Sequence record: PQ671644.1
Origin: Escherichia phage DCP80
DNA length: 64,000 bases
Strand: one strand, 5' to 3'
Of this stretch, positions 1 through 64,000 are shown piece by piece. Below the pieces are notes generated by a model. That model worked only from the letters and a program-made list of their open reading frames with translations, did not search any database and was not told where the DNA came from. How positions within the stretch are numbered: the stretch's first letter is position 1; every line of letters starts with the position of its first letter. Both the position numbers and the translations under genes were made by a program.

Positions 1-111
1 TGTTCATAATTTTCTCTTTGTGTTTGGTTGATATGATAATGATACACCCTTTTGATGAGGTTGTAAACCCCTTATTGCAAATACATCTGGCATTGAAACA
101 AATAAATGCCA
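1..111. repeat. Exact 111-nt copy of 30600..30710 (block-end self-overlap or direct repeat)
   Basis: Base-for-base identity of 1-111 with 30600-30710. The second copy abuts the N10 gap. The repeat contains an early-type promoter on the minus strand (GTTTACA-17nt-TATCAT, 39-67). Confidence 0.95.
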
Positions 112-236
112 AATGACAATTGGTAAAACACCAGATGATGAACTGCAACAAATGGTATCTGATTACAAGTGCTTGATTTATAACAAACAGGAAACACCAG
201 GTACATCTGGCATTGAAACAAATAAATGCCAGATGT
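82..236. repeat. Two copies of a 30-mer, the second inside a 10-bp-stem inverted repeat
   Basis: tacatctggcattgaaacaaataaatgcca occurs at 82-111 and 202-231. acatctggca (203-212) pairs with tgccagatgt (227-236). Confidence 0.9.
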
Positions 237-802
237 ATGCCAAATGTAATTTCTGCGGACTGTTGATAGTAATTCTTGTTTAGAAAAAACCCATGCAGAT
301 TAATAGTTTAGAGAGCAAAAACAAGCCTTTCAAAAACAGTCACTCGGCTGCAAAACCCTTACTTAATAAGTCAACACCTGGTTCCGCCTTCGGCGTCACT
401 AATACTGCCACTCAATAAAAATCATAAGCGCAGCGACTAAGACAGGGCGTAGCCCGTGCCGAAGGCCTATTGCATGTACTAAGAACAATCAAAACAATAC
501 TGATTAATAATTGTAATGAGCCTTCGGCCACTCACTTCGTTCGTGATTATGATTTGATTAATTGATTACTAGATACAACTTGTATTGATAACAAATTGCT
601 TGTAGAATTGATTCTAAGAAGGTTTTAGATGAGACTAGTAGATTTTACTAGCATTAGAAGATTAGAAGCCCTACGGGCTCCGCAGGAGCTATATGATACT
701 AGTAAGAATCATCAATACAATTATCATTCGCTTCGCTCATGAGTTTCACATTTTATCTTCTGTGATTGATTGTTCTTAGTAGTAATGAATCTTGTTAGAA
801 CC

Positions 803-811
803 ATTATAACA
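803..811 (-). promoter_or_regulatory. Extended -10-like element TGTTATAAT (copy 1)
   Basis: The reverse complement of attataaca is TGTTATAAT. The same motif precedes the gene starting at 58584 (58611-58619). No ORF lies downstream. Confidence 0.3.
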
Positions 812-950
812 TGTAAATCTTAAAGCAAATAACAAACGCTTTAAATCTTAGTAGTATTAATGAGAACAATTATCATTCGCTTCGCTCATGAGTTTTACAT
901 TTCTTTTTTGTTGATTTGTTAATGATGATTCTTAGTAACCTTGTAGAACC

Positions 951-959
951 ATTATAACA
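951..959 (-). promoter_or_regulatory. Extended -10-like element TGTTATAAT (copy 2)
   Basis: Second copy, inside the 149-bp tandem repeat. Confidence 0.3.
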
Positions 960-1259
960 TGTAATTTTTGAAGCAATAAAGATTGGATTGTTCTTAGTAG
1001 TATCAATTAGCACCTGCGGTGCGCCTTCGGCATAGAATTTTTAAAGTCAATTTTATTAGAAGTTTTTACAAGCTATTGATTTGATTAGTATTAATTAATC
1101 ATCTTGTGTTGAAATTGCTGTTGTAAGTTATTGATTTGATTGATGAATTTAAAAACTGATAAAAATATATCAAAAAGGTAAGACGTGTGTCTTAGTGTAC
1201 CAAAATGTGAAGGCCCGAAGGGACTGAACTGTCATCATGTTGTTGAAATTTGATGCTGT

Positions 1260-1267
1260 TATAAATA
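1260..1267 (+). promoter_or_regulatory. T4-type late promoter TATAAATA
   Basis: gTTATAAATAaat lies 20 nt upstream of the ATG at 1287, followed by SD aagagg. Confidence 0.7.
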
Positions 1268-1286
1268 AATAAAAAGAGGAAACACA

Positions 1287-1469
1287 ATGGATATCAAAAA
1301 ACTTTCTGAAGTTGCATTAGGTAAATGGAATCACCCAGCACCGCGGGTGTCAAAGTACGAAACGGATTTGCTGATAAATTCTGTGATGGATTATCTGTCG
1401 TACAGAGGTATCAAGCATGAAGAAATTCATGTTCAACGTTTGAAGAAATTCTTTGAAGGTAAAAAATGA
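1287..1469 (+). CDS. Hypothetical late protein (60 aa)
   Basis: ORF with an SD, directly downstream of the late promoter. First gene of the packaging and head operon. Confidence 0.5.
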   Translation: MDIKKLSEVALGKWNHPAPRVSKYETDLLINSVMDYLSYRGIKHEEIHVQRLKKFFEGKK

Positions 1470-1744
1470 AATTTTATATCTACGATTACAAAAACCAATT
1501 AAGAACCAACCAGATTGTTCGTACTGGTGATTTGAACCATCAGAACCCTAACGTTTATTCAATCAAGATATACGGTACGAAAACACAACTTGAACAAAAT
1601 CCGGACCAGCTAATCAAAGCTGCTCTGCGTCGTATCAGCGAACAATTCGTAGATACAACTTACATCATTCCTGAGGTTGAAATCCAGATAACTGGTGGAT
1701 TGAAATCTTATGCTGAAATTTTTGTGAGGACTTATGAACATTGA
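1466..1744 (+). CDS. Hypothetical late protein (92 aa)
   Basis: ATGA start/stop overlap with the upstream ORF. Its end overlaps the terminase start. Confidence 0.5.
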   Translation: MKFYIYDYKNQLRTNQIVRTGDLNHQNPNVYSIKIYGTKTQLEQNPDQLIKAALRRISEQFVDTTYIIPEVEIQITGGLKSYAEIFVRTYEH

Positions 1745-3716
1745 AGAAAATTTGAGTGTTGAATTCCCTGAAGAAGTTGAACAAGAACAATTCAACCCTG
1801 TAGTTGAACGTATGAAAATTAAAAACATAATCCAGAGAGTATCAAAGTATATCAAAGCTCCTGAAGTGTGTAAGCCATCAGAATGGGTTGAGCGTAATTT
1901 GTATTTCCCTGATGGTCCGATGGCTAACCAACCGATGAAGCTTGATAACTTCCAGAAGGGAATGATTGATTCCATCAACGAAGGCAAGGTTAAAATTATT
2001 TTCATGACCTCCGCACAGATAGGAAAGACAACTGTTCTTAATGGTATGTTGTTCTGGAAATCTGCAATCGAAGGTGGAAACGTTGGTATCGCACAGGCAA
2101 CAGGCAAGGAAGTGTCTAACTGGTTGAACAGTAAGATAAGACCAATGATTGAAGTCTCCCCTGTTATGAAAGACCTGGTTGCGTCAAAAGCTGACCGTGA
2201 TAAATCAAACAACGAATCACGTATCGACCTTATGAACGGTGGTACATGGTTCATGATGTCATTAGGTTCCCCTACGCACCTGCGTGGTAAGACATTACCA
2301 ATGATTCTGATGGACGAAGTTGAAGGCGCAGAAGAATCTGAAGAAGGTTCTCCTATTAACCTGGCTGCCAAACGTGCAACGACTTTCCAGGACGAAGCGA
2401 GATTGATTATTTGCTCAACGCCAAATACGAAGTACGGTCCTATCAATAAAGAATTCGAAGCTTCTGATAAACGATACTTCATGGTTGATTGCCCCCATTG
2501 TGGTCATAATCACAGGATTACGTTTAAAGAGTGTATTAAATTCAATATGATACGTGAACAAGGTAAAGAGATTCCTGATGTTGATTCAGCTGTTCAAATC
2601 TGTCCTTCATGTGAACAGACCATAACAGATATCCAACGTACACGTATGATTCATAACGGTAAATGGGTAGCAACTAATCCAAACTCAAGCTCCATTGGAT
2701 TCCATATCTCTGCTCTTTATTCTCCGCGAAACTCCGTAAAAGGAATCGTGGAAGAGTATAAACAAGCGAGAGCATCGTTTGATGTTAAAAGTTTTTACAA
2801 CACAGTTCTGGGTGAACCATGGTCTGACGGAAACGAAAACATTGAGCTGCATGTTATTGATTCATTAAGAGAACCTATTGGATTGGAAAACATACCTGAT
2901 GATGTGTTGTTCTTAACAGCGGGCGTTGACCAACAGAAAGACCGTTTAGAAATTACAATCTTCGGTCACACAAAACATAAGCTGTACGTATTATCACACA
3001 AATCCATCCACGGACAGAACCTTGAATTGCATAACGACCCGGCATACAAAGGACTATATAATTACATAAGATTACCGTTCACAACTTGTACAGGTCGTAA
3101 GTTGACATTAGCACGAGTTAACATGGACTCCGGTAACGGTCGAGCAACGAAGGTAATTTATTCTTTTGCGCAGAAATGGAACAATATAAAGCCTATCAAA
3201 GGTGCATCAAAAGTTGAAGCTCCGTTTATTCCACCAAAATCTTCAACATCAGGTGGTTATGAATTATGGATGATTGGTGTTAACGAAGGCAAAAACAAAG
3301 TTCGTGAAATTCTTGCATCAAACATAAATGAGGCTGATACTCCTGAACTGGAATTGTCATTGTCTGATGATTTACCTGATGATTATGCTGAACAGTTGTT
3401 ATCAGAAGAAGTTGTCAAATCTGGTACAGCCAGACGCTGGGTAATCAGAAAAGGTGGTGGCCGAAATGAGTGCCTTGATACGTTTGTTTACGGATTAGCT
3501 GCTAGATTTCAAGTACTTAATACAAGTAATTGGGGATTCTGGGAAAAACTGAAAGACAAGAATGAAAAAACTGAGCAAATATCTCAAGAAGAAATTGATG
3601 AATCGGTAGAAACAGGTGTTGTTAACTATGTTGATATTAAACCTGAGAAACCAAAAGTTCAAAGACCACAACGTCCGCAAAGACCAAGGCCAACAACACA
3701 AAGAAGGAGATTCTAA
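1734..3716 (+). CDS. Terminase large subunit, lambda GpA family
   Basis: Matches remembered lambda gpA blocks: MTSAQIGKTT (Walker A region), GSPINLAAKR..STP, CPHCGHNH...CPSCEQ, GFHISALYSP, FYNTVLGEPW, LTAGVDQQKDRLE, IKPIKGAS and RNECLDTFVYGLAA. Confidence 0.93.
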   Translation: MNIEENLSVEFPEEVEQEQFNPVVERMKIKNIIQRVSKYIKAPEVCKPSEWVERNLYFPDGPMANQPMKLDNFQKGMIDSINEGKVKIIFMTSAQIGKTTVLNGMLFWKSAIEGGNVGIAQATGKEVSNWLNSKIRPMIEVSPVMKDLVASKADRDKSNNESRIDLMNGGTWFMMSLGSPTHLRGKTLPMILMDEVEGAEESEEGSPINLAAKRATTFQDEARLIICSTPNTKYGPINKEFEASDKRYFMVDCPHCGHNHRITFKECIKFNMIREQGKEIPDVDSAVQICPSCEQTITDIQRTRMIHNGKWVATNPNSSSIGFHISALYSPRNSVKGIVEEYKQARASFDVKSFYNTVLGEPWSDGNENIELHVIDSLREPIGLENIPDDVLFLTAGVDQQKDRLEITIFGHTKHKLYVLSHKSIHGQNLELHNDPAYKGLYNYIRLPFTTCTGRKLTLARVNMDSGNGRATKVIYSFAQKWNNIKPIKGASKVEAPFIPPKSSTSGGYELWMIGVNEGKNKVREILASNINEADTPELELSLSDDLPDDYAEQLLSEEVVKSGTARRWVIRKGGGRNECLDTFVYGLAARFQVLNTSNWGFWEKLKDKNEKTEQISQEEIDESVETGVVNYVDIKPEKPKVQRPQRPQRPRPTTQRRRF

Positions 3717-4201
3717 TGGCTGAAATTACAAATCCCGATGTTACCTTATACATCGGTTCTGAACTAACTGTTACTATCAAGGGCTCCCATGGGGCCTTTG
3801 GACGTAATGACGGTGAAACATATGGTTTAGAAAACGGTATAAATAAAATCAATACAGACAATCTGACACCAGGTGTTTACACGTTAGTTGATTATGCTGA
3901 TACAATTGAATTCACACGTTATGCTGTGAAATCTCCGTTCGGTAAACAATCTCAACTTGAACAAATTAAAGAAATGATTCGCGCAATCAGAGCTTGTTTG
4001 TTAGCACGTGTGAACGGTGATGATGCATATCTTCAAAGCATGGCTTCAGATGGTTATACATTTGCTTATGCTTCTGTCATGGAGCTTGAAGAATTGTTAT
4101 CTGCAAACGAACGCAGATTAGCAAGAGCCAAACAAGCAGATGACATTAAGAAAGGTAAATCACCTATGAGAACAATTAAAGCGAGGTTCCGTCATGCTTA
4201 A
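3716..4201 (+). CDS. Head-tail joining protein with a gpW-like C-terminal domain
   Basis: Sits between terminase and portal, as lambda W does. The C-terminal roughly 80 aa resemble the gpW pattern (QLEQIKEMIRAIRACLL..., ...VMELEELL). The N-terminal roughly 75 aa are extra. Confidence 0.45.
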   Translation: MAEITNPDVTLYIGSELTVTIKGSHGAFGRNDGETYGLENGINKINTDNLTPGVYTLVDYADTIEFTRYAVKSPFGKQSQLEQIKEMIRAIRACLLARVNGDDAYLQSMASDGYTFAYASVMELEELLSANERRLARAKQADDIKKGKSPMRTIKARFRHA

Positions 4202-5735
4202 TCCATTTAAAGTCTTCAAAAGAAATGGTATAAATAAAGCTATTAAAAAGAAACAACGTGATGAACAAAAATTACGAATCATCAACGATTCACCACGAAG
4301 TCAAATTCGTGCTCTGGCTGTACAGTCTTCACGTTTAACAGAAACATTTGAACAAGATATGATTCGCGGTTCTATTAACCCTGCGATTCGTCTTGGAAAT
4401 CAGGCTTTAATGGACCAGGCCCAAACAATGGCTGTACAATCTGTTTACGGTAAAAAAGCTGTTCAATACAGTATCGACCAGGTTGTTGGTGCAGAGGGAA
4501 TTCTGCCTATGCCGATTGTTATGAAAAATAAAGAACTTGATGAAGCACTGAACGATGAAATCAGTTATGAATTTGATAAGTGGGCACGTAAAGCTTCTAA
4601 ATTTTCAACCAACGGACAAATGAACTTCCGTCAATTCCAACAGCAAATGGAAGCATCAAGATTTATTTTTGGTGAAGCTTTTGCGATTATCGAAGAAGAT
4701 GATTATGGAATTCGTGTTGAGGTAATTTCTCCGCAACGTTGTCGAATGAATTATTCCGAAAAGACCAAAGAAGGTAACTATATCATCGATTCAATCGAGT
4801 ATACCCCTAGTGGTCGCCCTGTAGCTTATTATTTTGAAATTCTTGACGTAATGGCAAACGATTCCATCACTGGTAATAAATTCCGTGTTGATGCTGATGA
4901 TTGTTTCCACTATTTCAAACCAAACGTTCCAGGACAACGACGTGGGATTTCTGAATTCGCACCTGTTATTAAAGAGTTGAACCAGTTGGATGAATTTACG
5001 TTTTCTACAATCGTTCAAAAACGTATGGCTTCTAACAGCATGGGATTCATTACAACAGATGCAAACGGTCACGATTCAATTGATATTGAAATGGACGATG
5101 AAGCTGATGATGTTTATCAAGAGCCGGATATTATCCAAGAATTTGAAGCTGGTACGATGCACCAGTTAGCCGCTGGTCAAGACATTAAACAAATTACAGC
5201 AACACAAGGAGCTGATGATTATGTCGCGTTTAACTCCGCTATGGAATCAAAAATCGCAATGGGTTTTGGATTCTTTAAACAGGGTTTTCTTGGTGATACC
5301 AGTTCAATTAACTATTCCTCTGCTCGATTTGGTGATGCACAGCAACGTAATATGATTAAATCAACACAATCAACTTTGCGTGAATCTGTTCTGGAACCAT
5401 TATATGAGCGTTGGCTTGAGTGGATGTATATGCAAGGGAAATTGGTCAAATCAGACCGAATGGTTGAGTTTATTGCAGTTAATACAGATTGGATTTATCC
5501 TAAATCTGAGAGCATCGACCCAATGAAAGACCTTGATATCGAGATTAAAGCCGTTGAAGCTGGTATGCGCACCCGTCGTGATGCAATTACAAGACTTGGT
5601 GGTGACGATGTTGATGCAACTTTTGCTGGTATCGAAGCTGAACAAGGTTTACGCGTTCCGAAGAATGAACAACAGTTGGCTGCAGTATCTGCTCCTGCAG
5701 AAATCGCCGCCGGGGTCTCCGAAGAAGGTGTATAA
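4194..5735 (+). CDS. Portal protein, lambda gpB family
   Basis: 513 aa, immediately after the GpA and W-like genes. Blocks QRRGISEFAPVIKELNQLD and INYSSARFGDAQQRN...WLEW resemble lambda gpB. Confidence 0.85.
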   Translation: MLNPFKVFKRNGINKAIKKKQRDEQKLRIINDSPRSQIRALAVQSSRLTETFEQDMIRGSINPAIRLGNQALMDQAQTMAVQSVYGKKAVQYSIDQVVGAEGILPMPIVMKNKELDEALNDEISYEFDKWARKASKFSTNGQMNFRQFQQQMEASRFIFGEAFAIIEEDDYGIRVEVISPQRCRMNYSEKTKEGNYIIDSIEYTPSGRPVAYYFEILDVMANDSITGNKFRVDADDCFHYFKPNVPGQRRGISEFAPVIKELNQLDEFTFSTIVQKRMASNSMGFITTDANGHDSIDIEMDDEADDVYQEPDIIQEFEAGTMHQLAAGQDIKQITATQGADDYVAFNSAMESKIAMGFGFFKQGFLGDTSSINYSSARFGDAQQRNMIKSTQSTLRESVLEPLYERWLEWMYMQGKLVKSDRMVEFIAVNTDWIYPKSESIDPMKDLDIEIKAVEAGMRTRRDAITRLGGDDVDATFAGIEAEQGLRVPKNEQQLAAVSAPAEIAAGVSEEGV

Positions 5736-5738
5736 ATA
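5731..5738 (+). promoter_or_regulatory. T4-type late promoter TATAAATA
   Basis: Overlaps the portal stop codon, 50 nt upstream of the ATG at 5789. A hairpin at 5749-5768 follows. Confidence 0.6.
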
Positions 5739-5788
5739 AAGGTATAACGGGACTTCTAACGAGGTCCCAAAAAATAAGGACAAAAACA

Positions 5789-7789
5789 ATGTCGCAAACA
5801 ATCAGATTAAAACGTGAAATTTCTGTAGAGAAAATTCAGGCTGATGAAGACGGGATTTATGAAATTGCATTTTCTTCTGAAACCCCTGTTGAACGTCAGA
5901 TTGATACTCGTCACGGTCCACAAATTGTGAATGAAATTCTCATGCACACAGGTCCGGAAAACGCAGATTTAGAGCGTATAAATAATAATGCAAGCTTGCT
6001 GTTTAACCACAATTTCGACAACCATTTAGGTGTTGTTGTTCCTGGTTCAGTACGTATTGACAATGATAAAGTTGGCCGCGCTAAAGTAAAATTTTCAAGC
6101 GTTGGACAATTAGCACAAGAGATTAAAGCCAAGGTCGATGAAGGCACAATCTCAAAAATTTCGTTTGGATACGACATTAACGAGTATGATGTTGTTGGTG
6201 ATGACATGCTTGTTTCTCGTTGGGCACCATATGAAATTTCTTTCGTCACTGTCCCGGCAGATGATAAGGTTGGCCTCGGCCGCAGTATAAATAATATTGT
6301 AATTAACACAAATAAGGAAAAACGAATGAAACGTTACGAAGATTTTGAAATTGAAGACATCGTTGAACTGTCACGTGAAGAACTCGCTGATATGACAATC
6401 GCTGAAATCGAAGCCCTGGCTGAAGATGTACGTGCTAAGCGTGAAGAATTGCTTGACGAAGTTGAAGACGCTGAGAAAGAAGAAAAAGTTACCGATGAAG
6501 AAGATGCTGACTACGACAAAGCTGAAGGCAAAGATGCAGAAGCTAAAGTTGAAGATAAAAAAGCCGAAGGCATCGAAGACGAACTCACTGCTGAAGAGCG
6601 TGAAGAAGAAATCATCGAAATTGAAGAAATCGCTGAACGATACAAAATCGGTCGCGGAGAAGTTCGCAAAGCCATCGCAAGTGGCATGACTGCTCGTCAG
6701 TTCAAACGTTCTATTAAACCATCTAAAAACAAAAAGGAAATTCGTACTATGACTACCTCTATCGCTAAAGATACCCAGAAAAACCTCGAAGCTCGTTTTG
6801 ACCTGGCTGAAGTAACCCGTTCACTTGCTGCTGGTAAAGACATTAAAGGCGCTGCTGCTGAGTACTCTCAGGAAATGACTCGTAAACGTCAGAACGCAGG
6901 TCGTGACATTAACGGTCGTGCATATATCCCGGTAAGTGCTCTGCAAGGTCAGCGCGCAGTAAACACCGTTCCTACCGTTGCAAATATCGAACAGCACTAC
7001 GTTGATTACAACAGCTTTGTTGAATTGCTGCTCAAACCAACTGTAATTGGTAAACTGGGTGTTAACTTCCAGACCGGTCTGACCACTCCTTACGATGTAC
7101 CGAAACAAACTTCCAGCTCTGTTGATGCGTTTGGTTTCGTTGCTGAAAACGGTGACTCTCCTGAAGGCGAAAGCGGATTTGACATCATCAAATTCATGCC
7201 GCACACCTTTACTGGTGGTAACCCGATTTCTCGTCAGGCTCTTAACACCATGCCTAACCTGGCAAGCTTCATCTCTAACCACATCGTAGAACAATCTCGT
7301 TCTAAGATTCAAGGTCTGATGTTTGGTTCTGCTACTGACCCGGTTGCTTCTGGTGCTAACGCTCCGCAGAGCATCATCGCTCAGTTGGTTGCTAAGCAGA
7401 TTGGTATGACCTACAAAGAATTCGTTACCCTGGCTGCTGAAGCTGAAGGTAAAGGCGTTGCAATGGACCGCTTCAAGTATCTGATTGCTTCTGCACTTGG
7501 TGGTGAACTGAAATCCACTCTGCGTGATGCTGCTGTTGCTGGTTACATCATCGATGATGAAAACCGTATCGGTGGTCATGATGTAGTTACCTCTGGTCTG
7601 GTTAAACCTGGTCAGATTCTGTCTGGTGACTTCTCTGCAATCACTGTTGCTGAATGGGAAGGTCTGGCACTGGATATGGACGACACGACCTATCGTAACA
7701 AAGGCGCTATCGTTCCGCGTGTTTGGTGTGATATCGATTGGAAAGTTACTGCTGACGACCGTCTGTTCTTGTTCGAAAAGACAGCATAA
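5789..7789 (+). CDS. Single ORF fusing an HK97-type prohead protease, an acidic scaffold (delta-like) region and an HK97-fold major capsid protein
   Basis: The N-terminus has U35/S78 protease motifs (LLFNHNFDNHLG, ISFGY, YEISFVTVPAD). Residues about 180-320 are an E/D/K-rich coiled coil. The C-terminal roughly 345 aa are capsid-like with strong codon bias. Confidence 0.8.
   Translation: MSQTIRLKREISVEKIQADEDGIYEIAFSSETPVERQIDTRHGPQIVNEILMHTGPENADLERINNNASLLFNHNFDNHLGVVVPGSVRIDNDKVGRAKVKFSSVGQLAQEIKAKVDEGTISKISFGYDINEYDVVGDDMLVSRWAPYEISFVTVPADDKVGLGRSINNIVINTNKEKRMKRYEDFEIEDIVELSREELADMTIAEIEALAEDVRAKREELLDEVEDAEKEEKVTDEEDADYDKAEGKDAEAKVEDKKAEGIEDELTAEEREEEIIEIEEIAERYKIGRGEVRKAIASGMTARQFKRSIKPSKNKKEIRTMTTSIAKDTQKNLEARFDLAEVTRSLAAGKDIKGAAAEYSQEMTRKRQNAGRDINGRAYIPVSALQGQRAVNTVPTVANIEQHYVDYNSFVELLLKPTVIGKLGVNFQTGLTTPYDVPKQTSSSVDAFGFVAENGDSPEGESGFDIIKFMPHTFTGGNPISRQALNTMPNLASFISNHIVEQSRSKIQGLMFGSATDPVASGANAPQSIIAQLVAKQIGMTYKEFVTLAAEAEGKGVAMDRFKYLIASALGGELKSTLRDAAVAGYIIDDENRIGGHDVVTSGLVKPGQILSGDFSAITVAEWEGLALDMDDTTYRNKGAIVPRVWCDIDWKVTADDRLFLFEKTA
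6286..6293 (+). promoter_or_regulatory. Internal late promoter cassette inside the protease-capsid ORF
   Basis: tataaataatattgtaattaacacaaataaggaaa is nearly identical to the intergenic cassette at 13165 (tataaataatattgtaaattaaccccaaataaaaggaaa). It is followed by an SD and an in-frame ATG at 6326. Confidence 0.6.
6326..7789 (+). CDS. Nested in-frame product: scaffold(delta)-major capsid protein (487 aa)
   Basis: M180 of the long ORF is preceded by aaggaaaaacga and by the internal TATAAATA. This is analogous to the lambda C/Nu3 nested arrangement and to HK97 gp5 with its delta domain. Confidence 0.55.
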   Translation: MKRYEDFEIEDIVELSREELADMTIAEIEALAEDVRAKREELLDEVEDAEKEEKVTDEEDADYDKAEGKDAEAKVEDKKAEGIEDELTAEEREEEIIEIEEIAERYKIGRGEVRKAIASGMTARQFKRSIKPSKNKKEIRTMTTSIAKDTQKNLEARFDLAEVTRSLAAGKDIKGAAAEYSQEMTRKRQNAGRDINGRAYIPVSALQGQRAVNTVPTVANIEQHYVDYNSFVELLLKPTVIGKLGVNFQTGLTTPYDVPKQTSSSVDAFGFVAENGDSPEGESGFDIIKFMPHTFTGGNPISRQALNTMPNLASFISNHIVEQSRSKIQGLMFGSATDPVASGANAPQSIIAQLVAKQIGMTYKEFVTLAAEAEGKGVAMDRFKYLIASALGGELKSTLRDAAVAGYIIDDENRIGGHDVVTSGLVKPGQILSGDFSAITVAEWEGLALDMDDTTYRNKGAIVPRVWCDIDWKVTADDRLFLFEKTA

Positions 7790-7796
7790 ACCTAAT

Positions 7797-7814
7797 GGAG
7801 AGAGCAATCTCTCC
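7797..7814 (+). terminator. Hairpin after the capsid gene (7-bp stem, GCAA loop)
   Basis: ggagaga-gcaa-tctctcc, 8 nt after the stop codon. Confidence 0.4.
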
Positions 7815-7904
7815 TATGAGTTTGGGCGCAGAAGCTCTTGATGCCGCTCCGGTTAAAAAAAGCAAGAGCGCGTCGGGTTAAATCTACTGACTAACAAACT
7901 ATAA

Positions 7905-7928
7905 GGGAGCCTTCGGGTTCCCTTTTTT
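7905..7928 (+). terminator. C(UUCG)G hairpin plus T-run terminator
   Basis: gggagccttcgggttccc followed by tttttt. Confidence 0.7.
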
Positions 7929-7930
7929 GT

Positions 7931-7938
7931 TATAAATA
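7931..7938 (+). promoter_or_regulatory. T4-type late promoter TATAAATA
   Basis: gTTATAAATAagg lies 17 nt upstream of the ATG at 7955, with SD aaggag. Confidence 0.7.
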
Positions 7939-7954
7939 AGGTAAAGGAGAAATT

Positions 7955-8350
7955 ATGGAAATAAAAGATTCATCTACAACCAAATTTGTCCAGGAAGCAG
8001 TATTGATTTCTAATAAATCATATGGTCAACGTCGTTTTAACAGTTTCACTCAGAAAGAACAATCATTGTTCACCAAAAAGATGGGGCTTAAAACACGTGT
8101 TAGAGATAACTTTGCACCTGAAACGATTGAAGAAATAAACGCAATCTGGCGTGAACAACGAGAAGACACCGACCTTTCTGTTGGTAGTATGATTTATATC
8201 TTGATAGACGAAGATGATTTCTTTTTCTGGCGCGAGTATGAATCACCTGAAGGAAAATGGTATAAAGCTGGTAATACCACCAAATCTTATAACGGTATGC
8301 TCCGTGTAGAATTATCAATAGGGGAAGCAGATGGCAAGTTCAATTATTAA
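7955..8350 (+). CDS. Hypothetical virion-module protein (131 aa)
   Basis: ORF with an SD and a late promoter, in the head-tail connector position. Confidence 0.5.
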   Translation: MEIKDSSTTKFVQEAVLISNKSYGQRRFNSFTQKEQSLFTKKMGLKTRVRDNFAPETIEEINAIWREQREDTDLSVGSMIYILIDEDDFFFWREYESPEGKWYKAGNTTKSYNGMLRVELSIGEADGKFNY

Positions 8351-8753
8351 TTATCCACCGTTGAGCGTTAAAAAAGGCCTCGAAACTGTTATGAAACAAA
8401 TTGGTATCAAAGTTAACGTTGATTCTTATAAAGCTGATGTTAATGATGAAATCCAAGGTGTAGTAATGGGAATTCAATCCGAGTATCAAGAGCCAACTCC
8501 TATGCAGAAACACCAATTTGTTGACCTGACAGTTAACGTTGGATTGTTTACCAAACGTGATGCATTGCTGTTAGCCGAAGCCGCTGAAGAAATTAAGAAA
8601 ATCGATTTTGCACAAAAACCTTATAATGATTTGGTTGATTTCAAAGTTAACCGCATGTGGGTGTCTTCTGATACGATTGATTTCAGCGAAACAGATTCCG
8701 ATGGTAACGTACAAGCGATAATCATTTTCAATATCCAATACCTCAAAATTTAA
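8331..8753 (+). CDS. Hypothetical virion-module protein (140 aa)
   Basis: Overlaps the upstream ORF by 20 nt, with SD ggggaag. Connector or completion position. Confidence 0.5.
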   Translation: MASSIINYPPLSVKKGLETVMKQIGIKVNVDSYKADVNDEIQGVVMGIQSEYQEPTPMQKHQFVDLTVNVGLFTKRDALLLAEAAEEIKKIDFAQKPYNDLVDFKVNRMWVSSDTIDFSETDSDGNVQAIIIFNIQYLKI

Positions 8754-8759
8754 GGAGCT

Positions 8760-10859
8760 ATGATGGCTGAAGTTTTTGCAGGAACTAAAGTACGTATGGC
8801 TGTTAACGAAGACCTAACTTCTAACAGCCCTATGTACATTGACGCAGGGTATGTACCCTTAGATAATCTGGTTGCATTTCCAGAGATAACCACACAAACT
8901 GAAACATACAAAATGGAATCATATAACGAGGATTATGAGCGCGTTATATTAGGAGCATATGGTTCCGCCCCAGTTACAATCCAAGTTGCCGAAGTTGCCG
9001 ATGATGAAGCACAAGGTATCCTTGACAAGTATCTTAACTCAATGAAAATGTTACGATTCCGTATCATGTGGGTTGAAAAGGAATTACCTCCGGTTGAAGG
9101 TATGCCTGCTGAAGAACAATACAGTGGTCCAACTGCAATCTTTGATGCTTATGTGACTTCTACTCATCTGTCGGGTGGTGAAAACCAAACTGTTATTCGC
9201 AGTTATACATTATCCCCGTTTGGAAAAGTTACACGTGATGTAACAAACCTTGGTGAGTACGTTCGTCGTGGACAATATGGCGTAGGTGGTGGTACAACTG
9301 ATTATCCGGGCCCTACAGACACCAATAGTTATGAAGGTAACCGTTGGGTCAACCTGTCGGCAGCAAGCTCCCAGAACCCATTTGCGGACTCCACAGGGGC
9401 TATGACAGTACAATCAGGTGAGCAAGGTTGGGCATTAGTCGGTTCTTCAACTGGTAACATGATGCTCCGTGCCAGAAACCGTCAGCTATCACGTGTTGGT
9501 GAGTGGACCAAAATCTATACCTCCGCTGAACCACCTACTGCAGCTGAAATTGGTGCTATCCCAACAGTAGGTGATGCTTATGTACAAGGTAACTTGAAAG
9601 CAAACAGCTTCTACGTAACTGATACTGCTGGAACAACTATCACCACGCAGATTAACAAAGACGGTATCACCACTAACGTGTTGAAAATCACAGGCTCTGT
9701 TAACTCTCCTAACTCTAATATCAGCGGCACATCAACGCTTAATATTGTAACGGCGAATAAGTTAACTGCTCAGGAATTGATTTCTCCATTGGCTCGTATT
9801 GATACTGGTACAGTTACAACGTTGGGTTCAACTGATTTCACAGCTTTCGACGCAGTTGTTAATAACAAGTTGGTTGCGAAAGAAGCAGAGATTGATGATT
9901 TAACGATTAACACAAGATTCCACGTAGGTGCAGGTGCTTCGTTCCAGATTGCTGGTAACGTACAATCAGCAACTGTAACTGCAACGGATAAAGTTACAAC
10001 CAAGAACCTTGAAGTACAAGAGGTTGAAAAGGTTGGACAAGTTAACCCTAACCGTGTTTTTATTCACTCTGTAAATGAGACTCCAGAAGCATACGACTCC
10101 ATGAACACAGGTATATCGCCTAAGTTGTCGTTATCCCAAGCAGCAACATTAGTTGGATATGCAGGTGAATTTAAACCAGACGGCTCAACACTGAAAGCTT
10201 ACGAGTTTACAAACAACTTGCAACAGTTAGAAAATGCCAGAATTACCAACTTAACAGTTGTGAATGGAATTGGTGTTAATAACTTATCATTCAGTGGGGC
10301 AATCACAGCTGGTAATAGCGATGCTAAGATTTTGTTAGAAACTCCGGACCAAGTTATTGTCTCAAATGATGCAACTCCTGGAGTAGCTGCAGCTCACTGG
10401 ACTGAAATTCGAGCAGGTGTTATCTACATCGATGGTAAACCAATTTGGCACGATGGTAATATCCCTAACGTTGTACAAATGGGCGGTGTTCCATTAAATG
10501 GTAACTCAACAATAACTGGTGATGTAACTGTTAAAGGCCGTGTTTCTGCTGATTCAATGCGTGTCGGTCCAAACATTTTGATGACAACGGACCTTATAAA
10601 TATTGGTATCGGAACAATCAAAATCGGTGGACAAGAAATTTTCCATCCAGGTAACCCTCCAACTGCTGCACAATGTAAAGCTGTTCCATTAGCTGGTAAC
10701 TCGAGAATGGACGGTGAATTGACAGCTAACAAACTTTACGAGTACAACACTGTTACTTCTACACAAGAACGTGTTTTTAGCCCGTTAAACAGACCAACTG
10801 CAGCAAATGCCGGTGTTATGGTTCTGCTTGGTGACGTTATCGATTTTGGTTTAGAATAA
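8760..10859 (+). CDS. Tail-tube-like N-terminal domain fused to a long fibre with tail-fibre repeats
   Basis: The N-terminal roughly 165 aa align with the 164-aa tube protein at 13211 (FAG..V....ED.T...P..AGY..VP....AFPE...Y...Y.R). The C-terminus has repeats such as IWHDGNIPN..GGVPLNGNSTITG and IFHPGNPPTAAQ..AVPLAGNSRMDG. Confidence 0.6.
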   Translation: MMAEVFAGTKVRMAVNEDLTSNSPMYIDAGYVPLDNLVAFPEITTQTETYKMESYNEDYERVILGAYGSAPVTIQVAEVADDEAQGILDKYLNSMKMLRFRIMWVEKELPPVEGMPAEEQYSGPTAIFDAYVTSTHLSGGENQTVIRSYTLSPFGKVTRDVTNLGEYVRRGQYGVGGGTTDYPGPTDTNSYEGNRWVNLSAASSQNPFADSTGAMTVQSGEQGWALVGSSTGNMMLRARNRQLSRVGEWTKIYTSAEPPTAAEIGAIPTVGDAYVQGNLKANSFYVTDTAGTTITTQINKDGITTNVLKITGSVNSPNSNISGTSTLNIVTANKLTAQELISPLARIDTGTVTTLGSTDFTAFDAVVNNKLVAKEAEIDDLTINTRFHVGAGASFQIAGNVQSATVTATDKVTTKNLEVQEVEKVGQVNPNRVFIHSVNETPEAYDSMNTGISPKLSLSQAATLVGYAGEFKPDGSTLKAYEFTNNLQQLENARITNLTVVNGIGVNNLSFSGAITAGNSDAKILLETPDQVIVSNDATPGVAAAHWTEIRAGVIYIDGKPIWHDGNIPNVVQMGGVPLNGNSTITGDVTVKGRVSADSMRVGPNILMTTDLINIGIGTIKIGGQEIFHPGNPPTAAQCKAVPLAGNSRMDGELTANKLYEYNTVTSTQERVFSPLNRPTAANAGVMVLLGDVIDFGLE

Positions 10860-10867
10860 AATTAATC

Positions 10868-10881
10868 GGGGCTTCGGCCCC
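10868..10881 (+). terminator. C(UUCG)G hairpin (no T-run, possibly an RNA stabiliser)
   Basis: ggggcttcggcccc, 9 nt after the stop codon. Confidence 0.45.
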
Positions 10882-10898
10882 CTAAATGAGGAATTAAA

Positions 10899-13136
10899 AT
10901 GGCTGACGTACGCGCAAATTCAAAATTTAAATTTCGTAGGTCTCGTAACCCTGGTTATATCCCTAAAGCAGCAGACCTATTAGAAGGTGAACTGTTTATC
11001 AACGTTGCTGATAAAAAATTGTATACAAAAGATGAAGAAGGTGGCGTAATTATTGCTATTGGCGGTGGTTCAGGCGGCGGCGGTGGTGAATTAGGCGGTG
11101 GCGCAATTATCATTCGTCCGGAAGACGCAGTTAACAGCAGCGGCAACTTGATTCTTTCTACAACTAAAGTTGGTGAAGCTTCTTATGCTCGTGGTTTATC
11201 TGGTCTTAATATGAAAATGCAGCAATATATACCAACTGATTCAGACCCAATAAACGTTGACTCGCTTTATCTGGAGATTGGCTCCAAAACCCAACTCAAC
11301 GATGGAGCAGCCAACCCTTATGTTGAAATTCCCGGTAAATTGGCATTTGTTACATCTCGCGGAAACTCATCAGGCGTAACAACTGCATCACCTGGTGCAA
11401 CAGTAATAACTGCAAAACCTGGTGCAACATGGCACCGTGAATTTGGTACCCCTGTTGATGAATCAACACTAAAACTTGGCGACGGCACGGTCACGATTTC
11501 TTCAAAAGACATTATAATTGGTAAGAGCACATCAGATGTTTTTACAAAATCTATACAAAATAATATGGTTTATATTAACAGCCCAAATCTTATTTTAGGT
11601 GGTTCTGTTGACATTTCTGGATTAAAAACTTTAAACGGCGGCGCAACCTCAACAATTGATGTTGGTGCTTTAACTTCACAAGGTAACACAGTTGTTAAAG
11701 GTGACCTTTATGTTGAAGGTGAAATTATTTCTGGCTCCCCAACTCCAGGTCCAAAGCCTTTAGAAGACTTAGCTGGATTAAGTTTAAAATTAACATATGG
11801 TGCAACAGTTGGTACTAATATTGATGCTGGTGGTTATGTTCGTTTAAAAGACGAATTAACTGTTAAAGGTAAACAAAATACAACTGATTACGAATTTAGT
11901 ATCCAACATCGTAATCGTTCCGGTGAAGACTGGGAAGGTAACACAATTTTTTATTCAGAAACTTTCTTAAAATCAACTAATGATGTTTATTTTGTTTCAG
12001 AAATTAATGAATTTACAACTTCTGACCCAACTTATCAAAACATAAGAGCAGCTAATATCCGTGGTAGCAATGGTACCTTTAGTGGTAATTTAACTGGTTA
12101 TTATGGTGGATTCTTTGATAATAATATCACAATCAACGAAAACGGTATTAATTTAGCAAATGATTCTGGTTATTCACTTGGATTAAACTTCTTCAGTAAT
12201 AAATCTGTTGCAATCAGTCTGAAAACTGAAGCCGATGGTGCTGGTCTGGTAACCGATTATAATGCATCTTATACCAAGTTGAAAGATGATGAATTTGTTA
12301 TCGGTACCTCAATTGGTGATGGTTTTAAAGGTGTTACAATCAATAACGTTAAAGAGACAAACGCGGGCGTAACTGTTACTCCTTCCGTTTCTTCTACAAC
12401 TGTTAAACTGATTGAAGCTAACTATGGTAACTTTTCTCCATATATCAGTTCAACGTCCAACAGCATCACTATTGCACCTGATGAACAATCTAAAGTAACT
12501 TTTAGTAACACTGGTGTAGTATTTGGCCGTGAAGTTACAACTCCTGCTGTTCAATTAGGTCAGGCCAGGGTTGAGCAAACTGGTAACATCCTGGGTGGTA
12601 CATGGGGTGTAGACCTTAAGAGTTATATCAATAACCAGATTGCAAATGGATTTGTTAACGTTACAACCAACACTGTACAACTTCCTGATGCATTAATCAG
12701 TGCAGACGGTAACGTAACTGGTGGTATCTGGGGCACTGATAAGACTTTGAAAGAGTATATCGATGCTAATGCAGGCGGTGGCGGCGGTTCAGGTGGTCGT
12801 AAAGAAGCGGTTAAAGTTTGGACTGGTTCTGTATCCGGCGCGGCGAACACAAGCCCGATGACTATTACTTCTACAGAAGATGGTGACTTCCGTTGCGGTG
12901 GAAAGTTAATGCTTAAAGAATCATCTGGTGCTTGGTTAGAGTATGATTTTGATTGTCCAGATTCAGCATCACCTCCGGCTGGCACTGTTCAGTTTAACAG
13001 ACAAATCTTTTCTCAGAACACAGGCGCATCTGATATGATTCTTGCTCAGAACAGCATGTCCGGTACAAAAACTACATGGTCGCTTTACGGTCACGCTCGT
13101 AAAACATACACCGAAGCTTGGTGGCGTCCATACTGA
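10899..13136 (+). CDS. Tail fibre protein (745 aa)
   Basis: N-terminal fibre motif LLEGELFINVADKKLYTKDEEGGVI. Two Gly-rich linkers (GGGSGGGGGELGGG and AGGGGGSGG). A distinct C-terminal roughly 110-aa Cys-containing domain. Confidence 0.6.
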   Translation: MADVRANSKFKFRRSRNPGYIPKAADLLEGELFINVADKKLYTKDEEGGVIIAIGGGSGGGGGELGGGAIIIRPEDAVNSSGNLILSTTKVGEASYARGLSGLNMKMQQYIPTDSDPINVDSLYLEIGSKTQLNDGAANPYVEIPGKLAFVTSRGNSSGVTTASPGATVITAKPGATWHREFGTPVDESTLKLGDGTVTISSKDIIIGKSTSDVFTKSIQNNMVYINSPNLILGGSVDISGLKTLNGGATSTIDVGALTSQGNTVVKGDLYVEGEIISGSPTPGPKPLEDLAGLSLKLTYGATVGTNIDAGGYVRLKDELTVKGKQNTTDYEFSIQHRNRSGEDWEGNTIFYSETFLKSTNDVYFVSEINEFTTSDPTYQNIRAANIRGSNGTFSGNLTGYYGGFFDNNITINENGINLANDSGYSLGLNFFSNKSVAISLKTEADGAGLVTDYNASYTKLKDDEFVIGTSIGDGFKGVTINNVKETNAGVTVTPSVSSTTVKLIEANYGNFSPYISSTSNSITIAPDEQSKVTFSNTGVVFGREVTTPAVQLGQARVEQTGNILGGTWGVDLKSYINNQIANGFVNVTTNTVQLPDALISADGNVTGGIWGTDKTLKEYIDANAGGGGGSGGRKEAVKVWTGSVSGAANTSPMTITSTEDGDFRCGGKLMLKESSGAWLEYDFDCPDSASPPAGTVQFNRQIFSQNTGASDMILAQNSMSGTKTTWSLYGHARKTYTEAWWRPY

Positions 13137-13138
13137 TA

Positions 13139-13159
13139 GAAGGCCTTCGGGCCTTTTTC
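13139..13159 (+). terminator. C(UUCG)G hairpin plus T-run terminator
   Basis: aaggccttcgggccttttt. Confidence 0.7.
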
Positions 13160-13164
13160 AGCGT

Positions 13165-13172
13165 TATAAATA
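13165..13172 (+). promoter_or_regulatory. T4-type late promoter TATAAATA
   Basis: gTTATAAATAatattg lies 39 nt upstream of the ATG at 13211. Confidence 0.7.
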
Positions 13173-13210
13173 ATATTGTAAATTAACCCCAAATAAAAGG
13201 AAACTAAACA

Positions 13211-13705
13211 ATGTCTACATTTGATATTTTTGCAGGTTCGTATGTATCGGTTTTCATGACTGAAGACATCACTAACAAACTCCCGGCTTTCGCAGGTTAT
13301 AAATTTGTTCCAGAAACGGGTGCTTTCCCTGAATCCGGTTCAGAGCGTCAGGTAATCGATGTTCCTAACTACTCTGATAACTATAACCGTAAACTGGTTG
13401 GTCGTGGTTCTGTTCCGGCTATTGACCTTACTGTTAACTACAAAGCTGGCTCTATCCATGATACTCTTTCTAAATTGTCTGATGACGGTAAACGCTTCCA
13501 GATTAAAATTGTATACTGGATGGACGGTACTTATACTGATGGTATCGCAATCATCTATAATGGCTTCTTGAGTTCAGACCGTACAACTGGTTCTGATAGT
13601 TCTGCTGTTCAGAAAGTGTTTACGTTTGAAGTTGATGGTGGCCCGGTTGCTCGTGCTATCGTTACAGGCAGCGGTGAGAAACCTACCGAAGAGCCTATCG
13701 TTTAA
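13211..13705 (+). CDS. Major tail (tube) protein (164 aa)
   Basis: Lies immediately upstream of the chaperone pair and tape measure. Strong codon bias, own late promoter and terminator. Confidence 0.65.
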   Translation: MSTFDIFAGSYVSVFMTEDITNKLPAFAGYKFVPETGAFPESGSERQVIDVPNYSDNYNRKLVGRGSVPAIDLTVNYKAGSIHDTLSKLSDDGKRFQIKIVYWMDGTYTDGIAIIYNGFLSSDRTTGSDSSAVQKVFTFEVDGGPVARAIVTGSGEKPTEEPIV

Positions 13706-13710
13706 TGAAC

Positions 13711-13732
13711 GGGACCTTCGGGTCCCTTTTTT
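13711..13732 (+). terminator. C(UUCG)G hairpin plus T-run terminator
   Basis: gggaccttcgggtccc followed by tttttt. Confidence 0.75.
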
Positions 13733-13735
13733 GTT

Positions 13736-13743
13736 TATAAATA
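13736..13743 (+). promoter_or_regulatory. T4-type late promoter TATAAATA
   Basis: tTTATAAATAttg lies 34 nt upstream of the ATG at 13777. Confidence 0.65.
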
Positions 13744-13776
13744 TTGCTATATAATAACCTAACCAAAGAGGCTGAT

Positions 13777-14133
13777 ATGAACTTAGATGAATTAATGGAA
13801 GCGGTAACCCCTGAAGGGTTGGAATTCCTGGAAGTAAAATTAAAAGACAAAACTTTTAAATTCTATTGTCAACCAATGGACCTGAAAACTTATCAACTTT
13901 TTACAATGAACAGAGACCTTGCTGCTGTTGCTCCTTACGTTATTATGAAAGGGATTGTTGATGTTGACCGTAACCCTATTTTTAAAACAGCAAAACAAGT
14001 AACAAACCTGCCCACATGGTTGCAGAGTGATTTATTCAACTACGTTTTCGCATTTACAACTCGTTTGCCAGAAGACGTTGAGATTGAACAAAGTTTAAAG
14101 CCGATTGGGTCAAAAGATTCCGCTACCGATTAA
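13777..14133 (+). CDS. Tail assembly chaperone (gpG analogue)
   Basis: ATG with SD aaagagg (M12 of the track ORF). Sits between the tube and tape measure genes. Confidence 0.6.
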   Translation: MNLDELMEAVTPEGLEFLEVKLKDKTFKFYCQPMDLKTYQLFTMNRDLAAVAPYVIMKGIVDVDRNPIFKTAKQVTNLPTWLQSDLFNYVFAFTTRLPEDVEIEQSLKPIGSKDSATD

Positions 14134-14462
14134 TTCTTCGTGGATTGCTTCCAGAGATTATTGATAGCATGTCATTGCATGAATTTAAAGAGCTCTATAT
14201 TATGGATACCTATTTGGAACCGCAAGGACCAAACGCAGACGAAATGAGAGCAGCCAGACAAATTCATGCTCAATATATGACATCTCCAAACATGACCGCA
14301 AAAGCTGCTAAGGAAATTAAAGTTACAAACTTTACAATGCTTGGTAAAAATGTGTTCAAAACTCAGGAAGACATCATTGAAGAGAATAAAATCAAACAGA
14401 AAGAGGCTATGGAGCTTCAATTCGGCGACCTTTTGGCCCAAATGAAAAAAGAGGAAAAATAA
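13777..14462 (+). CDS. Tail assembly chaperone GT-type frameshift fusion (13777..14100 joined to 14100..14462)
   Basis: Canonical G/GT arrangement upstream of the tape measure. The downstream ORF lacks a convincing independent start (TTG at 14145). Confidence 0.5.
14094..14100 (+). promoter_or_regulatory. -1 programmed frameshift slippery heptamer T_TTA_AAG
   Basis: The heptamer is in phase with the G frame (codons TTA 14095 and AAG 14098). The -1 frame is open from 14088 through 14462. Confidence 0.6.
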
Positions 14463-16877
14463 ATGGCTGGTTCAAATTATAATTTAGAGATTACAGGTGA
14501 TAATAATAAATTTAAGCGTGTTGTCTCCGATTCCATGAAGCAGCTTGATGATTTATCTAAAAAAACCGGTGGTGCTTTTGCAAGCATCTCCGGTCAAATG
14601 GGTAATATGTCAGGACTGTTAAGCTCTATTAAAGGACTCCCTGCGCCATTGATGGCTGTTGGTGCTGCTGCTTCTGCGGCTTCATTAGCTTTTGATGCTT
14701 TTAACAAATCAAGAGACCAAGTTGCTGACCTTAATAAGTTGTCAACTGCAACAGGATTAACTGTTGAAGAATTACAGAAAATAACAAACGCTTTCAAAGA
14801 AACTGGTATTGAAATGGAACAATTCACGGCTATTAACCAGGACACGCTTGATAAGTTAGCAGACGGTGTTAAAGATGGTTCCGGTATTGTACAAGACCTG
14901 AAAGATTATGGAATCGAAGTACAACAATACTCCGAATTTATTAACCAGGCAAATGGTGGTTTAAAAGCTGTTATTCGTACGTTCTATGAAATGCAAGCAG
15001 CTGGTAAATCTCAAGCAGAAATGATTAACATGATGGAAGCAATGGGTTCAGACGCTTCTAAACTGATTCCTATTCTTAAGAATCTGGGTTCAGAACAATT
15101 AGCTCTCCAACACATCAATGGACAATCTGTTACTGTTACTAATGAAATGGCCGAATCTTACAAAGCATATGAAACAGCATTGTCAAAAATGTCAACAGAA
15201 GTTGATGCTCTGCGTAACGATGCAATGGTACCATTTGTTGAAATCATGACGGATATCCTGGAAGATGGTGGAAAGGTAATTCAAATTATTAACTCCATTC
15301 GTACTGATGATTCACAGGAAAACATCAAACGTTTAACAAAAGAATTTGGTGCATTAGCCGAATCTATTAAATTCGTTGCGGACACGTGGGACATGTTAAC
15401 TGGACTGGAACATTGGCTTGATGATGCAAAAGATAAATCCCAATCATGGATTGCAGATGGATTGGCAAGTGCAAGTAACAATGCGTTTGGTACGAATTTT
15501 AAAACAGATTCGATGATTAAATCTAACGCGCAAATTTCTGCCCGTGATTATGATATATCAGGTCCAGCTCCGCAAGGTGATTGGAAACCGGCAGCTCCCA
15601 AAACTCCTGACCCTAATGTCAATATGTATAACAAGGAAGATAACGATAAGGCTAAAAAGGCTAAATCTGCACAAGATGCGGCTAAGAAAGCAGCAGCGGA
15701 AATGGCTAAGCAGTTGGCTGAACGTAAGGCTATGCTTGCAGAAATTAATACAATTAACCAGAGTCTTTATACACAACAAGCATCAACCTTCGCAGCTGAA
15801 TCACAGCAGGCGGAAGCAAACGTTGCTAAGTTGCAGGAATTGCTCAGTAAAGGTATTATTACACAGCAAGAGTTTGAAACTAAACGTAAAGCTATCATAG
15901 ACCAATCAAGCTTCAACCTTGAACAAACTTTGCTTGGTACAACTGATGGTGACCTGTCAACTATCCTGGCTGGTATCAATCAGGTTTATACAGACACTAA
16001 CAATAACTTGAAATCCCAGTTGGAAGCACGTCTGATTACTCAGGAACAGTATAATCAGAAACTGGAATTAAACGAACAGATGCATACAGCAAGGATGTAT
16101 GAATTCCAAGTTGCAAAGGACAACTCCCTCCAGGCTCTTCGTGAATTAGGATTCACAACTGATGAAGAAAACTTCCAGATGGAAATGGAAAAAATGGACG
16201 AACAATTTGAGAAATTACAAGCTGATAACCAAGCTCGTTATGATGCACAGATTATTTCTTATGAAGAATTTCTGGCTTCTAAAGCTCGATTGGAAGATGT
16301 TTATGCAGCCAAATCAACTCAGTTGGAAAATGACCGAATGAAATCCAACCTGGCCGTTGGTGAATCTCTGGCAACTTCTATGCAGGGAATCTTTGCAGGT
16401 GCTTTTGGTGAACAATCTAAAGCTGCTAAAGCCGCGTTTGTTGTATCAAAATCTTTAGCAATCGCTCAGAGTACAATGGACGCTCACTCTGCTGCAACTA
16501 AAGCTCTGGCAACTTATCCACAACCAATGGGTGGAATCATGGCTGGTGCTGCTTATGCTCAGGTTCTGGCACAGGTTGCATCGATTAAATCCACCAACCT
16601 AACTGGTATGGCTCACGATGGCATTGATACCGTTCCAGAAGAAGGCACATGGTTACTCCAGAAGGGTGAACGTGTGGTTGATAACAGGACTAACCAAGAC
16701 CTGAAAGATTTCCTTCGTGATGGTTCCGGTTCAGGTGGTAATCCGATTGAGATTAATGCCCCATTAAATATCAGTGGGAACGTCGATTCTTCTGACAGAA
16801 TGGTAATGGATGCGATTAACCGTTATCCTGAAGAGGTTGCTCGCATGGTCGAGAAAGCACAATCTAAACGCATGTAA
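14463..16877 (+). CDS. Tape measure protein (804 aa)
   Basis: Long alpha-helical, coiled-coil and Ala-rich protein in the canonical position. The C-terminal block GMAHDGIDTVPEEGTWLLQKGERVV resembles lambda-H C-terminal domains. Confidence 0.85.
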   Translation: MAGSNYNLEITGDNNKFKRVVSDSMKQLDDLSKKTGGAFASISGQMGNMSGLLSSIKGLPAPLMAVGAAASAASLAFDAFNKSRDQVADLNKLSTATGLTVEELQKITNAFKETGIEMEQFTAINQDTLDKLADGVKDGSGIVQDLKDYGIEVQQYSEFINQANGGLKAVIRTFYEMQAAGKSQAEMINMMEAMGSDASKLIPILKNLGSEQLALQHINGQSVTVTNEMAESYKAYETALSKMSTEVDALRNDAMVPFVEIMTDILEDGGKVIQIINSIRTDDSQENIKRLTKEFGALAESIKFVADTWDMLTGLEHWLDDAKDKSQSWIADGLASASNNAFGTNFKTDSMIKSNAQISARDYDISGPAPQGDWKPAAPKTPDPNVNMYNKEDNDKAKKAKSAQDAAKKAAAEMAKQLAERKAMLAEINTINQSLYTQQASTFAAESQQAEANVAKLQELLSKGIITQQEFETKRKAIIDQSSFNLEQTLLGTTDGDLSTILAGINQVYTDTNNNLKSQLEARLITQEQYNQKLELNEQMHTARMYEFQVAKDNSLQALRELGFTTDEENFQMEMEKMDEQFEKLQADNQARYDAQIISYEEFLASKARLEDVYAAKSTQLENDRMKSNLAVGESLATSMQGIFAGAFGEQSKAAKAAFVVSKSLAIAQSTMDAHSAATKALATYPQPMGGIMAGAAYAQVLAQVASIKSTNLTGMAHDGIDTVPEEGTWLLQKGERVVDNRTNQDLKDFLRDGSGSGGNPIEINAPLNISGNVDSSDRMVMDAINRYPEEVARMVEKAQSKRM

Positions 16878-16891
16878 GGGGCTTCGGCCCC
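16878..16891 (+). terminator. C(UUCG)G hairpin (no T-run)
   Basis: ggggcttcggcccc directly after the stop codon. Confidence 0.4.
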
Positions 16892-16904
16892 CATAAGGAA
16901 CAAT

Positions 16905-17465
16905 ATGATTAACAGTAAAGAAGTTGTCTTAACAGACATGAAACTAAGCGATAACGCTCAGGTGTTTACCTCCCAAACATTTACAGGGAAGGTACAACGT
17001 CGATTCTCCGGGATTCAATATTACACGCTGAAATTCAGTGCTCAGTATAACAAAAAAGATATTGCAGTTGTTAAAAGATTTTTGACAGAGTATAGATTTG
17101 GTAAACCATTTAACCTGCCGCTTCCTAAGTACTCCGGTTCAACTAGCACGGTAACTGGTAACGTTGCTGCTGCTATTGCTGCTCCAGCTGGTTCACGAAA
17201 GGTTAAACTTTCAGGATTCACGGGTCAGCTTGATGTTGGTACGGTTATTCAATTTGCTAACCATAAAAAATTATACCAAGTTGCATCAGATACAAGAGGT
17301 AACGGTGAACTTTCTATCGTTCCTAATCTGCGAGCTGCTGTACAAGTTGGTGAATTGATTAAGTACAGGAACATCGAAGGTAGCTTTATCCTTACAACTG
17401 ACTCTGTAGAATGGCCACAAACCGAACTGCAAACTATTGAACTAGAGGCGACAGAAAACGTATGA
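16905..17465 (+). CDS. Minor tail protein (gpM position)
   Basis: First gene after the tape measure. Assigned by position only. Confidence 0.45.
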   Translation: MINSKEVVLTDMKLSDNAQVFTSQTFTGKVQRRFSGIQYYTLKFSAQYNKKDIAVVKRFLTEYRFGKPFNLPLPKYSGSTSTVTGNVAAAIAAPAGSRKVKLSGFTGQLDVGTVIQFANHKKLYQVASDTRGNGELSIVPNLRAAVQVGELIKYRNIEGSFILTTDSVEWPQTELQTIELEATENV

Positions 17466-18124
17466 CAATTAATGAAATCAAAGCAGCGTTTGAAAAGCTT
17501 GGCACCAACCCAGATTTTCTGGAAGTGTACAACCTTTACAATGGTACGAGCAAAACATCACTAACGGTATCAGAAGTGCAATCAATTGGTTACGCGTACA
17601 ACATTGTTAAAATTCAGCTCAAACAAGATACATTATATCTAACTGATTGTGGTTATGACATCCTTTATAACGGAAATCTATATCTGGCATCAGGTGATTT
17701 CATGGGAATGGGAGCAATCTCTGATTCTAAAGAAATCAATAACAAAGGACTGTCTGTAACAATGGCTAACATCAAGCCCGAATTTGCAGACCGTGTTACA
17801 AGTGGACAATTTAAAAATGCTCCAGTTGAGTTAAGTATTTGTTTTATAAACCCTAATACTGGTGTTCCTGAAGTTGTTTATTCAGTTTTCTCTGGTTCAG
17901 TTGATTCTGTCCAGATAACGCTTTCTCCAGATTCTAATGGAACAGCTATCAGCAATAGCATTAAAGCTGAGTTAAATAGCATCTGGGAAATTCTGGCTTC
18001 TAAGCCGAGGGCTCATTGTTCTGATGCTGTACATCGTTCAACACCAGGCAATGAGAATGATATGTTCTTCAGCCGAATCGGTAAATGGAATTCTGAAGAG
18101 GTGTGGAAATCAGGTAAACGATAA
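17462..18124 (+). CDS. Minor tail protein (gpL position)
   Basis: ATGA overlap with the upstream gene. 220 aa, close to lambda gpL in size. Assigned by position. Confidence 0.45.
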   Translation: MTINEIKAAFEKLGTNPDFLEVYNLYNGTSKTSLTVSEVQSIGYAYNIVKIQLKQDTLYLTDCGYDILYNGNLYLASGDFMGMGAISDSKEINNKGLSVTMANIKPEFADRVTSGQFKNAPVELSICFINPNTGVPEVVYSVFSGSVDSVQITLSPDSNGTAISNSIKAELNSIWEILASKPRAHCSDAVHRSTPGNENDMFFSRIGKWNSEEVWKSGKR

Positions 18125-18186
18125 GAGACCATATGGATACTGAACAAACTGCTTTAAAATTTAGTAAAATGCAATAGCCTAACCAG

Positions 18187-18208
18187 GGGACCTTCGGGTC
18201 CCTTTTTT
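18187..18208 (+). terminator. C(UUCG)G hairpin plus T-run terminator
   Basis: gggaccttcgggtccc followed by tttttt. Confidence 0.75.
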
Positions 18209-18211
18209 CGT

Positions 18212-18219
18212 TATAAATA
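18212..18219 (+). promoter_or_regulatory. T4-type late promoter TATAAATA
   Basis: gTTATAAATAaag lies 42 nt upstream of the ATG at 18261. Confidence 0.65.
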
Positions 18220-18260
18220 AAGTAACAAAAGTTTAGAAATTAAAATAATTCTTAGGGGGA

Positions 18261-18677
18261 ATGATGTACGAAAGACATATCAAAATCATCAACATCATTG
18301 ATAAGTATCGTGGTGAAGAACATGTGTATGGATTAAATGATTGTAATATCCTTGTAGCAGATGTTATCGACGCACTATGTGGAACGGAGTATGCTGATAA
18401 ATTACGTGGAAGTTACGACAGCATAATCTCAGGGATGATTGTTGCAAAGGAAAAGGTTGGATTCTCCAACGCAAGACAAGCTCTTGTTAAACACGGTGAA
18501 AAAGTTGATTATCCGATGAACGGTGATTTCTGTATCATCAAGCACTTGAATGAAGGGAAAACCTTTTACGCAACAACCATTTATTGGAATGGGAAGGTTC
18601 TTCTAGAGAAAGATAATCATTATCAATGGTGTCTTTTTGAAAAAGACAATTACAAAGAATTCTTTAAGGTGGTATAA
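18261..18677 (+). CDS. Tail-tip protein with an NlpC/P60-like Cys motif (gpK position)
   Basis: The [15 protein letters not shown] motif resembles the catalytic Cys region of phage NlpC/P60 tail proteins. Lies upstream of the J-like gene. Confidence 0.45.
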
Positions 18678-18678
18678 A

Positions 18679-21600
18679 ATGGCAGTAGTAGCTATAGGTG
18701 TAATTGTTGCAGCGGCATCAGCAGGTGCTGCAGCGGCGGCCGCTGGTTTATCAATAGCATTATCTATTGGTATCGCCGTTGCAGTTGGTGCGTTAAACGC
18801 ATTAATGACATACAGCATGATGAATCAACAATCAGCAAGCTTCAACTCTCCTGATACTGGTTCAACATTAGGGACAGCAAGTAACCCAAGCACAGTTCTC
18901 CCGTTAGTTTATGGCGAACAACGTGTTGGTTCTATTGCAGTTTGGAAAGCTCTTGACAACCAAGACAGACGTCGCCTGGTACAAGTGTTTGCTGTTGCTC
19001 AGGGTGAAATTGATGGATTCAAACAGCTCTATATGGACAACAAGAAAATCTTCCGTGATGATTTGTTCTTCCGTAATGGCGTTGTGCAGAATGGACAGAT
19101 TCTTGACATCTATAAAAAAGCTGTTGAAGTTGAATTTGGTTGTGGTGGTCCAGGTCAGAAAGCTTCTGTTCTTGCTCAGAAATATCTGGGTAAAGGCGAA
19201 TGGCCAGATACAATGACCGGTAACAACGTTGCATGGTGTGTTATTGTTATGTACAAATCCAACGACCAGTTACAAGACGGTGTTGACATCCTCCAGCCAC
19301 AATCACAAGTTGCTCTGGATATTGTTGGGAAGAAAATCACAGACCTTACAACAGGTGTAGTTGGTCCATCTCAGAACGGTCCATCTCAGGCATACGATTA
19401 TTTCGTAACCCCAACCGGCCGTGGTGGTCTTGGAATCTCTGGTACTAAACTGGATATTGATTCCTTCCGTGAAGCTGCGTTTAAAGTATCAGGAGCCAAG
19501 CTTTATTCCAATGGTACGTTTGACCCGAACGCAACTGCTAAAGAAAACCTGACACAGCTGTGTGGTAGTTTCCAAGGATTTTGTTTAACTCAATTCGGTT
19601 TAATCTCTCTGGTTATTGATGAACCAGCTCCAGTTGCATGGTCTTTTACAGAGAACGAAGTTGAATTAAAAGATGTTTCCCTGAAAGATGGTGAATCGGA
19701 AAAAGACTGGAACGTATTAAACGTGTCTTATCAGGAACCTCGTCTTGATTACTCCAGCCAGATTCTGCGTTATCCTTCTGTTATTACCCCAGAATGGATT
19801 CAAGCAAACGGTGACCCGAAATCAAAAGACATTGAGTACAAATTTGTTAAAGATAAAGCACAGATTGATAAGTTAGCTTCTATTGAACGAAACAAAATGA
19901 GCCTGACTCGTAGCGTTACTTTCAGAACGTTTGCAACTTATACAGTACAAGTTTGGGACGTTATCGAATTTACTTTCGAAGAATTCAATCTTAACAAATC
20001 TAAATGGCGCGTAACTTCTGTTAACCGTGATGCAATCGGTGGTACCTTCGGTGCTGTAACGATTCAAGCATCAGAGTATAACGAACAAGTATACACCAAT
20101 ATGGATTTTGCTAACAACCCTAACTATAACGAATCAAACATTCCTAACGTTGGAGTTCTTCAGCAGCCAACCAATCTTCGTTGTCGTGCTGTAATGGCTA
20201 CTAACTTTGGTACAAGCTTCCTCGCAACATGGGACGCTATCCAAGATTACAACCGTATCGGATTCCGTGTAGAGTACAAACGCTCCGGTTCAAACAACTG
20301 GATTAACGGTGGTACGACTTCATATAATGAATTCCGTATCGAAGGTCTGGTTATGAATGATGGTGAGCTGATTGATGTACGAGTTTGTGCATACGGTTTG
20401 TTCGGTCGTTCAGAATGGGTAACACTGCAAGCTTCACAAGAGATTCCATATGACCTCCCAGGAGTCACAGGATTGCGTCTGGTGAACAATGCCGGTAATG
20501 CTAACACTACACTAGATAAAGACTTTATCTTCGCATGGGACGACCAGGGCGACCAGATACTGACAATTGATGGTGAGCGTGTGAAGTACAACCAAGTGTT
20601 CAGTCATTATCAGATTTATGTAACAGTTAATAACGTTGTACGTACCTACGTTACCAAAGATGTTGGATTCACGATTTCTTATGAAATCAACCGTGATATT
20701 GCTGGTATTGCTAAACGTGATGTTAAGATTGAAGTGCAACCGATTGGTGTACAACGCCGTTCAGGTCCTAAAGTTGGAATGACAGCAAGGAACAACCAGG
20801 CAACTGCGATTCAGAACTTCAACGCTACTCCAGGTTTTGGTTATATCGTTTGTTCATGGAATGACCCGATATCAATTCCAGATTGGGCAGGTACACAGAT
20901 TCAGTTCAGTAAGACTCCAGGATTTGAGACTCCACTTTATGCAACAACTTCCGACCGCTTCCAACAGTTTGTAGATATTGATGATGGCGATTACTATGTA
21001 AGAGCTGGTTGGTTTGACGTGTTCGGTGTTGATAATGAAATGGTTCTCTCCCAACCGATTTTTGTTTCTCTGAAATCGAAGGTGGACTGGACGCAGCAAG
21101 ACCAAGACCAGATTGATGACCTGTTGAACTTAACAGACCGTCTTGACCAGGCGATTGCTGATGCTCTTCTGTTAGCTGGACAACAAATGACAATCATGGA
21201 AAATCGTATCAACGAAACAACTGATGCGAAGATTTTAAATTCCAAAGCAACAACCCTTACTGAAGCTGGTGAGATGATTGCACAGCAGATTAACATTGTT
21301 AACTCTAACATGGATGAAATGTCTGCAACAATCACCAAACTTGACCAAGCTGTAACGTCTCCGACAGGTTCGGTTGCAACGCAGATTAATCAGGTTAAAG
21401 CTGAAATGGGTTCACAGATTGCATCGGTTGACCAGGAATCTAAAGCAAGTATCGATAAGTTAACAGGGGATATTAACTCCAGTTATTCATTAGCAGTTAA
21501 TGCTAATGGTCGTGTAGCTGGTATGAAGTTAATCGCTTCTAATGACCCAACTAAAGATACTGCAATCTATTTCACCGCAGACAAGTTTGCGATTACTTCT

Positions 21601-22437
21601 CAGACAGCTGGTGGAACAACGATTATTCCGTTTGCAGTACAAAACGGTCAGGTGTTTATGAACAGCGCATTGATTGCTAACGCATCAATCGGTTCAGCTC
21701 AAATCGCCAACGCAGCTATTAACAATGCTAAGATTTCTGATGCGGCTATCAACACAGCCAAAATCCAGGATGGAGCCATCACTAATGCTAAAATTGTTAA
21801 CGGTGCGATTGATAACGCTAAGATTGGTCAGTATATAAGAAGCAACGACTTTGTATCAGGTTCTCGTGGATGGAACATAGATAAAAGTGGTTATGCTGAA
21901 TTCAACAACGTAACAGTTCGTGGTAACATCTACGCGAATAATGGATTATTCAGAGGACGTATCGAAGCTACTGACGGTTATTTTAGTGGTACTGTTTACG
22001 CTAACAAAATCGAAGGTGATATCGTTACACCTGAGCGTGGTACAGTTGGATTGGACTTCCGTTGGGAAGGTGACCTCAGTGGTACAAGAAGAGTAATGCA
22101 ATTCGCCGGTGCTGATTATAAACGATTCCTGGATTCAAACTTAGTGTTAAGGATTTATGCTACATGGGAAAACAACGAATTCCGTGTTTATAGTTGTTCT
22201 TCAGCTGGTCATAGAACCGAATTGTTCTACTATCGTAACCCAGGACCATATGCAGGTGTTAAGGATTTCAGACTACAAGGTGTACCATTAGAACAGGCTG
22301 GTAGAGCTGGGTCTAACTGGATTGAAGTAACAAATACGGCGAATAGAAACGCTAGATACGGTTGGTTTACAACTGATGGAACAAGTACATCTTATGTTTG
22401 CGCATATCGTGCAGGTTCACAACGTTTAGTTATATAG
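18679..22437 (+). CDS. Tail tip / host specificity protein (lambda J-like, 1252 aa)
   Basis: Start moved to the ATG after SD aaggtgg (M15 of the track ORF). Hydrophobic Ala/Gly-rich N-terminus, FN3-like middle region and a C-terminal A.I..A.I repeat ([37 protein letters not shown]). Confidence 0.75.
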
Positions 22438-22442
22438 TAAAA

Positions 22443-22458
22443 GGGGACTTCGGTCCCC
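22443..22458 (+). terminator. C(UUCG)G hairpin
   Basis: ggggacttcggtcccc, 6 nt after the stop codon. Confidence 0.55.
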
Positions 22459-22471
22459 TTAAGGATAGGAA

Positions 22472-22933
22472 ATGGAAGTAATGAGTTTGGCTGCATTTGT
22501 AAAATTAGTTGGTTGGTTAGTAGGAGCAATTGCTTTTGTTGTCGGTTCAATCTGGAGCGTAGGTAAAGGCATAGGTGCTATCAAGGGAAAGTTTATTGAT
22601 AACCCAATCAAGGAAGTTAAAGACGAAGTTAAAGCTTTACAGGATAATCTTTCTGAAGTTGAAAAGAAGATTGAATCTGTGGATATCAAACAGCAAGCTC
22701 TGATTGATTCTATCAAGACCAATAGTGATATGACAATGTTGCATATCGAAAAGATTTCAACACAGATGGATGGTATGAAGGAGTTAGTATTATCAAAGAA
22801 TGATGAAGTAAACCGCAGGCTGGCCGAGACTGAAAAACGTCAACAAGACCAGATTAATGAATTTCTGAAAGCTGCACTGGCTAAGGGAATTTCCAACAAC
22901 GTAAACTTTTCCGGAGACCAACGTGTACGATGA
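22472..22933 (+). CDS. N-terminally membrane-anchored coiled-coil protein (weak holin-like topology candidate)
   Basis: One N-terminal TM segment (LAAFVKLVGWLVGAIAFVVGSIW) followed by a soluble coiled-coil domain. The topology recalls T4 holin T. No sequence motif was recognised. Confidence 0.4.
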   Translation: MEVMSLAAFVKLVGWLVGAIAFVVGSIWSVGKGIGAIKGKFIDNPIKEVKDEVKALQDNLSEVEKKIESVDIKQQALIDSIKTNSDMTMLHIEKISTQMDGMKELVLSKNDEVNRRLAETEKRQQDQINEFLKAALAKGISNNVNFSGDQRVR

Positions 22934-22958
22934 GTTCGATGGATTCTAAGAGGTTATT

Positions 22959-23426
22959 ATGAAAGCAATAGAGTACAAACATATGTTATACGAAAGACAA
23001 CATGGAATTTGTCTGCTATGTAAACTTCCGCTTGAAGATGTTAAAAGTTCCCATCTAGACCACGACCACGCTTTAACAGGTCCTAATGCTGGATTCTGCC
23101 GAGGACTTCTATGTCCTAGTTGTAACGTCTTGGAAGGAACTTTGCTGCATAAATTCAACAGAAGTGGATTAAAAAGTAAAACAACCTTTACAGCTTATCT
23201 TAATAACCTGCTATCTTATTATGCAAATCCACTGCATGAAAAGATACACCCTAATTTTATTAGAGATAAGGTGAAGGCTGTTTCACGGATGAGCAATCAA
23301 AGTATCATAGCTGAAATTGAAAAACTGACCTTTAACCTCCCAGCTGATAAGTCAAAGAAAGGACTTGTCAGTTTCTATCGTAAGGCTCTTAAGAAGTCCC
23401 TGGAGGACGTATGTCTGCAAAGTTAA
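22959..23426 (+). CDS. 49: Recombination endonuclease VII (T4 gp49 homologue)
   Basis: Matches the remembered T4 gp49 sequence: C..C....HLDHDH.LTGPNAG.CRGLLC..CN..EG, HKFNRSGLK and IHPNF. Confidence 0.88.
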   Translation: MKAIEYKHMLYERQHGICLLCKLPLEDVKSSHLDHDHALTGPNAGFCRGLLCPSCNVLEGTLLHKFNRSGLKSKTTFTAYLNNLLSYYANPLHEKIHPNFIRDKVKAVSRMSNQSIIAEIEKLTFNLPADKSKKGLVSFYRKALKKSLEDVCLQS

Positions 23427-23584
23427 AGGTTAATAAAGATTTACTAAAAAAAGTGCTCATGGCGGCCCTGATAAGCTCCTTGGTATGGAATCATATAGTA
23501 TCACCTATAATTCTAATAACCACAGGTGTAAGTATCACGATTCCGATGCATGAAGTACTTCAACCGTTAATGCTATTACTATAA
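23411..23584 (+). CDS. Small membrane protein (57 aa)
   Basis: Strong SD ggagg 5 nt upstream of the ATG. Hydrophobic core VLMAALISSLVW...SPIILITTGVSITIP. Below the ORF-track size cutoff. Confidence 0.35.
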   Translation: MSAKLKVNKDLLKKVLMAALISSLVWNHIVSPIILITTGVSITIPMHEVLQPLMLLL

Positions 23585-23592
23585 GGAATGAT

Positions 23593-24144
23593 ATGAGAGA
23601 CCCTAATAAAGGTAAAGCTCGGAAGGTCAAGGAAGACCTTCAAAAGTGGGCGATTAAGGAAGATGACGTTTTCAGTAAGAAATTAACAAAGGCTTCCAAG
23701 CTGGCATCAGTTCAGTTACAGAGATATATCAACGGTAACATCAAAGGAGGTGCAACACCTTTTACACAGAAAGCAGTGGGATTCCAATTTAGATATGATA
23801 AGTTTGGTTCCTGGAACAGAATCTATATAAGAGATGCACAAGCGGCTTATCTTGGTGACCTGATTGATGATGACAAACGCTTTAAGAAGTTTGTACCAAT
23901 CGCTGGCAGGAACACAAACAAGTTCGGTAACATAATTGGTTTAAGGAATTTCAGAAACCTTATTCCCGTTAAACAGATGCATAACGGACGAATGAGAACA
24001 ATTCTCATCAAGCCATCAGCTAAAGGTATAAAAAGATTCGTTGCTGTACAGAAGGAAATTTCCCCACGGAAAACATTAGGTTCATGGAAAGAAATGGAAA
24101 AGAGAATGATAAATAACATTAACAGAGTCATTCACTCCAAATAA
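23593..24144 (+). CDS. Hypothetical basic protein (183 aa)
   Basis: ORF only. Confidence 0.5.
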   Translation: MRDPNKGKARKVKEDLQKWAIKEDDVFSKKLTKASKLASVQLQRYINGNIKGGATPFTQKAVGFQFRYDKFGSWNRIYIRDAQAAYLGDLIDDDKRFKKFVPIAGRNTNKFGNIIGLRNFRNLIPVKQMHNGRMRTILIKPSAKGIKRFVAVQKEISPRKTLGSWKEMEKRMINNINRVIHSK

Positions 24145-24157
24145 ACTAAGGATTAAC

Positions 24158-24457
24158 ATGTACAAGTACAGATATTATAACGAAGAATCATTACTAACGT
24201 TAAAGATAAACGGTGTGAATCCACCAGGTTGTTCATTACCAGAACCAGCTAAAAGTTTAAAGAAATTCCAGAAGGTAAATGATAACGATTACTTTGCTGT
24301 GTCAACTTTGTTCAAGACACCAAAGGTTTCTTATAAGAAAGGGGAAGTTGTTAAACTAGAAGGATTCCCGTTAAGGAGAGAGGCTGTGTGTATCGGTGAT
24401 TTGTTACACACAGAGAAGGGGTACAGAATTAAAAGTTATATCTTCCAATTCTGTTAA
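24158..24457 (+). CDS. Hypothetical protein (99 aa)
   Basis: ORF with SD aagga. Confidence 0.45.
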   Translation: MYKYRYYNEESLLTLKINGVNPPGCSLPEPAKSLKKFQKVNDNDYFAVSTLFKTPKVSYKKGEVVKLEGFPLRREAVCIGDLLHTEKGYRIKSYIFQFC

Positions 24458-24464
24458 TTTTAGT

Positions 24465-24776
24465 TTAGTTGAGTTTTTTACAATTAGTTATCAATAAACC
24501 GTTGACATAGAATTCACGTTCCCCACCACGAATCCATGTACCATACATGATTCCATCTCGTTCACGTTTCAGAGCAGGGATTTTCTTCCCGTCGATTTCA
24601 ACAGAACTAGAGCGCAAAGGTGGTGAACGGAATTCCTCTGAACTGAAAGATTCGATAACTGTAACGAACTCCACTTTAATCTCAGGACTGTAACACTGGA
24701 ACTTTTGTACTTCCATTGCATAACTTGATGCAGAGATAAGAAGCAATGATGCGATGATTGTTTTTAAAGTTTTCAT
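24465..24776 (-). CDS. Secreted/periplasmic protein (103 aa)
   Basis: Signal peptide MKTLKTIIASLLLISASSYA followed by a cleavage-like site. Confidence 0.5.
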   Translation of the reverse strand: MKTLKTIIASLLLISASSYAMEVQKFQCYSPEIKVEFVTVIESFSSEEFRSPPLRSSSVEIDGKKIPALKRERDGIMYGTWIRGGEREFYVNGLLITNCKKLN

Positions 24777-24868
24777 ATAGTCTCCAAAGTAATAATCTTA
24801 TTTAGTGTTTCAATAGTATAAGATAAGTATAACACATAAATTCTAAAGCGTAAACCTAAGGAGGTTTT

Positions 24869-25333
24869 ATGTCAGAAGCTTTTAACATGCTGATGAAAGA
24901 TGAAGGCATCGAGTATCATCTTTATAAATGCACGCAAGGATACTGGACAATCGGGATTGGTCATATGATTTCCCGTGATAAACAAACAGCTGAACGATTC
25001 CTTAATGAGAAATTTGGGAAGTGTGTAATAAGTAAGGAGCAGGCTATCCAGTTGTTCAAGCAAGATTATAATCATGCAGTATTAGGTGCACAGAGTATCG
25101 TAAGATTAGACACCTACCGTGAATTAGCATTGTCTAATATGGTTTTCCAGATGGGACTTGGTGGTGTACTGAAGTTCAAGAAAATGATAGCTGCACTGAA
25201 GATACAAGACTGGAACGAAGCTTATAAGCAGGCTTTAGATTCTACATGGTATAAACAAACACCTAATCGTGCCAAACGTGTGGCCGAGGTACTAAGAGAT
25301 GGGAAACAAGCATATGTCAAACATTACTCCTGA
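24869..25333 (+). CDS. e: Lysozyme (T4 gp e family endolysin)
   Basis: Aligns with T4 lysozyme: DEG....Y.....GY.TIGIGH, NMVFQMG and WY.QTPNRAKRV. Confidence 0.92.
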   Translation: MSEAFNMLMKDEGIEYHLYKCTQGYWTIGIGHMISRDKQTAERFLNEKFGKCVISKEQAIQLFKQDYNHAVLGAQSIVRLDTYRELALSNMVFQMGLGGVLKFKKMIAALKIQDWNEAYKQALDSTWYKQTPNRAKRVAEVLRDGKQAYVKHYS

Positions 25334-25526
25334 AATGATTGCTGAACTATACGTTGAGAATCATAACTTAAAGCGTCAATTCAAAGCTGCTAACGATTTC
25401 GTCGGGCAGGTAGCCATGGCTCTCCAGATGGATTCTGAAGACTCTATCGTAACTTATGAAGCATTGTCTAACAAGTTAGCTTCCGCGCTCGCCGGGGCCT
25501 CCCAGGGCGTCCAGGAAAAGCAATAG
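25299..25526 (+). CDS. Hypothetical protein (start uncertain: 25299 or 25314)
   Basis: ORF overlapping the lysozyme 3' end. No TM segment. Confidence 0.35.
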   Translation: MGNKHMSNITPEMIAELYVENHNLKRQFKAANDFVGQVAMALQMDSEDSIVTYEALSNKLASALAGASQGVQEKQ

Positions 25527-25533
25527 TTACTTT

Positions 25534-25569
25534 CCGGGGGCCCCCTCCCCGGGATGTTACGCCCACCCA
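25534..25569. other. GC-rich symmetric island, candidate cosN-like site or terminator
   Basis: ccgggggccccctccccggg contains the g5c5 palindrome and a ccgggg/ccccgg inverted repeat. It is the only strongly GC-rich stretch here and lies about 200 bp upstream of the Nu1-like gene, followed by an A-tract-rich region. Confidence 0.35.
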
Positions 25570-25693
25570 TTCTTCTGTTTACCAGAAATTTTTTTGGGAT
25601 AGCTAACACAACTTTATAATTATAAAATATTTTTTAAAATTAAAAATAGTTTTGAAAATAAATTTTGATTTTAAAATTAATTTTACAATTCAT

Positions 25694-25707
25694 GAACTTA
25701 TAAGTTC
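25694..25707. promoter_or_regulatory. Perfect 14-bp palindrome gaacttataagttc upstream of the small terminase gene
   Basis: Lies 53 nt upstream of the ATG at 25760, inside a phased A/T-tract region (25575-25755). Confidence 0.35.
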
Positions 25708-25759
25708 TTAATTTCTAAAAGATTTTCAAGAGCTTTTCCAAAACTGATGAGGAATTAAA

Positions 25760-26251
25760 ATGTCAACCAAAGACCCGATTTATCTTAACCAAAAACAAAT
25801 CTCCGAATCCTACGGAGTTACGCGCCAGACGATTGCAGAGTGGCAGAAGCGTGAAAATCCAATTCCGTGGATTGCTGGACGGGGATATCCGATGCCTGAT
25901 GCCGGAGTTTGGATTGCAGAAAATTTTATAAAAACTTTAAGACAGAACAACGAAGCACAGGATTTTAATTATCACAAGACAAGGAAGATGGCAGCAGAAG
26001 CGGACATTGCTGAAAGGGAAAACATGCTCGAGGCGCAATCCGTTATCAGAACAGATTTCGTAGAAGAGGAGTTAAGGAATTTTGTTACAAGAGTTAAGGA
26101 AACCCTCCGCGTCATTCCATTGAAGTATGCAGAAGATATTGCTATAAGAGCAACAAGCACATCAGAAGTTAAGAAGGCATTAAGGGAAGCGATTGATAAA
26201 TCCCTGAACGAGATTGACCTGTTGATGTTGTTTGAAGAGCATGAAGAATAA
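25760..26251 (+). CDS. Terminase small subunit, lambda Nu1-like
   Basis: The N-terminal wHTH LNQKQISESYGVTRQTIAEWQKRENPI resembles lambda Nu1 VNKKQLADIFGASIRTIQNWQEQGMPV. YHKTRKMAAEADIAERENM resembles YERHRLTRAQADAQELKNA. Confidence 0.7.
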   Translation: MSTKDPIYLNQKQISESYGVTRQTIAEWQKRENPIPWIAGRGYPMPDAGVWIAENFIKTLRQNNEAQDFNYHKTRKMAAEADIAERENMLEAQSVIRTDFVEEELRNFVTRVKETLRVIPLKYAEDIAIRATSTSEVKKALREAIDKSLNEIDLLMLFEEHEE

Positions 26252-26271
26252 TCCATTCCCCCAATAAAAAA

Positions 26272-26287
26272 GGGACCCGAAGGTCCC
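26272..26287. terminator. Bidirectional hairpin between convergent genes
   Basis: aaaaaagggacccgaaggtccctta. Confidence 0.7.
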
Positions 26288-26292
26288 TTACG

Positions 26293-26532
26293 TCATTCCC
26301 ACTTAATCGTTGCTACTCGCTCATACACGAGACGTAAATCAATCTTTCCTTTTACGGTATATGTTCTTTGAACTTCCCCTTGTGCTTCCACTGTGAGGCT
26401 ATCAATTAATTCATCGTTTTGATACAATCGATATAGGTTTTTCTGACGGTTTGAAATTGTTAAAGTACGTTGAACTTCTTCTTTAGTATCTTCCAATTTA
26501 TGGAGAGCTTTTAGACTAGTTGATTCGTACAT
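26293..26532 (-). CDS. Hypothetical protein (79 aa)
   Basis: ORF with SD aaggaaa. Confidence 0.5.
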   Translation of the reverse strand: MYESTSLKALHKLEDTKEEVQRTLTISNRQKNLYRLYQNDELIDSLTVEAQGEVQRTYTVKGKIDLRLVYERVATIKWE

Positions 26533-26549
26533 AGTTTTCCTTTTTAAAG

Positions 26550-26563
26550 GGGACCGAAGTCCC
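26550..26563 (-). terminator. C(UUCG)G hairpin on the minus-strand transcript
   Basis: Plus strand gggaccgaagtccc. A T-run follows on the minus strand. Confidence 0.6.
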
Positions 26564-26890
26564 TTATGCGTATAAGTGTTTTTCTTTCTTACGAAGACAG
26601 TTTTCAGAAGCTGTCAGGAGCTGCAAGTTACTTGGAGCGTTGTTCTTGCGGTTAAAATCGATATGGTCAATGTGCATACCCTCAGGAACTTCAGAATCGT
26701 TATCAAGCATCCACACGATTCGGTGAGCATACTCGTTATTATGAACCGGGTGGAAAACATGGATATAACCAGAAGGTAATTCGTAACCAGCTTCTTTGCC
26801 AGCGTGCTTACCAGTGGTGTAAATCAGTTTGTCATCAACGATTGCATAGTGAGCTTTAACGATGTCGAGAGTAATTTTAGTACGTGCCAT
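26564..26890 (-). CDS. HNH endonuclease (108 aa), late-expressed
   Basis: AHRIVWML....PEGMHIDHIDFNRKNNAPSNLQLLTASEN (HNH_3-type). Has its own TATAAATA promoter and is convergent with the Nu1-like gene. Confidence 0.8.
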   Translation of the reverse strand: MARTKITLDIVKAHYAIVDDKLIYTTGKHAGKEAGYELPSGYIHVFHPVHNNEYAHRIVWMLDNDSEVPEGMHIDHIDFNRKNNAPSNLQLLTASENCLRKKEKHLYA

Positions 26891-26910
26891 TTGATATACC
26901 TTTTAAAAAT

Positions 26911-26932
26911 GAAGCACCGGAATTGATGCTTC
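26911..26932 (-). promoter_or_regulatory. Conserved 5'-leader hairpin, copy A
   Basis: mRNA gaagca-tcaattccgg-tgcttc, downstream of TATAAATAAAAGTATGAAAAC. The stem covaries with copy B while the loop is identical. Confidence 0.5.
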
Positions 26933-26947
26933 GCGTTTTCATACTTT

Positions 26948-26955
26948 TATTTATA
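26948..26955 (-). promoter_or_regulatory. T4-type late promoter TATAAATA
   Basis: The reverse complement reads gTTATAAATAaaagtatgaaaac, 58 nt upstream of the start at 26890. Confidence 0.7.
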
Positions 26956-26969
26956 ACAGCTTTTCGGGC

Positions 26970-27152
26970 TTATTCAGAAGTCAGAATAAATTTTTGATAC
27001 TGTTTACCAGTTATCTTGTATCTGATGAAGTTGAACAAATCGAACAAATATCCAAGAGGAATCAGAGCAATCAGAAGTGGTGCCATGATGAACATCAGGA
27101 TTGCTTGGATAACAAACAGAATTGTTTCACCCAGAAATTTTAAAATAAACAT
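26970..27152 (-). CDS. Small membrane protein (60 aa, 2 predicted TM)
   Basis: Hydrophobic ILFVIQAILMFIMAPLLIALIPLGYLF. Confidence 0.5.
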   Translation of the reverse strand: MFILKFLGETILFVIQAILMFIMAPLLIALIPLGYLFDLFNFIRYKITGKQYQKFILTSE

Positions 27153-27164
27153 AGTTCTCCCGTT

Positions 27165-27178
27165 GGGGCCGAAGCCCC
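27165..27178 (-). terminator. C(UUCG)G hairpin (intercistronic)
   Basis: Plus strand ggggccgaagcccc. Confidence 0.45.
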
Positions 27179-27185
27179 AGATAAG

Positions 27186-27350
27186 TTAGCGAATTGATTT
27201 TTGTTCTTTAGCGCGATTCTTAATACCAAGTCCTTGCATCGTGGCTTCGATAACCTCGATTGCTTTAACACGTTTTTCATACTCTGCCAGAGTGATTTGT
27301 TTTTTGGCGAATTGTACATAAAGGGCAGACATAGCTTCGTAACTGTTCAT
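27186..27350 (-). CDS. Hypothetical protein (54 aa)
   Basis: Start moved to M18 of the track ORF. The longer ORF would run through its own promoter and leader. Confidence 0.45.
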   Translation of the reverse strand: MNSYEAMSALYVQFAKKQITLAEYEKRVKAIEVIEATMQGLGIKNRAKEQKSIR

Positions 27351-27368
27351 AGGATTTCTCTTTAAAGG

Positions 27369-27390
27369 GAGACACCGGAATTGATGTCTC
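27369..27390 (-). promoter_or_regulatory. Conserved 5'-leader hairpin, copy B
   Basis: mRNA gagaca-tcaattccgg-tgtctc, downstream of TATAAATAAATGTATGAAAAC. Confidence 0.5.
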
Positions 27391-27406
27391 GTTGTTTTCA
27401 TACATT

Positions 27407-27414
27407 TATTTATA
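27407..27414 (-). promoter_or_regulatory. T4-type late promoter TATAAATA
   Basis: The reverse complement reads gTTATAAATAaatgtatgaaaac. Confidence 0.7.
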
Positions 27415-27422
27415 ACGGTCTT

Positions 27423-27713
27423 TTAACGCTTTTTAAAACCACCGAAGAAGGTGCCAGATAATGATTGAGCGATTTTAGAAGCTTCATAGTTGTTTGATTC
27501 AACTTCACCATACTTCCAACCTTTACCAAGGAGTTTCAACCATTTCAATCTAGCGATTGTCACATCATGACCTGCGCAAAGGAGTTCAAATTCTTCCAGT
27601 TCATCATTAAGTAGATAAGCAAGTTTTTCTTTATCCACAGCGTATGTCCAATTGGTACCTTCGAATTCGAAGAAAACTGAATCACCGTGGGTTTCTACAT
27701 TTTTAATCTTCAT
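27423..27713 (-). CDS. Hypothetical protein (96 aa)
   Basis: ORF, start/stop-coupled to the upstream gene. Confidence 0.5.
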   Translation of the reverse strand: MKIKNVETHGDSVFFEFEGTNWTYAVDKEKLAYLLNDELEEFELLCAGHDVTIARLKWLKLLGKGWKYGEVESNNYEASKIAQSLSGTFFGGFKKR

Positions 27714-27904
27714 TAGATTTCCTTTACAATAAATTTATAAGTTACTTGGGACTCTTTAAAGACAGCTTCCGTTGCCCATTCTTCAGGTTTTTTCGAAAGC
27801 TCTGTGTGATAAAGCATTGCAGCTTCACCCTCTTGTGCTTCCAAAGCTTCTATGTAGCTTCGGCCTTCTTTAAGTTTAATAACACCGCAATCTATGATTC
27901 TCAT
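27713..27904 (-). CDS. Hypothetical protein (63 aa)
   Basis: ORF with ATGA overlap with the upstream small ORF. Confidence 0.5.
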   Translation of the reverse strand: MRIIDCGVIKLKEGRSYIEALEAQEGEAAMLYHTELSKKPEEWATEAVFKESQVTYKFIVKEI

Positions 27905-28050
27905 TTCTTGTCCAGTAGTTGTTGGTAAAATTCGATATGAGCATAAACATCTTGAATCCCGTGTAGGTAATCATCAAAGGTGATGTCCAGGTCTTCAAAG
28001 AAGTTATGATAAATTTCTTGTAGTTTGGTATAACCGTTTTCGTTAGTCAT
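27901..28050 (-). CDS. Hypothetical small protein (49 aa)
   Basis: ATG 26 nt downstream of the TATAAATA at 28076, with SD cgagg. Below the track cutoff. Confidence 0.4.
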   Translation of the reverse strand: MTNENGYTKLQEIYHNFFEDLDITFDDYLHGIQDVYAHIEFYQQLLDKK

Positions 28051-28075
28051 AAGTACCTCGTTGTTTTCATAATTT

Positions 28076-28083
28076 TATTTATA
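28076..28083 (-). promoter_or_regulatory. T4-type late promoter TATAAATA
   Basis: The reverse complement reads agTATAAATAaaattatgaaaac. Confidence 0.65.
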
Positions 28084-28087
28084 CTGA

Positions 28088-28216
28088 TTAATACTGGTTT
28101 AAATGGCGCCACAACGTGGTTCTGGATATACTATGTTTCTTCAGAACAGATTTCTTATCTTTACGACGAGCATTTTTATACTCGTCTGCAATTTGATTTA
28201 ACTTCTCGTTGGTCAT
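28088..28216 (-). CDS. Possible small HTH protein (42 aa)
   Basis: TAATG-coupled to the upstream ORF. Contains SISRTTLWRHL, an HTH-like segment. Confidence 0.3.
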   Translation of the reverse strand: MTNEKLNQIADEYKNARRKDKKSVLKKHSISRTTLWRHLNQY

Positions 28217-28947
28217 TAAAATTTTACGCATAACAGGTTGTCCAGTTGGTCTTCATGGGTTTCGATTAAGATTTCAGATTCCAGAGCTTCAGCAGCCTGA
28301 ATCATTGTGGCAGTATCACCACCAGCTTTAGCAACGTGAATCACAGTATCGAATTTACGTTTGTAAAGATTTTTCAGTTTAACTTCTTTAGTTTTCTGTG
28401 CAAAGTGTTTTTCAGATTTACGTTTAACTTCAACCAGTTCTTCTTTAACAACTTCAACTTCTTCTTCAGCTTCCTGGATAGCAACGTTTGCTTTCTTCAG
28501 AGCAGCATGTTGTGCACGAATGATTTCCATCATTTCTTCCACAGATAATTCCTCAAGATTGTTGATGTCAAATTTGACAACTTCTTTCTTTTCAACATGG
28601 TGATTAGAATTAACGGTATCGATTTCGTAAATCCAAGTTTTGTCACCGCGACGAGTCATTTCCAGGTTCTGCTGGATATAACCTTTACCTACTTTGTGAA
28701 TCACACGAGCTGAATTCCAATCAGTATGAACTACACAGATTGAATTTTCAAATTCTGCAACAAAGTAATCTCCCTCACCAAAATCAACTGCTTTAGCTTT
28801 AACTGCACGATACAGAGAACGATTAGCTGAACCAATTTCTTGTAACAAAGATTTAACAGAACTAGCATGAATTACTTTGGTTGCATTTTGTACAGACATG
28901 TTGCTTTCAGCTTGGTTTTCGCATTTTTTAAAAAGTTTGATAATCAT
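28216..28947 (-). CDS. Hypothetical protein with an acidic coiled-coil centre (243 aa)
   Basis: ORF with SD aaggaaa. Confidence 0.55.
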   Translation of the reverse strand: MIIKLFKKCENQAESNMSVQNATKVIHASSVKSLLQEIGSANRSLYRAVKAKAVDFGEGDYFVAEFENSICVVHTDWNSARVIHKVGKGYIQQNLEMTRRGDKTWIYEIDTVNSNHHVEKKEVVKFDINNLEELSVEEMMEIIRAQHAALKKANVAIQEAEEEVEVVKEELVEVKRKSEKHFAQKTKEVKLKNLYKRKFDTVIHVAKAGGDTATMIQAAEALESEILIETHEDQLDNLLCVKF

Positions 28948-28986
28948 GTGTTTTCCTTTATTTGTTAATCGTGTTATTATTTAGAA

Positions 28987-29136
28987 TTAAAAAGTGATGT
29001 GTAATTCTTTGTTGATTTCAAAGATGACAGTTGCTAATGTCAAGTTGTGTTCTTTACACCAATCAGCACGTTTAGCCGGTGGCAATTTGTTTAACGCACA
29101 GAAGATTTTCATTAATTTAATCTGATAAGAATTCAT
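28987..29136 (-). CDS. Hypothetical small protein (49 aa)
   Basis: ATG with SD gaggt, 73 nt downstream of the TATAAATA at 29209. Confidence 0.35.
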   Translation of the reverse strand: MNSYQIKLMKIFCALNKLPPAKRADWCKEHNLTLATVIFEINKELHITF

Positions 29137-29208
29137 GGTGACCTCAAGTGTTTCGATGTTTGTTAGGGTTTAAAAAAGAGGTTGTTCACCTCGTCGCTTT
29201 CATACATT

Positions 29209-29216
29209 TATTTATA
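29209..29216 (-). promoter_or_regulatory. T4-type late promoter TATAAATA
   Basis: The reverse complement reads gtgTATAAATAaatgtatgaaagc. Confidence 0.65.
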
Positions 29217-29225
29217 CACTAATTT

Positions 29226-29750
29226 TCGGCTCATTAGACAATCAGAAAAGTTCAATCCGGATTCAATCGCGTCAGGAGAATTTCCATGATAATATTTATC
29301 TCTTTATACTCACAAAAAACATTGAAACACATTTTGCAGTTTTTGGACTTTTAATCAAAAAAGGCTGTTTTTGATATTTCCGGGGGGTGCCTATGCCTTC
29401 CGGAGCACTTTTTGAGGCAAAAGTTATAAGAAACCTATTTTAATATATCAAAAGGTAATAACAAAGGCCTTTTTTCCCTCAAAAAACGTCAGAAAAAGGC
29501 TGTTTTTTCAGCTTATTTTGAGCCTTTTTTGAAGGTTCATTTTTGGGACTTTTAATCAAAAAACAAGGGAATTTTTCGGGAGCAGTACAGGGGTACTATC
29601 AGATGATAGGAGCTATCATTTAGAAGGGAGAATTGTGATTACTTATGACCGTTATACGATTGTATCGCGATTATTTGGTCAAATAACGACGAAATAATCA
29701 AAATAAATCATCGAAACACTTAGAAAACAGGCTGTTTTAGGTATAAAAAT
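29226..29750. repeat. ORF-free roughly 525-bp region with dispersed repeats
   Basis: ggacttttaatcaaaaaa occurs at 29345-29362 and 29546-29563. aaaa(a/c)aggctgtttt occurs at 29358, 29493 and 29724. T/A-tract rich. Confidence 0.8.
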
Positions 29751-29766
29751 GGCCCCTTTCGGAGCC
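29751..29766 (-). terminator. Hairpin plus T-run terminator (minus strand)
   Basis: mRNA ggctccgaaaggggcc followed by attttt, 7 nt after the stop at 29773. Confidence 0.6.
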
Positions 29767-29772
29767 TAAAAT

Positions 29773-29940
29773 TTATTTCATACGCAGGTATTTTTCATAA
29801 CTAACTTTTGACAGAGCCAAATAGTAAGCTGCATCTTTTTCTCCCGATAATTTACCTTCAGCAACTGTTGCACAATCTTCTTTGAAAGTTGCTTCCCAGG
29901 AAAATCCATCAAGCCAATCGGAAAATTGTTGTTCGTTCAT
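29773..29940 (-). CDS. Hypothetical protein (55 aa)
   Basis: Start moved to M14 (SD gaggt), adjacent to the stop of the upstream ORF. Confidence 0.45.
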   Translation of the reverse strand: MNEQQFSDWLDGFSWEATFKEDCATVAEGKLSGEKDAAYYLALSKVSYEKYLRMK

Positions 29941-29941
29941 A

Positions 29942-30148
29942 TTAACCTCTGTAATGTCTGTTGTAATGGTGTACTGCAATTTCTGTGCAAAGGTCTTCGA
30001 AGACCAATGGGATTATGTTTTCTCGGTAGACAACATAACTGTACTGTCTGTAGGTGTAGACCTCTTTATATTTCTCGAAGAACATAAACAGGTCTTGATT
30101 AGCTGTAACTTCTAACGGGGTGATTTTCCCGGCTGCATCAACTATCAT
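29942..30148 (-). CDS. Hypothetical protein (68 aa)
   Basis: ORF with SD aaggagg. Confidence 0.5.
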   Translation of the reverse strand: MIVDAAGKITPLEVTANQDLFMFFEKYKEVYTYRQYSYVVYRENIIPLVFEDLCTEIAVHHYNRHYRG

Positions 30149-30288
30149 ACTTCCTCCTTATTAACTTAATAATAGGCTCCCGCTCAGAAACCTATGATAA
30201 GGTACCACACATGAATTTAATCAAAGGTCTTCACATCACTAAAGACCTTTTGTTAAACACATGAATCAGGTCATCACTCCTGATACTT

Positions 30289-30606
30289 TTATTTATAACG
30301 GGATTTATTCATCCATTCAAATATGCCAGGGTTCCATTCGATGTTACCCATCGCTACATAATGATTGATTGCTTCTCGCAGAGACACCTGGAAGAATTCG
30401 GATTCGTCAAGTAATGAAACAATGATTTCCCCTTGTGCCTGTAAATCATCAACTGTCATCATGGAAAGAATTTCATATGCTGATTGAATTTCGTCTTCTG
30501 TGAAATCTGTGTCGAACCAATCATTAAGGTTATCATCAGATTTGTAATTATTGTAATAAGCCATACCTTCGATAACCAGATTGATAATTTCATTTACGTT
30601 GTTCAT
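30289..30606 (-). CDS. Hypothetical acidic protein (105 aa)
   Basis: Start moved to M55 of the track ORF. The longer ORF crosses the N gap and the promoter. Confidence 0.55.
   Translation of the reverse strand: MNNVNEIINLVIEGMAYYNNYKSDDNLNDWFDTDFTEDEIQSAYEILSMMTVDDLQAQGEIIVSLLDESEFFQVSLREAINHYVAMGNIEWNPGIFEWMNKSRYK
30290..30297 (-). promoter_or_regulatory. T4-type late promoter TATAAATA overlapping the upstream gene's stop
   Basis: The reverse complement reads cgTTATAAATAaaagtat. Confidence 0.55.
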
Positions 30607-30710
30607 AATTTTCTCTTTGTGTTTGGTTGATATGATAATGATACACCCTTTTGATGAGGTTGTAAACCCCTTATTGCAAATACATCTGGCATTGAAACAA
30701 ATAAATGCCA
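30600..30710. repeat. Second copy of the 111-nt repeat (identical to 1..111)
   Basis: See the feature at 1..111. Confidence 0.95.
30638..30666 (-). promoter_or_regulatory. T4-early-type sigma70 promoter
   Basis: ggTTTACA-17nt-TATCAT. The architecture is nearly the same as the promoter at 59314-59342 (ggtttaca.c..ca..aaaagggtgta..attatc). Confidence 0.6.
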
Positions 30711-30720
30711 NNNNNNNNNN
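30711..30720. other. Assembly gap (N10)
   Basis: Run of n. Confidence 1.
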
Positions 30721-30832
30721 CTTTGACCTTGACAATAGTTCCAAGGTAAGCGCCATGATACCAAACATCCCAACCCTCTTGAGTAGGTTCTACACAAGCG
30801 CGCAATTCATTAACAATATTCAGCTTATTCAT
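30721..30832 (-). CDS. Hypothetical protein, 3'-truncated by the gap
   Basis: ATG at 30832 with SD gaggaa. MNKLNIVNELRACVEPTQEGWDVWYHGAYLG... runs into the N10 gap. Confidence 0.4.
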
Positions 30833-30839
30833 AATTTCC

Positions 30840-31448
30840 TCACTTTAAGATGTTAATAACATGTTGAATGTTTTCAGTTGACATAACGTTGTCAATGTAG
30901 GTATTCAATCCACCCACTTTAACGCTAAATCCCACGTCTGTAAACTGTTTTACTATCTTTTGTTCAGTATTATACGCATGTACGCGAATCTGACCATCAC
31001 GACGAACATCAATCTGTTTTAATGTCTTGACGCGCTTGAACTTCACAATCAGATTGCTGCGGTCTTCTGAAATGCTCTTAAAGTCAATACCAATAGACAA
31101 CAATTGCTCTTTGATATATTCTGCAGTCGCTTCCATTTCATCAGTCACACCGCGTTTTGTTCTTGTCTTCTTCACTTCCAGAAGGTCAGGATTATTTTCA
31201 TTCGCCCAAAGTTCAGCTGCATCCAGAATAAGGTCAACACCCTTTTCTGTAATCATCAAACCATCACCAGAAGCTTCAACATAGTTGTTATTCAACAAGG
31301 TCTGCACACTATCAATTGATGTGTTCTGCTGGTCTAAAACAACCTCTGGACTCACGAAGTTGTTTTTGTATACAAACACCAGAGCATTGACATCAGTCTC
31401 ATGCAGCGCGTTCTGGGAGCATTTAACGATATAATTTAACTTGTTCAC
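30840..31448 (-). CDS. motA: Middle-transcription activator MotA
   Basis: Aligns with remembered T4 MotA: YIVKCSQNALHE, SGDGLMITEKG, ENNPDLLEVKKTRTKRG.TDEME, QFTDVGFSVKV and ENIQHVINIL. Adjacent to gene 52, as in T4. Confidence 0.75.
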   Translation of the reverse strand: MNKLNYIVKCSQNALHETDVNALVFVYKNNFVSPEVVLDQQNTSIDSVQTLLNNNYVEASGDGLMITEKGVDLILDAAELWANENNPDLLEVKKTRTKRGVTDEMEATAEYIKEQLLSIGIDFKSISEDRSNLIVKFKRVKTLKQIDVRRDGQIRVHAYNTEQKIVKQFTDVGFSVKVGGLNTYIDNVMSTENIQHVINILK

Positions 31449-31450
31449 AA

Positions 31451-31666
31451 TTATCCCTTAATAGATTTCATATAATTTGATGCATATGATTGTACCACAG
31501 TACGTTTCATATGGGAAGTAGAAACAATCACATCAATCGCTTGTTTGCGTTCTTCTTTAGAATTCGCCAGTTTGAACATATCAAAGTAGTAGTAACAAGC
31601 TTCTTTGTTAGATTTGAATTTAGCGTTGATGTATTCTTGACCTTCATTCTGTTGTGCAGTAAACAT
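31451..31666 (-). CDS. Hypothetical protein (71 aa)
   Basis: ATG (M5 of the track ORF) with SD ggag, downstream of an early promoter. Confidence 0.5.
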   Translation of the reverse strand: MFTAQQNEGQEYINAKFKSNKEACYYYFDMFKLANSKEERKQAIDVIVSTSHMKRTVVQSYASNYMKSIKG

Positions 31667-31715
31667 TTTATTCTCCAAAGTTTTTATGATTCATTGTGTA
31701 ACTCAGTATGGAATC

Positions 31716-31744
31716 ATTATGCCTCATGACCATCTGGTTGTACA
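31716..31744 (-). promoter_or_regulatory. Early sigma70-type promoter
   Basis: agtagTGTACA-17nt-CATAATga. The same family occurs at 34142, 35133, 35723, 40871, 59005 and in the right-arm copies. Confidence 0.6.
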
Positions 31745-31765
31745 CTACTTTTTTAAAATAAAAAA

Positions 31766-31781
31766 GGACCCCGAAGGGTCC
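31766..31781 (-). terminator. C(UUCG)G hairpin plus T-run
   Basis: Plus strand aaaaaaggaccccgaagggtcc. Confidence 0.7.
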
Positions 31782-31879
31782 TAGTCTTTATCTATCTTAT
31801 TACCAATAAACATACCAACAATCACACCTGCGATTGCCGCAAAAATACAAAGCAATGCAAACTCAACTCCAAAACTCAT
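31781..31879 (-). CDS. Small membrane peptide (32 aa)
   Basis: ATGA overlap with the gene 52 stop, SD ggagg. Hydrophobic FALLCIFAAIAGVIVGMFIG. Confidence 0.35.
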   Translation of the reverse strand: MSFGVEFALLCIFAAIAGVIVGMFIGNKIDKD

Positions 31880-33255
31880 AGAGCCTCCAAATCATTAAGG
31901 TATTCAGTTTTAACATCAGTTGTCTTCCAGTACTCATGCTCAGCTTTCTTAGCCTTTGCTTCGTCTGCAAGCTTCTTGGCTTCATCAGAGGTCATATGGT
32001 AGATGTTCATTGCCACTAACTTCTCTGCATAATCGCCATATATTTCACTCGCCTGGAGTTCCTCAATCAACTTCTTACGAGGTTTCCCCTGGATAACAAC
32101 CTTACCGTCAATCACTTCTTTAATAAAGAAGACTTTTGCCCGGGCCAGTTTAAATGCTGCTTCAGTTTCTTTAATCTTACTGTCAATTCGCACTTGAACA
32201 TAAGTCTTACGGACATCAACGAAATCGCGAATCAGGTCAAGCGTGTTGGTGTATTCAGCCAGCTTGCCTTTGTGATTAAGCACTGTTAAGTTTTGGGAGA
32301 GCTTCTCAATCAGACCAAAGTCTTTCATGATTTTCTCATGATTTTCTTCTTCAGTACCATCCAGCTTGTATTCTTTGCGGAATTTAATCTTAAACCCAAA
32401 ACCATGCTCGCCGCAGTTATCTTTCCAGGTGATAAAACCTTTCTCTTCCAGCGGGTCCAGGATTTTACTTGTATACTTTTCTAGGTTCCATTGGACCGGG
32501 ATTTCAGTAATTTCCATTTGGGTCCTGGAAGTCATTTTGTACGTGCCATGAAGCTCATACTTACCAGGCTCTTCCAGCTCAACCACTTCACCACGGAATT
32601 CTGGATATTTTACTTTCGGCGCAACCGGCTCACGACCTTCCACGATAGCTTTAACAGCTTCCTTGACGTCCTGGAACGAATGAGGAAGAATATCAGTAGC
32701 GAAGCCAACAGCAATCCCAGAAGTGGCGTTAAGTAATACAGTAGGAATAACAGGAAGATAAAAAGCAGGAGGCTTATGTTCTTCATCAGGATGGACCGGA
32801 GCATATTCTGTATCCTTAAACAAGTTATAAAAGTTCTTTGAAACCCGTGCGAATACATAACGAGCTGATGATGCTTCTGGCACCATTCTGGAACCAAAGT
32901 TGCCTTGTCCATCAAACATGGGGTATTCATTTTTATATGTTGCGACCAGACCAGAAGTTGCTTCTTCCGCTGATGCTTCACCATGGTGATAACCATAATC
33001 AGCTACGCCGCCGGCGATGGATGCAACTTTATGGAATTTATTCTTATCACCGCGCGCCAGGTCTAATGCTCTCGCCATAACAAATCTGTGAACTGGTTTA
33101 AAACCATCAATCATGTTTGGGATTGCGCGACCTTCCACAGTGTAGATAGCATATGATAATGCTTCCACATCAATAATGTCTTTTAGACTGCGTGGGTTAA
33201 GGGTCCCCATTGAATCACTGAACTGTTTGGACATCATACTTAAAACGTCAGACAT
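31876..33255 (-). CDS. 52: DNA topoisomerase II medium subunit (T4 gp52, GyrA-like)
   Basis: GyrA/ParC N-terminal motif IDGFKPVHRFV. The 459-aa size and the position next to motA match T4 gp52. Confidence 0.85.
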   Translation of the reverse strand: MSDVLSMMSKQFSDSMGTLNPRSLKDIIDVEALSYAIYTVEGRAIPNMIDGFKPVHRFVMARALDLARGDKNKFHKVASIAGGVADYGYHHGEASAEEATSGLVATYKNEYPMFDGQGNFGSRMVPEASSARYVFARVSKNFYNLFKDTEYAPVHPDEEHKPPAFYLPVIPTVLLNATSGIAVGFATDILPHSFQDVKEAVKAIVEGREPVAPKVKYPEFRGEVVELEEPGKYELHGTYKMTSRTQMEITEIPVQWNLEKYTSKILDPLEEKGFITWKDNCGEHGFGFKIKFRKEYKLDGTEEENHEKIMKDFGLIEKLSQNLTVLNHKGKLAEYTNTLDLIRDFVDVRKTYVQVRIDSKIKETEAAFKLARAKVFFIKEVIDGKVVIQGKPRKKLIEELQASEIYGDYAEKLVAMNIYHMTSDEAKKLADEAKAKKAEHEYWKTTDVKTEYLNDLEAL

Positions 33256-33263
33256 ATATCACC

Positions 33264-33404
33264 TTACCAGATTAACGAATGTACTGCCATTATAGCATCA
33301 GAAATAAAAAGCACAACCTGCACTAATGCAAATACAACTCCATAATATAGCGCTACCAATAAGGCAGCAAGGGCTAACGAGTAGCCCAGGATTTTCTTAA
33401 TCAT
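33264..33404 (-). CDS. Small membrane protein (46 aa)
   Basis: Hydrophobic ORF overlapping the upstream ORF's end. No clear SD. Confidence 0.3.
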   Translation of the reverse strand: MIKKILGYSLALAALLVALYYGVVFALVQVVLFISDAIMAVHSLIW

Positions 33405-33558
33405 TTTTAATCATCTTAAGTAAACCGACAAAAGTAGAAAGAATCCAGCCAATAAACAGAAAACTTAAGAATAGCGGACCAGGGGTCCAGACTCCTAAAA
33501 AGAAGCAGACTGAACAAACCACGGCAATAATAAGTTCGATAAAAGCCAGAATAATCAT
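33397..33558 (-). CDS. Small membrane protein (53 aa)
   Basis: Start at M8 with SD gagga. Two hydrophobic segments. Confidence 0.4.
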   Translation of the reverse strand: MIILAFIELIIAVVCSVCFFLGVWTPGPLFLSFLFIGWILSTFVGLLKMIKND

Positions 33559-33647
33559 ATTTTCCTCAAGGGCGTCCAAAGACGCCAGTTAATTTAAGAT
33601 TATGGCGATGCCATTGCATCACATGTTCATTATGGAAATTACTCATA

Positions 33648-34097
33648 TTAATAACTCTGCAGAATGAATTTAAAGTTATCAGCAAGCATGCGATTCATTT
33701 CTGAAAGGGTCTGGCAATCAGAACTATGTGAGCGAGTGAACGCCATCGCAATTTGACCTTTACCATAACCAGTTGTCAGGGGTTTCATTTTAGAAACTGG
33801 AACAAACAGGACTTCATAGATAACACCATTGTTCGCCATTGTGCGCGACAGTTGCGAACGCTGTTTGCGGATGTGACTTAATACAGTGTCAAACCCTTGT
33901 TGTGAACGTTGGTTACCAACGTAAAAACGTGCAGCAACAATACGTGATTCGCCTTCACCCTTAACTACAAAATAAAAACCTGGTTGAGTGATAGCTTCTT
34001 TAGTTGGACGCCCTGCAACATAATTACCATTATGGATATAAGCAACAGTGGTAGCGCCAGCATTCAGTACGTCACGACGGGTCATGTAAGTATTCAT
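33648..34097 (-). CDS. ndd: Ndd-like nucleoid disruption protein
   Basis: 149 aa. The blocks [39 protein letters not shown] and [10 protein letters not shown] resemble my recollection of T4 Ndd. Lies between rIIB and 52, as in T4. Confidence 0.5.
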
Positions 34098-34141
34098 ATT
34101 AATTTCCTCAGTAAGTTAAAGTTTTGTGCTCCAGTGGGGTC

Positions 34142-34170
34142 ATTATACTCTGACCCCAAGAGTATGTACA
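34142..34170 (-). promoter_or_regulatory. Early sigma70-type promoter
   Basis: atagTGTACA-17nt-TATAATga. Confidence 0.6.
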
Positions 34171-34515
34171 CTATTTTTGAAGTTGTTCTAAAATAAATCC
34201 GCTGGTGTAAAGGCTTGCATTATACAGGCGGTCAAGAGACAACGAATCCAATCCATAAGCTTCGCGAATTGCATTGATAGCACTCTCATAACTTGTATAA
34301 TAAACATCGCGATAATCGCGGTCCATAGTCATGCGGAACTTAATAAATTTGTAGAAACCAGTTTCAGGGTCCTGATAGAATGCAAATTCTGCAGACATCA
34401 AATTTTTAAGGTTAACAGCTTTTGTACCACCTGAATAACTTAAATCAAATGCTTCTGATACGCTAATCTGTTTAAAGAACATAATGTTGCGATTACCAAA
34501 AAATACTTTAGACAT
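34171..34515 (-). CDS. Hypothetical protein (114 aa)
   Basis: ORF with SD gagga. Confidence 0.5.
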   Translation of the reverse strand: MSKVFFGNRNIMFFKQISVSEAFDLSYSGGTKAVNLKNLMSAEFAFYQDPETGFYKFIKFRMTMDRDYRDVYYTSYESAINAIREAYGLDSLSLDRLYNASLYTSGFILEQLQK

Positions 34516-34530
34516 AATATTTTCCTCAGC

Positions 34531-34776
34531 TTATTCAGGGTCTACTGCGCCATCCCACAAGTCAACTTCTTCTGATGATTCCATCAGTTCATCAACTGTG
34601 AAGCACTCAGTATTATTTTCAATTGCAAAACGCTTCTGATAAAAAGGATAATCCAAACAGTTTTCAGTGCGCACTGGACGCTCGCTGTTATCCATTAAAG
34701 GCGAAATGCGAATCAGTTGTTGACCATTACCCAGGACAAATTTTTCACCAACTGCAACGTCTTTAAAAAGTTTCAT
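34531..34776 (-). CDS. Hypothetical protein (81 aa)
   Basis: ORF. Confidence 0.5.
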   Translation of the reverse strand: MKLFKDVAVGEKFVLGNGQQLIRISPLMDNSERPVRTENCLDYPFYQKRFAIENNTECFTVDELMESSEEVDLWDGAVDPE

Positions 34777-34979
34777 TGCTTAGCTCCATTCCAAATTACA
34801 TCAACAACAGACTTCAAACCATTATCCTGGATTTGTGTGAATACTTCAGCAGCAATCCAGACCTGGAAACCAATCATTGCAATGGCACCAATGAAAATCA
34901 GGATAATCATTGCCACAATAAACTTGAACATAAAGTCAAAGCGACGATTGGATTTCTGAAAGTGTGAATTGTAATTCAT
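34773..34979 (-). CDS. Membrane protein (68 aa)
   Basis: Start at M17 with SD gagga. TM segment FKFIVAMIILIFIGAIAMIGFQVWIAA. A truncated copy lies at 49644..49790. Confidence 0.5.
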   Translation of the reverse strand: MNYNSHFQKSNRRFDFMFKFIVAMIILIFIGAIAMIGFQVWIAAEVFTQIQDNGLKSVVDVIWNGAKQ

Positions 34980-34989
34980 AATATTATCC

Positions 34990-35106
34990 TCAAAAGAAAT
35001 AGTTAAAGTAAACACGTACATGGTCAATCATAAAAATAATTGGGAAAATGCTCAGGACAACAAACAATACAAACATGTTCCAAATGGCTTTAAGTAACTT
35101 TTTCAT
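34990..35106 (-). CDS. Small membrane protein (38 aa)
   Basis: SD ggaga. Conserved in the right arm (49360..49476). Confidence 0.4.
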   Translation of the reverse strand: MKKLLKAIWNMFVLFVVLSIFPIIFMIDHVRVYFNYFF

Positions 35107-35132
35107 AATCATCTCCAGTAGTTGATAGGTTC

Positions 35133-35160
35133 ATTATACTACAACCACCGGAGATGTACA
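35133..35160 (-). promoter_or_regulatory. Early sigma70-type promoter
   Basis: gagTGTACA-16nt-TATAATga followed by the leader tcaactactggaga. Confidence 0.6.
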
Positions 35161-35251
35161 CTCTTTTATGCAAGTTTCATTAATAATAAACTAAAACAAA
35201 CGCAAATTACTGGAATACACAACATCCAGATAAGACACCAGGTTTTGCTGC

Positions 35252-35518
35252 TCAAAATATCACCTCTTTTATTTCAATCAGACCCCTGTGCAATGCGGTG
35301 CGAAGGTCATAAAGAATATCTATGCCATCAACATTATCCAGTTTTCCATCAATAAGCTTTTTTAAATCATGCTTTGATGCAACTAGCGGGCGAAGAAATT
35401 TACATTCAGAAAGAGACAATTCTGTAGTAATATCATCACCATCACCTGACGCATCATACATGGCAGCAACAACCATACCTGTAACTTTGTGCTTGGCGTA
35501 ATATAATTTAATATCCAT
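35252..35518 (-). CDS. Hypothetical protein (88 aa), KLYYAKHKVTG family
   Basis: Start at M25. Homologue of 48949..49215 and paralogue of 48689..48952. Confidence 0.5.
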   Translation of the reverse strand: MDIKLYYAKHKVTGMVVAAMYDASGDGDDITTELSLSECKFLRPLVASKHDLKKLIDGKLDNVDGIDILYDLRTALHRGLIEIKEVIF

Positions 35519-35528
35519 TCTGTTTTCC

Positions 35529-35684
35529 TCACGCATAACGATTGTATGTATTTTTACGACAAGCGTAAAATTGACGCTCAGTAACTGCAAAACTTTTTCC
35601 GCGTTGTTGCATTAATTTAAAAAATTCAGTAATATCGCCATTAACTTCAAGGTATAAAGTCATTGCATATTGAGCAGGTTTCAT
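35529..35684 (-). CDS. Hypothetical small protein (51 aa)
   Basis: SD ggag. Present only in the left arm (replaced by 48689..48952 in the right arm). Confidence 0.35.
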   Translation of the reverse strand: MKPAQYAMTLYLEVNGDITEFFKLMQQRGKSFAVTERQFYACRKNTYNRYA

Positions 35685-35722
35685 TTTATTCTCCAGTCTG
35701 TTTGGTAACTCAGTATGGAATC

Positions 35723-35751
35723 ATTATGCACTGACTCCATACTGATGTACA
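35723..35751 (-). promoter_or_regulatory. Early sigma70-type promoter
   Basis: agtagTGTACA-17nt-CATAATgattccatactgagttac. Confidence 0.6.
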
Positions 35752-35762
35752 CTACTTTTTAA

Positions 35763-36038
35763 TTAATTGTGCATTTGTTCTTTAACTTCTTTATATGCGC
35801 CAACTGCATTCACGACCCCAGTAAAATCTGCAGTCCCACGATAGAGATAGAAAGCAATTTCAGTCAGGTGGTAGACTTCAAATTCTGAAAGATAAACGAT
35901 AACGTCATAATATGCAACTTGACCCTGGACTTCGTTGAATGCCACATCAAAAATTTCATGGGTTGGAAAATTGATGTTGTTGTTTTTGAGTGCTTGGATA
36001 AGAATTTGTTTGATGTTGTGAGTAGTAACGTGTTCCAT
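35763..36038 (-). CDS. Hypothetical protein (91 aa)
   Basis: Start at M31 of the track ORF, which otherwise overlaps the upstream gene. Confidence 0.5.
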   Translation of the reverse strand: MEHVTTHNIKQILIQALKNNNINFPTHEIFDVAFNEVQGQVAYYDVIVYLSEFEVYHLTEIAFYLYRGTADFTGVVNAVGAYKEVKEQMHN

Positions 36039-36085
36039 GATAATGTCCTCATTTGTTGGTATGAGGACATTATTACACGGTTGGT

Positions 36086-36679
36086 TCAGCTTGTAAACCG
36101 GTGATAGGGAAATTTTTCTTCTGAACAAGAACGGAGGTACCAGCCATCCCCTTGTGACTTCTGCACAAGACCAGACTCAGGAACGAAAGCACCAGGCCCA
36201 GCAAGGAATTTTGGTTTAAATCTATAACCTTTGAGAGTCTCTTTTACATCGAGCATAATCATAAGGTCAGCAAGCTTGTGCTGCATAAAAGGACCAAGAT
36301 TAATCCCGTAACCATGCGGATAATCGCCCTGGTGGCCAGTGTGTACGGATATCCATTTGGAACCAGACTGGTGGGTCTTGACTTCGATTCTTACCCCTTC
36401 CTTCGAAACTACATCAAATGCAAAGGAATAAGGATTATCGTAATCTTCGTCGCCGCCACATAAAAAACCAGAAGTCCATTTAGCAATAGCTTGTTCAGCC
36501 ATTGTAGCAACCATGCATCTTTGCATGACTTGCTCACGGTCCTGACCTGGGTCTTTACGCAATGAATACCGGGTAGTGTCTACAATCTTCTGCAGGGATT
36601 CGGGGTTTAAGTCTTCCTTTGTATAAAGAAAGGAGGGCATCTTTTTCAGATGCTCCCAGGTTTTACTCTTCTGAATCAT
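36086..36679 (-). CDS. denB: Putative nuclease, DenB (endonuclease IV)-like by position
   Basis: PD-(D/E)xK-like motif FAFDVV...RIEVKTHQ. 197 aa, located downstream of rIIB where T4 has denB. I cannot verify sequence identity to T4 DenB. Confidence 0.4.
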   Translation of the reverse strand: MIQKSKTWEHLKKMPSFLYTKEDLNPESLQKIVDTTRYSLRKDPGQDREQVMQRCMVATMAEQAIAKWTSGFLCGGDEDYDNPYSFAFDVVSKEGVRIEVKTHQSGSKWISVHTGHQGDYPHGYGINLGPFMQHKLADLMIMLDVKETLKGYRFKPKFLAGPGAFVPESGLVQKSQGDGWYLRSCSEEKFPYHRFTS

Positions 36680-36932
36680 TTACGACCTCATCGATACCGA
36701 CGATTCCACGGATGTGAAGCTCACCATAATACAAACGGTCATTAGCATCAAATGTATCAGAATCCGGGTCAGGGAATTCCCCAACAACTACTTCATCACA
36801 TTCCAACCAACCATAGTGAACATCACCTTCATGCTTGATGAGCTTACCGCAGTAAACTATTCCTGCATAATGATGACCCCGGAGATTTGAAACTTTGATG
36901 TCACGGTCTGACACATTGAAATGCTTAATCAT
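36663..36932 (-). CDS. Hypothetical protein (89 aa)
   Basis: ORF, conserved in both arms. Confidence 0.5.
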   Translation of the reverse strand: MIKHFNVSDRDIKVSNLRGHHYAGIVYCGKLIKHEGDVHYGWLECDEVVVGEFPDPDSDTFDANDRLYYGELHIRGIVGIDEVVNDSEE

Positions 36933-36935
36933 AAT

Positions 36936-37133
36936 TTATTCACCAAAATAAGAGATACGAGTTGCCAGTACATGAGCATAAGCGCCCATCGCGTCTAACT
37001 GTGCAATCAAAAGACCTTGTTGACGAGCATCGAGAGTTTCAAAAACACCGCCCTTAATAAATTCTTCAAGAGCATTGATTTTCAAAACCAGCTGGTCATG
37101 TTCTTCAACTACACGTGCTTGGAAACCTAACAT
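36936..37133 (-). CDS. Hypothetical protein (65 aa)
   Basis: ORF with SD tgagg, conserved in both arms. Confidence 0.5.
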   Translation of the reverse strand: MLGFQARVVEEHDQLVLKINALEEFIKGGVFETLDARQQGLLIAQLDAMGAYAHVLATRISYFGE

Positions 37134-37145
37134 AAAGCCTCATTA

Positions 37146-37159
37146 GGGGCCGAAGCCCC
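37146..37159 (-). terminator. C(UUCG)G hairpin in the rIIB-downstream spacer (endonuclease-free site)
   Basis: Plus strand ggggccgaagcccc. This spacer is replaced by the HNH-AP2 gene in the right arm. Confidence 0.5.
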
Positions 37160-37166
37160 GATTAAT

Positions 37167-38141
37167 TTAGAATTGTTCAGTTACATCATCAAGGACCAGG
37201 TAACCACAGACCCTCATCTTACTATCACCATAATCCACCGGGATACTTACAACATCACGCGGGTGAACTTTACAGGATACGATGCGTCCATCACCATGAC
37301 CAAAACCACTTCCAATATAACCTTTAGAGCAAACATGCAACCCAGTTGAACAAGTTTGTTCGTCATTATCGTTCACACGAGAGCGCGGCATTTTAACATA
37401 TTGACCAGGGCTGTTGTCGAATGTATTTGAGTGACAATCTTTGTAAGTTGCACGAACCATTTTCCATGCGATGAAATGACCGTCTTCGGTGATTTCGATA
37501 TCGTTCGCAACCAGGAAGTCAAACAAACGCTGTACGGCTTTCTCACTCGGGTTCTCAAGGAGATTCTCAAGGAACGGCAGATAGAATTCAAAGTCTTCGC
37601 CATTTTGCATTGAATCAATGATACGAGTAACCAGGCCAGAGCGTAGTTCAATTCCCTGATAGAACAGACTACCACCTTCAATACGCACATCGCCTTTCAC
37701 ATATTTTTGTACTGCAGCTTTGATTGAGATAAACTCGATAGCATCATCAAAACGAGATTCAATCAATGCCTGAATAATATCATTAAAGTGTTTATGGTCT
37801 TTTGTGGCGTTCCAGACTGTGCGACCTTCAGTGATGGAAACGAATTTGCTTGATGCGTTCCATACGATTTCTGGGCGGCTACCGCCGATTGTATCTTCAA
37901 CGACCGGAACTTCAACCATTACTGTCACCGGAGCATTAATCGCCACACCAACAGCTGCTTTCAGTGATGCAGAAATGGTTTTAGATAATTTTGATTCTTT
38001 ATCATTTTTCAAAACACGGCGAATGGTGTCAACCGATACACCGAAATTATCTGCTAGTTCCTGTTGGGTATAATTACCAGTTTTATAAAGAGAAACTACC
38101 TGGTTTTGGTCAAATTTGGATAAAGCTTTAATATTAAACAT
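37167..38141 (-). CDS. rIIB: rIIB protein (copy 1)
   Basis: Aligns with remembered T4 rIIB: MFNIK, SGNYTQQELA..GVSVDTIRRVLKN, DVRIEGGSLFYQ.IELRSGLV.RI, FEFY.PFLENLLENPS.KAV.RLFDFLVANDIEITEDG and GLHVCSK. Confidence 0.88.
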   Translation of the reverse strand: MFNIKALSKFDQNQVVSLYKTGNYTQQELADNFGVSVDTIRRVLKNDKESKLSKTISASLKAAVGVAINAPVTVMVEVPVVEDTIGGSRPEIVWNASSKFVSITEGRTVWNATKDHKHFNDIIQALIESRFDDAIEFISIKAAVQKYVKGDVRIEGGSLFYQGIELRSGLVTRIIDSMQNGEDFEFYLPFLENLLENPSEKAVQRLFDFLVANDIEITEDGHFIAWKMVRATYKDCHSNTFDNSPGQYVKMPRSRVNDNDEQTCSTGLHVCSKGYIGSGFGHGDGRIVSCKVHPRDVVSIPVDYGDSKMRVCGYLVLDDVTEQF

Positions 38142-38142
38142 A

Positions 38143-40377
38143 TTATTCCTTATTGGCCGCTTCCACGGCCTTCATGATTTGAGCAACGTTCTGTACTTGT
38201 TCAGTTGACATAGCGTTACGGTTATATAAAAAGTGTGAAACAATCGGGTGATTCTTTTCAAATTCAAAAACCATTTTATCGCTTGTTACCGAAGCGTTTT
38301 TGGTCAGGTCGTCATAAATCTTATTACAAAGGACCAGCGTTTCCTGCATGGTCTTATCAACCGTTCCACTGTTATATGCGTTATAAGCAAAGAACTTATT
38401 GAACTGCATTAGTTCGGCATAGTCAGTATTCACATCTTTCTGAACATCTTTTGCATAAAAATACTTGAACATAAAATTCAGTTCTGCATATTCAGACAGG
38501 ATAGGAATATAATAACGCGAACGGCTTGAAGCGGCAATGTACTGGTCTGCATCAACCGCATCAATCAATTCCACATAACGATTGACTGCAGCTTCAATCA
38601 GACAATCGCACTGCGCCAGCTTGGTAACCTTTTTCTGAAGCTGTGGACGAATAACACAGAATTCATTGATTTCCAACAGATTCGCCAGTTTGCACAATGT
38701 CTGGGTCCCGAAGGTCGTGGTGCCATATTCTTGATTCAACGGGGAAATGCTACTGCGGTTAATGAATACAGCATAACCATCGATTTCCTCTGCATCAGCT
38801 GCACATGTAAATTCTTCAACAGACTGCCAGCGACCATTGGTTTTAGTCCAACGAATCAATGATGGAGTCTTTGACTTAATGCGCGCTTTCGGGTCAGCAA
38901 CCGGAATCCAGTCTTTTACAAGGGCAGTCAGTTCAGACGTACGATAGATATTAACCGTATCGCCTTCAAATCGTTCCTGGAGTTGAACCATCAACCGTGT
39001 CTGAATTTCGCTGGTCGGGTCAACAAACAGTAAACTACTACCCTGACGAGTCGGGACTTTACCAGATGCAATAAGCTTTTTAGCTTTTGCGCTGGTATCA
39101 TACAACATTGAACTGATACCACGAATCATCGCAATTCGCCCTTTAACATCGTCAATAACAATGTTCAAGGTATCATTCTGAATACCAAACATGCTCGTCA
39201 GACTTGCCGTGTTCGAGCTTGAGCTTGAGTTGCGCAGACGTTTCAGACGAGTGTCACGATAGATATCATAGACAACCCCGGCATTAATAAGGTCTTTGTC
39301 CAGCTCGAACATTTCGTACATCTGGTTAAAGGTCAATTGTGATTTCGTAAATTTCGTTTCAGCATTACGAGCTTTCAGAAAATTACGAGCTTCATAATTC
39401 AGATTCTGCAATTCGCGATATGTATGGCGAAGACATTCTGATTCCTGCCATTTCTTACAATCGTCTTCCATGACTTTCTTATCAAGGGCTTCAATACGTT
39501 CAACGATATTTGCGACCGTACGTTTGTCCAGTGATAACGCTTCGCGAGAAGGTGCAATATCCAACGAACCCATCGGGAACTTAATAAAGACAACATCATT
39601 TTTGGCAGTCATCCAGGTTTTCTTGGTGTAACCATCACCAATCGGATAAACAATTCCGCCATAAATTGCATAAAGTCCATAACGTTCTGGACTGCTATAA
39701 TTAATACGCGCTGGAGCATAGTAATCATCAAATTCCGGGAAGTATTCAATTTCGCCAGCGCCTTGCACTTCAGCCAGCCCAGCAAATGGACGCATGATAT
39801 ACGCAATCTCGTAGCGGAACTTACCAAAATCATTACTATCAACCGGGACAACAACTTCAATCCCTGTGCGGTCACCAGGTTTCATTGGTTCACTAAAGGT
39901 TGGCTTAATCTGTGGACCATCGCCGTCCATATAAGCGACATATCCATTAACTTGACCATCATGATATGAAATCAGGCTAAACGTCTCGGTATAACTGAAC
40001 GGAGATTTAGAACCCAGACCAAAGCCACCAATAAAATCGTTGGATTCGGCCTTGGATGATGCAAAGAAACTGTTATACAGACCTGGAGTATTTTCATCAC
40101 CACGAATCTGGAAATCACTCATACCCGGACCAAAGTCACGACATACAAAACGTGGGTCCAGTTCACCAGGAGCTTGCACAATGAATTTATCCTGACATCC
40201 ATTGAGCATATGAGCATCAATCATATTGGTAATCAGCTCACGAACAACCGCGCGCACCTTGTTTGTATAAAGGTCGCTGGTCAGAATCTTAAACACCTTT
40301 GGAGATGCCTGGATTGTGAATGCTGATGCCTTGGCACCATTACCAAGGATTGTTTCCTTTTCAGTTTCTAAAATCAT
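38143..40377 (-). CDS. rIIA: rIIA protein (copy 1)
   Basis: Aligns with remembered T4 rIIA: TEKETILGNG.K, SPKVFKIL.SDLYTNK.RAVVRELITNMIDAH, DPRFVCRDFGPGMSDF, ESNDFIGGFGLGSKSPFSYT, GYVAYMDGDGPQIKPTF and LDIAPSREALSLD. Confidence 0.92.
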   Translation of the reverse strand: MILETEKETILGNGAKASAFTIQASPKVFKILTSDLYTNKVRAVVRELITNMIDAHMLNGCQDKFIVQAPGELDPRFVCRDFGPGMSDFQIRGDENTPGLYNSFFASSKAESNDFIGGFGLGSKSPFSYTETFSLISYHDGQVNGYVAYMDGDGPQIKPTFSEPMKPGDRTGIEVVVPVDSNDFGKFRYEIAYIMRPFAGLAEVQGAGEIEYFPEFDDYYAPARINYSSPERYGLYAIYGGIVYPIGDGYTKKTWMTAKNDVVFIKFPMGSLDIAPSREALSLDKRTVANIVERIEALDKKVMEDDCKKWQESECLRHTYRELQNLNYEARNFLKARNAETKFTKSQLTFNQMYEMFELDKDLINAGVVYDIYRDTRLKRLRNSSSSSNTASLTSMFGIQNDTLNIVIDDVKGRIAMIRGISSMLYDTSAKAKKLIASGKVPTRQGSSLLFVDPTSEIQTRLMVQLQERFEGDTVNIYRTSELTALVKDWIPVADPKARIKSKTPSLIRWTKTNGRWQSVEEFTCAADAEEIDGYAVFINRSSISPLNQEYGTTTFGTQTLCKLANLLEINEFCVIRPQLQKKVTKLAQCDCLIEAAVNRYVELIDAVDADQYIAASSRSRYYIPILSEYAELNFMFKYFYAKDVQKDVNTDYAELMQFNKFFAYNAYNSGTVDKTMQETLVLCNKIYDDLTKNASVTSDKMVFEFEKNHPIVSHFLYNRNAMSTEQVQNVAQIMKAVEAANKE

Positions 40378-40384
40378 GTTTTTC

Positions 40385-40594
40385 TCACTTTATGTTACGT
40401 TTGATTAATTCTGCAACTTCAAGAAGTTCATCCTTTGTTGCGGTGTCTGAAGCTATTTTAATACGGATTTCTTTGAAGCGTTCTTTAAACTCTTCAGCTT
40501 CTCTTATATCAAAAAAACGTTGGATAACACGGTATTCTTTATGGATAGCCTTATCAAACAGTTCCATATTAACTTTGAAGTTCGTCATTTCCAA
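40385..40594 (-). CDS. Hypothetical protein (69 aa)
   Basis: ORF, conserved in both arms. Confidence 0.5.
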   Translation of the reverse strand: MEMTNFKVNMELFDKAIHKEYRVIQRFFDIREAEEFKERFKEIRIKIASDTATKDELLEVAELIKRNIK

Positions 40595-40853
40595 TCTCCT
40601 GTAATATTTTTCTCATACTACGCATGGTAGCTTTATGTTCTTGGTCATGGTATATCAATGCAAGGAGTGCTTCAATTCGCTCCTCAGGGACCTTCTGGCC
40701 AGCCTTAATTCTCATGGCTGATGTTCTTACAGCTAACAAGTAACTTCGCTTCCTGTCGTTATCTGGGAGCCCCTGCACTTTCCTCAGACCTGCTTCCATA
40801 ATACACCGTGCGACATTTTGCAGATTAACTAAACTTCCGTCAGACATAATCAT
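40569..40853 (-). CDS. Hypothetical protein (94 aa)
   Basis: ORF with SD gaggtg, conserved in both arms (4 aa differences). Confidence 0.5.
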   Translation of the reverse strand: MIMSDGSLVNLQNVARCIMEAGLRKVQGLPDNDRKRSYLLAVRTSAMRIKAGQKVPEERIEALLALIYHDQEHKATMRSMRKILQEIGNDELQS

Positions 40854-40870
40854 ATTTTCACCTCAAAGAC

Positions 40871-40899
40871 ATCTTAACACACTTTTTGTGGCTTGTACA
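40871..40899 (-). promoter_or_regulatory. Early sigma70-type promoter
   Basis: aTGTACA-17nt-TAAGAT. Confidence 0.5.
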
Positions 40900-40908
40900 T
40901 AATAAAAA

Positions 40909-40926
40909 GGTCTCCCGAAGGAGACC
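40909..40926 (-). terminator. C(UUCG)G hairpin plus T-run
   Basis: Plus strand aaaaaggtctcccgaaggagacc. Confidence 0.7.
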
Positions 40927-40931
40927 AAATT

Positions 40932-40993
40932 TTATTCTACTTTATAGACTTGACCATACGCCATGAAAGTTTCACCTTCCCAGGTTTCGCACG
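40932..40993 (-). CDS. 3' fragment of a small ORF (homologue of 42834..42986), truncated by the gap
   Basis: Identical (reverse complement) to 42925..42986. Confidence 0.4.
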
Positions 40994-41040
40994 NNNNNNN
41001 NNNNNNNNNNNNNNNNNNNNNNNNNNNNNNNNNNNNNNNN
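40994..41040. other. Assembly gap (N47)
   Basis: Run of n. Confidence 1.
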
Positions 41041-41041
41041 A

Positions 41042-42793
41042 TTCTTGTTTGGTGAATATAAGTCCGTAAGCTATGTTCCTGGTATTGTAAAACTGATTGA
41101 TGAAATTATCGATAACTCTGTTGATGAAGCAATTCGCACCAGTTTTAAATTCGCCAATAAAATTGATGTTCAAATTAAAGGCAATAAGGTTATCGTTGAA
41201 GATAACGGACGCGGTATTCCACAAGCAATGGTTGTCGACCAGACCGGTGAACAAATACCTGGCCCTGTCGCGGCATGGACTATTCCAAAGGCCGGTGGCA
41301 ACTTCGGTGATGATGCTGAGCGTAAAACTGGCGGGATGAATGGCGTTGGTAGTAGTTTAACCAACATCTTCTCTGTAACATTTGCGGGTGCAACTTGTGA
41401 TGGTGAGAATGAAATTGTCGTACGTTGTTCTAACGGAATGGAAAATAAGAGCTGGAATAAAGTTCCCGCTTCGAAGAAAGAACATGTGAAGGCTAAGACT
41501 GGTACGGTTGTTTCCTTTATTCCCGAATTCAGCCATTTTGAAACTAATGGACTCGACGAGACTTATGACGCCATCACATTGGACCGTCTACAGACTCTTG
41601 CGGTTGTTTATCCGGATATTCAGTTTACCTTTAATGGCAAAAAGGTTGATGGTAACTTCAAGAAGTTCGCCAAGCAATTTGGAACCGAAGTTGTTATCCA
41701 GGAAACTGATACGGTATCGATGGCCTTTACGACTAGCCCGGATGGTTTCCGTCAGTTGACTTATGTCAACAACATTCATACAAAGAATGGCGGACACCAC
41801 GTTGAATGTGTTATGGATGATATCTGTGAACATCTTCAACCAGCCATTAAACGCAAATATAAAGGCATCGAGGTGACCAAGGCACGAGTTAAAGAATGTC
41901 TCACCATGCTTATGTTCATCCGCGATATGAGCAACATGCGATTTGATTCCCAGACCAAAGAGCGATTGACTTCTCCGGCTGGTGAAATTCGAAATCACAT
42001 TAAGATTGATGCTAAGAAAATCGCGCAAGCTATTCTGAAAAATGAACCGCTGATTATGCCGATTGTTGAAGCTGCATTAGCCCGTAAATTGGCTGCAGAA
42101 AAAGCAGCAGAGACTAAAGCGAATAAGAAAGCTTCGAAGGCTAAGGTACAAAAGCATATCAAAGCCAACGAATGGGGTAACGACAAACTTGAAACGACTC
42201 TATTCCTGACCGAAGGGGATTCTGCAACGGGTCCATTTATCAAGGTTCGCGACCGTGAATTGCAAGGTGCTTATCCATTACGTGGTAAGTTTAAAAACAC
42301 ATGGGGTCTGAAAGCTGTTGACGTTATGAAGAACGCTGAAGCCTTTGATGTGTGTGCAATTACTGGGTTAACGATTGGACAACCGGCCAAGAATATGAAT
42401 TACCGAAACATTGCTATCATGACAGATGCGGATGTGGATGGTGTCGGTAGTATCTATCCATCGTTATTGGCGTTTTTCAGTAACTGGCCAGAGCTGTTCC
42501 ATGAAGGACGAATTCGCTTTGTGAAAACTCCTGTTATTATTGCGCAGCTCAAAGACAAACAAGAATGGTTCTATTCTCTTCCTGACTATGAAGAAGCTAA
42601 GGATAAACTTCCGAAGCACACCATCCGATATATCAAGGGGCTTGGTTCTCTGGAAGATTCCGAGTATAAACGCGTATTGCTCGAACCAGTATTCGAAGTT
42701 GTCCAATTGCCTGATAACTGGAAAGAACTGTTCGAAATGTTATTCGGTAAAGATTCACAACAGCGTAAAGATTGGATGAATGCGACGCTATAA
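41042..42793 (+). CDS. 39: DNA topoisomerase II large subunit (T4 gp39, with the gp60 region fused), 5'-truncated by the gap
   Basis: Aligns with remembered T4 gp39 from about residue 35: YVPG.VKLIDEIIDNSVDE, VEDNGRGIPQ, PGPVAAWTIPKAGGNFGDD and GGMNGVGSSLTNIFS. Toprim motifs LTEGDSA and MTDADVDG lie in one continuous ORF. Confidence 0.9.
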   Translation, partial: FLFGEYKSVSYVPGIVKLIDEIIDNSVDEAIRTSFKFANKIDVQIKGNKVIVEDNGRGIPQAMVVDQTGEQIPGPVAAWTIPKAGGNFGDDAERKTGGMNGVGSSLTNIFSVTFAGATCDGENEIVVRCSNGMENKSWNKVPASKKEHVKAKTGTVVSFIPEFSHFETNGLDETYDAITLDRLQTLAVVYPDIQFTFNGKKVDGNFKKFAKQFGTEVVIQETDTVSMAFTTSPDGFRQLTYVNNIHTKNGGHHVECVMDDICEHLQPAIKRKYKGIEVTKARVKECLTMLMFIRDMSNMRFDSQTKERLTSPAGEIRNHIKIDAKKIAQAILKNEPLIMPIVEAALARKLAAEKAAETKANKKASKAKVQKHIKANEWGNDKLETTLFLTEGDSATGPFIKVRDRELQGAYPLRGKFKNTWGLKAVDVMKNAEAFDVCAITGLTIGQPAKNMNYRNIAIMTDADVDGVGSIYPSLLAFFSNWPELFHEGRIRFVKTPVIIAQLKDKQEWFYSLPDYEEAKDKLPKHTIRYIKGLGSLEDSEYKRVLLEPVFEVVQLPDNWKELFEMLFGKDSQQRKDWMNATL

Positions 42794-42801
42794 ATAGATG
42801 T

Positions 42802-42817
42802 GGGAGAATATTCTCCC
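42802..42817 (+). terminator. Perfect 16-bp palindromic hairpin after gene 39
   Basis: gggagaatattctccc. Confidence 0.4.
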
Positions 42818-42833
42818 GCTACTAGGAGACAAT

Positions 42834-42986
42834 ATGACTAAATACTGGATTACACTCGCTACCGGTGAATATGGTTTTCTCTGGGCAGAGAAAAAGCCTT
42901 TGTTTGCAGAATTTGTAACAATCACGTGCGAAACCTGGGAAGGTGAAACTTTCATGGCGTATGGTCAAGTCTATAAAGTAGAATAA
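42834..42986 (+). CDS. Hypothetical small protein (50 aa)
   Basis: ATG (M13 of the track ORF) with SD aggag. Confidence 0.4.
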   Translation: MTKYWITLATGEYGFLWAEKKPLFAEFVTITCETWEGETFMAYGQVYKVE

Positions 42987-42991
42987 AATTT

Positions 42992-43015
42992 GGTCTCCTT
43001 CGGGAGACCTTTTTA
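42992..43015 (+). terminator. C(UUCG)G hairpin plus T-run
   Basis: ggtctccttcgggagacc followed by ttttt. Confidence 0.7.
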
Positions 43016-43018
43016 TTA

Positions 43019-43047
43019 TGTACAAGCCACAAAAATTGTGTTAAGAT
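43019..43047 (+). promoter_or_regulatory. Early sigma70-type promoter
   Basis: aTGTACA-17nt-TAAGAT. Confidence 0.5.
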
Positions 43048-43064
43048 GTCTTTGAGGTGAAAAT

Positions 43065-43349
43065 ATGATTATGTCTGACGGAAGTTTAGTTAATCTGCAG
43101 AATGTCGCACGGTGTATTATGGAAGCAGGCCTGAGGAAGGTACAGGAGCTCCCAGATAGCGACAGGAAGCGAAGTTACTTGTTAGCTGTAAGAACAGCAG
43201 CCATGAGCATTAAGGCTGGCCAGAAGGTCCCTGAGGAGCGAATTGAAGCACTTCTTGCATTGATATACCATGACCAAGAACATAAAGCTACCATGCGTAG
43301 TATGAGAAAAATATTACAGGAGATTGGAAATGACGAACTTCAAAGTTAA
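43065..43349 (+). CDS. Hypothetical protein (94 aa), copy 2
   Basis: Homologue of 40569..40853. Confidence 0.5.
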   Translation: MIMSDGSLVNLQNVARCIMEAGLRKVQELPDSDRKRSYLLAVRTAAMSIKAGQKVPEERIEALLALIYHDQEHKATMRSMRKILQEIGNDELQS

Positions 43350-43533
43350 TATGGAGCTGTTTGATAAAGCTGTTCATAAAGAATACCGCGTTATCCAACG
43401 ATTTTTTGATATAAGAGAAGCTGAAGAGTTTAAAGAACGCTTCAAAGAAATCCGTATTAAAATAGCTTCAGACACCGCAACAAAGGATGAACTTCTTGAA
43501 GTTGCAGAATTAATCAAACGTAACATAAAGTGA
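43324..43533 (+). CDS. Hypothetical protein (69 aa), copy 2
   Basis: Homologue of 40385..40594. Confidence 0.5.
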   Translation: MEMTNFKVNMELFDKAVHKEYRVIQRFFDIREAEEFKERFKEIRIKIASDTATKDELLEVAELIKRNIK

Positions 43534-43540
43534 GAAAAAC

Positions 43541-45775
43541 ATGATTTTAGAAACTGAAAAGGAAACAATCCTTGGTAATGGTGCCAAGGCATCAGCATTC
43601 ACAATCCAGGCATCTCCAAAGGTGTTTAAGATTCTGACCAGCGACCTTTATACAAACAAGGTGCGCGCGGTTGTTCGTGAGCTGATTACCAATATGATTG
43701 ATGCTCATATGCTCAATGGCTGTCAGGATAAATTCATTGTTCAAGCTCCTGGTGAACTGGACCCACGTTTTGTGTGTCGTGACTTTGGTCCAGGTATGAG
43801 TGATTTCCAGATTCGTGGTGATGAAAATACGCCAGGTCTGTATAACAGTTTCTTTGCATCATCCAAGGCTGAATCCAATGATTTTATTGGTGGCTTCGGC
43901 TTGGGTTCTAAATCTCCGTTTAGTTATACAGAGACGTTTAGCCTGATTTCATATCATGATGGACAAGTTAATGGTTATGTCGCTTATATGGACGGTGATG
44001 GTCCACAGATTAAGCCAACCTTTAGCGAACCAATGAAACCTGGTGACCGCACAGGGATTGAAGTTGTTGTCCCGGTTGATAGTAATGATTTCGGTAAGTT
44101 CCGTTATGAGATTGCATATATCATGCGTCCATTTGCTGGACTGGCTGAAGTGCAAGGCGTAGGCGAAATTAATTACTTCCCAGAATTTGATGATTATTAT
44201 GCTCCAGCGCGTATTAATTATAGCAGTCCAGAACGTTATGGACTTTATGCAATTTATGGTGGAATTGTTTATCCGATTGGTGATGGTTACACCAAGAAAA
44301 CCTGGATGACTGCCAAAAATGATGTTGTCTTTATTAAGTTCCCAATGGGTTCGCTGGATATTGCACCTTCTCGCGAAGCGTTATCACTGGACAAACGTAC
44401 GGTCGCAAATATCGTTGAACGTATTGAAGCCCTTGATAAGAAAGTCATGGAAGATGATTGTAAGAAATGGCAGGAATCAGAATGTCTCCGCCATACATAT
44501 CGCGAATTGCAGAATCTGAATTATGAAGCTCGTAATTTTCTGAAAGCTCGTAATGTTGAAACGAAATTTACGAAATCACAATTGACCTTTAACCAGATGT
44601 ACGAAATGTTCGAGCTGGACAAAGACCTTATTAATGCCGGGGTTGTCTATGATATCTATCGCGATACTCGTCTGAAACGTCTGCGTAACGCAAGCTCAAG
44701 CTCGAACACGGCAAGTCTGACGCGCATGTTTGGTATTCAGACTGATACCTTGAACATTGTTATTGATGATGCTAAAGGGCGAATTGCGATGATTCGTGGT
44801 ATCAGTTCAATGTTGTATGATACCAGCGCGAAAGCTAAAAAGCTTATTGCATCTGGTAAAGTCCCGACTCGTCAGGGTAGTAGTTTACTGTTTGTTGACC
44901 CAACCAGCGAAATTCAAACACGGTTGATGGTTCAACTCCAGGAACGATTTAAAGGCGATACGGTTAATATCTATCGTACGTCTGAACTGACTGCCCTTGT
45001 AAAAGACTGGATTCCGGTTGCTGACCCGAAAGCGCGCGTTAAGTCAAAGACTCCATCATTGATTCGTTGGACTAAAACTAATGGTCGCTGGCAGTCTGTT
45101 GAAGAATTTACATGTGCAGCTGATGCAGAGGAAATCGATGGTTATGCTGTATTCATTAACCGCAGTAGCATTTCCCCGTTGAATCAAGAATACGGCACCA
45201 CGACCTTCGGGACCCAGACATTGTGTAAACTGGCAAACCTGTTGGAAATCAATGAATTCTGTGTTATTCGTCCACAGCTTCAGAAAAAGGTTACCAAGCT
45301 GGCGCAGTGCGATTGTCTGATTGAAGCTGCAGTCAATCGTTATGTGGAATTGATTGATGCGGTTGATGCGGACCAGTACATTGCCGCTTCAAGCCGTTCG
45401 CGTTATTATATTCCTATCCTGTCTGAATATGCAGAACTGAATTTTATGTTCAAGTATTTTTATGCAAAAGATGTTCAGAAAGATGTGAATACTGACTATG
45501 CCGAACTAATGCAGTTCAATAAGTTCTTTGCTTATAACGCATATAACAGTGGAACAGTTGATAAGACCATGCAGGAAACATTGGTCCTTTGTAATAAGAT
45601 TTATGACGACCTGACCAAAAACGCTTCGGTAACAAGCGATAAAATGGTTTTTGAATTTGAAAAGAATCACCCGATTGTTTCACACTTTTTATATAACCGT
45701 AACGCTATGTCAACTGAACAAGTACAGAACGTTGCTCAAATCATGAAGGCCGTGGAAGCGGCCAATAAGGAATAA
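43541..45775 (+). CDS. rIIA: rIIA protein (copy 2)
   Basis: 744 aa, about 10 aa differences from copy 1. Same T4 rIIA motifs. Confidence 0.92.
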   Translation: MILETEKETILGNGAKASAFTIQASPKVFKILTSDLYTNKVRAVVRELITNMIDAHMLNGCQDKFIVQAPGELDPRFVCRDFGPGMSDFQIRGDENTPGLYNSFFASSKAESNDFIGGFGLGSKSPFSYTETFSLISYHDGQVNGYVAYMDGDGPQIKPTFSEPMKPGDRTGIEVVVPVDSNDFGKFRYEIAYIMRPFAGLAEVQGVGEINYFPEFDDYYAPARINYSSPERYGLYAIYGGIVYPIGDGYTKKTWMTAKNDVVFIKFPMGSLDIAPSREALSLDKRTVANIVERIEALDKKVMEDDCKKWQESECLRHTYRELQNLNYEARNFLKARNVETKFTKSQLTFNQMYEMFELDKDLINAGVVYDIYRDTRLKRLRNASSSSNTASLTRMFGIQTDTLNIVIDDAKGRIAMIRGISSMLYDTSAKAKKLIASGKVPTRQGSSLLFVDPTSEIQTRLMVQLQERFKGDTVNIYRTSELTALVKDWIPVADPKARVKSKTPSLIRWTKTNGRWQSVEEFTCAADAEEIDGYAVFINRSSISPLNQEYGTTTFGTQTLCKLANLLEINEFCVIRPQLQKKVTKLAQCDCLIEAAVNRYVELIDAVDADQYIAASSRSRYYIPILSEYAELNFMFKYFYAKDVQKDVNTDYAELMQFNKFFAYNAYNSGTVDKTMQETLVLCNKIYDDLTKNASVTSDKMVFEFEKNHPIVSHFLYNRNAMSTEQVQNVAQIMKAVEAANKE

Positions 45776-45776
45776 T

Positions 45777-46754
45777 ATGTTTAATATCAAATGTATGTCT
45801 AAAGCCGAACAAGAACGAGTTGTCTCTCTTTATGAATCTGGTAACTATACGCAAGACGAACTTGCACTCGGTTTCGGCGTTTCGGTTGACACCATTCGTC
45901 GCGTTTTGAAAAATGACAAAGAATCAAAATTAGCTAAAACCATTTCTGCATCACTGAAAGCCGCTGTCGGGGTGGCGATTAATGCTCCAGTGACAGTAAC
46001 AGTTGAAGCCCCGGTTGAAGCCACAATCGGTGGAAGCCGCCCGGAAATCGTATGGAATGCATCAAGTAAATTCGTTTCCATTACTGAAGGTCGTACAGTC
46101 TGGAATGCAACAAAAGACCATAAACACTTTGATGATATTATTCAGGCACTCAAAGAATCTCGTTTTGATGATGCTATTGAGTATATCTCAATCAAAGCTG
46201 CAGTACAAAAATATGTGAAAGGCGATGTGCGTATTGAAGGTGGTAGTCTGTTCTATCAGGGAATTGAACTGCGCTCTGGCCTGGTTACTCGTATCATTGA
46301 TTCAATGCAAAATGGCGAAGACTTTGAATTCTATCTGCCATTCCTTGAGAATCTCCTTGAGAACCCGAGTGAGAAAGCCGTACAGCGTTTGTTTGACTTC
46401 CTGGTTGCGAACGATATCGAAATCACCGAAGACGGCCATTTCATCGCATGGAAAATGGTTCGTGCAACCTACAAAGATTGTCACTCAAACACATTCGACA
46501 ACAGCCCTGGCCAATATGTTAAAATGCCACGCTCTCGTGTGAATGACAATGACGAACAAACTTGTTCGACTGGTCTGCACGTTTGCTCTAAAGGCTATAT
46601 CGGAAGTGGTTTTGGTCATGGTGATGGACGCATCGTATCCTGTAAAGTTCACCCGCGTGATGTTGTAAGTATCCCGGTGGATTATTCCGATAGTAAGATG
46701 AGGGTTTGCGGTTACCTGGTTCTTGAAGATGTGACCGAACGTTTCAATGATTAA
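45777..46754 (+). CDS. rIIB: rIIB protein (copy 2)
   Basis: 325 aa. Same T4 rIIB motifs. More diverged from copy 1 in the N-terminal roughly 90 aa. Confidence 0.88.
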   Translation: MFNIKCMSKAEQERVVSLYESGNYTQDELALGFGVSVDTIRRVLKNDKESKLAKTISASLKAAVGVAINAPVTVTVEAPVEATIGGSRPEIVWNASSKFVSITEGRTVWNATKDHKHFDDIIQALKESRFDDAIEYISIKAAVQKYVKGDVRIEGGSLFYQGIELRSGLVTRIIDSMQNGEDFEFYLPFLENLLENPSEKAVQRLFDFLVANDIEITEDGHFIAWKMVRATYKDCHSNTFDNSPGQYVKMPRSRVNDNDEQTCSTGLHVCSKGYIGSGFGHGDGRIVSCKVHPRDVVSIPVDYSDSKMRVCGYLVLEDVTERFND

Positions 46755-47238
46755 ACAAACAATTGCTAAAGATGGCTCGGCTCGTGGTATTGTCCACGGG
46801 CTAGGTCACACGCCTGAATACATTGTATGGATTGGCATGAAAGCTCGGTGTTGCAATCCAACACATATTAGTTATTCTCGATATGGCGGTCGGGGTATCA
46901 CTGTTTGCGATGAATGGCTGCATGATTTTGAAAGATTTTATACAGATATGGGGCCACGACCCACTGACAAACATCAACTTGACCGAACAGATAACGATAA
47001 AGGGTACTCTCCCGATAACTGCAGATGGGTTAGTCCAGGCGAGAATGCTTTAAATAAGCGCCCGTATAATAACAACAAGTCTGGATTTAAAGGAGTCTCG
47101 TTTGATAAACGAGCTTTGAATAAACCATGGCGAGCCACTATTATGCGAAATAAAAAACAAATTCAAGTCGGAGCTTTTGCAACTCCAGAAGAAGCAAATG
47201 AAGCTCGATTAAAATATATGGAAGAACACAATGTCTAA
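46747..47238 (+). CDS. HNH-AP2 homing endonuclease (163 aa)
   Basis: HNH-like DRTDNDKGYSPDNCRWVSPGENALN plus an AP2-type DNA-binding domain FKGVSF...PWRATIMRNKKQIQVGAFATPEEANEARLKY. Absent from the left arm. Confidence 0.8.
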   Translation: MIKQTIAKDGSARGIVHGLGHTPEYIVWIGMKARCCNPTHISYSRYGGRGITVCDEWLHDFERFYTDMGPRPTDKHQLDRTDNDKGYSPDNCRWVSPGENALNKRPYNNNKSGFKGVSFDKRALNKPWRATIMRNKKQIQVGAFATPEEANEARLKYMEEHNV

Positions 47239-47440
47239 AGAAATGTTAGGTTTCCAAGCACGTGTAGTTGAAGAACATGACCAGCTGGTTTTGAAAATTA
47301 ATGCTCTTGAAGAATTTATTAAGGGCGGAGTTTTTGAAACTCTCGATGCTCGTCAACAAGGTCTTTTGATTGCCCAGTTAGATGCAATGGGTGCATATGC
47401 TCATATACTGGCAACTCGTATCTCTTATTTTGGTGAATAA
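47231..47440 (+). CDS. Hypothetical protein (start 47231 or 47243), copy 2
   Basis: Homologue of 36936..37133. Confidence 0.5.
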   Translation: MSKEMLGFQARVVEEHDQLVLKINALEEFIKGGVFETLDARQQGLLIAQLDAMGAYAHILATRISYFGE

Positions 47441-47443
47441 ATT

Positions 47444-47713
47444 ATGATTAAGCATTTCAATGTGTCAGACCGTGACATCAAAGTTTCAAATCTCCGGGGT
47501 CATCATTATGCGGGAATAGTTTACTGCGGTAAGCTCATCAAGCATGAAGGTGATGTTCACTATGGTTGGTTGGAATGTGATGAAGTAGTTGTTGGGGAAT
47601 TCCCTGACCCGAATTCTGATACATTTGATGCTAATGACCGTTTGTATTATGGCGAGCTTCACATCCGTGGAATCGTCGGTATCGATGAGGTCGTAAATGA
47701 TTCAGAAGAGTAA
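47444..47713 (+). CDS. Hypothetical protein (89 aa), copy 2
   Basis: Homologue of 36663..36932. Confidence 0.5.
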   Translation: MIKHFNVSDRDIKVSNLRGHHYAGIVYCGKLIKHEGDVHYGWLECDEVVVGEFPDPNSDTFDANDRLYYGELHIRGIVGIDEVVNDSEE

Positions 47714-48290
47714 AACCTGGGAGCATTTGAAAAAGATGCCCTCCTTTCTTTATACGAAGGAAGACTTAACCCCCGAATCCCTACAAAAGATTGTAGACAC
47801 TGCCAGATATTCATTGCGTAAAGACCCAGGTCAGGACCGTGAGCAAGTCATGCAAAGATGTATGGTGGCCACAATGGCTGAACAAGCTATTGCTAAATGG
47901 ACCTCCGGTTTTTTATGTGGCGGTGATGAAGATTACGATAATCCTTATTCCTTTGCATTTGATGTAGTTTCGAAGGAAGGGGTGAGAATCGAAGTCAAGA
48001 CCCACCAGTCTGGGTCCAAATGGATATCCGTGCATACTGGCCACCAGGGCGATTATCCACATGGTTACGGGATTAATCTTGGTCCTTTTATGCAACACAA
48101 GCTTGCTGACCTTATGATTATGCTCGATGTAAAAGAGACTCTCAAAGGTTATAGATTTAAACCAAAATTCCTTGCTGGACCCGGTGCTTTCGTTCCTGAG
48201 TCTGGTCTTGTGCAGAAGTCACAAGGGGATGGCTGGTACCTCCGTTCTTGTTCAGAAGAAAAATTTCCCTATCACCGGTTTACAAGCTGA
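47697..48290 (+). CDS. denB: Putative nuclease, DenB-like by position, copy 2
   Basis: Homologue of 36086..36679. Confidence 0.4.
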   Translation: MIQKSKTWEHLKKMPSFLYTKEDLTPESLQKIVDTARYSLRKDPGQDREQVMQRCMVATMAEQAIAKWTSGFLCGGDEDYDNPYSFAFDVVSKEGVRIEVKTHQSGSKWISVHTGHQGDYPHGYGINLGPFMQHKLADLMIMLDVKETLKGYRFKPKFLAGPGAFVPESGLVQKSQGDGWYLRSCSEEKFPYHRFTS

Positions 48291-48337
48291 ACCAACTGTG
48301 TAATAATGTCCTCATACCAACAAATAAGGACATTATC

Positions 48338-48613
48338 ATGGAACACGTTACTACTCACAACATCAAACAAATTCTTATCCAAGCACTCAAAAACAACAAC
48401 ATCAATTTTCCAACCCATGAAATTTTTGATGTGGTATTCAACGAAGTCCAGGGTCAAGTTGCATATTATGACGTTATCGTTTATCTTTCAGAATTTGAAG
48501 TCTACCATCTGACTGAAATTGCTTTCTATCTCTATCGTGGGACTGCAGATTTTACTGGGGTCGTGAATGCAGTTGGCGCATATAAAGAAGTTAAAGAGCA
48601 AATGCACAATTAA
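48338..48613 (+). CDS. Hypothetical protein (91 aa), copy 2
   Basis: Homologue of 35763..36038. Confidence 0.5.
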   Translation: MEHVTTHNIKQILIQALKNNNINFPTHEIFDVVFNEVQGQVAYYDVIVYLSEFEVYHLTEIAFYLYRGTADFTGVVNAVGAYKEVKEQMHN

Positions 48614-48624
48614 TTAAAAAGTAG

Positions 48625-48653
48625 TGTACATCAGTATGGAGTCAGTGCATAAT
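48625..48653 (+). promoter_or_regulatory. Early sigma70-type promoter
   Basis: agtagTGTACA-17nt-CATAATgattccatactgagttac. Confidence 0.6.
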
Positions 48654-48688
48654 GATTCCATACTGAGTTACCAACCTGGAGAAACAAA

Positions 48689-48952
48689 ATGAAATTTAAA
48701 TTTTATTATATTAAGCATAAAGTTACTGGGGAGTTTATTGCATTTACAACTTCATCCAATAATCAAGGTGATACTTTTACTTCATTGTTCTTATCTAGAT
48801 GGGATTCAGACCAGCCTTATTTGTCCACAAAAGAGCATCTTCAACGTATGGCGAAGGGCGAGCTAAACGATTCTTGGGATAATATTGTGAATAATTGTAT
48901 CAAGAAAGCTATCCAAGAAAATCAACTTGAAATCATTGAGGTGGAATTGTGA
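48689..48952 (+). CDS. Hypothetical protein (87 aa), KFYYIKHKVTG family, right arm only
   Basis: Paralogue of the next gene (shared N-terminal K.YY.KHKVTG and C-terminal LEIIEVEL / LIEIKEVIF). Confidence 0.5.
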   Translation: MKFKFYYIKHKVTGEFIAFTTSSNNQGDTFTSLFLSRWDSDQPYLSTKEHLQRMAKGELNDSWDNIVNNCIKKAIQENQLEIIEVEL

Positions 48953-49215
48953 ATATTAAATTATATTACGCCAAGCACAAAGTTACAGGTATGGTTGTTG
49001 CTGCTATGTATGACGCGTCAGGCGATGGTGATGATGTTATTACAGAGTTATCTCTTTCTGATTGTAAATTTCTTCGCCCGTTGGTTGCATCAAAGCGTGA
49101 TTTAAAAAAGCTTATTGATGGTAAGCTGGACAATATTGATGGTATAGATATTTTTTATGACCTCCGCGTCGCATTGTCTGATGGATTGATTGAAATCAAA
49201 GAGGTGATATTTTGA
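48949..49215 (+). CDS. Hypothetical protein (88 aa), copy 2
   Basis: Homologue of 35252..35518. Confidence 0.5.
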   Translation: MNIKLYYAKHKVTGMVVAAMYDASGDGDDVITELSLSDCKFLRPLVASKRDLKKLIDGKLDNIDGIDIFYDLRVALSDGLIEIKEVIF

Positions 49216-49305
49216 GCAGCAAAACCTGGTGTCTTATCTGGATGTTGTGTATCCCAGTAATTTGCGTTTGTTTTAGTTTATTATTAATGAAACTTGCATA
49301 AAGAG

Positions 49306-49333
49306 TGTACATCTCCGGTGGTTGTAGTATAAT
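49306..49333 (+). promoter_or_regulatory. Early sigma70-type promoter
   Basis: gagTGTACA-16nt-TATAATga. Confidence 0.6.
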
Positions 49334-49359
49334 GAACCTATCAACTACTGGAGATGATT

Positions 49360-49476
49360 ATGAAAAAGTTACTTAAAGCCATTTGGAACATGTTTATACT
49401 GTTTGTTGTCCTGAGCATTTTCCCAATTGTTTTTATGATTGACCATGTACGTGTTTACTTTAACTATTTCTTTTGA
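49360..49476 (+). CDS. Small membrane protein (38 aa), copy 2
   Basis: Homologue of 34990..35106. Confidence 0.4.
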   Translation: MKKLLKAIWNMFILFVVLSIFPIVFMIDHVRVYFNYFF

Positions 49477-49486
49477 GGATAATACT

Positions 49487-49633
49487 ATGATAGTTATGAA
49501 AAAGTTTAAAGAATATCATTGCTATGAATGTGGCAAAAAGATTGATTCTATTCATTCATTAAACGTCTTTTCTTTTGATAATTTAAACTATGCACACATT
49601 TGGTGCCTTCGTGGAATGACTAAATTTAACTGA
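49487..49633 (+). CDS. Small Cys-containing protein (48 aa), right arm only
   Basis: SD gagga. Contains CYEC...C. Flanked by a duplicated tgaggataata(c/t)tATG junction. Confidence 0.35.
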   Translation: MIVMKKFKEYHCYECGKKIDSIHSLNVFSFDNLNYAHIWCLRGMTKFN

Positions 49634-49643
49634 GGATAATATT

Positions 49644-49790
49644 ATGAATTACAATTCACACTTTCAGAAATCCAATCGCCGCTTTGACTTTATGTTCAAG
49701 TTTATTGTGGCAATGATTATCCTGATTTTCATTGGTGCCATTGCAATGATTGGTTTCCAGGTCTGGATTGCTGCTGAAGTATTCACACAA
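49644..49790 (+). CDS. Membrane protein, 3'-truncated by the gap (copy 2 of 34773..34979)
   Basis: MNYNSHFQKSNRRFDFMFKFIVAMIILIF... runs into the N10 gap. Confidence 0.45.
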
Positions 49791-49800
49791 NNNNNNNNNN
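49791..49800. other. Assembly gap (N10)
   Basis: Run of n. Confidence 1.
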
Positions 49801-49831
49801 TTTACAATTGAGTTAACTCCCAAGGATTAAT

Positions 49832-50143
49832 ATGCAAGCTCCAGATATTTCTCAACTGACCGATAAGCAGATTGAAGAAGCACAGGAACGTCTCGAAGAA
49901 GCGAACGCACTTGAAGCACGCAGTCAAGCAGCGAAGATTCTGAAAAAGAATGCTCGTGAAATTGCACGACTGAATAAGCATGCTCAAGGGGCAGTGCTGG
50001 AAAACAATTTTGAAGCATACAAATATGCTTTAGTTAAACTGCGTGGAATTTACCGCCAACCAGTTACGGAAGACCTGATTAAGTTGATGTGGGAAACTAC
50101 TCGCAAACAAATTTGGGAAATCGTAAATGGCATTAGTAAATAA
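49832..50143 (+). CDS. Hypothetical coiled-coil protein (103 aa)
   Basis: ORF with SD aagga. Confidence 0.5.
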   Translation: MQAPDISQLTDKQIEEAQERLEEANALEARSQAAKILKKNAREIARLNKHAQGAVLENNFEAYKYALVKLRGIYRQPVTEDLIKLMWETTRKQIWEIVNGISK

Positions 50144-50333
50144 ACCGTTTAAGCGGCTTCGTGTAGGGGCCGCTTTCAGATTTCGCTCATATGGTGATAT
50201 CTGTATCAAGCAGACCGAAACCGAATGTAAGCTCCTTGGCCCTTATGGTGTTCCAAAAGGTATTGTTAAAATTGAGCCGACATCCAAAGTTTGGGTGGAT
50301 TCACACCAACTTAAGAAATGGTGGCAACGATGA
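50127..50333 (+). CDS. Hypothetical basic protein (68 aa)
   Basis: ORF overlapping the upstream gene by 17 nt. Confidence 0.45.
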   Translation: MALVNKPFKRLRVGAAFRFRSYGDICIKQTETECKLLGPYGVPKGIVKIEPTSKVWVDSHQLKKWWQR

Positions 50334-50391
50334 TAACATGGACAGCAGGCTAATGAAAGACGAATACGAAAAAGTTTAAGAGGTTGTATGA

Positions 50392-50565
50392 ATGACGAAT
50401 TCGATGGATTTTGATAAGATTAAATCTGACAAAAATGAGATGTTGCTTAAATTTGAAGCCGCTCGTATTAAAGCAGAAAATGAAGGTACTATTACCTATA
50501 AGCCTATCAAGTTCAGGTCTTCTCATGAACCTCTGTATGGTGTATTAATTGGAAAGGAAGCCTAG
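50392..50565 (+). CDS. Hypothetical small protein (57 aa)
   Basis: SD aagagg. Followed by a terminator. Confidence 0.35.
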   Translation: MTNSMDFDKIKSDKNEMLLKFEAARIKAENEGTITYKPIKFRSSHEPLYGVLIGKEA

Positions 50566-50578
50566 TGCTTCCTTTTTT
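50556..50578 (+). terminator. Hairpin plus T-run terminator
   Basis: ggaagc-ctagt-gcttcc followed by tttttt. Confidence 0.65.
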
Positions 50579-50622
50579 GCTTTATATTCGGGATGATAAA
50601 ATGAACCAACTGAGGAGAACAT

Positions 50623-50766
50623 ATGGAATTATTTTTAGGATATGTCGTGCTATTCATGGCATTCTATACATTCACACGAGCTTGTTGGATAGGATTCTTT
50701 TCCACTCCTGACGGGTTCATTTCAATAATTTTATTTTGCATTGCGATAACGGTGCTTGGCTTATGA
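50623..50766 (+). CDS. Small membrane protein (47 aa)
   Basis: SD gaggag. ATGA overlap with the gene 47 start. Confidence 0.35.
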   Translation: MELFLGYVVLFMAFYTFTRACWIGFFSTPDGFISIILFCIAITVLGL

Positions 50767-51782
50767 AAATTTTAAATTTAGGTGATTGGCACTTGGGTGT
50801 CAAAGCTGACGACCCATGGGCTCAAAACATTCAACGCGATGGTATTTTACAGGCGATTGCGTATTCCAAAGCGAATGGGATTAAAGTCTGGATTCAATAT
50901 GGCGATATTTTTGACGTCCGTAAGGCCGTAACGCATAAGACGATGGAATTCAGCCGTGAGATTATGGAACTCCTTCGTGAAGCAGGAATTACTATGCACA
51001 CGATAGTCGGGAACCATGACATGAATCTGAAGAATAAGATTCATCCTAATGCTATCACTGAACTCCTGAATAAGTATGACCATGTTAAAATCTACGACAA
51101 GCCAACGACTGTTGATTTTGACGGTTGTCAGATTGATATGATTCCATGGATGTGTGACGAGAACGCAACTGACATTCACCAACATATCAAAACTTCTGGT
51201 GCTGAATATTGCATCGGTCACTGGGAATTAACCGGGTTTTATTTCTATAAAGGATTGAAATCCCACGGACTTGAGCCTGATTTCCTTAAGAAGTACAAGC
51301 AAGTTTGGTCTGGTCACTTCCACACAATTTCAGAAGCTGCGAACGTTAAGTACATAGGAACACCATGGACATTAACAGCAGGTGATGAGAACGACCCACG
51401 CGGGTTCTGGGAATTTGATACCGAAACCGAAGAGATGAAATTTATTCCGAATGAAACCACCTGGCATCGGAAGATTTTTTATCCAAACGAAACTATTAAC
51501 TACGACGACTTCAAAGACTTATCAGTCCGTGTTATTGTAGAAAAAGTCGATAAAGACCTGACCAAGTTCGAATCCGAATTAGAAAAGCGTGTGCATGAAT
51601 TGCGTGTTGTCAATAAGGTTGATAACAGTGTTGATACGACTGACTCCGAAGAAGAGTTAGACATAAAACGCTTAACTGATATGATGGCAGAATATATTGA
51701 TGCATTACCTGACACCAATGAGAAAGAATCAAAAGCTCTTAAAGCATTGGCCAACAAATTATATCTTGAGGTGCAACCGTGA
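50763..51782 (+). CDS. 47: Recombination nuclease subunit gp47 (Mre11/SbcD-like)
   Basis: MKILNLGDWHLGVKADD, WIQYGDIFDVRKA and TIVGNHD (phosphoesterase motifs). 339 aa from M10 of the track ORF. Confidence 0.9.
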   Translation: MKILNLGDWHLGVKADDPWAQNIQRDGILQAIAYSKANGIKVWIQYGDIFDVRKAVTHKTMEFSREIMELLREAGITMHTIVGNHDMNLKNKIHPNAITELLNKYDHVKIYDKPTTVDFDGCQIDMIPWMCDENATDIHQHIKTSGAEYCIGHWELTGFYFYKGLKSHGLEPDFLKKYKQVWSGHFHTISEAANVKYIGTPWTLTAGDENDPRGFWEFDTETEEMKFIPNETTWHRKIFYPNETINYDDFKDLSVRVIVEKVDKDLTKFESELEKRVHELRVVNKVDNSVDTTDSEEELDIKRLTDMMAEYIDALPDTNEKESKALKALANKLYLEVQP

Positions 51783-52042
51783 AACTTTATGATTTTAATG
51801 AAGCGGGGCTTGAACATATCCGCGAATGTGATGTGGTTGACGACGATAATCAACCGAATACTATTAAGTATTGGTTTGAAGCTATCACTGACCGGGAAAC
51901 CGGTCAACTTATCAAAGTCTATGTAGTCACCGATTGGGCCGTAGAATTTAGTTTTAATGTAATGGAAGATGATACTCCAGAAACATTAATTCATATGGCT
52001 GAATCATGCATCAAGGATGCTTATAATGATGAAAATGTATAA
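51779..52042 (+). CDS. Hypothetical strongly acidic protein (87 aa, GTG start)
   Basis: SD gaggtg. Net charge about -15. Lies between 47 and 46. Confidence 0.45.
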   Translation: MKLYDFNEAGLEHIRECDVVDDDNQPNTIKYWFEAITDRETGQLIKVYVVTDWAVEFSFNVMEDDTPETLIHMAESCIKDAYNDENV

Positions 52043-52241
52043 ACATGATTTTCATATTGGCGATGGCTGGTTCGGTAATGTAGAATGGGACGTGGATGGT
52101 TCTTGGTATACCGGAACTATGTATGTCACTTCTGAATATTCTGAAGGTGTTTCATGGGCCATGGAACTTGACGACGTGTTTGCTTCTTCCGAAGAAATGC
52201 TAGAATATGCTGAACAAACAATTCGTGAGAACAATACATGA
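52017..52241 (+). CDS. Hypothetical strongly acidic protein (about 70 aa, start uncertain)
   Basis: C-terminus EEMLEYAEQTIRENN resembles ETLIHMAESCIKDAYNDEN of the upstream ORF. Confidence 0.45.
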   Translation: MLIMMKMYKHDFHIGDGWFGNVEWDVDGSWYTGTMYVTSEYSEGVSWAMELDDVFASSEEMLEYAEQTIRENNT

Positions 52242-53920
52242 AAACGTTTAAGCTAAAGAAAGTAACGTATAAAAATATTATGTCTGTAGGCCAGCAGCCT
52301 ATTACAATCCAACTTGATAAGGTCCAAAAGACCTTAGTCACTGGTAAAAATGGCGCTGGTAAATCGACATTCCTTGAAGCTGTTACTTTTGCTTTATTTG
52401 GTAAGCCTTTTCGTGATGTTAAGAAAGGGCAATTAATTAACTCAAGTAACAAGAAAGACCTTTTGGTCGAACTGTGGATGGAATATGATGGAAAAGAATA
52501 CTATATCAAGCGCGGGCAAAAACCCAACGTTTTTGAAATCTCTTGTGGCGGTGAACGTCTTGATGAATCTGCCAGCAGTAAAGACTTCCAAGCGGAATTT
52601 GAACAGCTCATCGGAATGTCCTATGCGAGCTTCAAACAGATTGTCGTACTCGGCACAGCTGGATATACCCCTTTTATGGGCCTATCCACTCCTGCAAGAA
52701 GAAAACTTGTCGAAGACCTTTTAGAGGTTTCTGTACTGGCCGATATGGATAAGCTGAACAAATCTCTTATCCGTGAAGTCAATAGTCAAATCCAGGTGAT
52801 GGATGTGCAGCATGACGGGATTGTTCAACAGATTAAAATCTATCAGGACAACGAAGACCGTCAAAGAAAATTATCAGGCGATAATCTGTTGCGACTGCAA
52901 ACGATGTATGATGAACTTGCCACAGAAGCACGTGGAATCAAGGCAACTATCGAAGAAGCAACGACAAGACTGACCGAGATAATCTTGGGAGAAGACCCTG
53001 AGCACGAACTCACAAAGTTAAAGCAGGAATCATTCCTGATTAAATCGAAGATTGACGATTATCGAAAGGTTGTTGGTCTGTACGAGAAAGGTGGTTGTTG
53101 TCAGACCTGTGCTAGTCAGTTGCATCCAGGAGACCCTATTGTCGCCAGGATTGAGTCAAAGATTGAAGAATGTAATGCATCGGCTGATAAGCATAAAGCT
53201 CGCCAGAATGCTGTTCAGGAGCAATTTGATGCGTATACCAAGGCAAGACAAAACCAGCGTACAATAGCTCAAGACATTCAAACCAAGAAACAAACCTTAG
53301 TCCAGACTGTCGAAAAAGCTAAAAAGGTTAAAGCATTAATCGAGCAAGCCAAGTCAGAATTCATCGACCATGCAGCAGACATTAAAATGCTTCAAGACCA
53401 GCTTGATAAAATAGTCAAACAGAAATCTGACCTTGTGATGGAAAAATATCAACGTGGCATCCTAACGGATATGTTGAAAGATTCCGGTATCAAAGGTGCG
53501 ATTATTAAGAAATATATTCCTATCTTTAATAAGCAGATAAACGCTTACCTTAAAGTTATGGAAGCTGATTATAGTTTTACGTTAGATGAAGAGTTCAACG
53601 AAACGATTAAATCTCGTGGACGTGAAGACTTCAGCTATGCATCATTTAGCCAGGGTGAAAAAGCTCGTATCGATATTGCATTGCTGTTTACATGGCGTGA
53701 TATTGCTGCGAAAGTATCTGGTGTTAATATTAACACCTTGATTCTGGATGAAGTTTTTGACTCGGCCACCGATGTAGAGGGTGTTAAAGCAATTGCTACC
53801 ATCCTGAACAAATTGGAAGACACCAACATCTTTATTATCAGTCACCGAGACCATGACCCGGAAGCATACGGGCAACATCTCCAGATGAAAAAAGTTGGTC
53901 GATTCACTGTTATGGAATAA
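52238..53920 (+). CDS. 46: Recombination ATPase subunit gp46 (Rad50/SbcC-like)
   Basis: Walker A GKNGAGKST, central coiled coil with a CCQTC zinc hook-like motif, signature SFSQGEKARI and Walker B LILDEVFD. 560 aa. Confidence 0.9.
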   Translation: MKTFKLKKVTYKNIMSVGQQPITIQLDKVQKTLVTGKNGAGKSTFLEAVTFALFGKPFRDVKKGQLINSSNKKDLLVELWMEYDGKEYYIKRGQKPNVFEISCGGERLDESASSKDFQAEFEQLIGMSYASFKQIVVLGTAGYTPFMGLSTPARRKLVEDLLEVSVLADMDKLNKSLIREVNSQIQVMDVQHDGIVQQIKIYQDNEDRQRKLSGDNLLRLQTMYDELATEARGIKATIEEATTRLTEIILGEDPEHELTKLKQESFLIKSKIDDYRKVVGLYEKGGCCQTCASQLHPGDPIVARIESKIEECNASADKHKARQNAVQEQFDAYTKARQNQRTIAQDIQTKKQTLVQTVEKAKKVKALIEQAKSEFIDHAADIKMLQDQLDKIVKQKSDLVMEKYQRGILTDMLKDSGIKGAIIKKYIPIFNKQINAYLKVMEADYSFTLDEEFNETIKSRGREDFSYASFSQGEKARIDIALLFTWRDIAAKVSGVNINTLILDEVFDSATDVEGVKAIATILNKLEDTNIFIISHRDHDPEAYGQHLQMKKVGRFTVME

Positions 53921-53954
53921 TGCTTTAAACAAGGATGTTATAATAGAGGCTATT

Positions 53955-54146
53955 ATGGCTGACTTCTTAACCGGGCAGCATTTACTGGCTGTCCCTGAAA
54001 TTAAACGGTATGTGTTAGTTAATACCTTTTCGAAAGATGAACACCTTGTTACTGAACGTGACTTACAAAACGCTTTCGGTGAAGAATATGTTAAAATAAT
54101 CGCGAACAGACACAATGCCTGGTTCGCATATGAATACTTTGATTAA
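53955..54146 (+). CDS. Hypothetical protein (63 aa) in the 46-45 spacer
   Basis: Start at M21 with SD agagg. Confidence 0.4.
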   Translation: MADFLTGQHLLAVPEIKRYVLVNTFSKDEHLVTERDLQNAFGEEYVKIIANRHNAWFAYEYFD

Positions 54147-54170
54147 TTGATAATGAATAGAGAGAATATT

Positions 54171-54578
54171 ATGAACAACGTAACTGCTAAAGATATCCAA
54201 GTTAAAACCATCCGCACCGACGCTAACCCACATAACCAAAACCGCATCCGCAAATCCTGGGTCCTGGCGTGTGATGAAGTATCTGCCACCCGTCTGCAGT
54301 CTCTGCCGCAAGAAGTTAAATTCATGTTGTATGGTGTTATCGATACTGATGTATCTGATAAGTGGATTGAACTGATGCAACGTCATTACAACGATTCACT
54401 GGCTGCTGGTGCTAAACTGGTTATCGACCGTGACGGTTCCGAACGTCTTGAAGATGATTACTGTGTTAACTCTGACGACCATCTGGTGCAAGCTGGTTCT
54501 ATTATTGCTGCGCAACTTCCAGAGTATATTGAATCTCTTCCGGAAGCTATCCACAAACAAATGGCAGTTGTTGCTTAA
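54171..54578 (+). CDS. Hypothetical, highly codon-biased protein immediately upstream of gene 45 (rpbA position in T4)
   Basis: Position only. Start ambiguous (54153 or 54171). Confidence 0.4.
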   Translation: MNNVTAKDIQVKTIRTDANPHNQNRIRKSWVLACDEVSATRLQSLPQEVKFMLYGVIDTDVSDKWIELMQRHYNDSLAAGAKLVIDRDGSERLEDDYCVNSDDHLVQAGSIIAAQLPEYIESLPEAIHKQMAVVA

Positions 54579-54608
54579 TTAATTTTGATTTGAATAAAAG
54601 GTAATTAA

Positions 54609-55304
54609 ATGAAATTCTCTAAAGACACTATCGCAGTTTTGAAAAACTTCACCTCCATCTACTCTGGCATTATGCTTAAACCAGGCAATACCATCCTGAC
54701 TCGTTCTGTAACTGGAGCGTCATATGGCGAATCCGAAATCAATGATACAATTGACTTTGAAGCTGCGATTTATGACCTGAACGGCTTCTTAAGTATCCTG
54801 GGCCTGGTAACTGACCAAGCTGAAGTATCTCTGGCTGAAGACGCATCAAATATCATTATCAAAGACCAACGTTCAACGATTCACTGGCCTGCGGCTGACC
54901 CGAGCACTATCGTGTTCCCTGCTAAGAAGATTCCTTTCCCGGTAGCTAAGGTTATCTTCGACCTGAAAGGCAGTGACCTGCAGCAGCTTCTGCGTGTGGC
55001 TGGTGGTTTGTCTCTGGACACTTTTGCAATCACCAACAAAGACGGTAAGATTGTTATCCATGGTTATAACCAGCTCGAAGATAAAGAATTAGCGCGTCCA
55101 TTGTATTCCCTGGTGTGTGGTGATTACGAAGGCGATGCAGCGTTTAAATTTATCATTAACAAACTGAACATGAAAATGATTCCGGCTGATTACCGTGTTA
55201 TGCTTTGGGCAAAAGATGATAAATTTGCTACGAAGTTTGAAGGCACACAAGCAAGCTATGTGATTGCAATGGAACAAGGCTCTAGCCACGAATTCCAAGA
55301 TTAA
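54609..55304 (+). CDS. 45: Sliding clamp gp45
   Basis: Aligns with T4 gp45: SKDT...LKNF....SGIMLK, AIYDLNGFL.IL.LV, WPAADPST.V, DLQQLLRV, FIIN..NMKM and LWAK. Confidence 0.92.
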   Translation: MKFSKDTIAVLKNFTSIYSGIMLKPGNTILTRSVTGASYGESEINDTIDFEAAIYDLNGFLSILGLVTDQAEVSLAEDASNIIIKDQRSTIHWPAADPSTIVFPAKKIPFPVAKVIFDLKGSDLQQLLRVAGGLSLDTFAITNKDGKIVIHGYNQLEDKELARPLYSLVCGDYEGDAAFKFIINKLNMKMIPADYRVMLWAKDDKFATKFEGTQASYVIAMEQGSSHEFQD

Positions 55305-55307
55305 TAA

Positions 55308-55325
55308 ATGGGGCTTCGGCCCCAT
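55308..55325 (+). terminator. C(UUCG)G hairpin
   Basis: atggggcttcggccccat. Confidence 0.5.
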
Positions 55326-55360
55326 GGAGTACAAAGTAGAAACTAATATGAGGAAAATAT

Positions 55361-56320
55361 ATGTTAACGGTTAATGACAAAGAATTCATGTGGGAACAAA
55401 AATACCGCCCAGGTACATTATCAGAGTGTATTCTCCCGGCTCATGATAAAGAAACATTAGAGGCGATTGTTAAAAAAGGTTTGATTCCTAACTTGATTCT
55501 GGTCAGTAGTTCCCCTGGTACTGGTAAGACAACAGTTGCAAAAGCTATGTGCGCAGATACGAATTCTGATATGCTGTTTGTTAACGGCTCCGATTGCCGA
55601 ATTGACTTTGTGCGTAATGAATTGACTCGCTTTGCATCATCCAAATCAATCGAAGGTCGCCGTAAGGTAATTGTTATCGATGAGTTCGACCGTGCAGGTC
55701 TGGCAGAATCACAACGGCATCTTCGTAGCTTTATGGAAGCTTATTCAAGCAACTGTTCAATCATTATGACCGCGAACAATATTGATGGCATCATCACTCC
55801 GTTGCAGTCTCGTTGTCGCGTCATTAAGTTTGGTGAAGCAACTCCGGCTGACCAGACTACCATGATGAAAGAGATGATTCATCGTGCAGTCGCGATATGT
55901 AAAAACGAAGGCGTTGAAATCGAAGACCTGAAAGTTGTTGCTGCTTTGGTTAAGCATAACTTCCCGGACCTGCGTAAGACAATTAATGAGCTTGACCGTT
56001 ACTCTGCAAAGGGTGTTATCGATTCCGGTATTCTAAGCATCGTGACAAACAATCGCACGCCAATTGATGATGTGATTGATGCCCTTAAGGACCGTAACTT
56101 TAAAGTTCTCCGTGGTCTGGCTCCTAAGCATGCAAATGATTATTCAAGCTTCATTGCAAAGCTGGCTGATGAAATGTATGGCAAACTGACTGGTGCAAGT
56201 ATTATCCGCATGTATGAGATTGTAGGTGAGAATAATCAGTATCATGGCATTGCAGCCAATACCGAAGTTCACTTGACTTATCTGTTTGCTCAACTGGCTG
56301 GGGAAATGAAATGGCTGTAA
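55361..56320 (+). CDS. 44: Clamp loader large subunit gp44
   Basis: EQKYRP, SPGTGKTTVAKA (Walker A), VIVIDEFDR, SQRHLRSFMEAYSSNCSII.TANN and SRCRVI.FG. Confidence 0.92.
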   Translation: MLTVNDKEFMWEQKYRPGTLSECILPAHDKETLEAIVKKGLIPNLILVSSSPGTGKTTVAKAMCADTNSDMLFVNGSDCRIDFVRNELTRFASSKSIEGRRKVIVIDEFDRAGLAESQRHLRSFMEAYSSNCSIIMTANNIDGIITPLQSRCRVIKFGEATPADQTTMMKEMIHRAVAICKNEGVEIEDLKVVAALVKHNFPDLRKTINELDRYSAKGVIDSGILSIVTNNRTPIDDVIDALKDRNFKVLRGLAPKHANDYSSFIAKLADEMYGKLTGASIIRMYEIVGENNQYHGIAANTEVHLTYLFAQLAGEMKWL

Positions 56321-56742
56321 GTCTCTTTGATGATGACGTTCAATTAAACGAACATGAGGTTGCGTGGAAATCACGCGACTTTAACAAAATTCAGGAATTG
56401 TCCGATTCATACAAAGAGAAAGCAGAAAATGAATTGTTCGCGATTCTTAACGACATAACCGTTAGCAAAAAACCACGGAACCTGATTCAATCGGAAAACT
56501 ACAATAAATTCTGGCTGGACAATGCCTTGAGTCAACATGTCGATTGCATCATGCAGGTGAACGTGATGAACTTAATCGGTTCTGGATTAACAGACCAACA
56601 GCATTATAATTATTTGCTGCATGCGGTTCCACAAGGCAAGCGTTATGGCAAATGGGCGAAGGCTGAACCGGATGTAGTCAGCGTCCAGCTTGTGTTAAAG
56701 CTTTTGATGAAATATTATACAATTAATGCAGATGATGCTTTG
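56311..56742 (+). CDS. 62: Clamp loader small subunit gp62, 3'-truncated by the gap
   Basis: SLF.DD.QLNEH.VAW, KEKAENE.F, ENALSQ, MNLIGSGL and VP.GKRYGKWAK. Runs into the N18 gap. Confidence 0.8.
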
Positions 56743-56760
56743 NNNNNNNNNNNNNNNNNN
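56743..56760. other. Assembly gap (N18)
   Basis: Run of n. Confidence 1.
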
Positions 56761-56910
56761 ACGAATCTGACGTTTAGTCGGTCGCGCAACGTAAGCTTGT
56801 GTAGTTACTCGTCCAAAAACACCATACTTAGGCGAAGGAGTATCAATAAAGACTTCCCACTGGCAAGAGTAGCTATATATTGCTTTAGAGAATTGGGTCA
56901 AAACAAACAT
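56761..56910 (-). CDS. Hypothetical protein, 3'-truncated by the gap
   Basis: ATG at 56910. MFVLTQFSKAIYSYSCQWEVF... runs into the N18 gap. Confidence 0.4.
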
Positions 56911-56911
56911 A

Positions 56912-57271
56912 TTAACCTCGCTTCATGAAGGCATTAAAAATCTGGTCATCAATATCAGTAGGCGGTTCTTGAGCTTTGACCCAAGCCCCTTCCAGAATGT
57001 CATTCGCTTCAGTAGATAACATGACCCCAATTTCGGGGTTTCCCGTTATCCAGGCGGCGCAATCACGTACATTCTTTTTATCAAATGGATAGCCACGAGT
57101 ATCTTCATAAGGTCCATTCATTACCAGGAATGAGCGAGCCTTTATGATAATATCATCTTTAACGATAATATAACCAATCGCTTGATTAAACTGAGGGTCG
57201 CGGAATTCATAATGAGCATTACCATCATTATTGCTCGCCAGTTCAAAATTCAGAAAATTGTAATCATTCAT
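56912..57271 (-). CDS. Hypothetical protein (119 aa) with a DDQIFNAFMKRG tail
   Basis: ORF. Shares its last roughly 11 codons plus the stop and next-start junction with the upstream gene. Confidence 0.5.
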   Translation of the reverse strand: MNDYNFLNFELASNNDGNAHYEFRDPQFNQAIGYIIVKDDIIIKARSFLVMNGPYEDTRGYPFDKKNVRDCAAWITGNPEIGVMLSTEANDILEGAWVKAQEPPTDIDDQIFNAFMKRG

Positions 57272-57272
57272 A

Positions 57273-57707
57273 TTAATCTCGCTTCATGAAGGCATTAAAA
57301 ATCTGGTCGTCAACTGAATATACAGGGGTTTCCAGAAGTTTCAAAAGACTGTTTTTGATGTACTTACCCGGGATACCCTTAACAATACTGTCATTCAACT
57401 CATTATCAGGGTTGATGTCTTTAAATTCAAACCCGTCAAACTCAACCTTGTCAGGAATACCGTCAGCGAAAAAATAAACCAATTGGTGCATTGTATTGCG
57501 CGAAAATAATTTAGACTTGACCGCAATAAGTTCTTGCCAATGGTTTAATTCTTTGTTAAGAAGTTTATGAGCAAACGTAATTCTATTATCACTATCAACA
57601 AGAAAATAACCCAGGTATTGAATCTCGTCGCTCCAAAACACCCTGTATGCCTGCGCATTTGGATTTTTACAACGAAGTTTTTTGATAACCAAATTTCTGT
57701 TAATCAT
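57273..57707 (-). CDS. Hypothetical protein (144 aa) with a DDQIFNAFMKRD tail
   Basis: Start at M46 of the track ORF (SD ggtga). The longer ORF overlaps the sp-like gene. Confidence 0.5.
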   Translation of the reverse strand: MINRNLVIKKLRCKNPNAQAYRVFWSDEIQYLGYFLVDSDNRITFAHKLLNKELNHWQELIAVKSKLFSRNTMHQLVYFFADGIPDKVEFDGFEFKDINPDNELNDSIVKGIPGKYIKNSLLKLLETPVYSVDDQIFNAFMKRD

Positions 57708-57708
57708 T

Positions 57709-58002
57709 TTATTCACCTGTAACCCATTGAACAATTTTGCTATTGTCAAATGAAGCATCGCAATACAGAATATAGTTATACTGCATAACGTCACCAGAAG
57801 ACAATTGGTCAGATACTTCTTTAACCATATCAGGGCGGTCACGTTTGGTTATGTTCATGATATCAGCACGAATCTGGGTTTCAACTTCAGATTGCTCTGC
57901 TGTCATAGACCATTCACAAAGGTTTTTATCAAGCCCAGCAGTAACTGGAGCTGTACCACATGATGCTACGGTAAGAATTGCTGCAATAATTAACTTTTTC
58001 AT
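57709..58002 (-). CDS. sp: Spackle-like periplasmic/lipoprotein (superinfection exclusion candidate)
   Basis: 97 aa. Signal peptide with a lipobox-like VASC. Resembles my recollection of T4 Sp (LCEWSMTA.Q.EVETQI.ADIMNI.KRDRP, VMQYNY.LYCD). Lies downstream of 41 and dmd, as in T4. Confidence 0.55.
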   Translation of the reverse strand: MKKLIIAAILTVASCGTAPVTAGLDKNLCEWSMTAEQSEVETQIRADIMNITKRDRPDMVKEVSDQLSSGDVMQYNYILYCDASFDNSKIVQWVTGE

Positions 58003-58030
58003 AATGTTCTCCTCAGTAGTTGATATGGAT

Positions 58031-58059
58031 AATATACTGCATTATCCCTTTGATGTAAA
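58031..58059 (-). promoter_or_regulatory. T4-early-type promoter
   Basis: aGTTTACA-17nt-TATATT followed by the leader atcaactactgaggag. Confidence 0.6.
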
Positions 58060-58062
58060 CTG

Positions 58063-58266
58063 TTATTTTTCGTTAGAACGATAATCACATTCAAAAACTT
58101 TATTGCCATTAACAAAGGCTTTAACCAGCGCATTATTCACTTCTGCATACTGCACTGTAACCCATTCAATCATATTTTTGTCACTGACATCCAGGGCGGT
58201 TTCTTTGGTAAACATATTACCATTTTCAAACCAACCAATAAACACTACGTTCTCTAATTTATACAT
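58063..58266 (-). CDS. dmd: Dmd-like antitoxin (anti-RnlA/LsoA)
   Basis: 67 aa. VVFIGWFENGNMFTKE...QYAEVNNALVKAF..GNKV.ECD.R resembles my recollection of T4 Dmd (61.5). Syntenic downstream of gene 41. Confidence 0.55.
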   Translation of the reverse strand: MYKLENVVFIGWFENGNMFTKETALDVSDKNMIEWVTVQYAEVNNALVKAFVNGNKVFECDYRSNEK

Positions 58267-58584
58267 TTAGATTTCCTCACAAAACGCCCAAGCGGCGTGA
58301 TAAACTGTTGCGCCTTTAGTATCATTTAAACAAACCACGTCAACAGGTGCAATCACACGATAAAGACGGGGTTCTCCTCCATATGAGCGAGCTGCTCTTC
58401 CTGCATAGATACGCGCCAAACCAATATCTTCAGTAAAAAACACACGCCCTAAATTTTTCTTACGTCCAACTTCTGACAGAACACCAGTTGCATCAGGAGG
58501 ACAAAGCATATTTTGGATTCCAGCATTAGAGCTTGACCCATGATAATAAACTTTGTATTCTGCCTTGCAATCAATGGTTTTCAT
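58267..58584 (-). CDS. Hypothetical protein (105 aa), weak ART-like motifs
   Basis: VYYHGSS ... GRVFFTEDIGLARIYA ... RLYRV. Only loosely reminiscent of H-Y-E ADP-ribosyltransferase or DUF3990-type cores. Confidence 0.5.
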   Translation of the reverse strand: MKTIDCKAEYKVYYHGSSSNAGIQNMLCPPDATGVLSEVGRKKNLGRVFFTEDIGLARIYAGRAARSYGGEPRLYRVIAPVDVVCLNDTKGATVYHAAWAFCEEI

Positions 58585-58610
58585 TTTATTCTCCAGTAGT
58601 TGATAGAGTC

Positions 58611-58619
58611 ATTATAACA
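58611..58619 (-). promoter_or_regulatory. Extended -10 promoter TGTTATAAT
   Basis: atGTTATAATgactctatcaactactggagaataaaATG, directly after a terminator hairpin. Confidence 0.5.
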
Positions 58620-58628
58620 TAAGAAAAA

Positions 58629-58643
58629 GGGGCTGTAAGCCCC
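58629..58643 (-). terminator. Hairpin plus T-run terminator
   Basis: Plus strand aaaaaggggctgtaagcccc. Confidence 0.65.
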
Positions 58644-58652
58644 TTTGTTCAC

Positions 58653-58955
58653 TTACGCCAACTCATAGTTGTGCATAGTCAGACAACGAATTTTCCCAGT
58701 AGTTGGGTGCATAACAGTCACACTAATTGTGTAATCATCACACACGTTAACAAAAGGTTCAGCGATAACATATACTGCCCCACCCGCCAACAGGTATTCA
58801 CGAAGAGAGCTGCGAACAGATGAAGGTTGAACATCGCTTTTGAGCTTTATTAATTTACCAGTTTGAATGCCTGATGCGATAAGAGCAGCACAGTTTTCAT
58901 CACGGCGAGCGAATTGTCCAAAATAGTAACGATTCATGTCGGTTTGATTAAACAT
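58653..58955 (-). CDS. Hypothetical protein (100 aa)
   Basis: ORF with SD aaggaaa. Confidence 0.5.
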   Translation of the reverse strand: MFNQTDMNRYYFGQFARRDENCAALIASGIQTGKLIKLKSDVQPSSVRSSLREYLLAGGAVYVIAEPFVNVCDDYTISVTVMHPTTGKIRCLTMHNYELA

Positions 58956-59004
58956 ATGGTTTTCCTTTTAACAGTTGGTTTATTGTGTAACTCAGTATGA
59001 AATC

Positions 59005-59033
59005 ATTATGTCCTAAGACAAGGGGCTTGTACA
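59005..59033 (-). promoter_or_regulatory. Early sigma70-type promoter
   Basis: atagTGTACA-17nt-CATAATgatttcatactgagttac. Confidence 0.6.
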
Positions 59034-59282
59034 CTATTTTAATTCATTAATTAAATGAAAATCTTGTGCATTGAAAGTAATGAAAAAATAATCATTCCCT
59101 TCAACTGAAGCATGACAGGCAACACTACACCAGCGCCTTGCTCTGTTCAAGGAGCAATCCAAAATTTTAAAAGGCTTCAGACCAACAATGGCAGCTGTTC
59201 TTTTATTATGCTCACAAATATCAGCATACTTTTGGAGAGCTTCTTCAGATTTGAACTGGTAATGCACATTAACTAATAACAT
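59034..59282 (-). CDS. Hypothetical protein (82 aa)
   Basis: ORF with SD gagga. Confidence 0.5.
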   Translation of the reverse strand: MLLVNVHYQFKSEEALQKYADICEHNKRTAAIVGLKPFKILDCSLNRARRWCSVACHASVEGNDYFFITFNAQDFHLINELK

Positions 59283-59313
59283 TTTATTATCCTCATCAGT
59301 AGTTGATGGGATA

Positions 59314-59342
59314 ATAGTACACCCTTTTTATGGTGATGTAAA
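59314..59342 (-). promoter_or_regulatory. T4-early-type promoter
   Basis: ggTTTACA-17nt-TACTAT followed by the leader atcaactactgatgagg. Confidence 0.6.
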
Positions 59343-59358
59343 CCTCTAAAATGAAAAA

Positions 59359-59371
59359 GACCCGAAGGGTC
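59359..59371 (-). terminator. C(UUCG)G hairpin plus T-run after gene 41
   Basis: Plus strand aaaaagacccgaagggtc. Confidence 0.65.
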
Positions 59372-59372
59372 T

Positions 59373-60812
59373 TTAGAATTTCATTTGAGCAGCAAGGTCG
59401 TCCAGGTCGCTCCTGTTGACCCTGGTTTGTCTATTCATTTCAGCCTGGCGATTCATCTCACCGGTGGCTTCTTTAACCGTAGGGCCTTGTTTAGGAGCTG
59501 AATCATCATCAACCTCGTACCAGCGCTGATTACCTTTCTTAACACCCATCTTGAATTTATTATAGTAGTTCTTATCGCCATAACGAGACTTAAGCTGTTT
59601 GATTAACTGCAGACCCATTTGAGCGAATTCTTCAGTCTCAACAACACCCAACATAAAGTCGGCCGTGTGAGCAATACCAAAGGATTCTGCGATGTCAGCC
59701 ATATCAATCTCAGCTGCAACGTTCGCGCCCCTGGTTGTCTGTGCTGCAGTCCACAGGACCACATTTTTCTCAACAGCCAGACCACGAAGTTCTTCTGCAA
59801 CCATCTTAATCAGGCCGTAACTGTTTTCGGTAAACGTTTTCAGTCTTGAGCTTGCACAGATTGCCAGGTAGTCAACAATAATCACATCCGGCACAAACCC
59901 TTGCTTCAGTTTGTATTCATTCAATAATGCACGGAAGGTATCTGCATGAGCACCGCCAGTTGGATATTGTTTTATCTTCAGAGTCCCAAGAGTCCCTGAT
60001 GCCCGCCATTTTTCCATCTTAGCTTTGTATTCTGCCCATGATATATGACCTTCATCAATATCATCCAGAGACACATCCAGCAAGTTGGCATCAATACGTT
60101 TGGCACATACTTCTTCAGCCATTTCCATGCTTATATAAAGCACGTTATGACCAGTCTGAAGATAGTCGGCCGCTAACGAACAAAGTCCCAGAGATTTCCC
60201 GACGTTTGTCCCGGCCAGTAAAACGTTCTCTGTGCCGTACTCAACTCCACCCTTCGTAATTTTATTCAGGATGTTAATACGGAACGGAACCTTCTTCGAT
60301 TTGTTCAGATAAGTCTGGAATCGAGCTTCGTAATCGTTTAACCAGTCATGGCCCAGTGCAGAGTCAAAACAGATAGACAATGCATCGCGCATGATATCAG
60401 GGATAGCACCAATATCTGGGATTCGTTTATCACGTTTATCTTTCGGAAGTTCGGCATTACTCTGGATTTCGATAATCCTGGATGTGGCATTGAACATCGC
60501 AGACTTCTGTACATACTTCTCGGTTTCTCTAACCAACCATTCCTGGTCTTCTGGAGTATCAGCCAGAACTCCTAAGAGTTTCTTTGTGCCTTCATATTCG
60601 ACTTCAGAAAGGTCAGAACTGTCAAGCGCAATATCAAGTGCAGTCTTAGTTGGTACCGCTTGATATTCTTTTACGTGTTCGTTAATCGTATTAAAAAGGG
60701 TCTTTGCAGGACCCTTTTCAAAATATGTGTTATTCAGATATGGCCAGACTTTAACAAAATATTCCTTGTTAAAGAGTAGCTGGGATAAAATAGTTTCTAC
60801 CACTTCCACCAC
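59373..60812 (-). CDS. 41: Replicative DNA helicase gp41 (DnaB family)
   Basis: Aligns with remembered T4 gp41: KVWPY, ETEKYVQ..AMFNATS.IIEIQ.NAELP, GVNVGKSLGLCSLAADYLQ.GHNVLYISMEMAEEVCAKRIDAN.LDVSLDDID.GHIS and SRYGDKN. Confidence 0.92.
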   Translation of the reverse strand: MVEVVETILSQLLFNKEYFVKVWPYLNNTYFEKGPAKTLFNTINEHVKEYQAVPTKTALDIALDSSDLSEVEYEGTKKLLGVLADTPEDQEWLVRETEKYVQKSAMFNATSRIIEIQSNAELPKDKRDKRIPDIGAIPDIMRDALSICFDSALGHDWLNDYEARFQTYLNKSKKVPFRINILNKITKGGVEYGTENVLLAGTNVGKSLGLCSLAADYLQTGHNVLYISMEMAEEVCAKRIDANLLDVSLDDIDEGHISWAEYKAKMEKWRASGTLGTLKIKQYPTGGAHADTFRALLNEYKLKQGFVPDVIIVDYLAICASSRLKTFTENSYGLIKMVAEELRGLAVEKNVVLWTAAQTTRGANVAAEIDMADIAESFGIAHTADFMLGVVETEEFAQMGLQLIKQLKSRYGDKNYYNKFKMGVKKGNQRWYEVDDDSAPKQGPTVKEATGEMNRQAEMNRQTRVNRSDLDDLAAQMKF

Positions 60813-61141
60813 CTCTTTTTCATTTTAATTTTATCAATTTCATCTTGTATTTGCATTGTAACACACTTTTCTACATGCACTGCAAGCTCCGCTTTGCGGT
60901 CTTCAGAAGGGGTGCCGAAATCAACTGAAACTTTTCCAGATGGTTCAATTTTAATTCCGGTTACGTACACAATGTGACTGGACCCATCAGGGAGTGATAA
61001 CAGAATTTCCTGCCGTACAGTTCCCATGGATTGCCGGATAATCTCCAAACTTTTTTCGTAGTAAGGTACAGAAGGAGCCTTAGCTCCCTCCGCATCTTTC
61101 TCGAAATTATCTAAATCAGATAAATCGATATCATTCATCAA
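60797..61141 (-). CDS. 40: Hypothetical protein in the gene 40 position (114 aa)
   Basis: Lies between uvsX and 41, as T4 gene 40 does. Trp/Lys-rich C-terminus KKRWWKW. Symbol assigned by synteny only. Confidence 0.35.
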   Translation of the reverse strand: MMNDIDLSDLDNFEKDAEGAKAPSVPYYEKSLEIIRQSMGTVRQEILLSLPDGSSHIVYVTGIKIEPSGKVSVDFGTPSEDRKAELAVHVEKCVTMQIQDEIDKIKMKKRWWKW

Positions 61142-62309
61142 GGTCTTCCATCATATCTAAATCGTTTTCGATATCTGCCGCAGACGGTTTTGTCTTACCT
61201 TCAGGAGCAGTGTATTTTTCAACCTTGGAGGCAATAAGCGCATCAACTTCGGCATCAACAACAGCATTGCTATCGATTGCACCCAGTTGGTAATGGCGTT
61301 TGATTGCATCACGGAAAGGTTCGTGCTTGAACAGCGGGCCCCAGAATTCGGTGCAGTTAGTATCTTTTGCGCGCCATGATTTTTCTTCGCGGACCATTTC
61401 ACCGGTCTCAACATCAAGATATTCACGGTTATACCAACCAACTTTTGGTTTCACCACAAATCCGATTTCCATTGCCATATCAAGCAGGCCAGAATACGGG
61501 TCAATCCCACCATCGAATTTTACATCAATGAAGAATTTACTTTTCTCTTTGACCATACGAGATTTTTCGGCGTTCAGAACAAATTGGAAGCCTTCAAGTT
61601 CTTTACCAGTTTCTTTAATCTGGCGTTTGCCGATAATGAATACGGTGTCCGCAGAATACATAACACCTGTACCGCCGGTCATAACGGTTTTACTGTACAT
61701 CTCAATCGTCTCGATTGTATGGTTAACCGCGACACAAGGAATATCCTTGATGCTAAAATACGGGGTAACAATACGGAACAGAGATTTCAGGGATTTGGCA
61801 CGAGTCATATCACCAACGACTTTTTCGTTCATCGCATCTTCTGTTTCTTTTTTCGACGCCATGTTACCGATTGAGTCAATAAAAATAATGACTTTTTCAC
61901 CACGCTCAATTGCTTCAAGCTGGTTAACCATATCAACTTTCAATTGTTCAACCGACTGGATTGGTGTATGGATAACACGTTCCGGGTCAACTTTCATTGC
62001 ACGAAGATATGCTTCTGTGATACCAAATTCTGAATCATAGAACAAACAGATTGCATCGGGGTATTTGTTCATATATGCAGAGACCATCGTTAAACCCATA
62101 TTGGATTTAAAGTGTTTTGACGGACCAGCAAAAATAGTCAAACCTGACTGCATACCACCATCTAGTGCACCGCTGATTGCAATGTTCAGCATCGGGATTT
62201 TTGTACGAACTACATCTTTACCATTAAAGAACTTGGACTTGGTAAGAGTCGCGGTCATTTTGGATGTAGAAGCTTTAATCAAACGGGATTTCAAATCTGC
62301 AATAGACAT
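61131..62309 (-). CDS. uvsX: Recombinase UvsX (RecA/Rad51 family)
   Basis: Aligns with remembered T4 UvsX: DLKSRLIKASTSK, AGPSKHFKSN (Walker A region), CLFYDSEFGIT, ERGEKV..FIDS.GN.ASKKETEDA.NEKVV.DMTRAK, GGTG.MYSADTVFIIGKRQIK and KSWRAKDTNC..FWGPLFKH.PFRDAIK. Confidence 0.93.
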   Translation of the reverse strand: MSIADLKSRLIKASTSKMTATLTKSKFFNGKDVVRTKIPMLNIAISGALDGGMQSGLTIFAGPSKHFKSNMGLTMVSAYMNKYPDAICLFYDSEFGITEAYLRAMKVDPERVIHTPIQSVEQLKVDMVNQLEAIERGEKVIIFIDSIGNMASKKETEDAMNEKVVGDMTRAKSLKSLFRIVTPYFSIKDIPCVAVNHTIETIEMYSKTVMTGGTGVMYSADTVFIIGKRQIKETGKELEGFQFVLNAEKSRMVKEKSKFFIDVKFDGGIDPYSGLLDMAMEIGFVVKPKVGWYNREYLDVETGEMVREEKSWRAKDTNCTEFWGPLFKHEPFRDAIKRHYQLGAIDSNAVVDAEVDALIASKVEKYTAPEGKTKPSAADIENDLDMMEDLDE

Positions 62310-62362
62310 TCATTTTTTCCATAGGCACCATCATATTTTTCTCACAGGTTTAAGATAGGATA

Positions 62363-62388
62363 ATTATATCACTGTATTTTTAGAGCAA
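62363..62388 (-). promoter_or_regulatory. MotA-dependent middle promoter candidate upstream of uvsX
   Basis: Minus strand reads aaTTGCTCTAaaaatacagtgaTATAAT. A MotA-box-like TGCT(c)TA lies 12 nt upstream of a -10 TATAAT, with no -35. Confidence 0.45.
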
Positions 62389-62517
62389 TTAACGATTGAA
62401 TCCACGATTAATTGCACGTTCAACAATCTTCCGGGTCTGACGTTTGTCCCACCAGTACATAAACCCAATACCAAATGCAGACAACAGCCATAAGCTAATC
62501 AATAACATACCAATCAT
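62389..62517 (-). CDS. Small membrane protein (42 aa)
   Basis: SD gagaag. Hydrophobic IGMLLISLWLLSAFGIGFMYWW. Confidence 0.3.
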   Translation of the reverse strand: MIGMLLISLWLLSAFGIGFMYWWDKRQTRKIVERAINRGFNR

Positions 62518-62544
62518 AATATTCTTCTCACAGTTCAGGGAAAT

Positions 62545-62652
62545 TTAGTAAACGTTACCACGTTTCCAGTTTTCTTCAGCCAAATGCTTATTACGCTTTT
62601 CTAATAGCAACAAACCAATTACTGTTACAACAATCAGAAGTAATAATAACAT
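62545..62652 (-). CDS. Small membrane protein (35 aa)
   Basis: TGATG coupling with the upstream gene. LLLLLIVVTVIGLLLL. Confidence 0.3.
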   Translation of the reverse strand: MLLLLLIVVTVIGLLLLEKRNKHLAEENWKRGNVY

Positions 62653-63092
62653 CAGTTAATACCTTGGCGTGCTTTCTCTTTAGCTACACATTTATTAATA
62701 TAGCTCAGACGGTTTTGAGCAGAACGCTGATACATATCACGATACTCATTAGCTTTTGGAGAACCCGTCTCCGCTGCCTGATAAGCTTCCGCGCGCATGA
62801 TGTTTATCTGCATATTGATGTATGACATGCAGACCTGCGAAATCTGGTTAACAGTATCCAGGTCATTTTGTCGCTTGGTTTCTGCTNNNNNNNNNNNNNN
62901 NNNNNNNNNNNNNNNNNNNNNNNNNNNNNNNNNNNNNNNNAGATTGGTTGCAAGACTGTGCTCACCAACAAGCCATAATGAGTATGTTTGAACATCCAGA
63001 CCATAATTTCTGTCTTTATGAACTCGTACACCCATTACTTCAAATTGTTCACTCGCCTTTTCTACTGCATCCAGGAAATCATCTTTAGTCAT
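62652..63092 (-). CDS. Hypothetical protein interrupted by the N54 gap (could be two gene fragments)
   Basis: The frame stays open across 54 N. The N-terminal part MTKDDFLDAVEKASEQFE... starts at M5 of the track ORF. Confidence 0.35.
   Translation of the reverse strand: MTKDDFLDAVEKASEQFEVMGVRVHKDRNYGLDVQTYSLWLVGEHSLATNXXXXXXXXXXXXXXXXXXXAETKRQNDLDTVNQISQVCMSYINMQINIMRAEAYQAAETGSPKANEYRDMYQRSAQNRLSYINKCVAKEKARQGIN
62887..62940. other. Assembly gap (N54)
   Basis: Run of n. Confidence 1.
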
Positions 63093-63093
63093 G

Positions 63094-63462
63094 TTAGACC
63101 CCAAAAGTTGCTTTAATCAGTGCAATGACTTCTGCTGCATTTTTGTGATTGACTTGCACATGAATGGTTTGAGTATCAACATCAGGAGCATCACCATCAA
63201 CTTCCAGGAAGTGACAGAATTCCCATTCAGCGAGTTCAAAGTACTCATCAACATCACCCATACTATTCAGGATGGTGCCATCTTTCATTTCAACTTTTTC
63301 AACAAAATAATCACCTTCAATATAACACATATCCAGGACTTTGAAGGAATTGCCATGTTGTTCCATCAACTTGACCATGCACGAATTATCATCAGGACTA
63401 CCAGCGATGAATTGTTTTTTAGCAGCAGGGTCTAATACGTAAAATTTACCAGTTTCCATCAT
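63094..63462 (-). CDS. Hypothetical acidic protein (122 aa)
   Basis: Start at M24 with SD gagga. Paralogue of the partial gene at 63811..64000 (GD.D.YFEL.E.EF.CF.E). Confidence 0.5.
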   Translation of the reverse strand: MMETGKFYVLDPAAKKQFIAGSPDDNSCMVKLMEQHGNSFKVLDMCYIEGDYFVEKVEMKDGTILNSMGDVDEYFELAEWEFCHFLEVDGDAPDVDTQTIHVQVNHKNAAEVIALIKATFGV

Positions 63463-63520
63463 TTTAATTTCCTCATTTTTGTTGAGGGAACATATTATCA
63501 TGTTCCCGTTGGTTTGTATA

Positions 63521-63748
63521 TTAAGCTTCAATCAAATTCATATAAAATTTAGCGTCTTCCGGGTGCATCCCTTCGCAATATTCATTTTGCATAAAGCGGG
63601 TAAGGTCTTCAAGAGGACCTTGAACTTCAATTTGAATACTAAAGAATTGGGTATCTTTAATGTAAGTCATACACAAAGAAGGATACCGATTACGAATAAC
63701 TTCGTAAGTGTATTCAAAATCAACGATATCAATATTAACCTTAGCCAT
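63521..63748 (-). CDS. Hypothetical protein (75 aa)
   Basis: ORF with SD gagga, downstream of an early promoter. Confidence 0.5.
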
Positions 63749-63777
63749 TTTATTTTCCTCATGTAGTTGATAGGTCT

Positions 63778-63807
63778 ATAATAACATAATCATAGACCCG
63801 TTGTAAA
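63778..63807 (-). promoter_or_regulatory. T4-early-type promoter
   Basis: aGTTTACA-18nt-TATTAT followed by the leader tatcaactacatgagg. Confidence 0.5.
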
Positions 63808-63810
63808 CTG

Positions 63811-64000
63811 CTATTTGAAAGCTTTTTGCAGAAGTTCAATGATTTGGTCGACGTTATTAGCATCTACAACACAATTAATAGAAACCGCCCCCGAAGGTGT
63901 TTTTGTATAATTGGAGTATTCACGGAAGCAATAAAACTCTTCTTCACTAAGTTCAAAATAATCATCACCCATACCATCATCATTATAGATTGCACCATTA
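63811..64000 (-). CDS. Hypothetical protein, 5' end outside the window
   Basis: ...AIYNDDGMGDDYFELSEEEFYCFREY...IIELLQKAFK, stop at 63811-63813. Confidence 0.45.
   Translation of the reverse strand, partial: NGAIYNDDGMGDDYFELSEEEFYCFREYSNYTKTPSGAVSINCVVDANNVDQIIELLQKAFK

Follow-up and report, generated by a model that had tools for sequence, protein, structure and literature searches.

The first of the six blocks in the window, that is, the whole 64,000-nt stretch of the Escherichia phage DCP80 record (PQ671644.1) that was analysed, is probably the whole genome (30.6 kb) of a virulent satellite virus that exploits T-even (Gaprivervirus-type) coliphages. Judging from the genes that this block (block 1) lacks and the promoter motifs that it carries, the element appears to depend on a helper. 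An initial sequence-only reading had proposed a chromosome of ~30.6 kb that would build a siphovirus particle of its own and rely on a T4-like helper for replication and late transcription, and this proposal is supported by the closed circle, the missing replication and transcription factors, promoters of three T4 classes and the MotA gene of a co-assembled phage.

As that reading described, positions 1-111 are identical to 30600-30710, the identity ending at the N10 pad, which gives a unit of 30,599 bp. Each of the six blocks begins at a position of 1 mod 60, which marks the N runs as padding placed between separate contigs. The attribution of the overlap to a de Bruijn assembler was borne out: the end of block 2 recurs within block 3 as a reverse complement and that of block 3 has its match in block 2, in each case over exactly 111 nt, which is the k of the assembler, blocks 2 and 3 being strain variants of ~96% identity. 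Contigs from five other samples (L005-L009) each traverse the junction in a single uninterrupted match of ~99% identity (window 746 through 1 and 30599 to ~25.5 kb), an ENA contig of 30,478 bp (k141_1078491, MEGAHIT) is a differently permuted copy of the circle, and a Logan contig of 29,973 bp (SRR29999939_1290) is another permutation or a near-complete copy of the unit. No alternative flanks at the junction were found in the five samples or the two long contigs; closure of the circle is real, and is neither an artefact nor a flanking repeat. Block 1 could otherwise belong to a larger genome, as a fragment or a second segment, or the 111-nt identity could be a true flanking repeat or assembly artefact, given its concatenation with T4-like contigs and the capacity of repeats to yield exact end overlaps, and both the direct repeat and the second segment had been entertained at the outset. 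The seamless crossings speak against the former and against any unique flanks embedding block 1 in a larger genome, CJ20-type genomes are complete at 170 kb without it, and a second lineage, L058 (31.6 kb), has the same closed layout, leaving this explanation extremely improbable and already largely refuted. The element also occurs in a virus-particle metagenome.

Block 1 encodes a full siphovirus-type virion set, comprising small and large terminase subunits (TerS, TerL), portal, protease-major capsid protein (MCP) fusion, tail tube, tape measure protein, tail tip and fibres (Table 1), and the inventory first drawn up from the sequence (packaging, head, tail, fibre, Endo VII, lysozyme and HNH genes, with ~20 small ORFs) was recovered as claimed. 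The Nu1-like TerS is an addition to that inventory; with the GpA-type TerL and the HNH protein it makes up the packaging genes, and Endo VII is a debranching nuclease. The combination of a GpA/Nu1-type terminase with an HK97-fold capsid is that of lambda/HK97-like cos siphoviruses, and the ends of the element are presumably of cos type. Within the protease-MCP fusion there is a nested in-frame start at 6326 (codon 180) with its own late promoter at 6286, which would yield a 487-aa scaffold-like plus MCP product. The N-terminus of the 745-aa fibre is 47% identical to the N-terminal joint of gp37 of the Gaprivervirus CJ20. No homolog of the 153-aa protein was detected in the integrated relative L056. 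The 183-aa and 99-aa ORFs are kept in prophage-type relatives, and so do not represent a lineage-specific sigma factor. Ahead of the 103-aa reverse ORF, at 24855, lies an early-type promoter whose -10 is extended. Among the non-coding features, the tandem repeat is a candidate T4-type origin and/or cos-binding region, with iteron-like GATTGTTCTTAGTA at 768, 924 and 986 and inverted at 477, and the second non-coding stretch is a candidate cis element.

Table 1. Features of block 1, and the MotA gene beyond it, in window coordinates
Feature	Position	Strand	Remarks
Assembler k-mer overlap marking unit closure	1..111, identical to 30600-30710	.	Sequence identity; junction crossed in L005-L009, L014
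T4-type early promoter GTTTACA-17 nt-TATCAT	39..68, also 30638-30667	-	Before 105-aa junction ORF
34-nt repeat, two copies, each with hairpin	82-115, 202-235 (82..235)	.	
Tandem ~149-nt repeat	700-848 / 849-997 (700..997)	.	In 1.26-kb non-coding region
MotA-type middle promoter TGCTTTA-12 nt-TATAAT	803..827	-	Conserved in L014
MotA-type middle promoter TGCTTCA-12 nt-TATAAT	951..975	-	Conserved in L011, L012, L014, L015, L017
Eleven exact TATAAATA late promoters	1260, 3838, 4229, 5731, 5977, 6286, 7931, 10595, 13165, 13736, 18212 (1260..18219)	+	
Two small ORFs upstream of TerL, 60 and 92 aa	1287..1744	+	92-aa ORF conserved in L058
Large terminase, lambda GpA type	1734..3716	+	PF05876/PF20454
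Head-tail joining-like protein, 161 aa	3716..4201	+	
Portal protein	4194..5735	+	
Prohead protease (S78)-major capsid fusion	5789..7789	+	PF05065
Two head-completion/connector-size ORFs, 131 and 140 aa	7955..8753	+	
Two fibre proteins, 699 and 745 aa	8760..13136	+	
Tail tube (164 aa) and two chaperone-size ORFs	13211..14462	+	
Tape measure protein, 804 aa	14463..16877	+	
Distal tail (186 aa), hub-like (220 aa), DUF6950 (138 aa), J-like tail tip (1266 aa)	16905..22437	+	
153-aa protein, hydrophobic N-terminal stretch	22472..22933	+	Weak coiled-coil/spanin-like matches; common to L058
Endonuclease VII, T4 gp49 family	22959..23426	+	
Backbone ORFs, 183 and 99 aa	23593..24457	+	Conserved in prophage-type relatives
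Lone reverse ORF, 103 aa	24465..24776	-	Predicted hydrophobic, signal-peptide-like N-terminus
Lysozyme, T4-type	24869..25333	+	
Small terminase, weakly Nu1-like	25760..26251	+	Weak PF07471
Divergent arm, ~15 small ORFs	26293..30606	-	
HNH	26564-26890	-	In arm
Five exact TATAAATA late promoters	26948, 27407, 28076, 29209, 30290 (26948..30297)	-	Common downstream leader aaNgTATGAAAaCaaCGAG
HTH, 47 aa	28088-28231	-	In arm
Near-orphan, 243 aa	28216-28947	-	In arm; largest orphan
Second non-coding stretch	29137..29772	.	Repeated AAAAACAGCCTTTTT / GATTAAAAGTCC motifs
Junction ORF, 105 aa	30289-30606	-	In arm
MotA, middle-transcription activator, of co-assembled Gaprivervirus-type phage	30840..31448	-	Outside element

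The absence of replication, integrase, repressor and sigma genes noted from the sequence was upheld by the searches. No ORF of block 1, including the small ORFs in which hidden replication or sigma functions might have lain, matched a polymerase, helicase, primase, initiator, integrase, repressor or sigma factor in PHROGs, Pfam or tblastn against 50,697 phages, a detection limited to sequence-recognisable homology. Homologs of gp55, gp33, MotA and AsiA were likewise not found (PHROGs, tblastn), nor were the T4-type replication and virion core genes that would place block 1 in the Straboviridae, nor the helicase loader/initiator and repressor/antiterminator module of an autonomous cos siphovirus. 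All ORFs above 250 aa are structural or packaging genes. The ~20 orphan ORFs total 2,010 aa and could conceal a novel initiator or minimal sigma factor; the largest, of 243 aa, is predicted to be mostly coiled coil (AF2 model pLDDT 54.6, too poor for judging the fold). None of the small-arm ORFs is held in common with the prophage-type relatives, and homologs of small-arm genes were found only in a T4-superfamily phage, the cassette of a 49-aa and the 243-aa ORF occurring elsewhere only in one divergent member of that superfamily.

At the motif level, the genes of block 1 appear to be wired behind promoters of three T4 temporal classes. Exact TATAAATA late promoters number 16 against 2.2 expected (Poisson 1.7e-9), all 16 share the orientation of the genes (3e-5), and 10 lie 0-72 nt upstream of a gene start, often immediately past a terminator hairpin; several on the plus strand stand directly behind GC-hairpin terminators (13711-13726, 18187-18202). 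Placed upstream of genes and in their orientation, these late promoters have the layout of a T4-type late regulon, and they are conserved in block 1 variants. Middle promoters were defined by a MotA box TGCTTtA 12+/-1 nt upstream of a -10 element, and two perfect TGCTT(T/C)A-12 nt-TATAAT sites occur in the tandem repeat against 0.003 expected in the non-coding region; the same pattern, as a control, recovers middle promoters in the T4-like blocks 3 and 4. L058 also has two MotA-box middle promoters, so that both lineages show the promoter pattern of a T4-type middle regulon. The core of the early promoter is nearly identical to an intergenic early promoter of the Gapriverviruses CJ20/VR7 and similar to one in block 5. 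Early, middle and late signals are kept in variants from nine other samples and present in L058, and are absent from the prophage-type relatives. The -10 of each middle promoter of block 1 is extended (TGnTATAAT), and the early promoter belongs to the sigma-70 type, so some genes may be expressed without a helper.

The composition of the genome is likewise adapted to the putative helper, in its tetranucleotides and in a total avoidance of GATC. Block 1 has no GATC site (108 expected), and GATC is similarly avoided in the T4-like blocks and in CJ20 (1 of 181), whereas the prophage-type relatives retain 16-62 sites; the tetranucleotide correlation of block 1 with the T4-like blocks (r = 0.83) exceeds that with its own relatives (0.71-0.80). 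The T4-like contigs co-assembled with block 1 are 98% identical to CJ20, which encodes MotA, AsiA and gp33, and the T4-like core genes absent from block 1 are present in blocks 2-6 and CJ20. Co-occurrence of the element with a Gaprivervirus is seen at the sample level only in the assembly of this window, and weakly at the study level.

An unlikely, though not negligible, alternative is an autonomous small virulent siphovirus using host replication proteins, or an unrecognised initiator and sigma-like factor among the orphan ORFs, in which factors of its own or of the host would recognise TATAAATA and TGCTTTA-TATAAT, and the T4 likeness would reflect promoter exchange or convergence. The ~20 ORFs without detectable homologs, the good sigma-70 elements of the middle and early promoters (extended -10, GTTTACA -35) and the wide persistence of integrated relatives that likewise have no annotated replication genes are all compatible with this, the last because the absence may be a family trait, e.g. 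host-driven replication. Avoidance of GATC is common in virulent enterophages of any kind (PMC5014478), and so is no proof of a link to a helper. However, TATAAATA is a poor sigma-70 -10 element with no -35 partner, an exact 8-mer at 16 co-oriented sites is a gp55 signature, MotA boxes with the correct 12-nt spacing are kept in two lineages, the largest orphan has 243 aa and a mostly coiled-coil prediction, and searches with PHROGs and tblastn turned up no homolog of gp55, gp33, MotA or AsiA.

The lack of replication and transcription genes together with T4-type early, middle and late signals suggests that multiplication of the element most likely requires co-infection of the cell by a T4-like phage. 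In a cell co-infected by a T-even phage, MotA/AsiA and gp55/gp33/gp45 of the helper would activate the element and the helper replisome would copy its DNA, either with priming from R-loops that might form on the tandem middle promoters in the manner of T4 oriF/oriG, or possibly through recombination-dependent replication; replication by the helper in either manner would explain the retained Endo VII. The element's own terminase would pack unit genomes into its own capsids.

The relatives of block 1 are prophage-like islands of ~31-35 kb and low GC (~39-41%), located at ybiT-ldtB in E. coli and also found in Klebsiella, Enterobacter and Serratia. These share with block 1 collinear virion genes, Endo VII, the 183-aa ORF, lysozyme and TerS at 27-59% amino-acid identity, but differ in being integrated, in carrying a serine recombinase, a GntR regulator and defence cargo (retron Ec67-type RT, TIR), and in showing retained GATC sites and no enrichment of T4-type promoters. 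The backbone of the element may have come from such integrated elements of Enterobacteriaceae, with the recombinase, regulator and cargo region swapped for small genes partly common to T4-superfamily phages and with GATC sites purged in the block 1 lineage. Given the integrated state of these relatives, with their recombinase and regulator, another reading is a helper-dependent element that needs no simultaneous co-infection but, although it lacks an integrase, stays in the host, for example as a silent episome or pseudolysogen, until a T-even phage arrives. The 105-aa and signal-peptide-like ORFs behind sigma-70-type early promoters would fit such a state, and the two conserved repeat-rich non-coding regions could serve as plasmid-like cis sites. 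Nevertheless, no partition, replication or immunity genes were found in block 1 and a search of 5,426 complete E. coli genomes, their plasmids included, gave no copy of the element, making a resident episome improbable.

On balance, the evidence leans towards an undescribed T-even satellite, a hyperparasite that would be obligately virulent and would produce a siphovirus particle of its own. By taking over the early, middle and late promoters of a Gaprivervirus-type helper, and probably a T4-style R-loop origin, it would have ceded to that helper all of its replication and most of its transcription. Its ancestors would be integrated prophage-like elements of Enterobacteriaceae, from which it evolved at least twice or split into two or more lineages (30.6 and 31.6 kb). 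Few viruses have been studied as much as T4 and its relatives, and full-text literature searches found no description of satellites of T4-like phages. If the element needs a T-even helper, phage 'satellite viruses', so far one Streptomyces system, would extend to enterobacteria and myovirus helpers, and a path to parasitism would be clearly exemplified by the regulatory mimicry of all the temporal promoter classes of a helper. Such an element would also be a natural tool for studying middle and late transcription of T4 as well as replication in trans that is independent of origins, could account for the unexpected small siphovirus genomes that end up in virome bins of T4-like phages, and would matter for phage therapy because sewage-derived T4-like preparations could contain passengers of this kind. 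A broader family of satellites, so far unrecognised, is suggested for Enterobacteriaceae by the integrated relatives, which have a recombinase and defence cargo but no recognisable replication genes.

Known satellites and the T4 programme itself offer points of comparison. P4, PICIs, cfPICIs and PLEs parasitise the life cycle of a helper phage, and cfPICIs also make their own capsids. These elements integrate, replicate with a module of their own (primase/helicase and ori) and take capsids and/or tails from the helper, whereas block 1 has no integrase, no replication genes and a complete virion gene set; the chromosomal residence of a classical integrative satellite was not observed among the E. 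coli genomes, nor was the pairing of an own replication module with helper-derived capsids or tails. The promoters of block 1 match the consensus of the T4 transcription programme of early sigma-70, MotA-AsiA middle and gp55-gp33-gp45 late phases (GTTTAC -35; TGCTTtA box 12 nt before the -10; TATAAATA), and, as in T4, late promoters follow terminators. A middle promoter followed by AT-rich DNA resembles T4 oriF/oriG. Unlike T4, block 1 does not encode the T4 trans-acting factors, and its virion genes are lambda/HK97-like. The nearest counterparts in gene content are MiniFlayer and MulchRoom, satellite viruses of Streptomyces in the Flayer and Mulch systems (PMC10690885). Like block 1, these have small genomes with their own terminase, portal, capsid and tail and an HNH endonuclease, lack primase and other replication genes, and are fitted in composition to their helpers (PMC10690885). 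Their family includes a temperate member (integrase and GntR-like HTH) and a virulent one that has no lysogeny module (PMC10690885). Block 1 belongs to a different host phylum, and its putative helper is a T-even myovirus rather than a BE-cluster siphovirus; helper dependence is experimentally supported for MiniFlayer and MulchRoom (PMC10690885) and inferred for block 1. Adaptation to the helper is seen there as codon usage matching the helper tRNAs (PMC10690885), and in block 1 as the helper's early, middle and late promoter classes together with the purge of GATC.

Block 1 of the window (the element, a candidate satellite virus) is a genuinely closed unit. The window consists of six N-padded contigs, the start of each block being a multiple of 60 plus 1, and the exact identity between the two ends of block 1 stops at the pad, giving the unit length of 30,599 bp proposed in an earlier, sequence-only reading. 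That reading had also seen in the overlap the usual product of an assembler handling a circular or terminally redundant component. The T4-like contigs agree: block 2 terminates in exactly 111 nt that recur, as reverse complement, inside block 3, and the terminal 111 nt of block 3 likewise recur in block 2, so that this length is the k of the assembler. The two blocks represent strain variants (~96% identical, in reverse-complement orientation) of one T-even region, rIIA/rIIB/denB; as both end in a 111-mer found within the other, the sample contained at least two Gaprivervirus strains. Junction crossing was found in independent data: Logan contigs L005-L009, which come from five other samples, each gave a single unbroken ~99% alignment running from window position 746 through 1 and 30599 to ~25.5 kb, and an ENA MEGAHIT contig (L014, 30,478 bp) is another permutation of the unit that crosses the junction and stops within the start of TerL. 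A further Logan contig (L011, 29,973 bp) covers nearly the whole unit, and the breaks of the Logan contigs at 746 and 873 correspond to a ~149-nt tandem repeat. Closure of the circle completes a 105-aa ORF whose ATG and RBS lie within the overlap. Given the k = 111 signature and the contigs that independently span the junction, the alternative of a true direct repeat flanking the block, or of a larger genome containing it, is rejected.

At the DNA level block 1 is unrelated to blocks 2-6, and no nucleotide match to it was found among 50,697 phage genomes, whether positions 1-25000 were searched with megablast or the fibre region with blastn. Identical copies of the block 1 MCP and TerL proteins, and of the rIIB protein of the T4-like blocks, were sought among recorded proteins and none was present. 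Annotation with PHROGs and Pfam bore out the virion and lysis inventory expected from inspection (packaging, head, tail, fibre, Endo VII, lysozyme and HNH), and the genes are read as specifying a siphovirus-type particle because block 1 has no sheath gene. TerL and MCP show only 27-30% identity to those of the nearest cultured phages, most of which have 32-45-kb genomes; the N-terminus of the fibre has 47% identity to the gp37 joint of CJ20, a Gaprivervirus. Within the protease-MCP gene, an in-frame ATG at codon 180 has its own RBS and late promoter, and the leader after this promoter is almost identical to that of the tail tube. Judging from the sequence, a start at this codon would appear to give a nested 487-aa product, a scaffold-like acidic coiled coil plus MCP minus the protease domain, an arrangement reminiscent of lambda C/Nu3. 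Rfam and tRNA scans of block 1 returned no matches.

To assess gene absence, all ORFs of block 1 were scanned with PHROGs and/or Pfam, and no polymerase, helicase, primase, initiator, integrase, repressor, sigma factor or T4 transcription factor was found in any of them, the sequence-only reading having listed the same absences apart from initiators and T4 transcription factors; there were also no DnaA boxes in the non-coding regions of block 1. The main rival explanation, that the element is an autonomous phage with unrecognised factors of its own, is considered unlikely. At the level of sequence homology, PHROGs, Pfam and tblastn revealed no replication or sigma gene among the small ORFs, the tblastn search of 20 small or unannotated ORFs, concatenated (2,010 aa in total), giving no match in 50,697 phage records. 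Integrated relatives in Klebsiella, E. coli and Serratia encode proteins with 50-57% identity to a 183-aa ORF, which thus belongs to the family backbone; as a sigma factor of gp55 size it was ruled out, being conserved in relatives without T4 promoters. For a 243-aa ORF, a search of 5.8 billion proteins yielded just two homologs, IMG/VR none and a PDB profile search only noise; its AF2 model (pLDDT 54.6), in which a long coiled coil accompanies a small beta-rich domain, is too uncertain for interpretation.

Block 1 contains 16 exact copies of the T4 late-promoter octamer, TATAAATA, where 2.2 would be expected (Poisson 1.7e-9), and at 16/16 sites the orientation agrees with that of the genes; for ten of them a co-oriented start codon follows within 0-72 nt, and several come after a terminator (GGGACC-TTCG-GGTCCC-T-run). 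A 1.26-kb non-coding region carries two perfect MotA-type middle promoters (aTTGCTT(T/C)A, 12 nt, TATAAT; ~0.003 expected in that region) on the minus strand, one per tandem-repeat copy, and as a control the same pattern recovers plausible middle promoters in the T4-like blocks 3 and 4. A 55-nt stretch within the overlap has ~86% identity to a site between genes in CJ20, VR7 and related phages; the aligned stretch is a T4-type early promoter (GGGGTTTACA-N17-TA(T/C)(C/T)AT), whose CJ20 copy comes after a terminator, and which in block 1 lies directly upstream of the junction ORF and is similar to a block 5 promoter. The sole reverse-oriented gene of the virion arm, preceded by a second early-type promoter, has a signal-peptide-like N-terminus. 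A generic sigma-70 promoter scan of 1-1400 was not above shuffled expectation. The minus-strand late promoters are followed by a common conserved leader, TATAAATAaaNgTATGAAAaCaaCGAG, often with a hairpin after it, and the sequence suggests a common 5' UTR element. A 640-nt non-coding stretch of the small-ORF arm contains repeats of the motifs AAAAACAGCCTTTTT and GATTAAAAGTCC; its identity in the most diverged variant is 96.3%, versus ~94.7% for the surrounding DNA. It had no match in Rfam, and may be an origin, packaging site or ncRNA locus.

Features of block 1, of the adjoining T4-like blocks and of related contigs (window coordinates unless a contig is named)
Feature	Position	Strand	Remarks
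Terminal overlap	1-111 and 30600-30710		Exact identity
Late-promoter octamers, n=11	within 1260-18212	+	Strand as genes there
Late-promoter octamers, n=5	within 26948-30290	-	Strand as genes there
Late promoters with common leader (the five minus-strand octamers above)	26948-30297	-	
Early-type promoter, second	24855	-	Precedes sole reverse-oriented gene of virion arm
Early-type promoter, block 5	59343		
Protease-MCP gene	5789-7789		
Internal ATG of protease-MCP gene	6326		Late promoter at 6286
Tail-tube leader	13165		
Non-coding stretch	29137-29772		Small-ORF arm
105-aa junction ORF	30289-30606	-	
Head/packaging genes			GpA-type TerL, portal, protease-MCP fusion, connector-size ORFs
Tail genes			Two fibre proteins, tail tube, chaperones, 804-aa tape measure
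Distal tail to tip genes			Distal tail, hub, DUF6950, 1,266-aa J-like tip
Other genes			Endo VII, T4-type lysozyme, weakly Nu1-like TerS, HNH endonuclease
Block 2	30721-40993		
Block 3	41041-49790		
Replacement in L014	L014 8593-8645		52 nt in place of ~397 nt (window 30306-30703)
Replacement in L010	L010 1-393		Replaces DNA upstream of window 1255
Fibre and adhesin of L003	L003 13830-17431		

All late and middle promoters are kept in variants from nine other samples (89-99% identical), and they are missing or at background in relatives with 59-68% MCP identity, which are ~31-35-kb prophage regions or integrated islands. A second lineage, represented by a 31,592-bp MEGAHIT contig (L058) with 66% MCP identity to block 1, shares the closed layout. 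It, too, carries late promoters that are co-oriented, along with two perfect MotA-type promoters, and no integrase was found in it. One element-carrying sample is a viral-particle metagenome from bird faeces. The ENA variant L014 is without the 105-aa junction ORF and the early promoter, and this ORF is therefore dispensable. In a variant from sample SRR14520626 (L010), unrelated sequence, which codes for the C-terminus of an uncharacterised protein, takes the place of the DNA upstream of the packaging genes, and a homing endonuclease lies at the corresponding position of L058, so this region is an insertion hot spot.

Blocks 2-6 are ordinary T-even DNA (rIIA/rIIB, topoisomerase II subunits, gp46/47, gp44/45, gp41, UvsX, MotA), 98% identical to Escherichia phage CJ20 (Gaprivervirus, 169.9 kb). 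At the sample level, co-occurrence evidence for element and helper comes no closer than adjacent run accessions. The whole 64-kb window contains no GATC (~226 expected), with 0 versus 108 expected in block 1 and 0 in all T4-like blocks, in all close variants and in L058; CJ20 has one in 50 kb (181 expected), and prophage-type relatives retain 16-62 sites. Since virulent enterophages are known to avoid GATC (PMC5014478), its loss is read as a sign of a virulent lifestyle that fits the helper's, and not as proof of association. A literature search returned no report of this site depletion for Gaprivervirus-type phages. CTAG is also strongly depleted in block 1 (18 versus 108 expected). The tetranucleotide correlation of block 1 is 0.83 with the T4-like blocks, 0.71-0.80 with its own relatives and 0.57 with the E. 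coli chromosome.

Backbone genes of block 1 (virion genes, Endo VII, the 183-aa and a 99-aa ORF, lysozyme and TerS) recur at 27-59% identity in E. coli islands integrated between ybiT and ldtB, which carry a serine recombinase, a GntR regulator and defence cargo, without annotated replication genes. Two of these (L001 and L056) are low-GC islands of ~33-35 kb with TIR cargo, a complete virion module and an Endo VII-like gene, L001 also carrying a retron Ec67-type RT, and may themselves be integrated satellite viruses. No gene of the small-ORF arm occurs in the ybiT-ldtB islands; a syntenic 49-aa and 243-aa cassette and a 47-aa HTH gene of block 1 have their only homologs in a 23.8-kb contig (L057, SRR23924977), a fragment of a very divergent T4-superfamily phage. 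This contig matches no known phage at the nucleotide level; it encodes homologs of baseplate-hub and clamp-loader proteins, and its promoters include co-oriented TATAAATA sites and one of MotA type. A relative without T4 promoters (L003, 30.5 kb, 63% MCP identity) has a fibre with T4 gp36/gp37 domains and a gp38-type adhesin, so T-even receptor-binding modules circulate in this family.

The element is probably a satellite virus of T-even phages. From its inventory, closure and promoter motifs, we infer a cycle in which transcription of the element would depend on the helper's MotA/AsiA and gp55/gp33/gp45, and its DNA would be copied by the helper replisome. R-loops at the tandem middle promoters may prime this replication, by analogy with T4 oriF/oriG, or it may be recombination-dependent; Endo VII would then debranch the DNA, after which the element's own Nu1/GpA/HNH machinery would package it. 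A literature search found no described satellite of T-even phages. The element departs from the P4, PICI and PLE satellites in their defining features, having no integrase and no replication module and needing no helper capsids. Its closest precedent, by described features, would be the Streptomyces satellites MiniFlayer and MulchRoom, one temperate (integrase plus GntR-like HTH) and one virulent; they resemble the element in making their own virions, lacking primases and having an HNH, and their host and helper types differ from those of the element.

Follow-up and report, generated by a model that had tools for sequence, protein, structure and literature searches.

What does the first 1.2 kb of the window, by which we mean the whole 64,000-nucleotide stretch of Escherichia phage DCP80 analysed here (PQ671644.1), do for the genome that carries it? 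An earlier note described this region as poor in open reading frames, full of repeats and GC-rich mini-hairpins, and as possibly a replication origin, a packaging site or a small-RNA locus, without ranking the three. The sequence features listed in that note are all present and far above chance. Our analysis disfavours packaging and favours a combination of origin and small-RNA locus, since the duplicated core of the region consists of promoter-driven, non-coding, A-rich units with the anatomy of the T4 origins oriF and oriG. With a probability of about 0.45, we read region 1-1286 as combining the early control sequences and the replication origin of a 30.6-kb phage-like element that assembles as a circle.

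Five N gaps interrupt the window, which is a scaffold whose bases 1-30710 form one contig. The ends of this contig overlap by 111 nt (1-111 are identical to 30600-30710, the latter copy abutting an N gap), which yields a circle of 30,599 bp. The junction is supported by five independent Logan contigs (L037-L041), which join a leftward 105-aa gene directly to window 8-746, and a 30,478-bp ENA contig covers the whole 1.2-kb region. The 105-aa gene has its first 7 nt at 1-7 (minus strand, ATG at 7-5) and its body at 30289-30599 on the circular map; no homologue was found in the phage collection. After 30720 the scaffold belongs to a T4-like coliphage of the SP18/VR7 group (UvsX 99-100% identical), whose part includes a MotA gene at 30840-31448 with both Pfam domains. 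The co-scaffolding may reflect merely a shared sample. The element was found in at least 13 public samples; the ten matches listed for the exact MotA protein include none from these samples and two from neighbouring accessions.

The 30.6-kb phage-like genome is previously undescribed. It encodes its own terminase, head, tail and lysis genes, with a large terminase of the lambda GpA type (PF05876, PF20454) that begins 450 nt downstream of the region and, as its largest open reading frame, a tail protein of 1266 aa (1252 aa in our own gene calls). Its T4-type endonuclease VII is about 50% identical to gp49 of T4-like phages; the gene also occurs in the relative L003 and is missing from temperate relatives. 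Searches of the element with Pfam and PHROGs revealed no polymerase, primase, helicase, initiator, sigma factor, MotA, AsiA, gp55 or gp33, while any one of 13 small open reading frames without a family match could encode an unrecognised initiator or transcription factor. Homology of a 243-aa protein to its positional counterparts in relatives (243-288 aa) was considered and dropped, the identity being 15-22% with no family match. The 1.2-kb region is the single large intergenic region of the element, placed between a leftward operon of small genes and a rightward packaging and structural operon. A second stretch without genes, at 29137-29772, has repeats of its own and could equally hold an origin. 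Relatives were obtained by exact-protein look-ups; large-terminase scans of IMG/VR and JGI metagenomes returned no close relatives, and the only nucleotide similarity of the region to known phages is a 55-bp early promoter.

As the earlier note had stated, no open reading frame of at least 60 aa is present in 112-1286; the longest comprise 56 aa (113-283, plus strand) and 49 aa (72-221, minus strand). The 56-aa frame is picked by gene callers and lacks a ribosome-binding site, and we rejected it as a gene. By a codon-by-codon reading, about 15 of the 18 variable sites among seven sequences alter the amino acid. A decayed gene was likewise rejected, six-frame translations of 81-1290 giving no protein match in 12 related loci. 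Rfam 15 gave no match at the gathering score in the window, with only two snoRNA matches at chance level in 1-1400 (E = 2.1 and 4.4), and a tRNA search of the window found none.

The core of the region is an imperfect tandem duplication of about 149 bp, noticed earlier and confirmed here. The blocks 700-767/849-916 and 796-828/944-976 are 79% and 91% identical, respectively, and a global alignment of 700-848 with 849-997 gives 72% identity over 154 columns, with a score of 60 compared to -7 ± 5.5 for shuffles; Tandem Repeats Finder did not call the duplication, and all Logan contigs of relatives break at it. The minus-strand motif TGTTATAAT, which had been noted as resembling an extended -10 element, is indeed present in both units (811-803 and 959-951) and supplies the -10 element of a complete middle promoter with a MotA box. 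T4 middle promoters consist of a MotA box, (a/t)(a/t)(a/t)TGCTTtA, near -30 and, 12 ± 1 bp away, a very good sigma-70 -10 element (TAtaaT), in many cases with TGn (PMC2988021). Unit 1 (700-848, minus strand) has the box ATTTGCTTTA at 830-821, TGn at 811-809 and the -10 element TATAAT at 808-803; in unit 2 (849-997, minus strand) the box TATTGCTTCA is located at 978-969, TGn at 959-957 and TATAAT at 956-951. With a box-to-TGn spacer of 12 nt and a perfect TATAAT, both agree with T4 middle promoters in box and spacing. Under the strict pattern TGCTT[TC]A-N11-13-TATAAT the contig yields two matches, one in each unit, compared to 0.009 expected for the contig. The promoter is invariant in the relatives L001, L002 and L003, and in L003 (72% TerL identity) it is the sole part of the region that can be aligned with the window. 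In IMG/VR the exact pattern including the start region, TGTTATAATGNNTCTA, is found at only eight loci, which belong to seven genomes of about 155-172 kb (unannotated contigs). The promoter of uvsY (oriF) in VR7, a phage that encodes MotA and AsiA, the two factors required by T4 middle promoters, reads AATGCTTTAA-N11-TATAATGGTTCTAG.

Downstream of each unit promoter lie about 75 nt of non-coding A-rich DNA followed by a small conserved hairpin. In unit 1 the predicted start near 797 precedes an A-rich untranslated stretch, GTGAAAC and the hairpin 742-724 (minus strand, UCAU-GA-GC-GAA-GC-GA-AUGA); in unit 2 the predicted start near 945 precedes an A-rich unstructured stretch and the hairpin 891-873. 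The hairpin shape, with outer stem, tandem G.A mismatch, inner stem and GNA loop, is held by compensatory changes in L002. Over their first 70 nt, the unit transcripts have an A+T content of 67-74%. Within this stretch, those from the window units, L001 and L003 contain 49-51% A (98th to 99.8th percentile) and 64-66% purine, with lower values in L002 (41% A, 57% purine), and are thus almost identical in composition to T4 oriF, for which the same measures give 70% A+T, 50% A and 64% purine. The duplex downstream of the window promoters is only moderately unstable (83rd to 88th percentile of 70-bp windows), compared to the 98th percentile in L002 and L003; less stable DNA is found at 1049-1175 and 25613-25720. 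There is no conserved open reading frame in the units, the 26-aa frame of unit 1 not being preserved in unit 2. Nor is there a conserved RNA fold (z = -3.0 for unit 1, +1.8 for unit 2, -0.7 for L002 and -0.7 for L003), and we rejected a conserved structured small RNA, as the unit-1 transcript folds well while those of unit 2, L002 and L003 do not.

T4 oriF and oriG comprise about 100 bp, with a middle promoter and an A+T-rich unwinding element of no fixed sequence; the origin itself is the promoter, whose transcript forms an R-loop that primes replication. The R-loop of such an origin is persistent, and a plasmid with the origin replicates autonomously in T4-infected cells (PMC3016281). The units resemble oriF (uvsY) and oriG (gene 34) in that a MotA-box middle promoter is followed by an A+T-rich stretch within about 100 bp, and their promoter core is that of the VR7 uvsY promoter, TGCTTTAA-N11-TATAATGGTTCTA. 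Unlike the T4 origins, they reside in a genome of 30.6 kb that has head and terminase genes of the lambda type and no motA, asiA or replisome genes; moreover, they are tandemly duplicated, lack a downstream gene, end in a conserved GNA hairpin and are bracketed by inverted GC mini-hairpins. From this anatomy we infer that the tandem units are oriF-like modules of promoter and unwinding element, served by the MotA/AsiA and replisome of a helper. The combination of middle promoter and A-rich leader does not by itself mark an origin, because the T4 uvsY promoter serves a gene as well, and the leftward unit transcripts could merely feed the leftward operon or act as regulatory RNAs. In L003 a middle promoter in front of a gene lacks the A-rich, oriF-like composition.

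The mini-hairpins reported in the earlier note are real: nine perfect triloop hairpins of the C(GNA)G/C(TNC)G type with stems of at least 3 bp are present in 1-1286, compared to 0.21 ± 0.47 in Markov-1 shuffles (at most three in 1000), and the other 29 kb of the contig contain only 12. When stems of at least 4 bp are required, all five triloop hairpins of the region are of the GNA/TNC type versus 1 of 14 elsewhere in the contig. Four C(GNA)G/C(TNC)G mini-hairpins lie in 385-528 (cgccTTCggcg 385-395, gggcGTAgccc 445-455, gccGAAggc 458-466 and gccTTCggc 520-528) and are intact in the relative L045 despite adjacent substitutions. The C(GNA)G hairpins of the region occur in both orientations, and exact GCGAAGC is found on the minus strand of both units. 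Mini-hairpin DNA is known from the priming sites of phages G4, St-1 and alpha3, from RSF1010 ssiA (CCGAAGG) and from the N4 early promoters; the GCGNAGC structure is formed by GNA loops only, and SSB binds such DNA poorly (PMC13037366). The hairpins of the element share the C(GNA)G loop and closing pair with these sites, include CCGAAGG-like copies and are likewise clustered in AT-rich non-coding DNA. In contrast to the RSF1010 ssi and N4 systems, the element has no gene for a cognate primase (RepB') or virion RNA polymerase, and its stems fall short of the 5-7 bp (with a 3-nt loop) of N4 promoters, so that the hairpins are not of the N4 type. Nearest-neighbour DNA energies indicate no strand asymmetry, with parameters that apparently give no bonus to GNA loops. 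Temperate relatives without T4-type promoters also have GNA mini-hairpins in their gene-free regions; the role of these hairpins is therefore older than the T4-style wiring and may be independent of it. Elsewhere in the element, UUCG hairpins with stems of 5-8 bp stand at gene ends in sense orientation, a clear RNA-level use of GC hairpins.

The units are flanked by two boundary modules. The left module (658-713) contains a double mini-hairpin, agcccTACgggct at 667-679 and gctccGCAggagc at 677-689, and as the U-rich CUUCUAAUCUUCUAAU comes next on the minus strand, the unit transcripts may end here. The left module is an inverted copy, with 73% complementarity across 56 nt, of the right module (986-1041), in which gcaccTGCggtgc at 1010-1022 and gccTTCggc at 1023-1031 form the double mini-hairpin, followed on the plus strand by AUAGAAUUUUU. 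The right boundary hairpins are conserved in eight relatives, while the bases immediately following them vary.

Repeat arrays lie further out on both sides. On the left, a 30-mer repeat pointed out earlier is real and grows to 34 nt (82-115 and 202-235, 33 of 34 identical); its first copy falls within 1-111, the overlap of the circular contig, and this overlap does not add a further repeat. The second copy lies within an inverted repeat, as described before, for which we find a perfect 13-bp stem (202-214 with 225-237). The two direct repeats, each a hairpin, and an 11-nt tandem repeat at 226-248 make up an array of ATGCCARATG-type sites at 82-248, a candidate protein-binding array and/or terminator pair for leftward transcripts, with a terminator-like site on the minus strand at 214-193. 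In seven sequences the 34-nt repeats are kept while the spacer 113-211 is hypervariable, and L003 and L005 carry different iterons in the same relative place. On the right, the motif ttattgatttgatt is part of a 17-mer at 1070-1086 and 1125-1141 (16 of 17 identical), whereas the copy that had been placed near 549 is weaker (83% over 18 nt). These two direct repeats, AAGYTATTGATTTGATT on the plus strand, occupy the least stable DNA of the region (1070-1141, top 0.4% of windows) and are candidate binding sites for an IHF-like protein; the first copy is kept in all relatives, L002 included. Both the left array and the 17-mers probably bind proteins of the element or the host, and this layer seems to be inherited from temperate ancestors with a gene-free region of iterons and GCGAAGC-type hairpins. 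Further to the right, 1179-1222 contains a hairpin TAAGAC-GTGT-GTCTTA (1179-1194) and a mini-hairpin cccGAAggg (1214-1222). In relatives the TAAGA/TCTTA stem of the former is retained and its loop varies, and GAAGGCCCGAAGGGACTGAAC is invariant in eight sequences.

Promoters of the early and late T4 types mark the two edges of the region. The T4-type early (sigma-70) promoter at 27-81 on the minus strand (-35 TTTACA 67-62, -10 TATCAT 44-39) serves the leftward operon; it scores 10 of 12 matches in the scan, which only a few sites of the contig equal or surpass. Over 48-55 nt it shares 84-88% identity with intergenic DNA of 19 VR7-group T4-like phages, which in VR7 sits between mobD.7 and mobD.5 in gene orientation, so that it is homologous to a VR7 early promoter; it matches the co-scaffolded T4-like contig at 81%. 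L045 lacks the early promoter together with its gene, and this cassette is thus an indel. At the right edge, the late promoter TATAAATA (1260-1267, plus strand) precedes the ribosome-binding site GAGGA (1276-1280) and stands 19 nt ahead of the ATG (1287) that opens the packaging and structural operon. It agrees with T4 late promoters, in which TATAAATA is placed at -10 upstream of late genes and a -35 element is lacking. It is conserved in L001, L002, L004 and L042-L048, and in L042 the similarity to the window starts only here. PeSLs, which Arbiol et al. reportedly described in 2010, are said to be mobile promoter/stem-loop cassettes of T4-type phages; the element is similar in that early promoter and gene form an indel and the late promoter is the exact place of a mosaic joint.

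No 8-mer is commoner in the element than TATAAATA, with 16 sense copies and no antisense copy compared to about one expected per strand, and 11 of the 16 are located at most 80 nt upstream of a start codon. Its density is 0.42-0.87 per kb in L001-L004, while temperate relatives of equal G+C content have 2, 0 and 0 copies per 22 kb. T4 late promoters are described as dependent on gp55, gp33 and the gp45 clamp (PMC6024815). In consensus sequence and spacing, the element has all three T4 promoter classes and is itself not a T4-type phage; as judged from these matches, it uses early, middle and late T4 promoter types without encoding their factors. Together with the duplicated core, which resembles a T4 origin, this suggests a phage that depends on a T4-like phage. 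We tentatively propose, as a reading somewhat less likely than not, that the element is a new kind of phage-on-phage parasite, which builds its own virion, has given up transcription factors and a replisome, and is expressed and replicated by a co-infecting T4-like phage via the copied promoters and the oriF-like pair.

In such a co-infection, AsiA and MotA of the helper would redirect the host RNA polymerase to the two unit promoters. The purine-rich transcript may then remain hybridised to the easily unwound template as an R-loop, as in T4 oriF and oriG, and the trimmed RNA would prime leading-strand synthesis by the helper replisome. On the displaced strand the C(GNA)G mini-hairpins, exceptionally stable in single-stranded DNA, could form and stabilise the opened origin and/or mark sites of lagging-strand priming or helicase loading. 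The flanking GC hairpins would terminate the transcripts and limit the opened zone. Once replication begins, gp55, gp33 and gp45 of the helper would read the 16 late promoters of the element.

It is rather unlikely, in our estimate, that the region serves solely for promoters and non-coding RNA, without origin function. The units would then produce regulatory RNAs of about 130-280 nt ending at the GC double hairpin, or a long middle-mode leader to the leftward operon, and the mini-hairpins would act in RNA as terminators or stabilisers. The strong and conserved unit promoters are consistent with this, as are the UUCG hairpins at gene ends and the fact that the similar middle promoter of L003 stands directly before its gene. 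The unit-1 transcript 655-798 folds better than its shuffles, of which only 1 in 200 does as well, and ends in a GC hairpin with a U-rich tail, and more terminator-like hairpins follow leftward at 214-193 and in the 34-nt repeats. However, the unit-1 fold is not common to unit 2, L002 and L003, and window and L003 share transcript composition rather than sequence, which fits an unwinding element better than a base-pairing RNA. The hairpins occur in both orientations, so that half of them are on the wrong strand for any given transcript, and a leader would have to pass at least three hairpin or terminator-like sites between the units and the first leftward gene, which has its own promoter. Furthermore, in RNA a triloop hairpin with a stem of 3-4 bp is very weak, whereas in DNA the same sequences belong to the exceptionally stable mini-hairpin type (PMC13037366).

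The conservation of repeats next to variable spacers would also be expected of an ancestral, helper-independent origin of the iteron or strand-displacement type, like RSF1010 oriV, with the T4 promoters as a later expression overlay. Here an element or host protein would bind the arrays 82-248 and 1070-1141, the AT-rich DNA would melt, and oppositely oriented C(GNA)G mini-hairpins would serve as single-strand initiation signals for a primase. Temperate relatives (TerL about 52%) indeed have a gene-free region of 1.1-1.3 kb in the same place between divergent operons, with GCGAAGC/GGGCGTAGCCC hairpins and no T4 promoters, and iterons are found in the gene-free regions of L005 (AGACCTTAA-type) and L003 (GGTAYAGTTTG, five copies). 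The boundary modules are inverted copies, as are ssiA and ssiB of RSF1010. We nevertheless regard this origin type as improbable: the searches of the element gave no family of initiators, primases or helicases, the positional counterparts in the relatives (243-288 aa) bring neither appreciable identity nor a known family, and the best conserved part is the MotA promoter, not the repeat arrays. It is compatible with the helper-driven origin, and the two may coexist. A packaging site (cos or pac), with the GC double hairpin as terminase nicking site and the 17-mers and IHF-like sites as a cosB-like part, is very improbable. The GpA-type terminase gene close downstream, the GC-rich symmetric element at 1009-1031, the two 17-mers 55 bp apart and the operon behind them do recall lambda, in which cosQ-cosN-cosB lies upstream of Nu1/A and cosN-cosB provides the layout for comparison, and contig L004 begins at window 1178. 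However, L001 and L043-L047 (L045 included) read through 1178, most relatives' contigs read through the region, and nine hairpins are present where a single nicking site is expected. A lambda-type cos, which coincides with the physical ends of virion DNA, carries the binding sites of the small terminase and adjoins its gene, which the region does not: the small terminase gene (phrog_57, weak Nu1 match) is located at 25760-26251, 5.6 kb away around the circle, while in distant relatives it adjoins the large terminase gene, and in temperate relatives 4.7-5.7 kb separate the gene-free region from the large terminase gene. A better conserved cos-like element accompanies the small terminase gene at 25.5-26.3 kb, where AGTTACTTT-N20-GATGTTACGCCCAC with a GC-rich centre stands directly upstream of the gene, with phased A-tracts and the contig's least stable DNA coming next. 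The window and L003 have this cos-like element in full, and L006 has only a diverged AGTTACTCT-N20-GATGTT.

Returning to the helper-served origin, the element, like the satellites P4, PICI and PLE, appears to rely on another phage's products and carries regulatory signals tuned to that phage. These satellites take virion proteins from their helper and for the most part replicate with functions of their own, whereas the element has a full packaging, head, tail and lysis set and would borrow transcription factors and replisome. Literature searches on T4-dependent satellites found no such element described for T4-like phages. If the reading is true, this would be the first T4-type origin and middle-promoter module outside T4-type genomes, in a helper-dependent phage that inverts the satellite logic by keeping the virion genes and borrowing transcription and replication. 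The determinants of T4 R-loop origin function are listed as an open question in a review of T4 replication (PMC3016281), for which the units would provide a natural minimal, duplicated and gene-free R-loop origin with conserved accessory hairpins; the region would also be a natural setting to study the biological role of GNA mini-hairpin DNA.

The composition of the scaffold has a practical side as well, since scaffolds can fuse the element to its presumed helper and assemblies of T4-like lysates or viromes may conceal it. In the T4-like part, an apparent 6-kb inverted repeat (34.8-41.0 versus 42.9-49.8 kb, 91-99% complementary) was discarded as a biological feature: its arms stop exactly at N gaps, and the arms are two contigs from strain variants of the T4-like phage, which the scaffold contains in opposite orientations.

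The gene-free region 112-1286 is the sole large intergenic region between the two divergent gene blocks of a 30.6-kb phage-like genome (contig 1-30710, here called the element), and combines T4 regulatory and putative origin modules, known in kind, in an unexpected genome. All features listed for it in the earlier note are present in the sequence. The tandem duplication, two minus-strand units of 149 bp (unit 1, 700-848; unit 2, 849-997), is 72% identical over 154 columns with an alignment score about 12 SD above shuffles, and the GC mini-hairpins include nine of the C(GNA)G type (loop plus closing pair) against 0.2 expected. The repeated 30-mer is real but 34 nt long, and the inverted repeat around its second copy has a stem of 13 bp instead of 10. 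While the observation is thus confirmed, the interpretation is supported in part: of the three unranked options offered, the origin and the small-RNA locus merge into one, and the packaging site is unlikely.

The window is a scaffold and not a single genome, with runs of N at 30711-30720, 40994-41040, 49791-49800, 56743-56760 and 62887-62940. Because the stretch abutting the first N gap (30600-30710) is an identical copy of 1-111, the first contig closes into a 30,599-bp circle. The circle junction is real: in five independent Logan contigs (L037-L041) the leftward 105-aa gene (window 30289-30606) is continuous with window 8-746, and the whole gene-free region is spanned by a 30,478-bp ENA contig (L045). 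The sequence past 30720 belongs to a T4-like coliphage of the SP18/VR7 group (Gaprivervirus; UvsX 99-100% identical) with genes for a clamp loader, topoisomerase II, a DnaB-like helicase, Ndd and MotA, the last of which (30840-31448, minus strand; Pfam MotA_activ and MotCF) is the first gene past the first N gap.

The rightward block of the element (1287-26251, plus strand) encodes two small proteins, a GpA-type large terminase, portal, a protease-capsid fusion, tail proteins, a T4-type endonuclease VII, lysozyme and a Nu1-like small terminase; the leftward block (26293-30606, minus strand), apart from an HNH endonuclease gene, consists of a dozen small ORFs that match no family. Family searches of the element returned no polymerase, primase, helicase, initiator, integrase, sigma factor, MotA, AsiA, gp55 or gp33. 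The large terminase (TerL) is 29.7% identical to its top match among 50,697 phage records. Close relatives with TerL 72-98% identical occur in at least 13 samples, their longest contigs measuring 29,973, 30,478 and 31,592 bp. A second group (TerL about 52% identical) consists of uncharacterised prophages of about 32 kb with a serine recombinase in Enterobacteriaceae. One of these temperate relatives, L017, is a prophage of E. coli PSS-15 integrated beside ybiT (NZ_AP027709.1 3347069-3376255) and belongs to the same family as L005-L007, for which no relative was found in the phage collection. Each of the four has a gene-free region of 1.1-1.3 kb with iterons and GCGAAGC-type hairpins, left unannotated by PGAP. 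The endonuclease VII of the element is about 50% identical to gp49, is present in the 72% relative L003 and is missing from the temperate relatives; it would fit a genome that needs cutting out of T4-style branched replication intermediates. L003 also has an additional 239-aa gene (8797-9516) between its gene-free region and the packaging genes, with an N-terminus that by eye resembles GIY-YIG homing endonucleases and has no Pfam match. A lone minus-strand 103-aa ORF (24465-24776; L003 counterpart at 2103-2396) lies within the rightward block and has its own T4-early-like promoter at 24854 (GGTTTACG-17-TGTTATACT).

The T4 late promoter motif TATAAATA is the commonest 8-mer on the sense strand of the element and has no antisense copies. 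Eleven copies lie on the plus strand, all in the rightward block, and five on the minus strand, all in the leftward block, with about one per strand expected; a start codon follows within 80 nt in 11 of the 16. All close relatives keep the copy at 1260-1267, which lies 19 nt ahead of the packaging operon's first gene. The density of the motif in the relatives L001-L004 equals that in the element, and temperate relatives of the same G+C content contain 2, 0 and 0 copies per 22 kb each. In the related contig L042 (SRR14520626) the DNA upstream of the packaging operon (1-425) is unrelated to the window and carries a 122-aa ORF; similarity starts exactly at the late promoter, pointing to a mosaic joint at TATAAATA. 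Five plus-strand copies are intragenic (3838, 4229, 5977, 6286 and 10595), and the two inside the protease-capsid fusion gene (5789-7789) could give rise to nested products from internal late promoters.

The minus-strand TGTTATAAT of each unit, described in the earlier note as an extended -10-like motif, is the TGn and -10 portion of a complete MotA-box middle promoter, ATTTGCTTTA-12 nt-TATAAT in unit 1 and TATTGCTTCA-12 nt-TATAAT in unit 2. Both fit the published consensus and spacing, (a/t)(a/t)(a/t)TGCTTtA at 12 +/- 1 bp from TAtaaT (PMC2988021), and no further site of this kind occurs in the element, for which 0.009 are expected. The promoter sequence is unchanged in L001, L002 and L003, whose region has otherwise diverged past alignment. 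An exact search of 2.9 million viral contigs with promoter and start region returned eight loci, spread over seven genomes that measure about 155-172 kb, and the VR7 uvsY promoter has the same core. A sigma-70 early promoter within 27-81 matches an intergenic stretch found in 19 phages of the VR7 group at 84-88% identity; in VR7 this stretch lies upstream of mobD.5 in gene orientation. This VR7-like promoter segment (1-81) and the 105-aa gene (30300-30599), whose product has no homologue in the phage collection, are found in six relatives and are cleanly missing as a block from L045 (around 3700-3760), and form a presence/absence cassette. We consider the MotA-box and TATAAATA promoters probably genuine and used, and they would be served by the factors of a helper, presumably a co-infecting T4-like phage. 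The MotA encoded at 30840-31448 would be the activator for both MotA-box promoters.

On the minus strand, each unit consists of the MotA-box promoter, about 75 nt of non-coding sequence (95 nt in L003), GTGAAAC and a small hairpin, and the pair is bracketed by inverted double GC mini-hairpins (658-713 and 986-1041). The transcribed stretch is conserved in composition and not in sequence: it is 67-74% A+T in every unit, and in both window units, L001 and L003 it contains 49-51% A (98th-99.8th percentile of all windows) and 64-66% purine, with lower values in L002 (41% A, 57% purine). For T4 oriF, the initial 70 nt of transcript are 70% A+T, 50% A and 64% purine, while a gene-preceding middle promoter of L003 is followed by 27% A. 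T4 oriF and oriG are minimal units of 100 bp comprising a middle promoter and an A+T-rich unwinding element for which heterologous sequence can substitute; their transcript forms a replication-priming R-loop, and cells infected with T4 replicate plasmids that contain these origins (PMC3016281). The units agree with oriF/oriG on every point that can be tested on sequence except duplex stability, which in the window units is only moderately low. We infer that the units may act as R-loop origins, and assign a probability of roughly 0.45 to the full mechanism, an origin region served by the helper.

Alternatively, the unit promoters may only make RNAs. Other readings of the duplicated core are unsupported: it contains no conserved ORF, no RNA fold common to the units or the relatives, no Rfam match and no trace of decayed genes. 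Besides the moderate duplex instability, a second gene-free stretch with its own repeats speaks against the origin reading: 640 bp in the leftward operon (29137-29772) carry AAAACAGCCTTTTTT three times, GATTAAAAGTCC(C)AAAAA twice and a late promoter at 29216, and could be another regulatory or origin region. That the region is instead the packaging site is improbable given where the terminase genes lie. The Nu1-like small terminase gene is at 25760-26251, distant relatives have the small and large terminase genes adjacent, and the gene-free region of the temperate relatives is 4.7-5.7 kb from the large terminase gene. Just upstream of the small terminase gene, both the window (within 25525-25720) and L003 (3033-3075) have AGTTACTTT-N20-GATGTTACGCCCAC, which L006 (about 2243-2285) retains in diverged form only, as AGTTACTCT-N20-GATGTT. 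The window copy of this conserved motif has a centre that is GC-rich and palindromic (CCGGGGGCCCCCTCCCCGGG), and the phased A-tracts after it are the contig's least stable DNA; 25525-25720 is a candidate cos region.

Five triloop hairpins in the region have stems of at least 4 bp. Their loops are GTA, GCA, TAC, TGC or TTC, and each reads GNA on one of its two strands, with C-G as the closing pair, as against 1 of 14 triloop hairpins elsewhere in the element; the nine C(GNA)G-type hairpins, counted with 3-bp stems, occur in both orientations. On the minus strand the unit hairpin has the sequence UCAU-GA-GC-GAA-GC-GA-AUGA, i.e. an outer stem, a tandem G.A mismatch and an exact GCGAAGC mini-hairpin. 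Its shape is the same in L002 (UUCGU-GA-AC-GCA-GU-GA-ACGAA) with changes on both sides of both stems, and one L003 copy has the same layout. Triloop stems of 3-4 bp are weak as RNA. Single-stranded GCGNAGC DNA is exceptionally stable (Tm 70-76 C), nuclease-resistant and poorly bound by SSB, and it recurs at priming sites of G4, St-1, alpha3 and RSF1010 ssiA and at N4 early promoters (PMC13037366). The mini-hairpins may act in single-stranded DNA. The hairpin types GCGCGAAGCGC and GGGCGTAGCCC are clustered in the corresponding gene-free DNA of L006 and L017, two temperate relatives without T4 promoters, and are missing from more distant relatives; this indicates that the hairpins are older in the region and that the T4 promoters were added in the lineage to which the window belongs. 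A different hairpin class, UUCG tetraloops on 5-8 bp stems, marks gene ends in sense orientation (7797-27179), often 10-25 nt before TATAAATA, in the intercistronic style of T4. Examples are 10868-10881, 13140-13155, 13711-13726, 16878-16891, 18187-18202 and 22441-22460 on the plus strand and 26270-26289, 26550-26563 and 27164-27179 on the minus strand.

Both edges of the region carry repeats that look like candidate protein-binding sites. The left array, beside the early promoter, combines the 34-nt repeats with an 11-nt tandem to give five ATGCCARATG copies in 165 bp; the 34-nt repeats are conserved, and the spacer that separates them varies more than any other part of the region. L003 and L005 have different iterons in its place. 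The right-hand 17-mers (1070-1086 and 1125-1141) fall where the DNA of the region is least stable, and even L002 keeps them.

The region points to a possibly new helper-dependent lifestyle. The element and a MotA-encoding T4-like phage are physically linked in one scaffold, but none of the ten places listed for the exact MotA protein is a sample that contains the element, though two are from neighbouring accessions, and the many small ORFs without family match also weigh against dependence. In the literature searched, whose coverage was incomplete, no comparable T4-dependent element is described.

Within the T4-like part of the scaffold, an apparent 6-kb inverted repeat (34833-40993 versus 42925-49790) has arms that are 91-99% complementary. 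As both arms stop precisely at N gaps, the likeliest explanation is that contigs of two strain variants of the T4-like phage were placed head to head, and their presence in two versions accounts for the duplicated 744-, 324-, 197- and 121-aa ORFs. A 65-nt promoter-like repeat (GTAACTCAGTATGGAATCATTATG...GTACACTACTTT; 71-80% identical) occurs three times in the T4-like contigs, at 31687-31751, 35694-35758 and 58976-59040.
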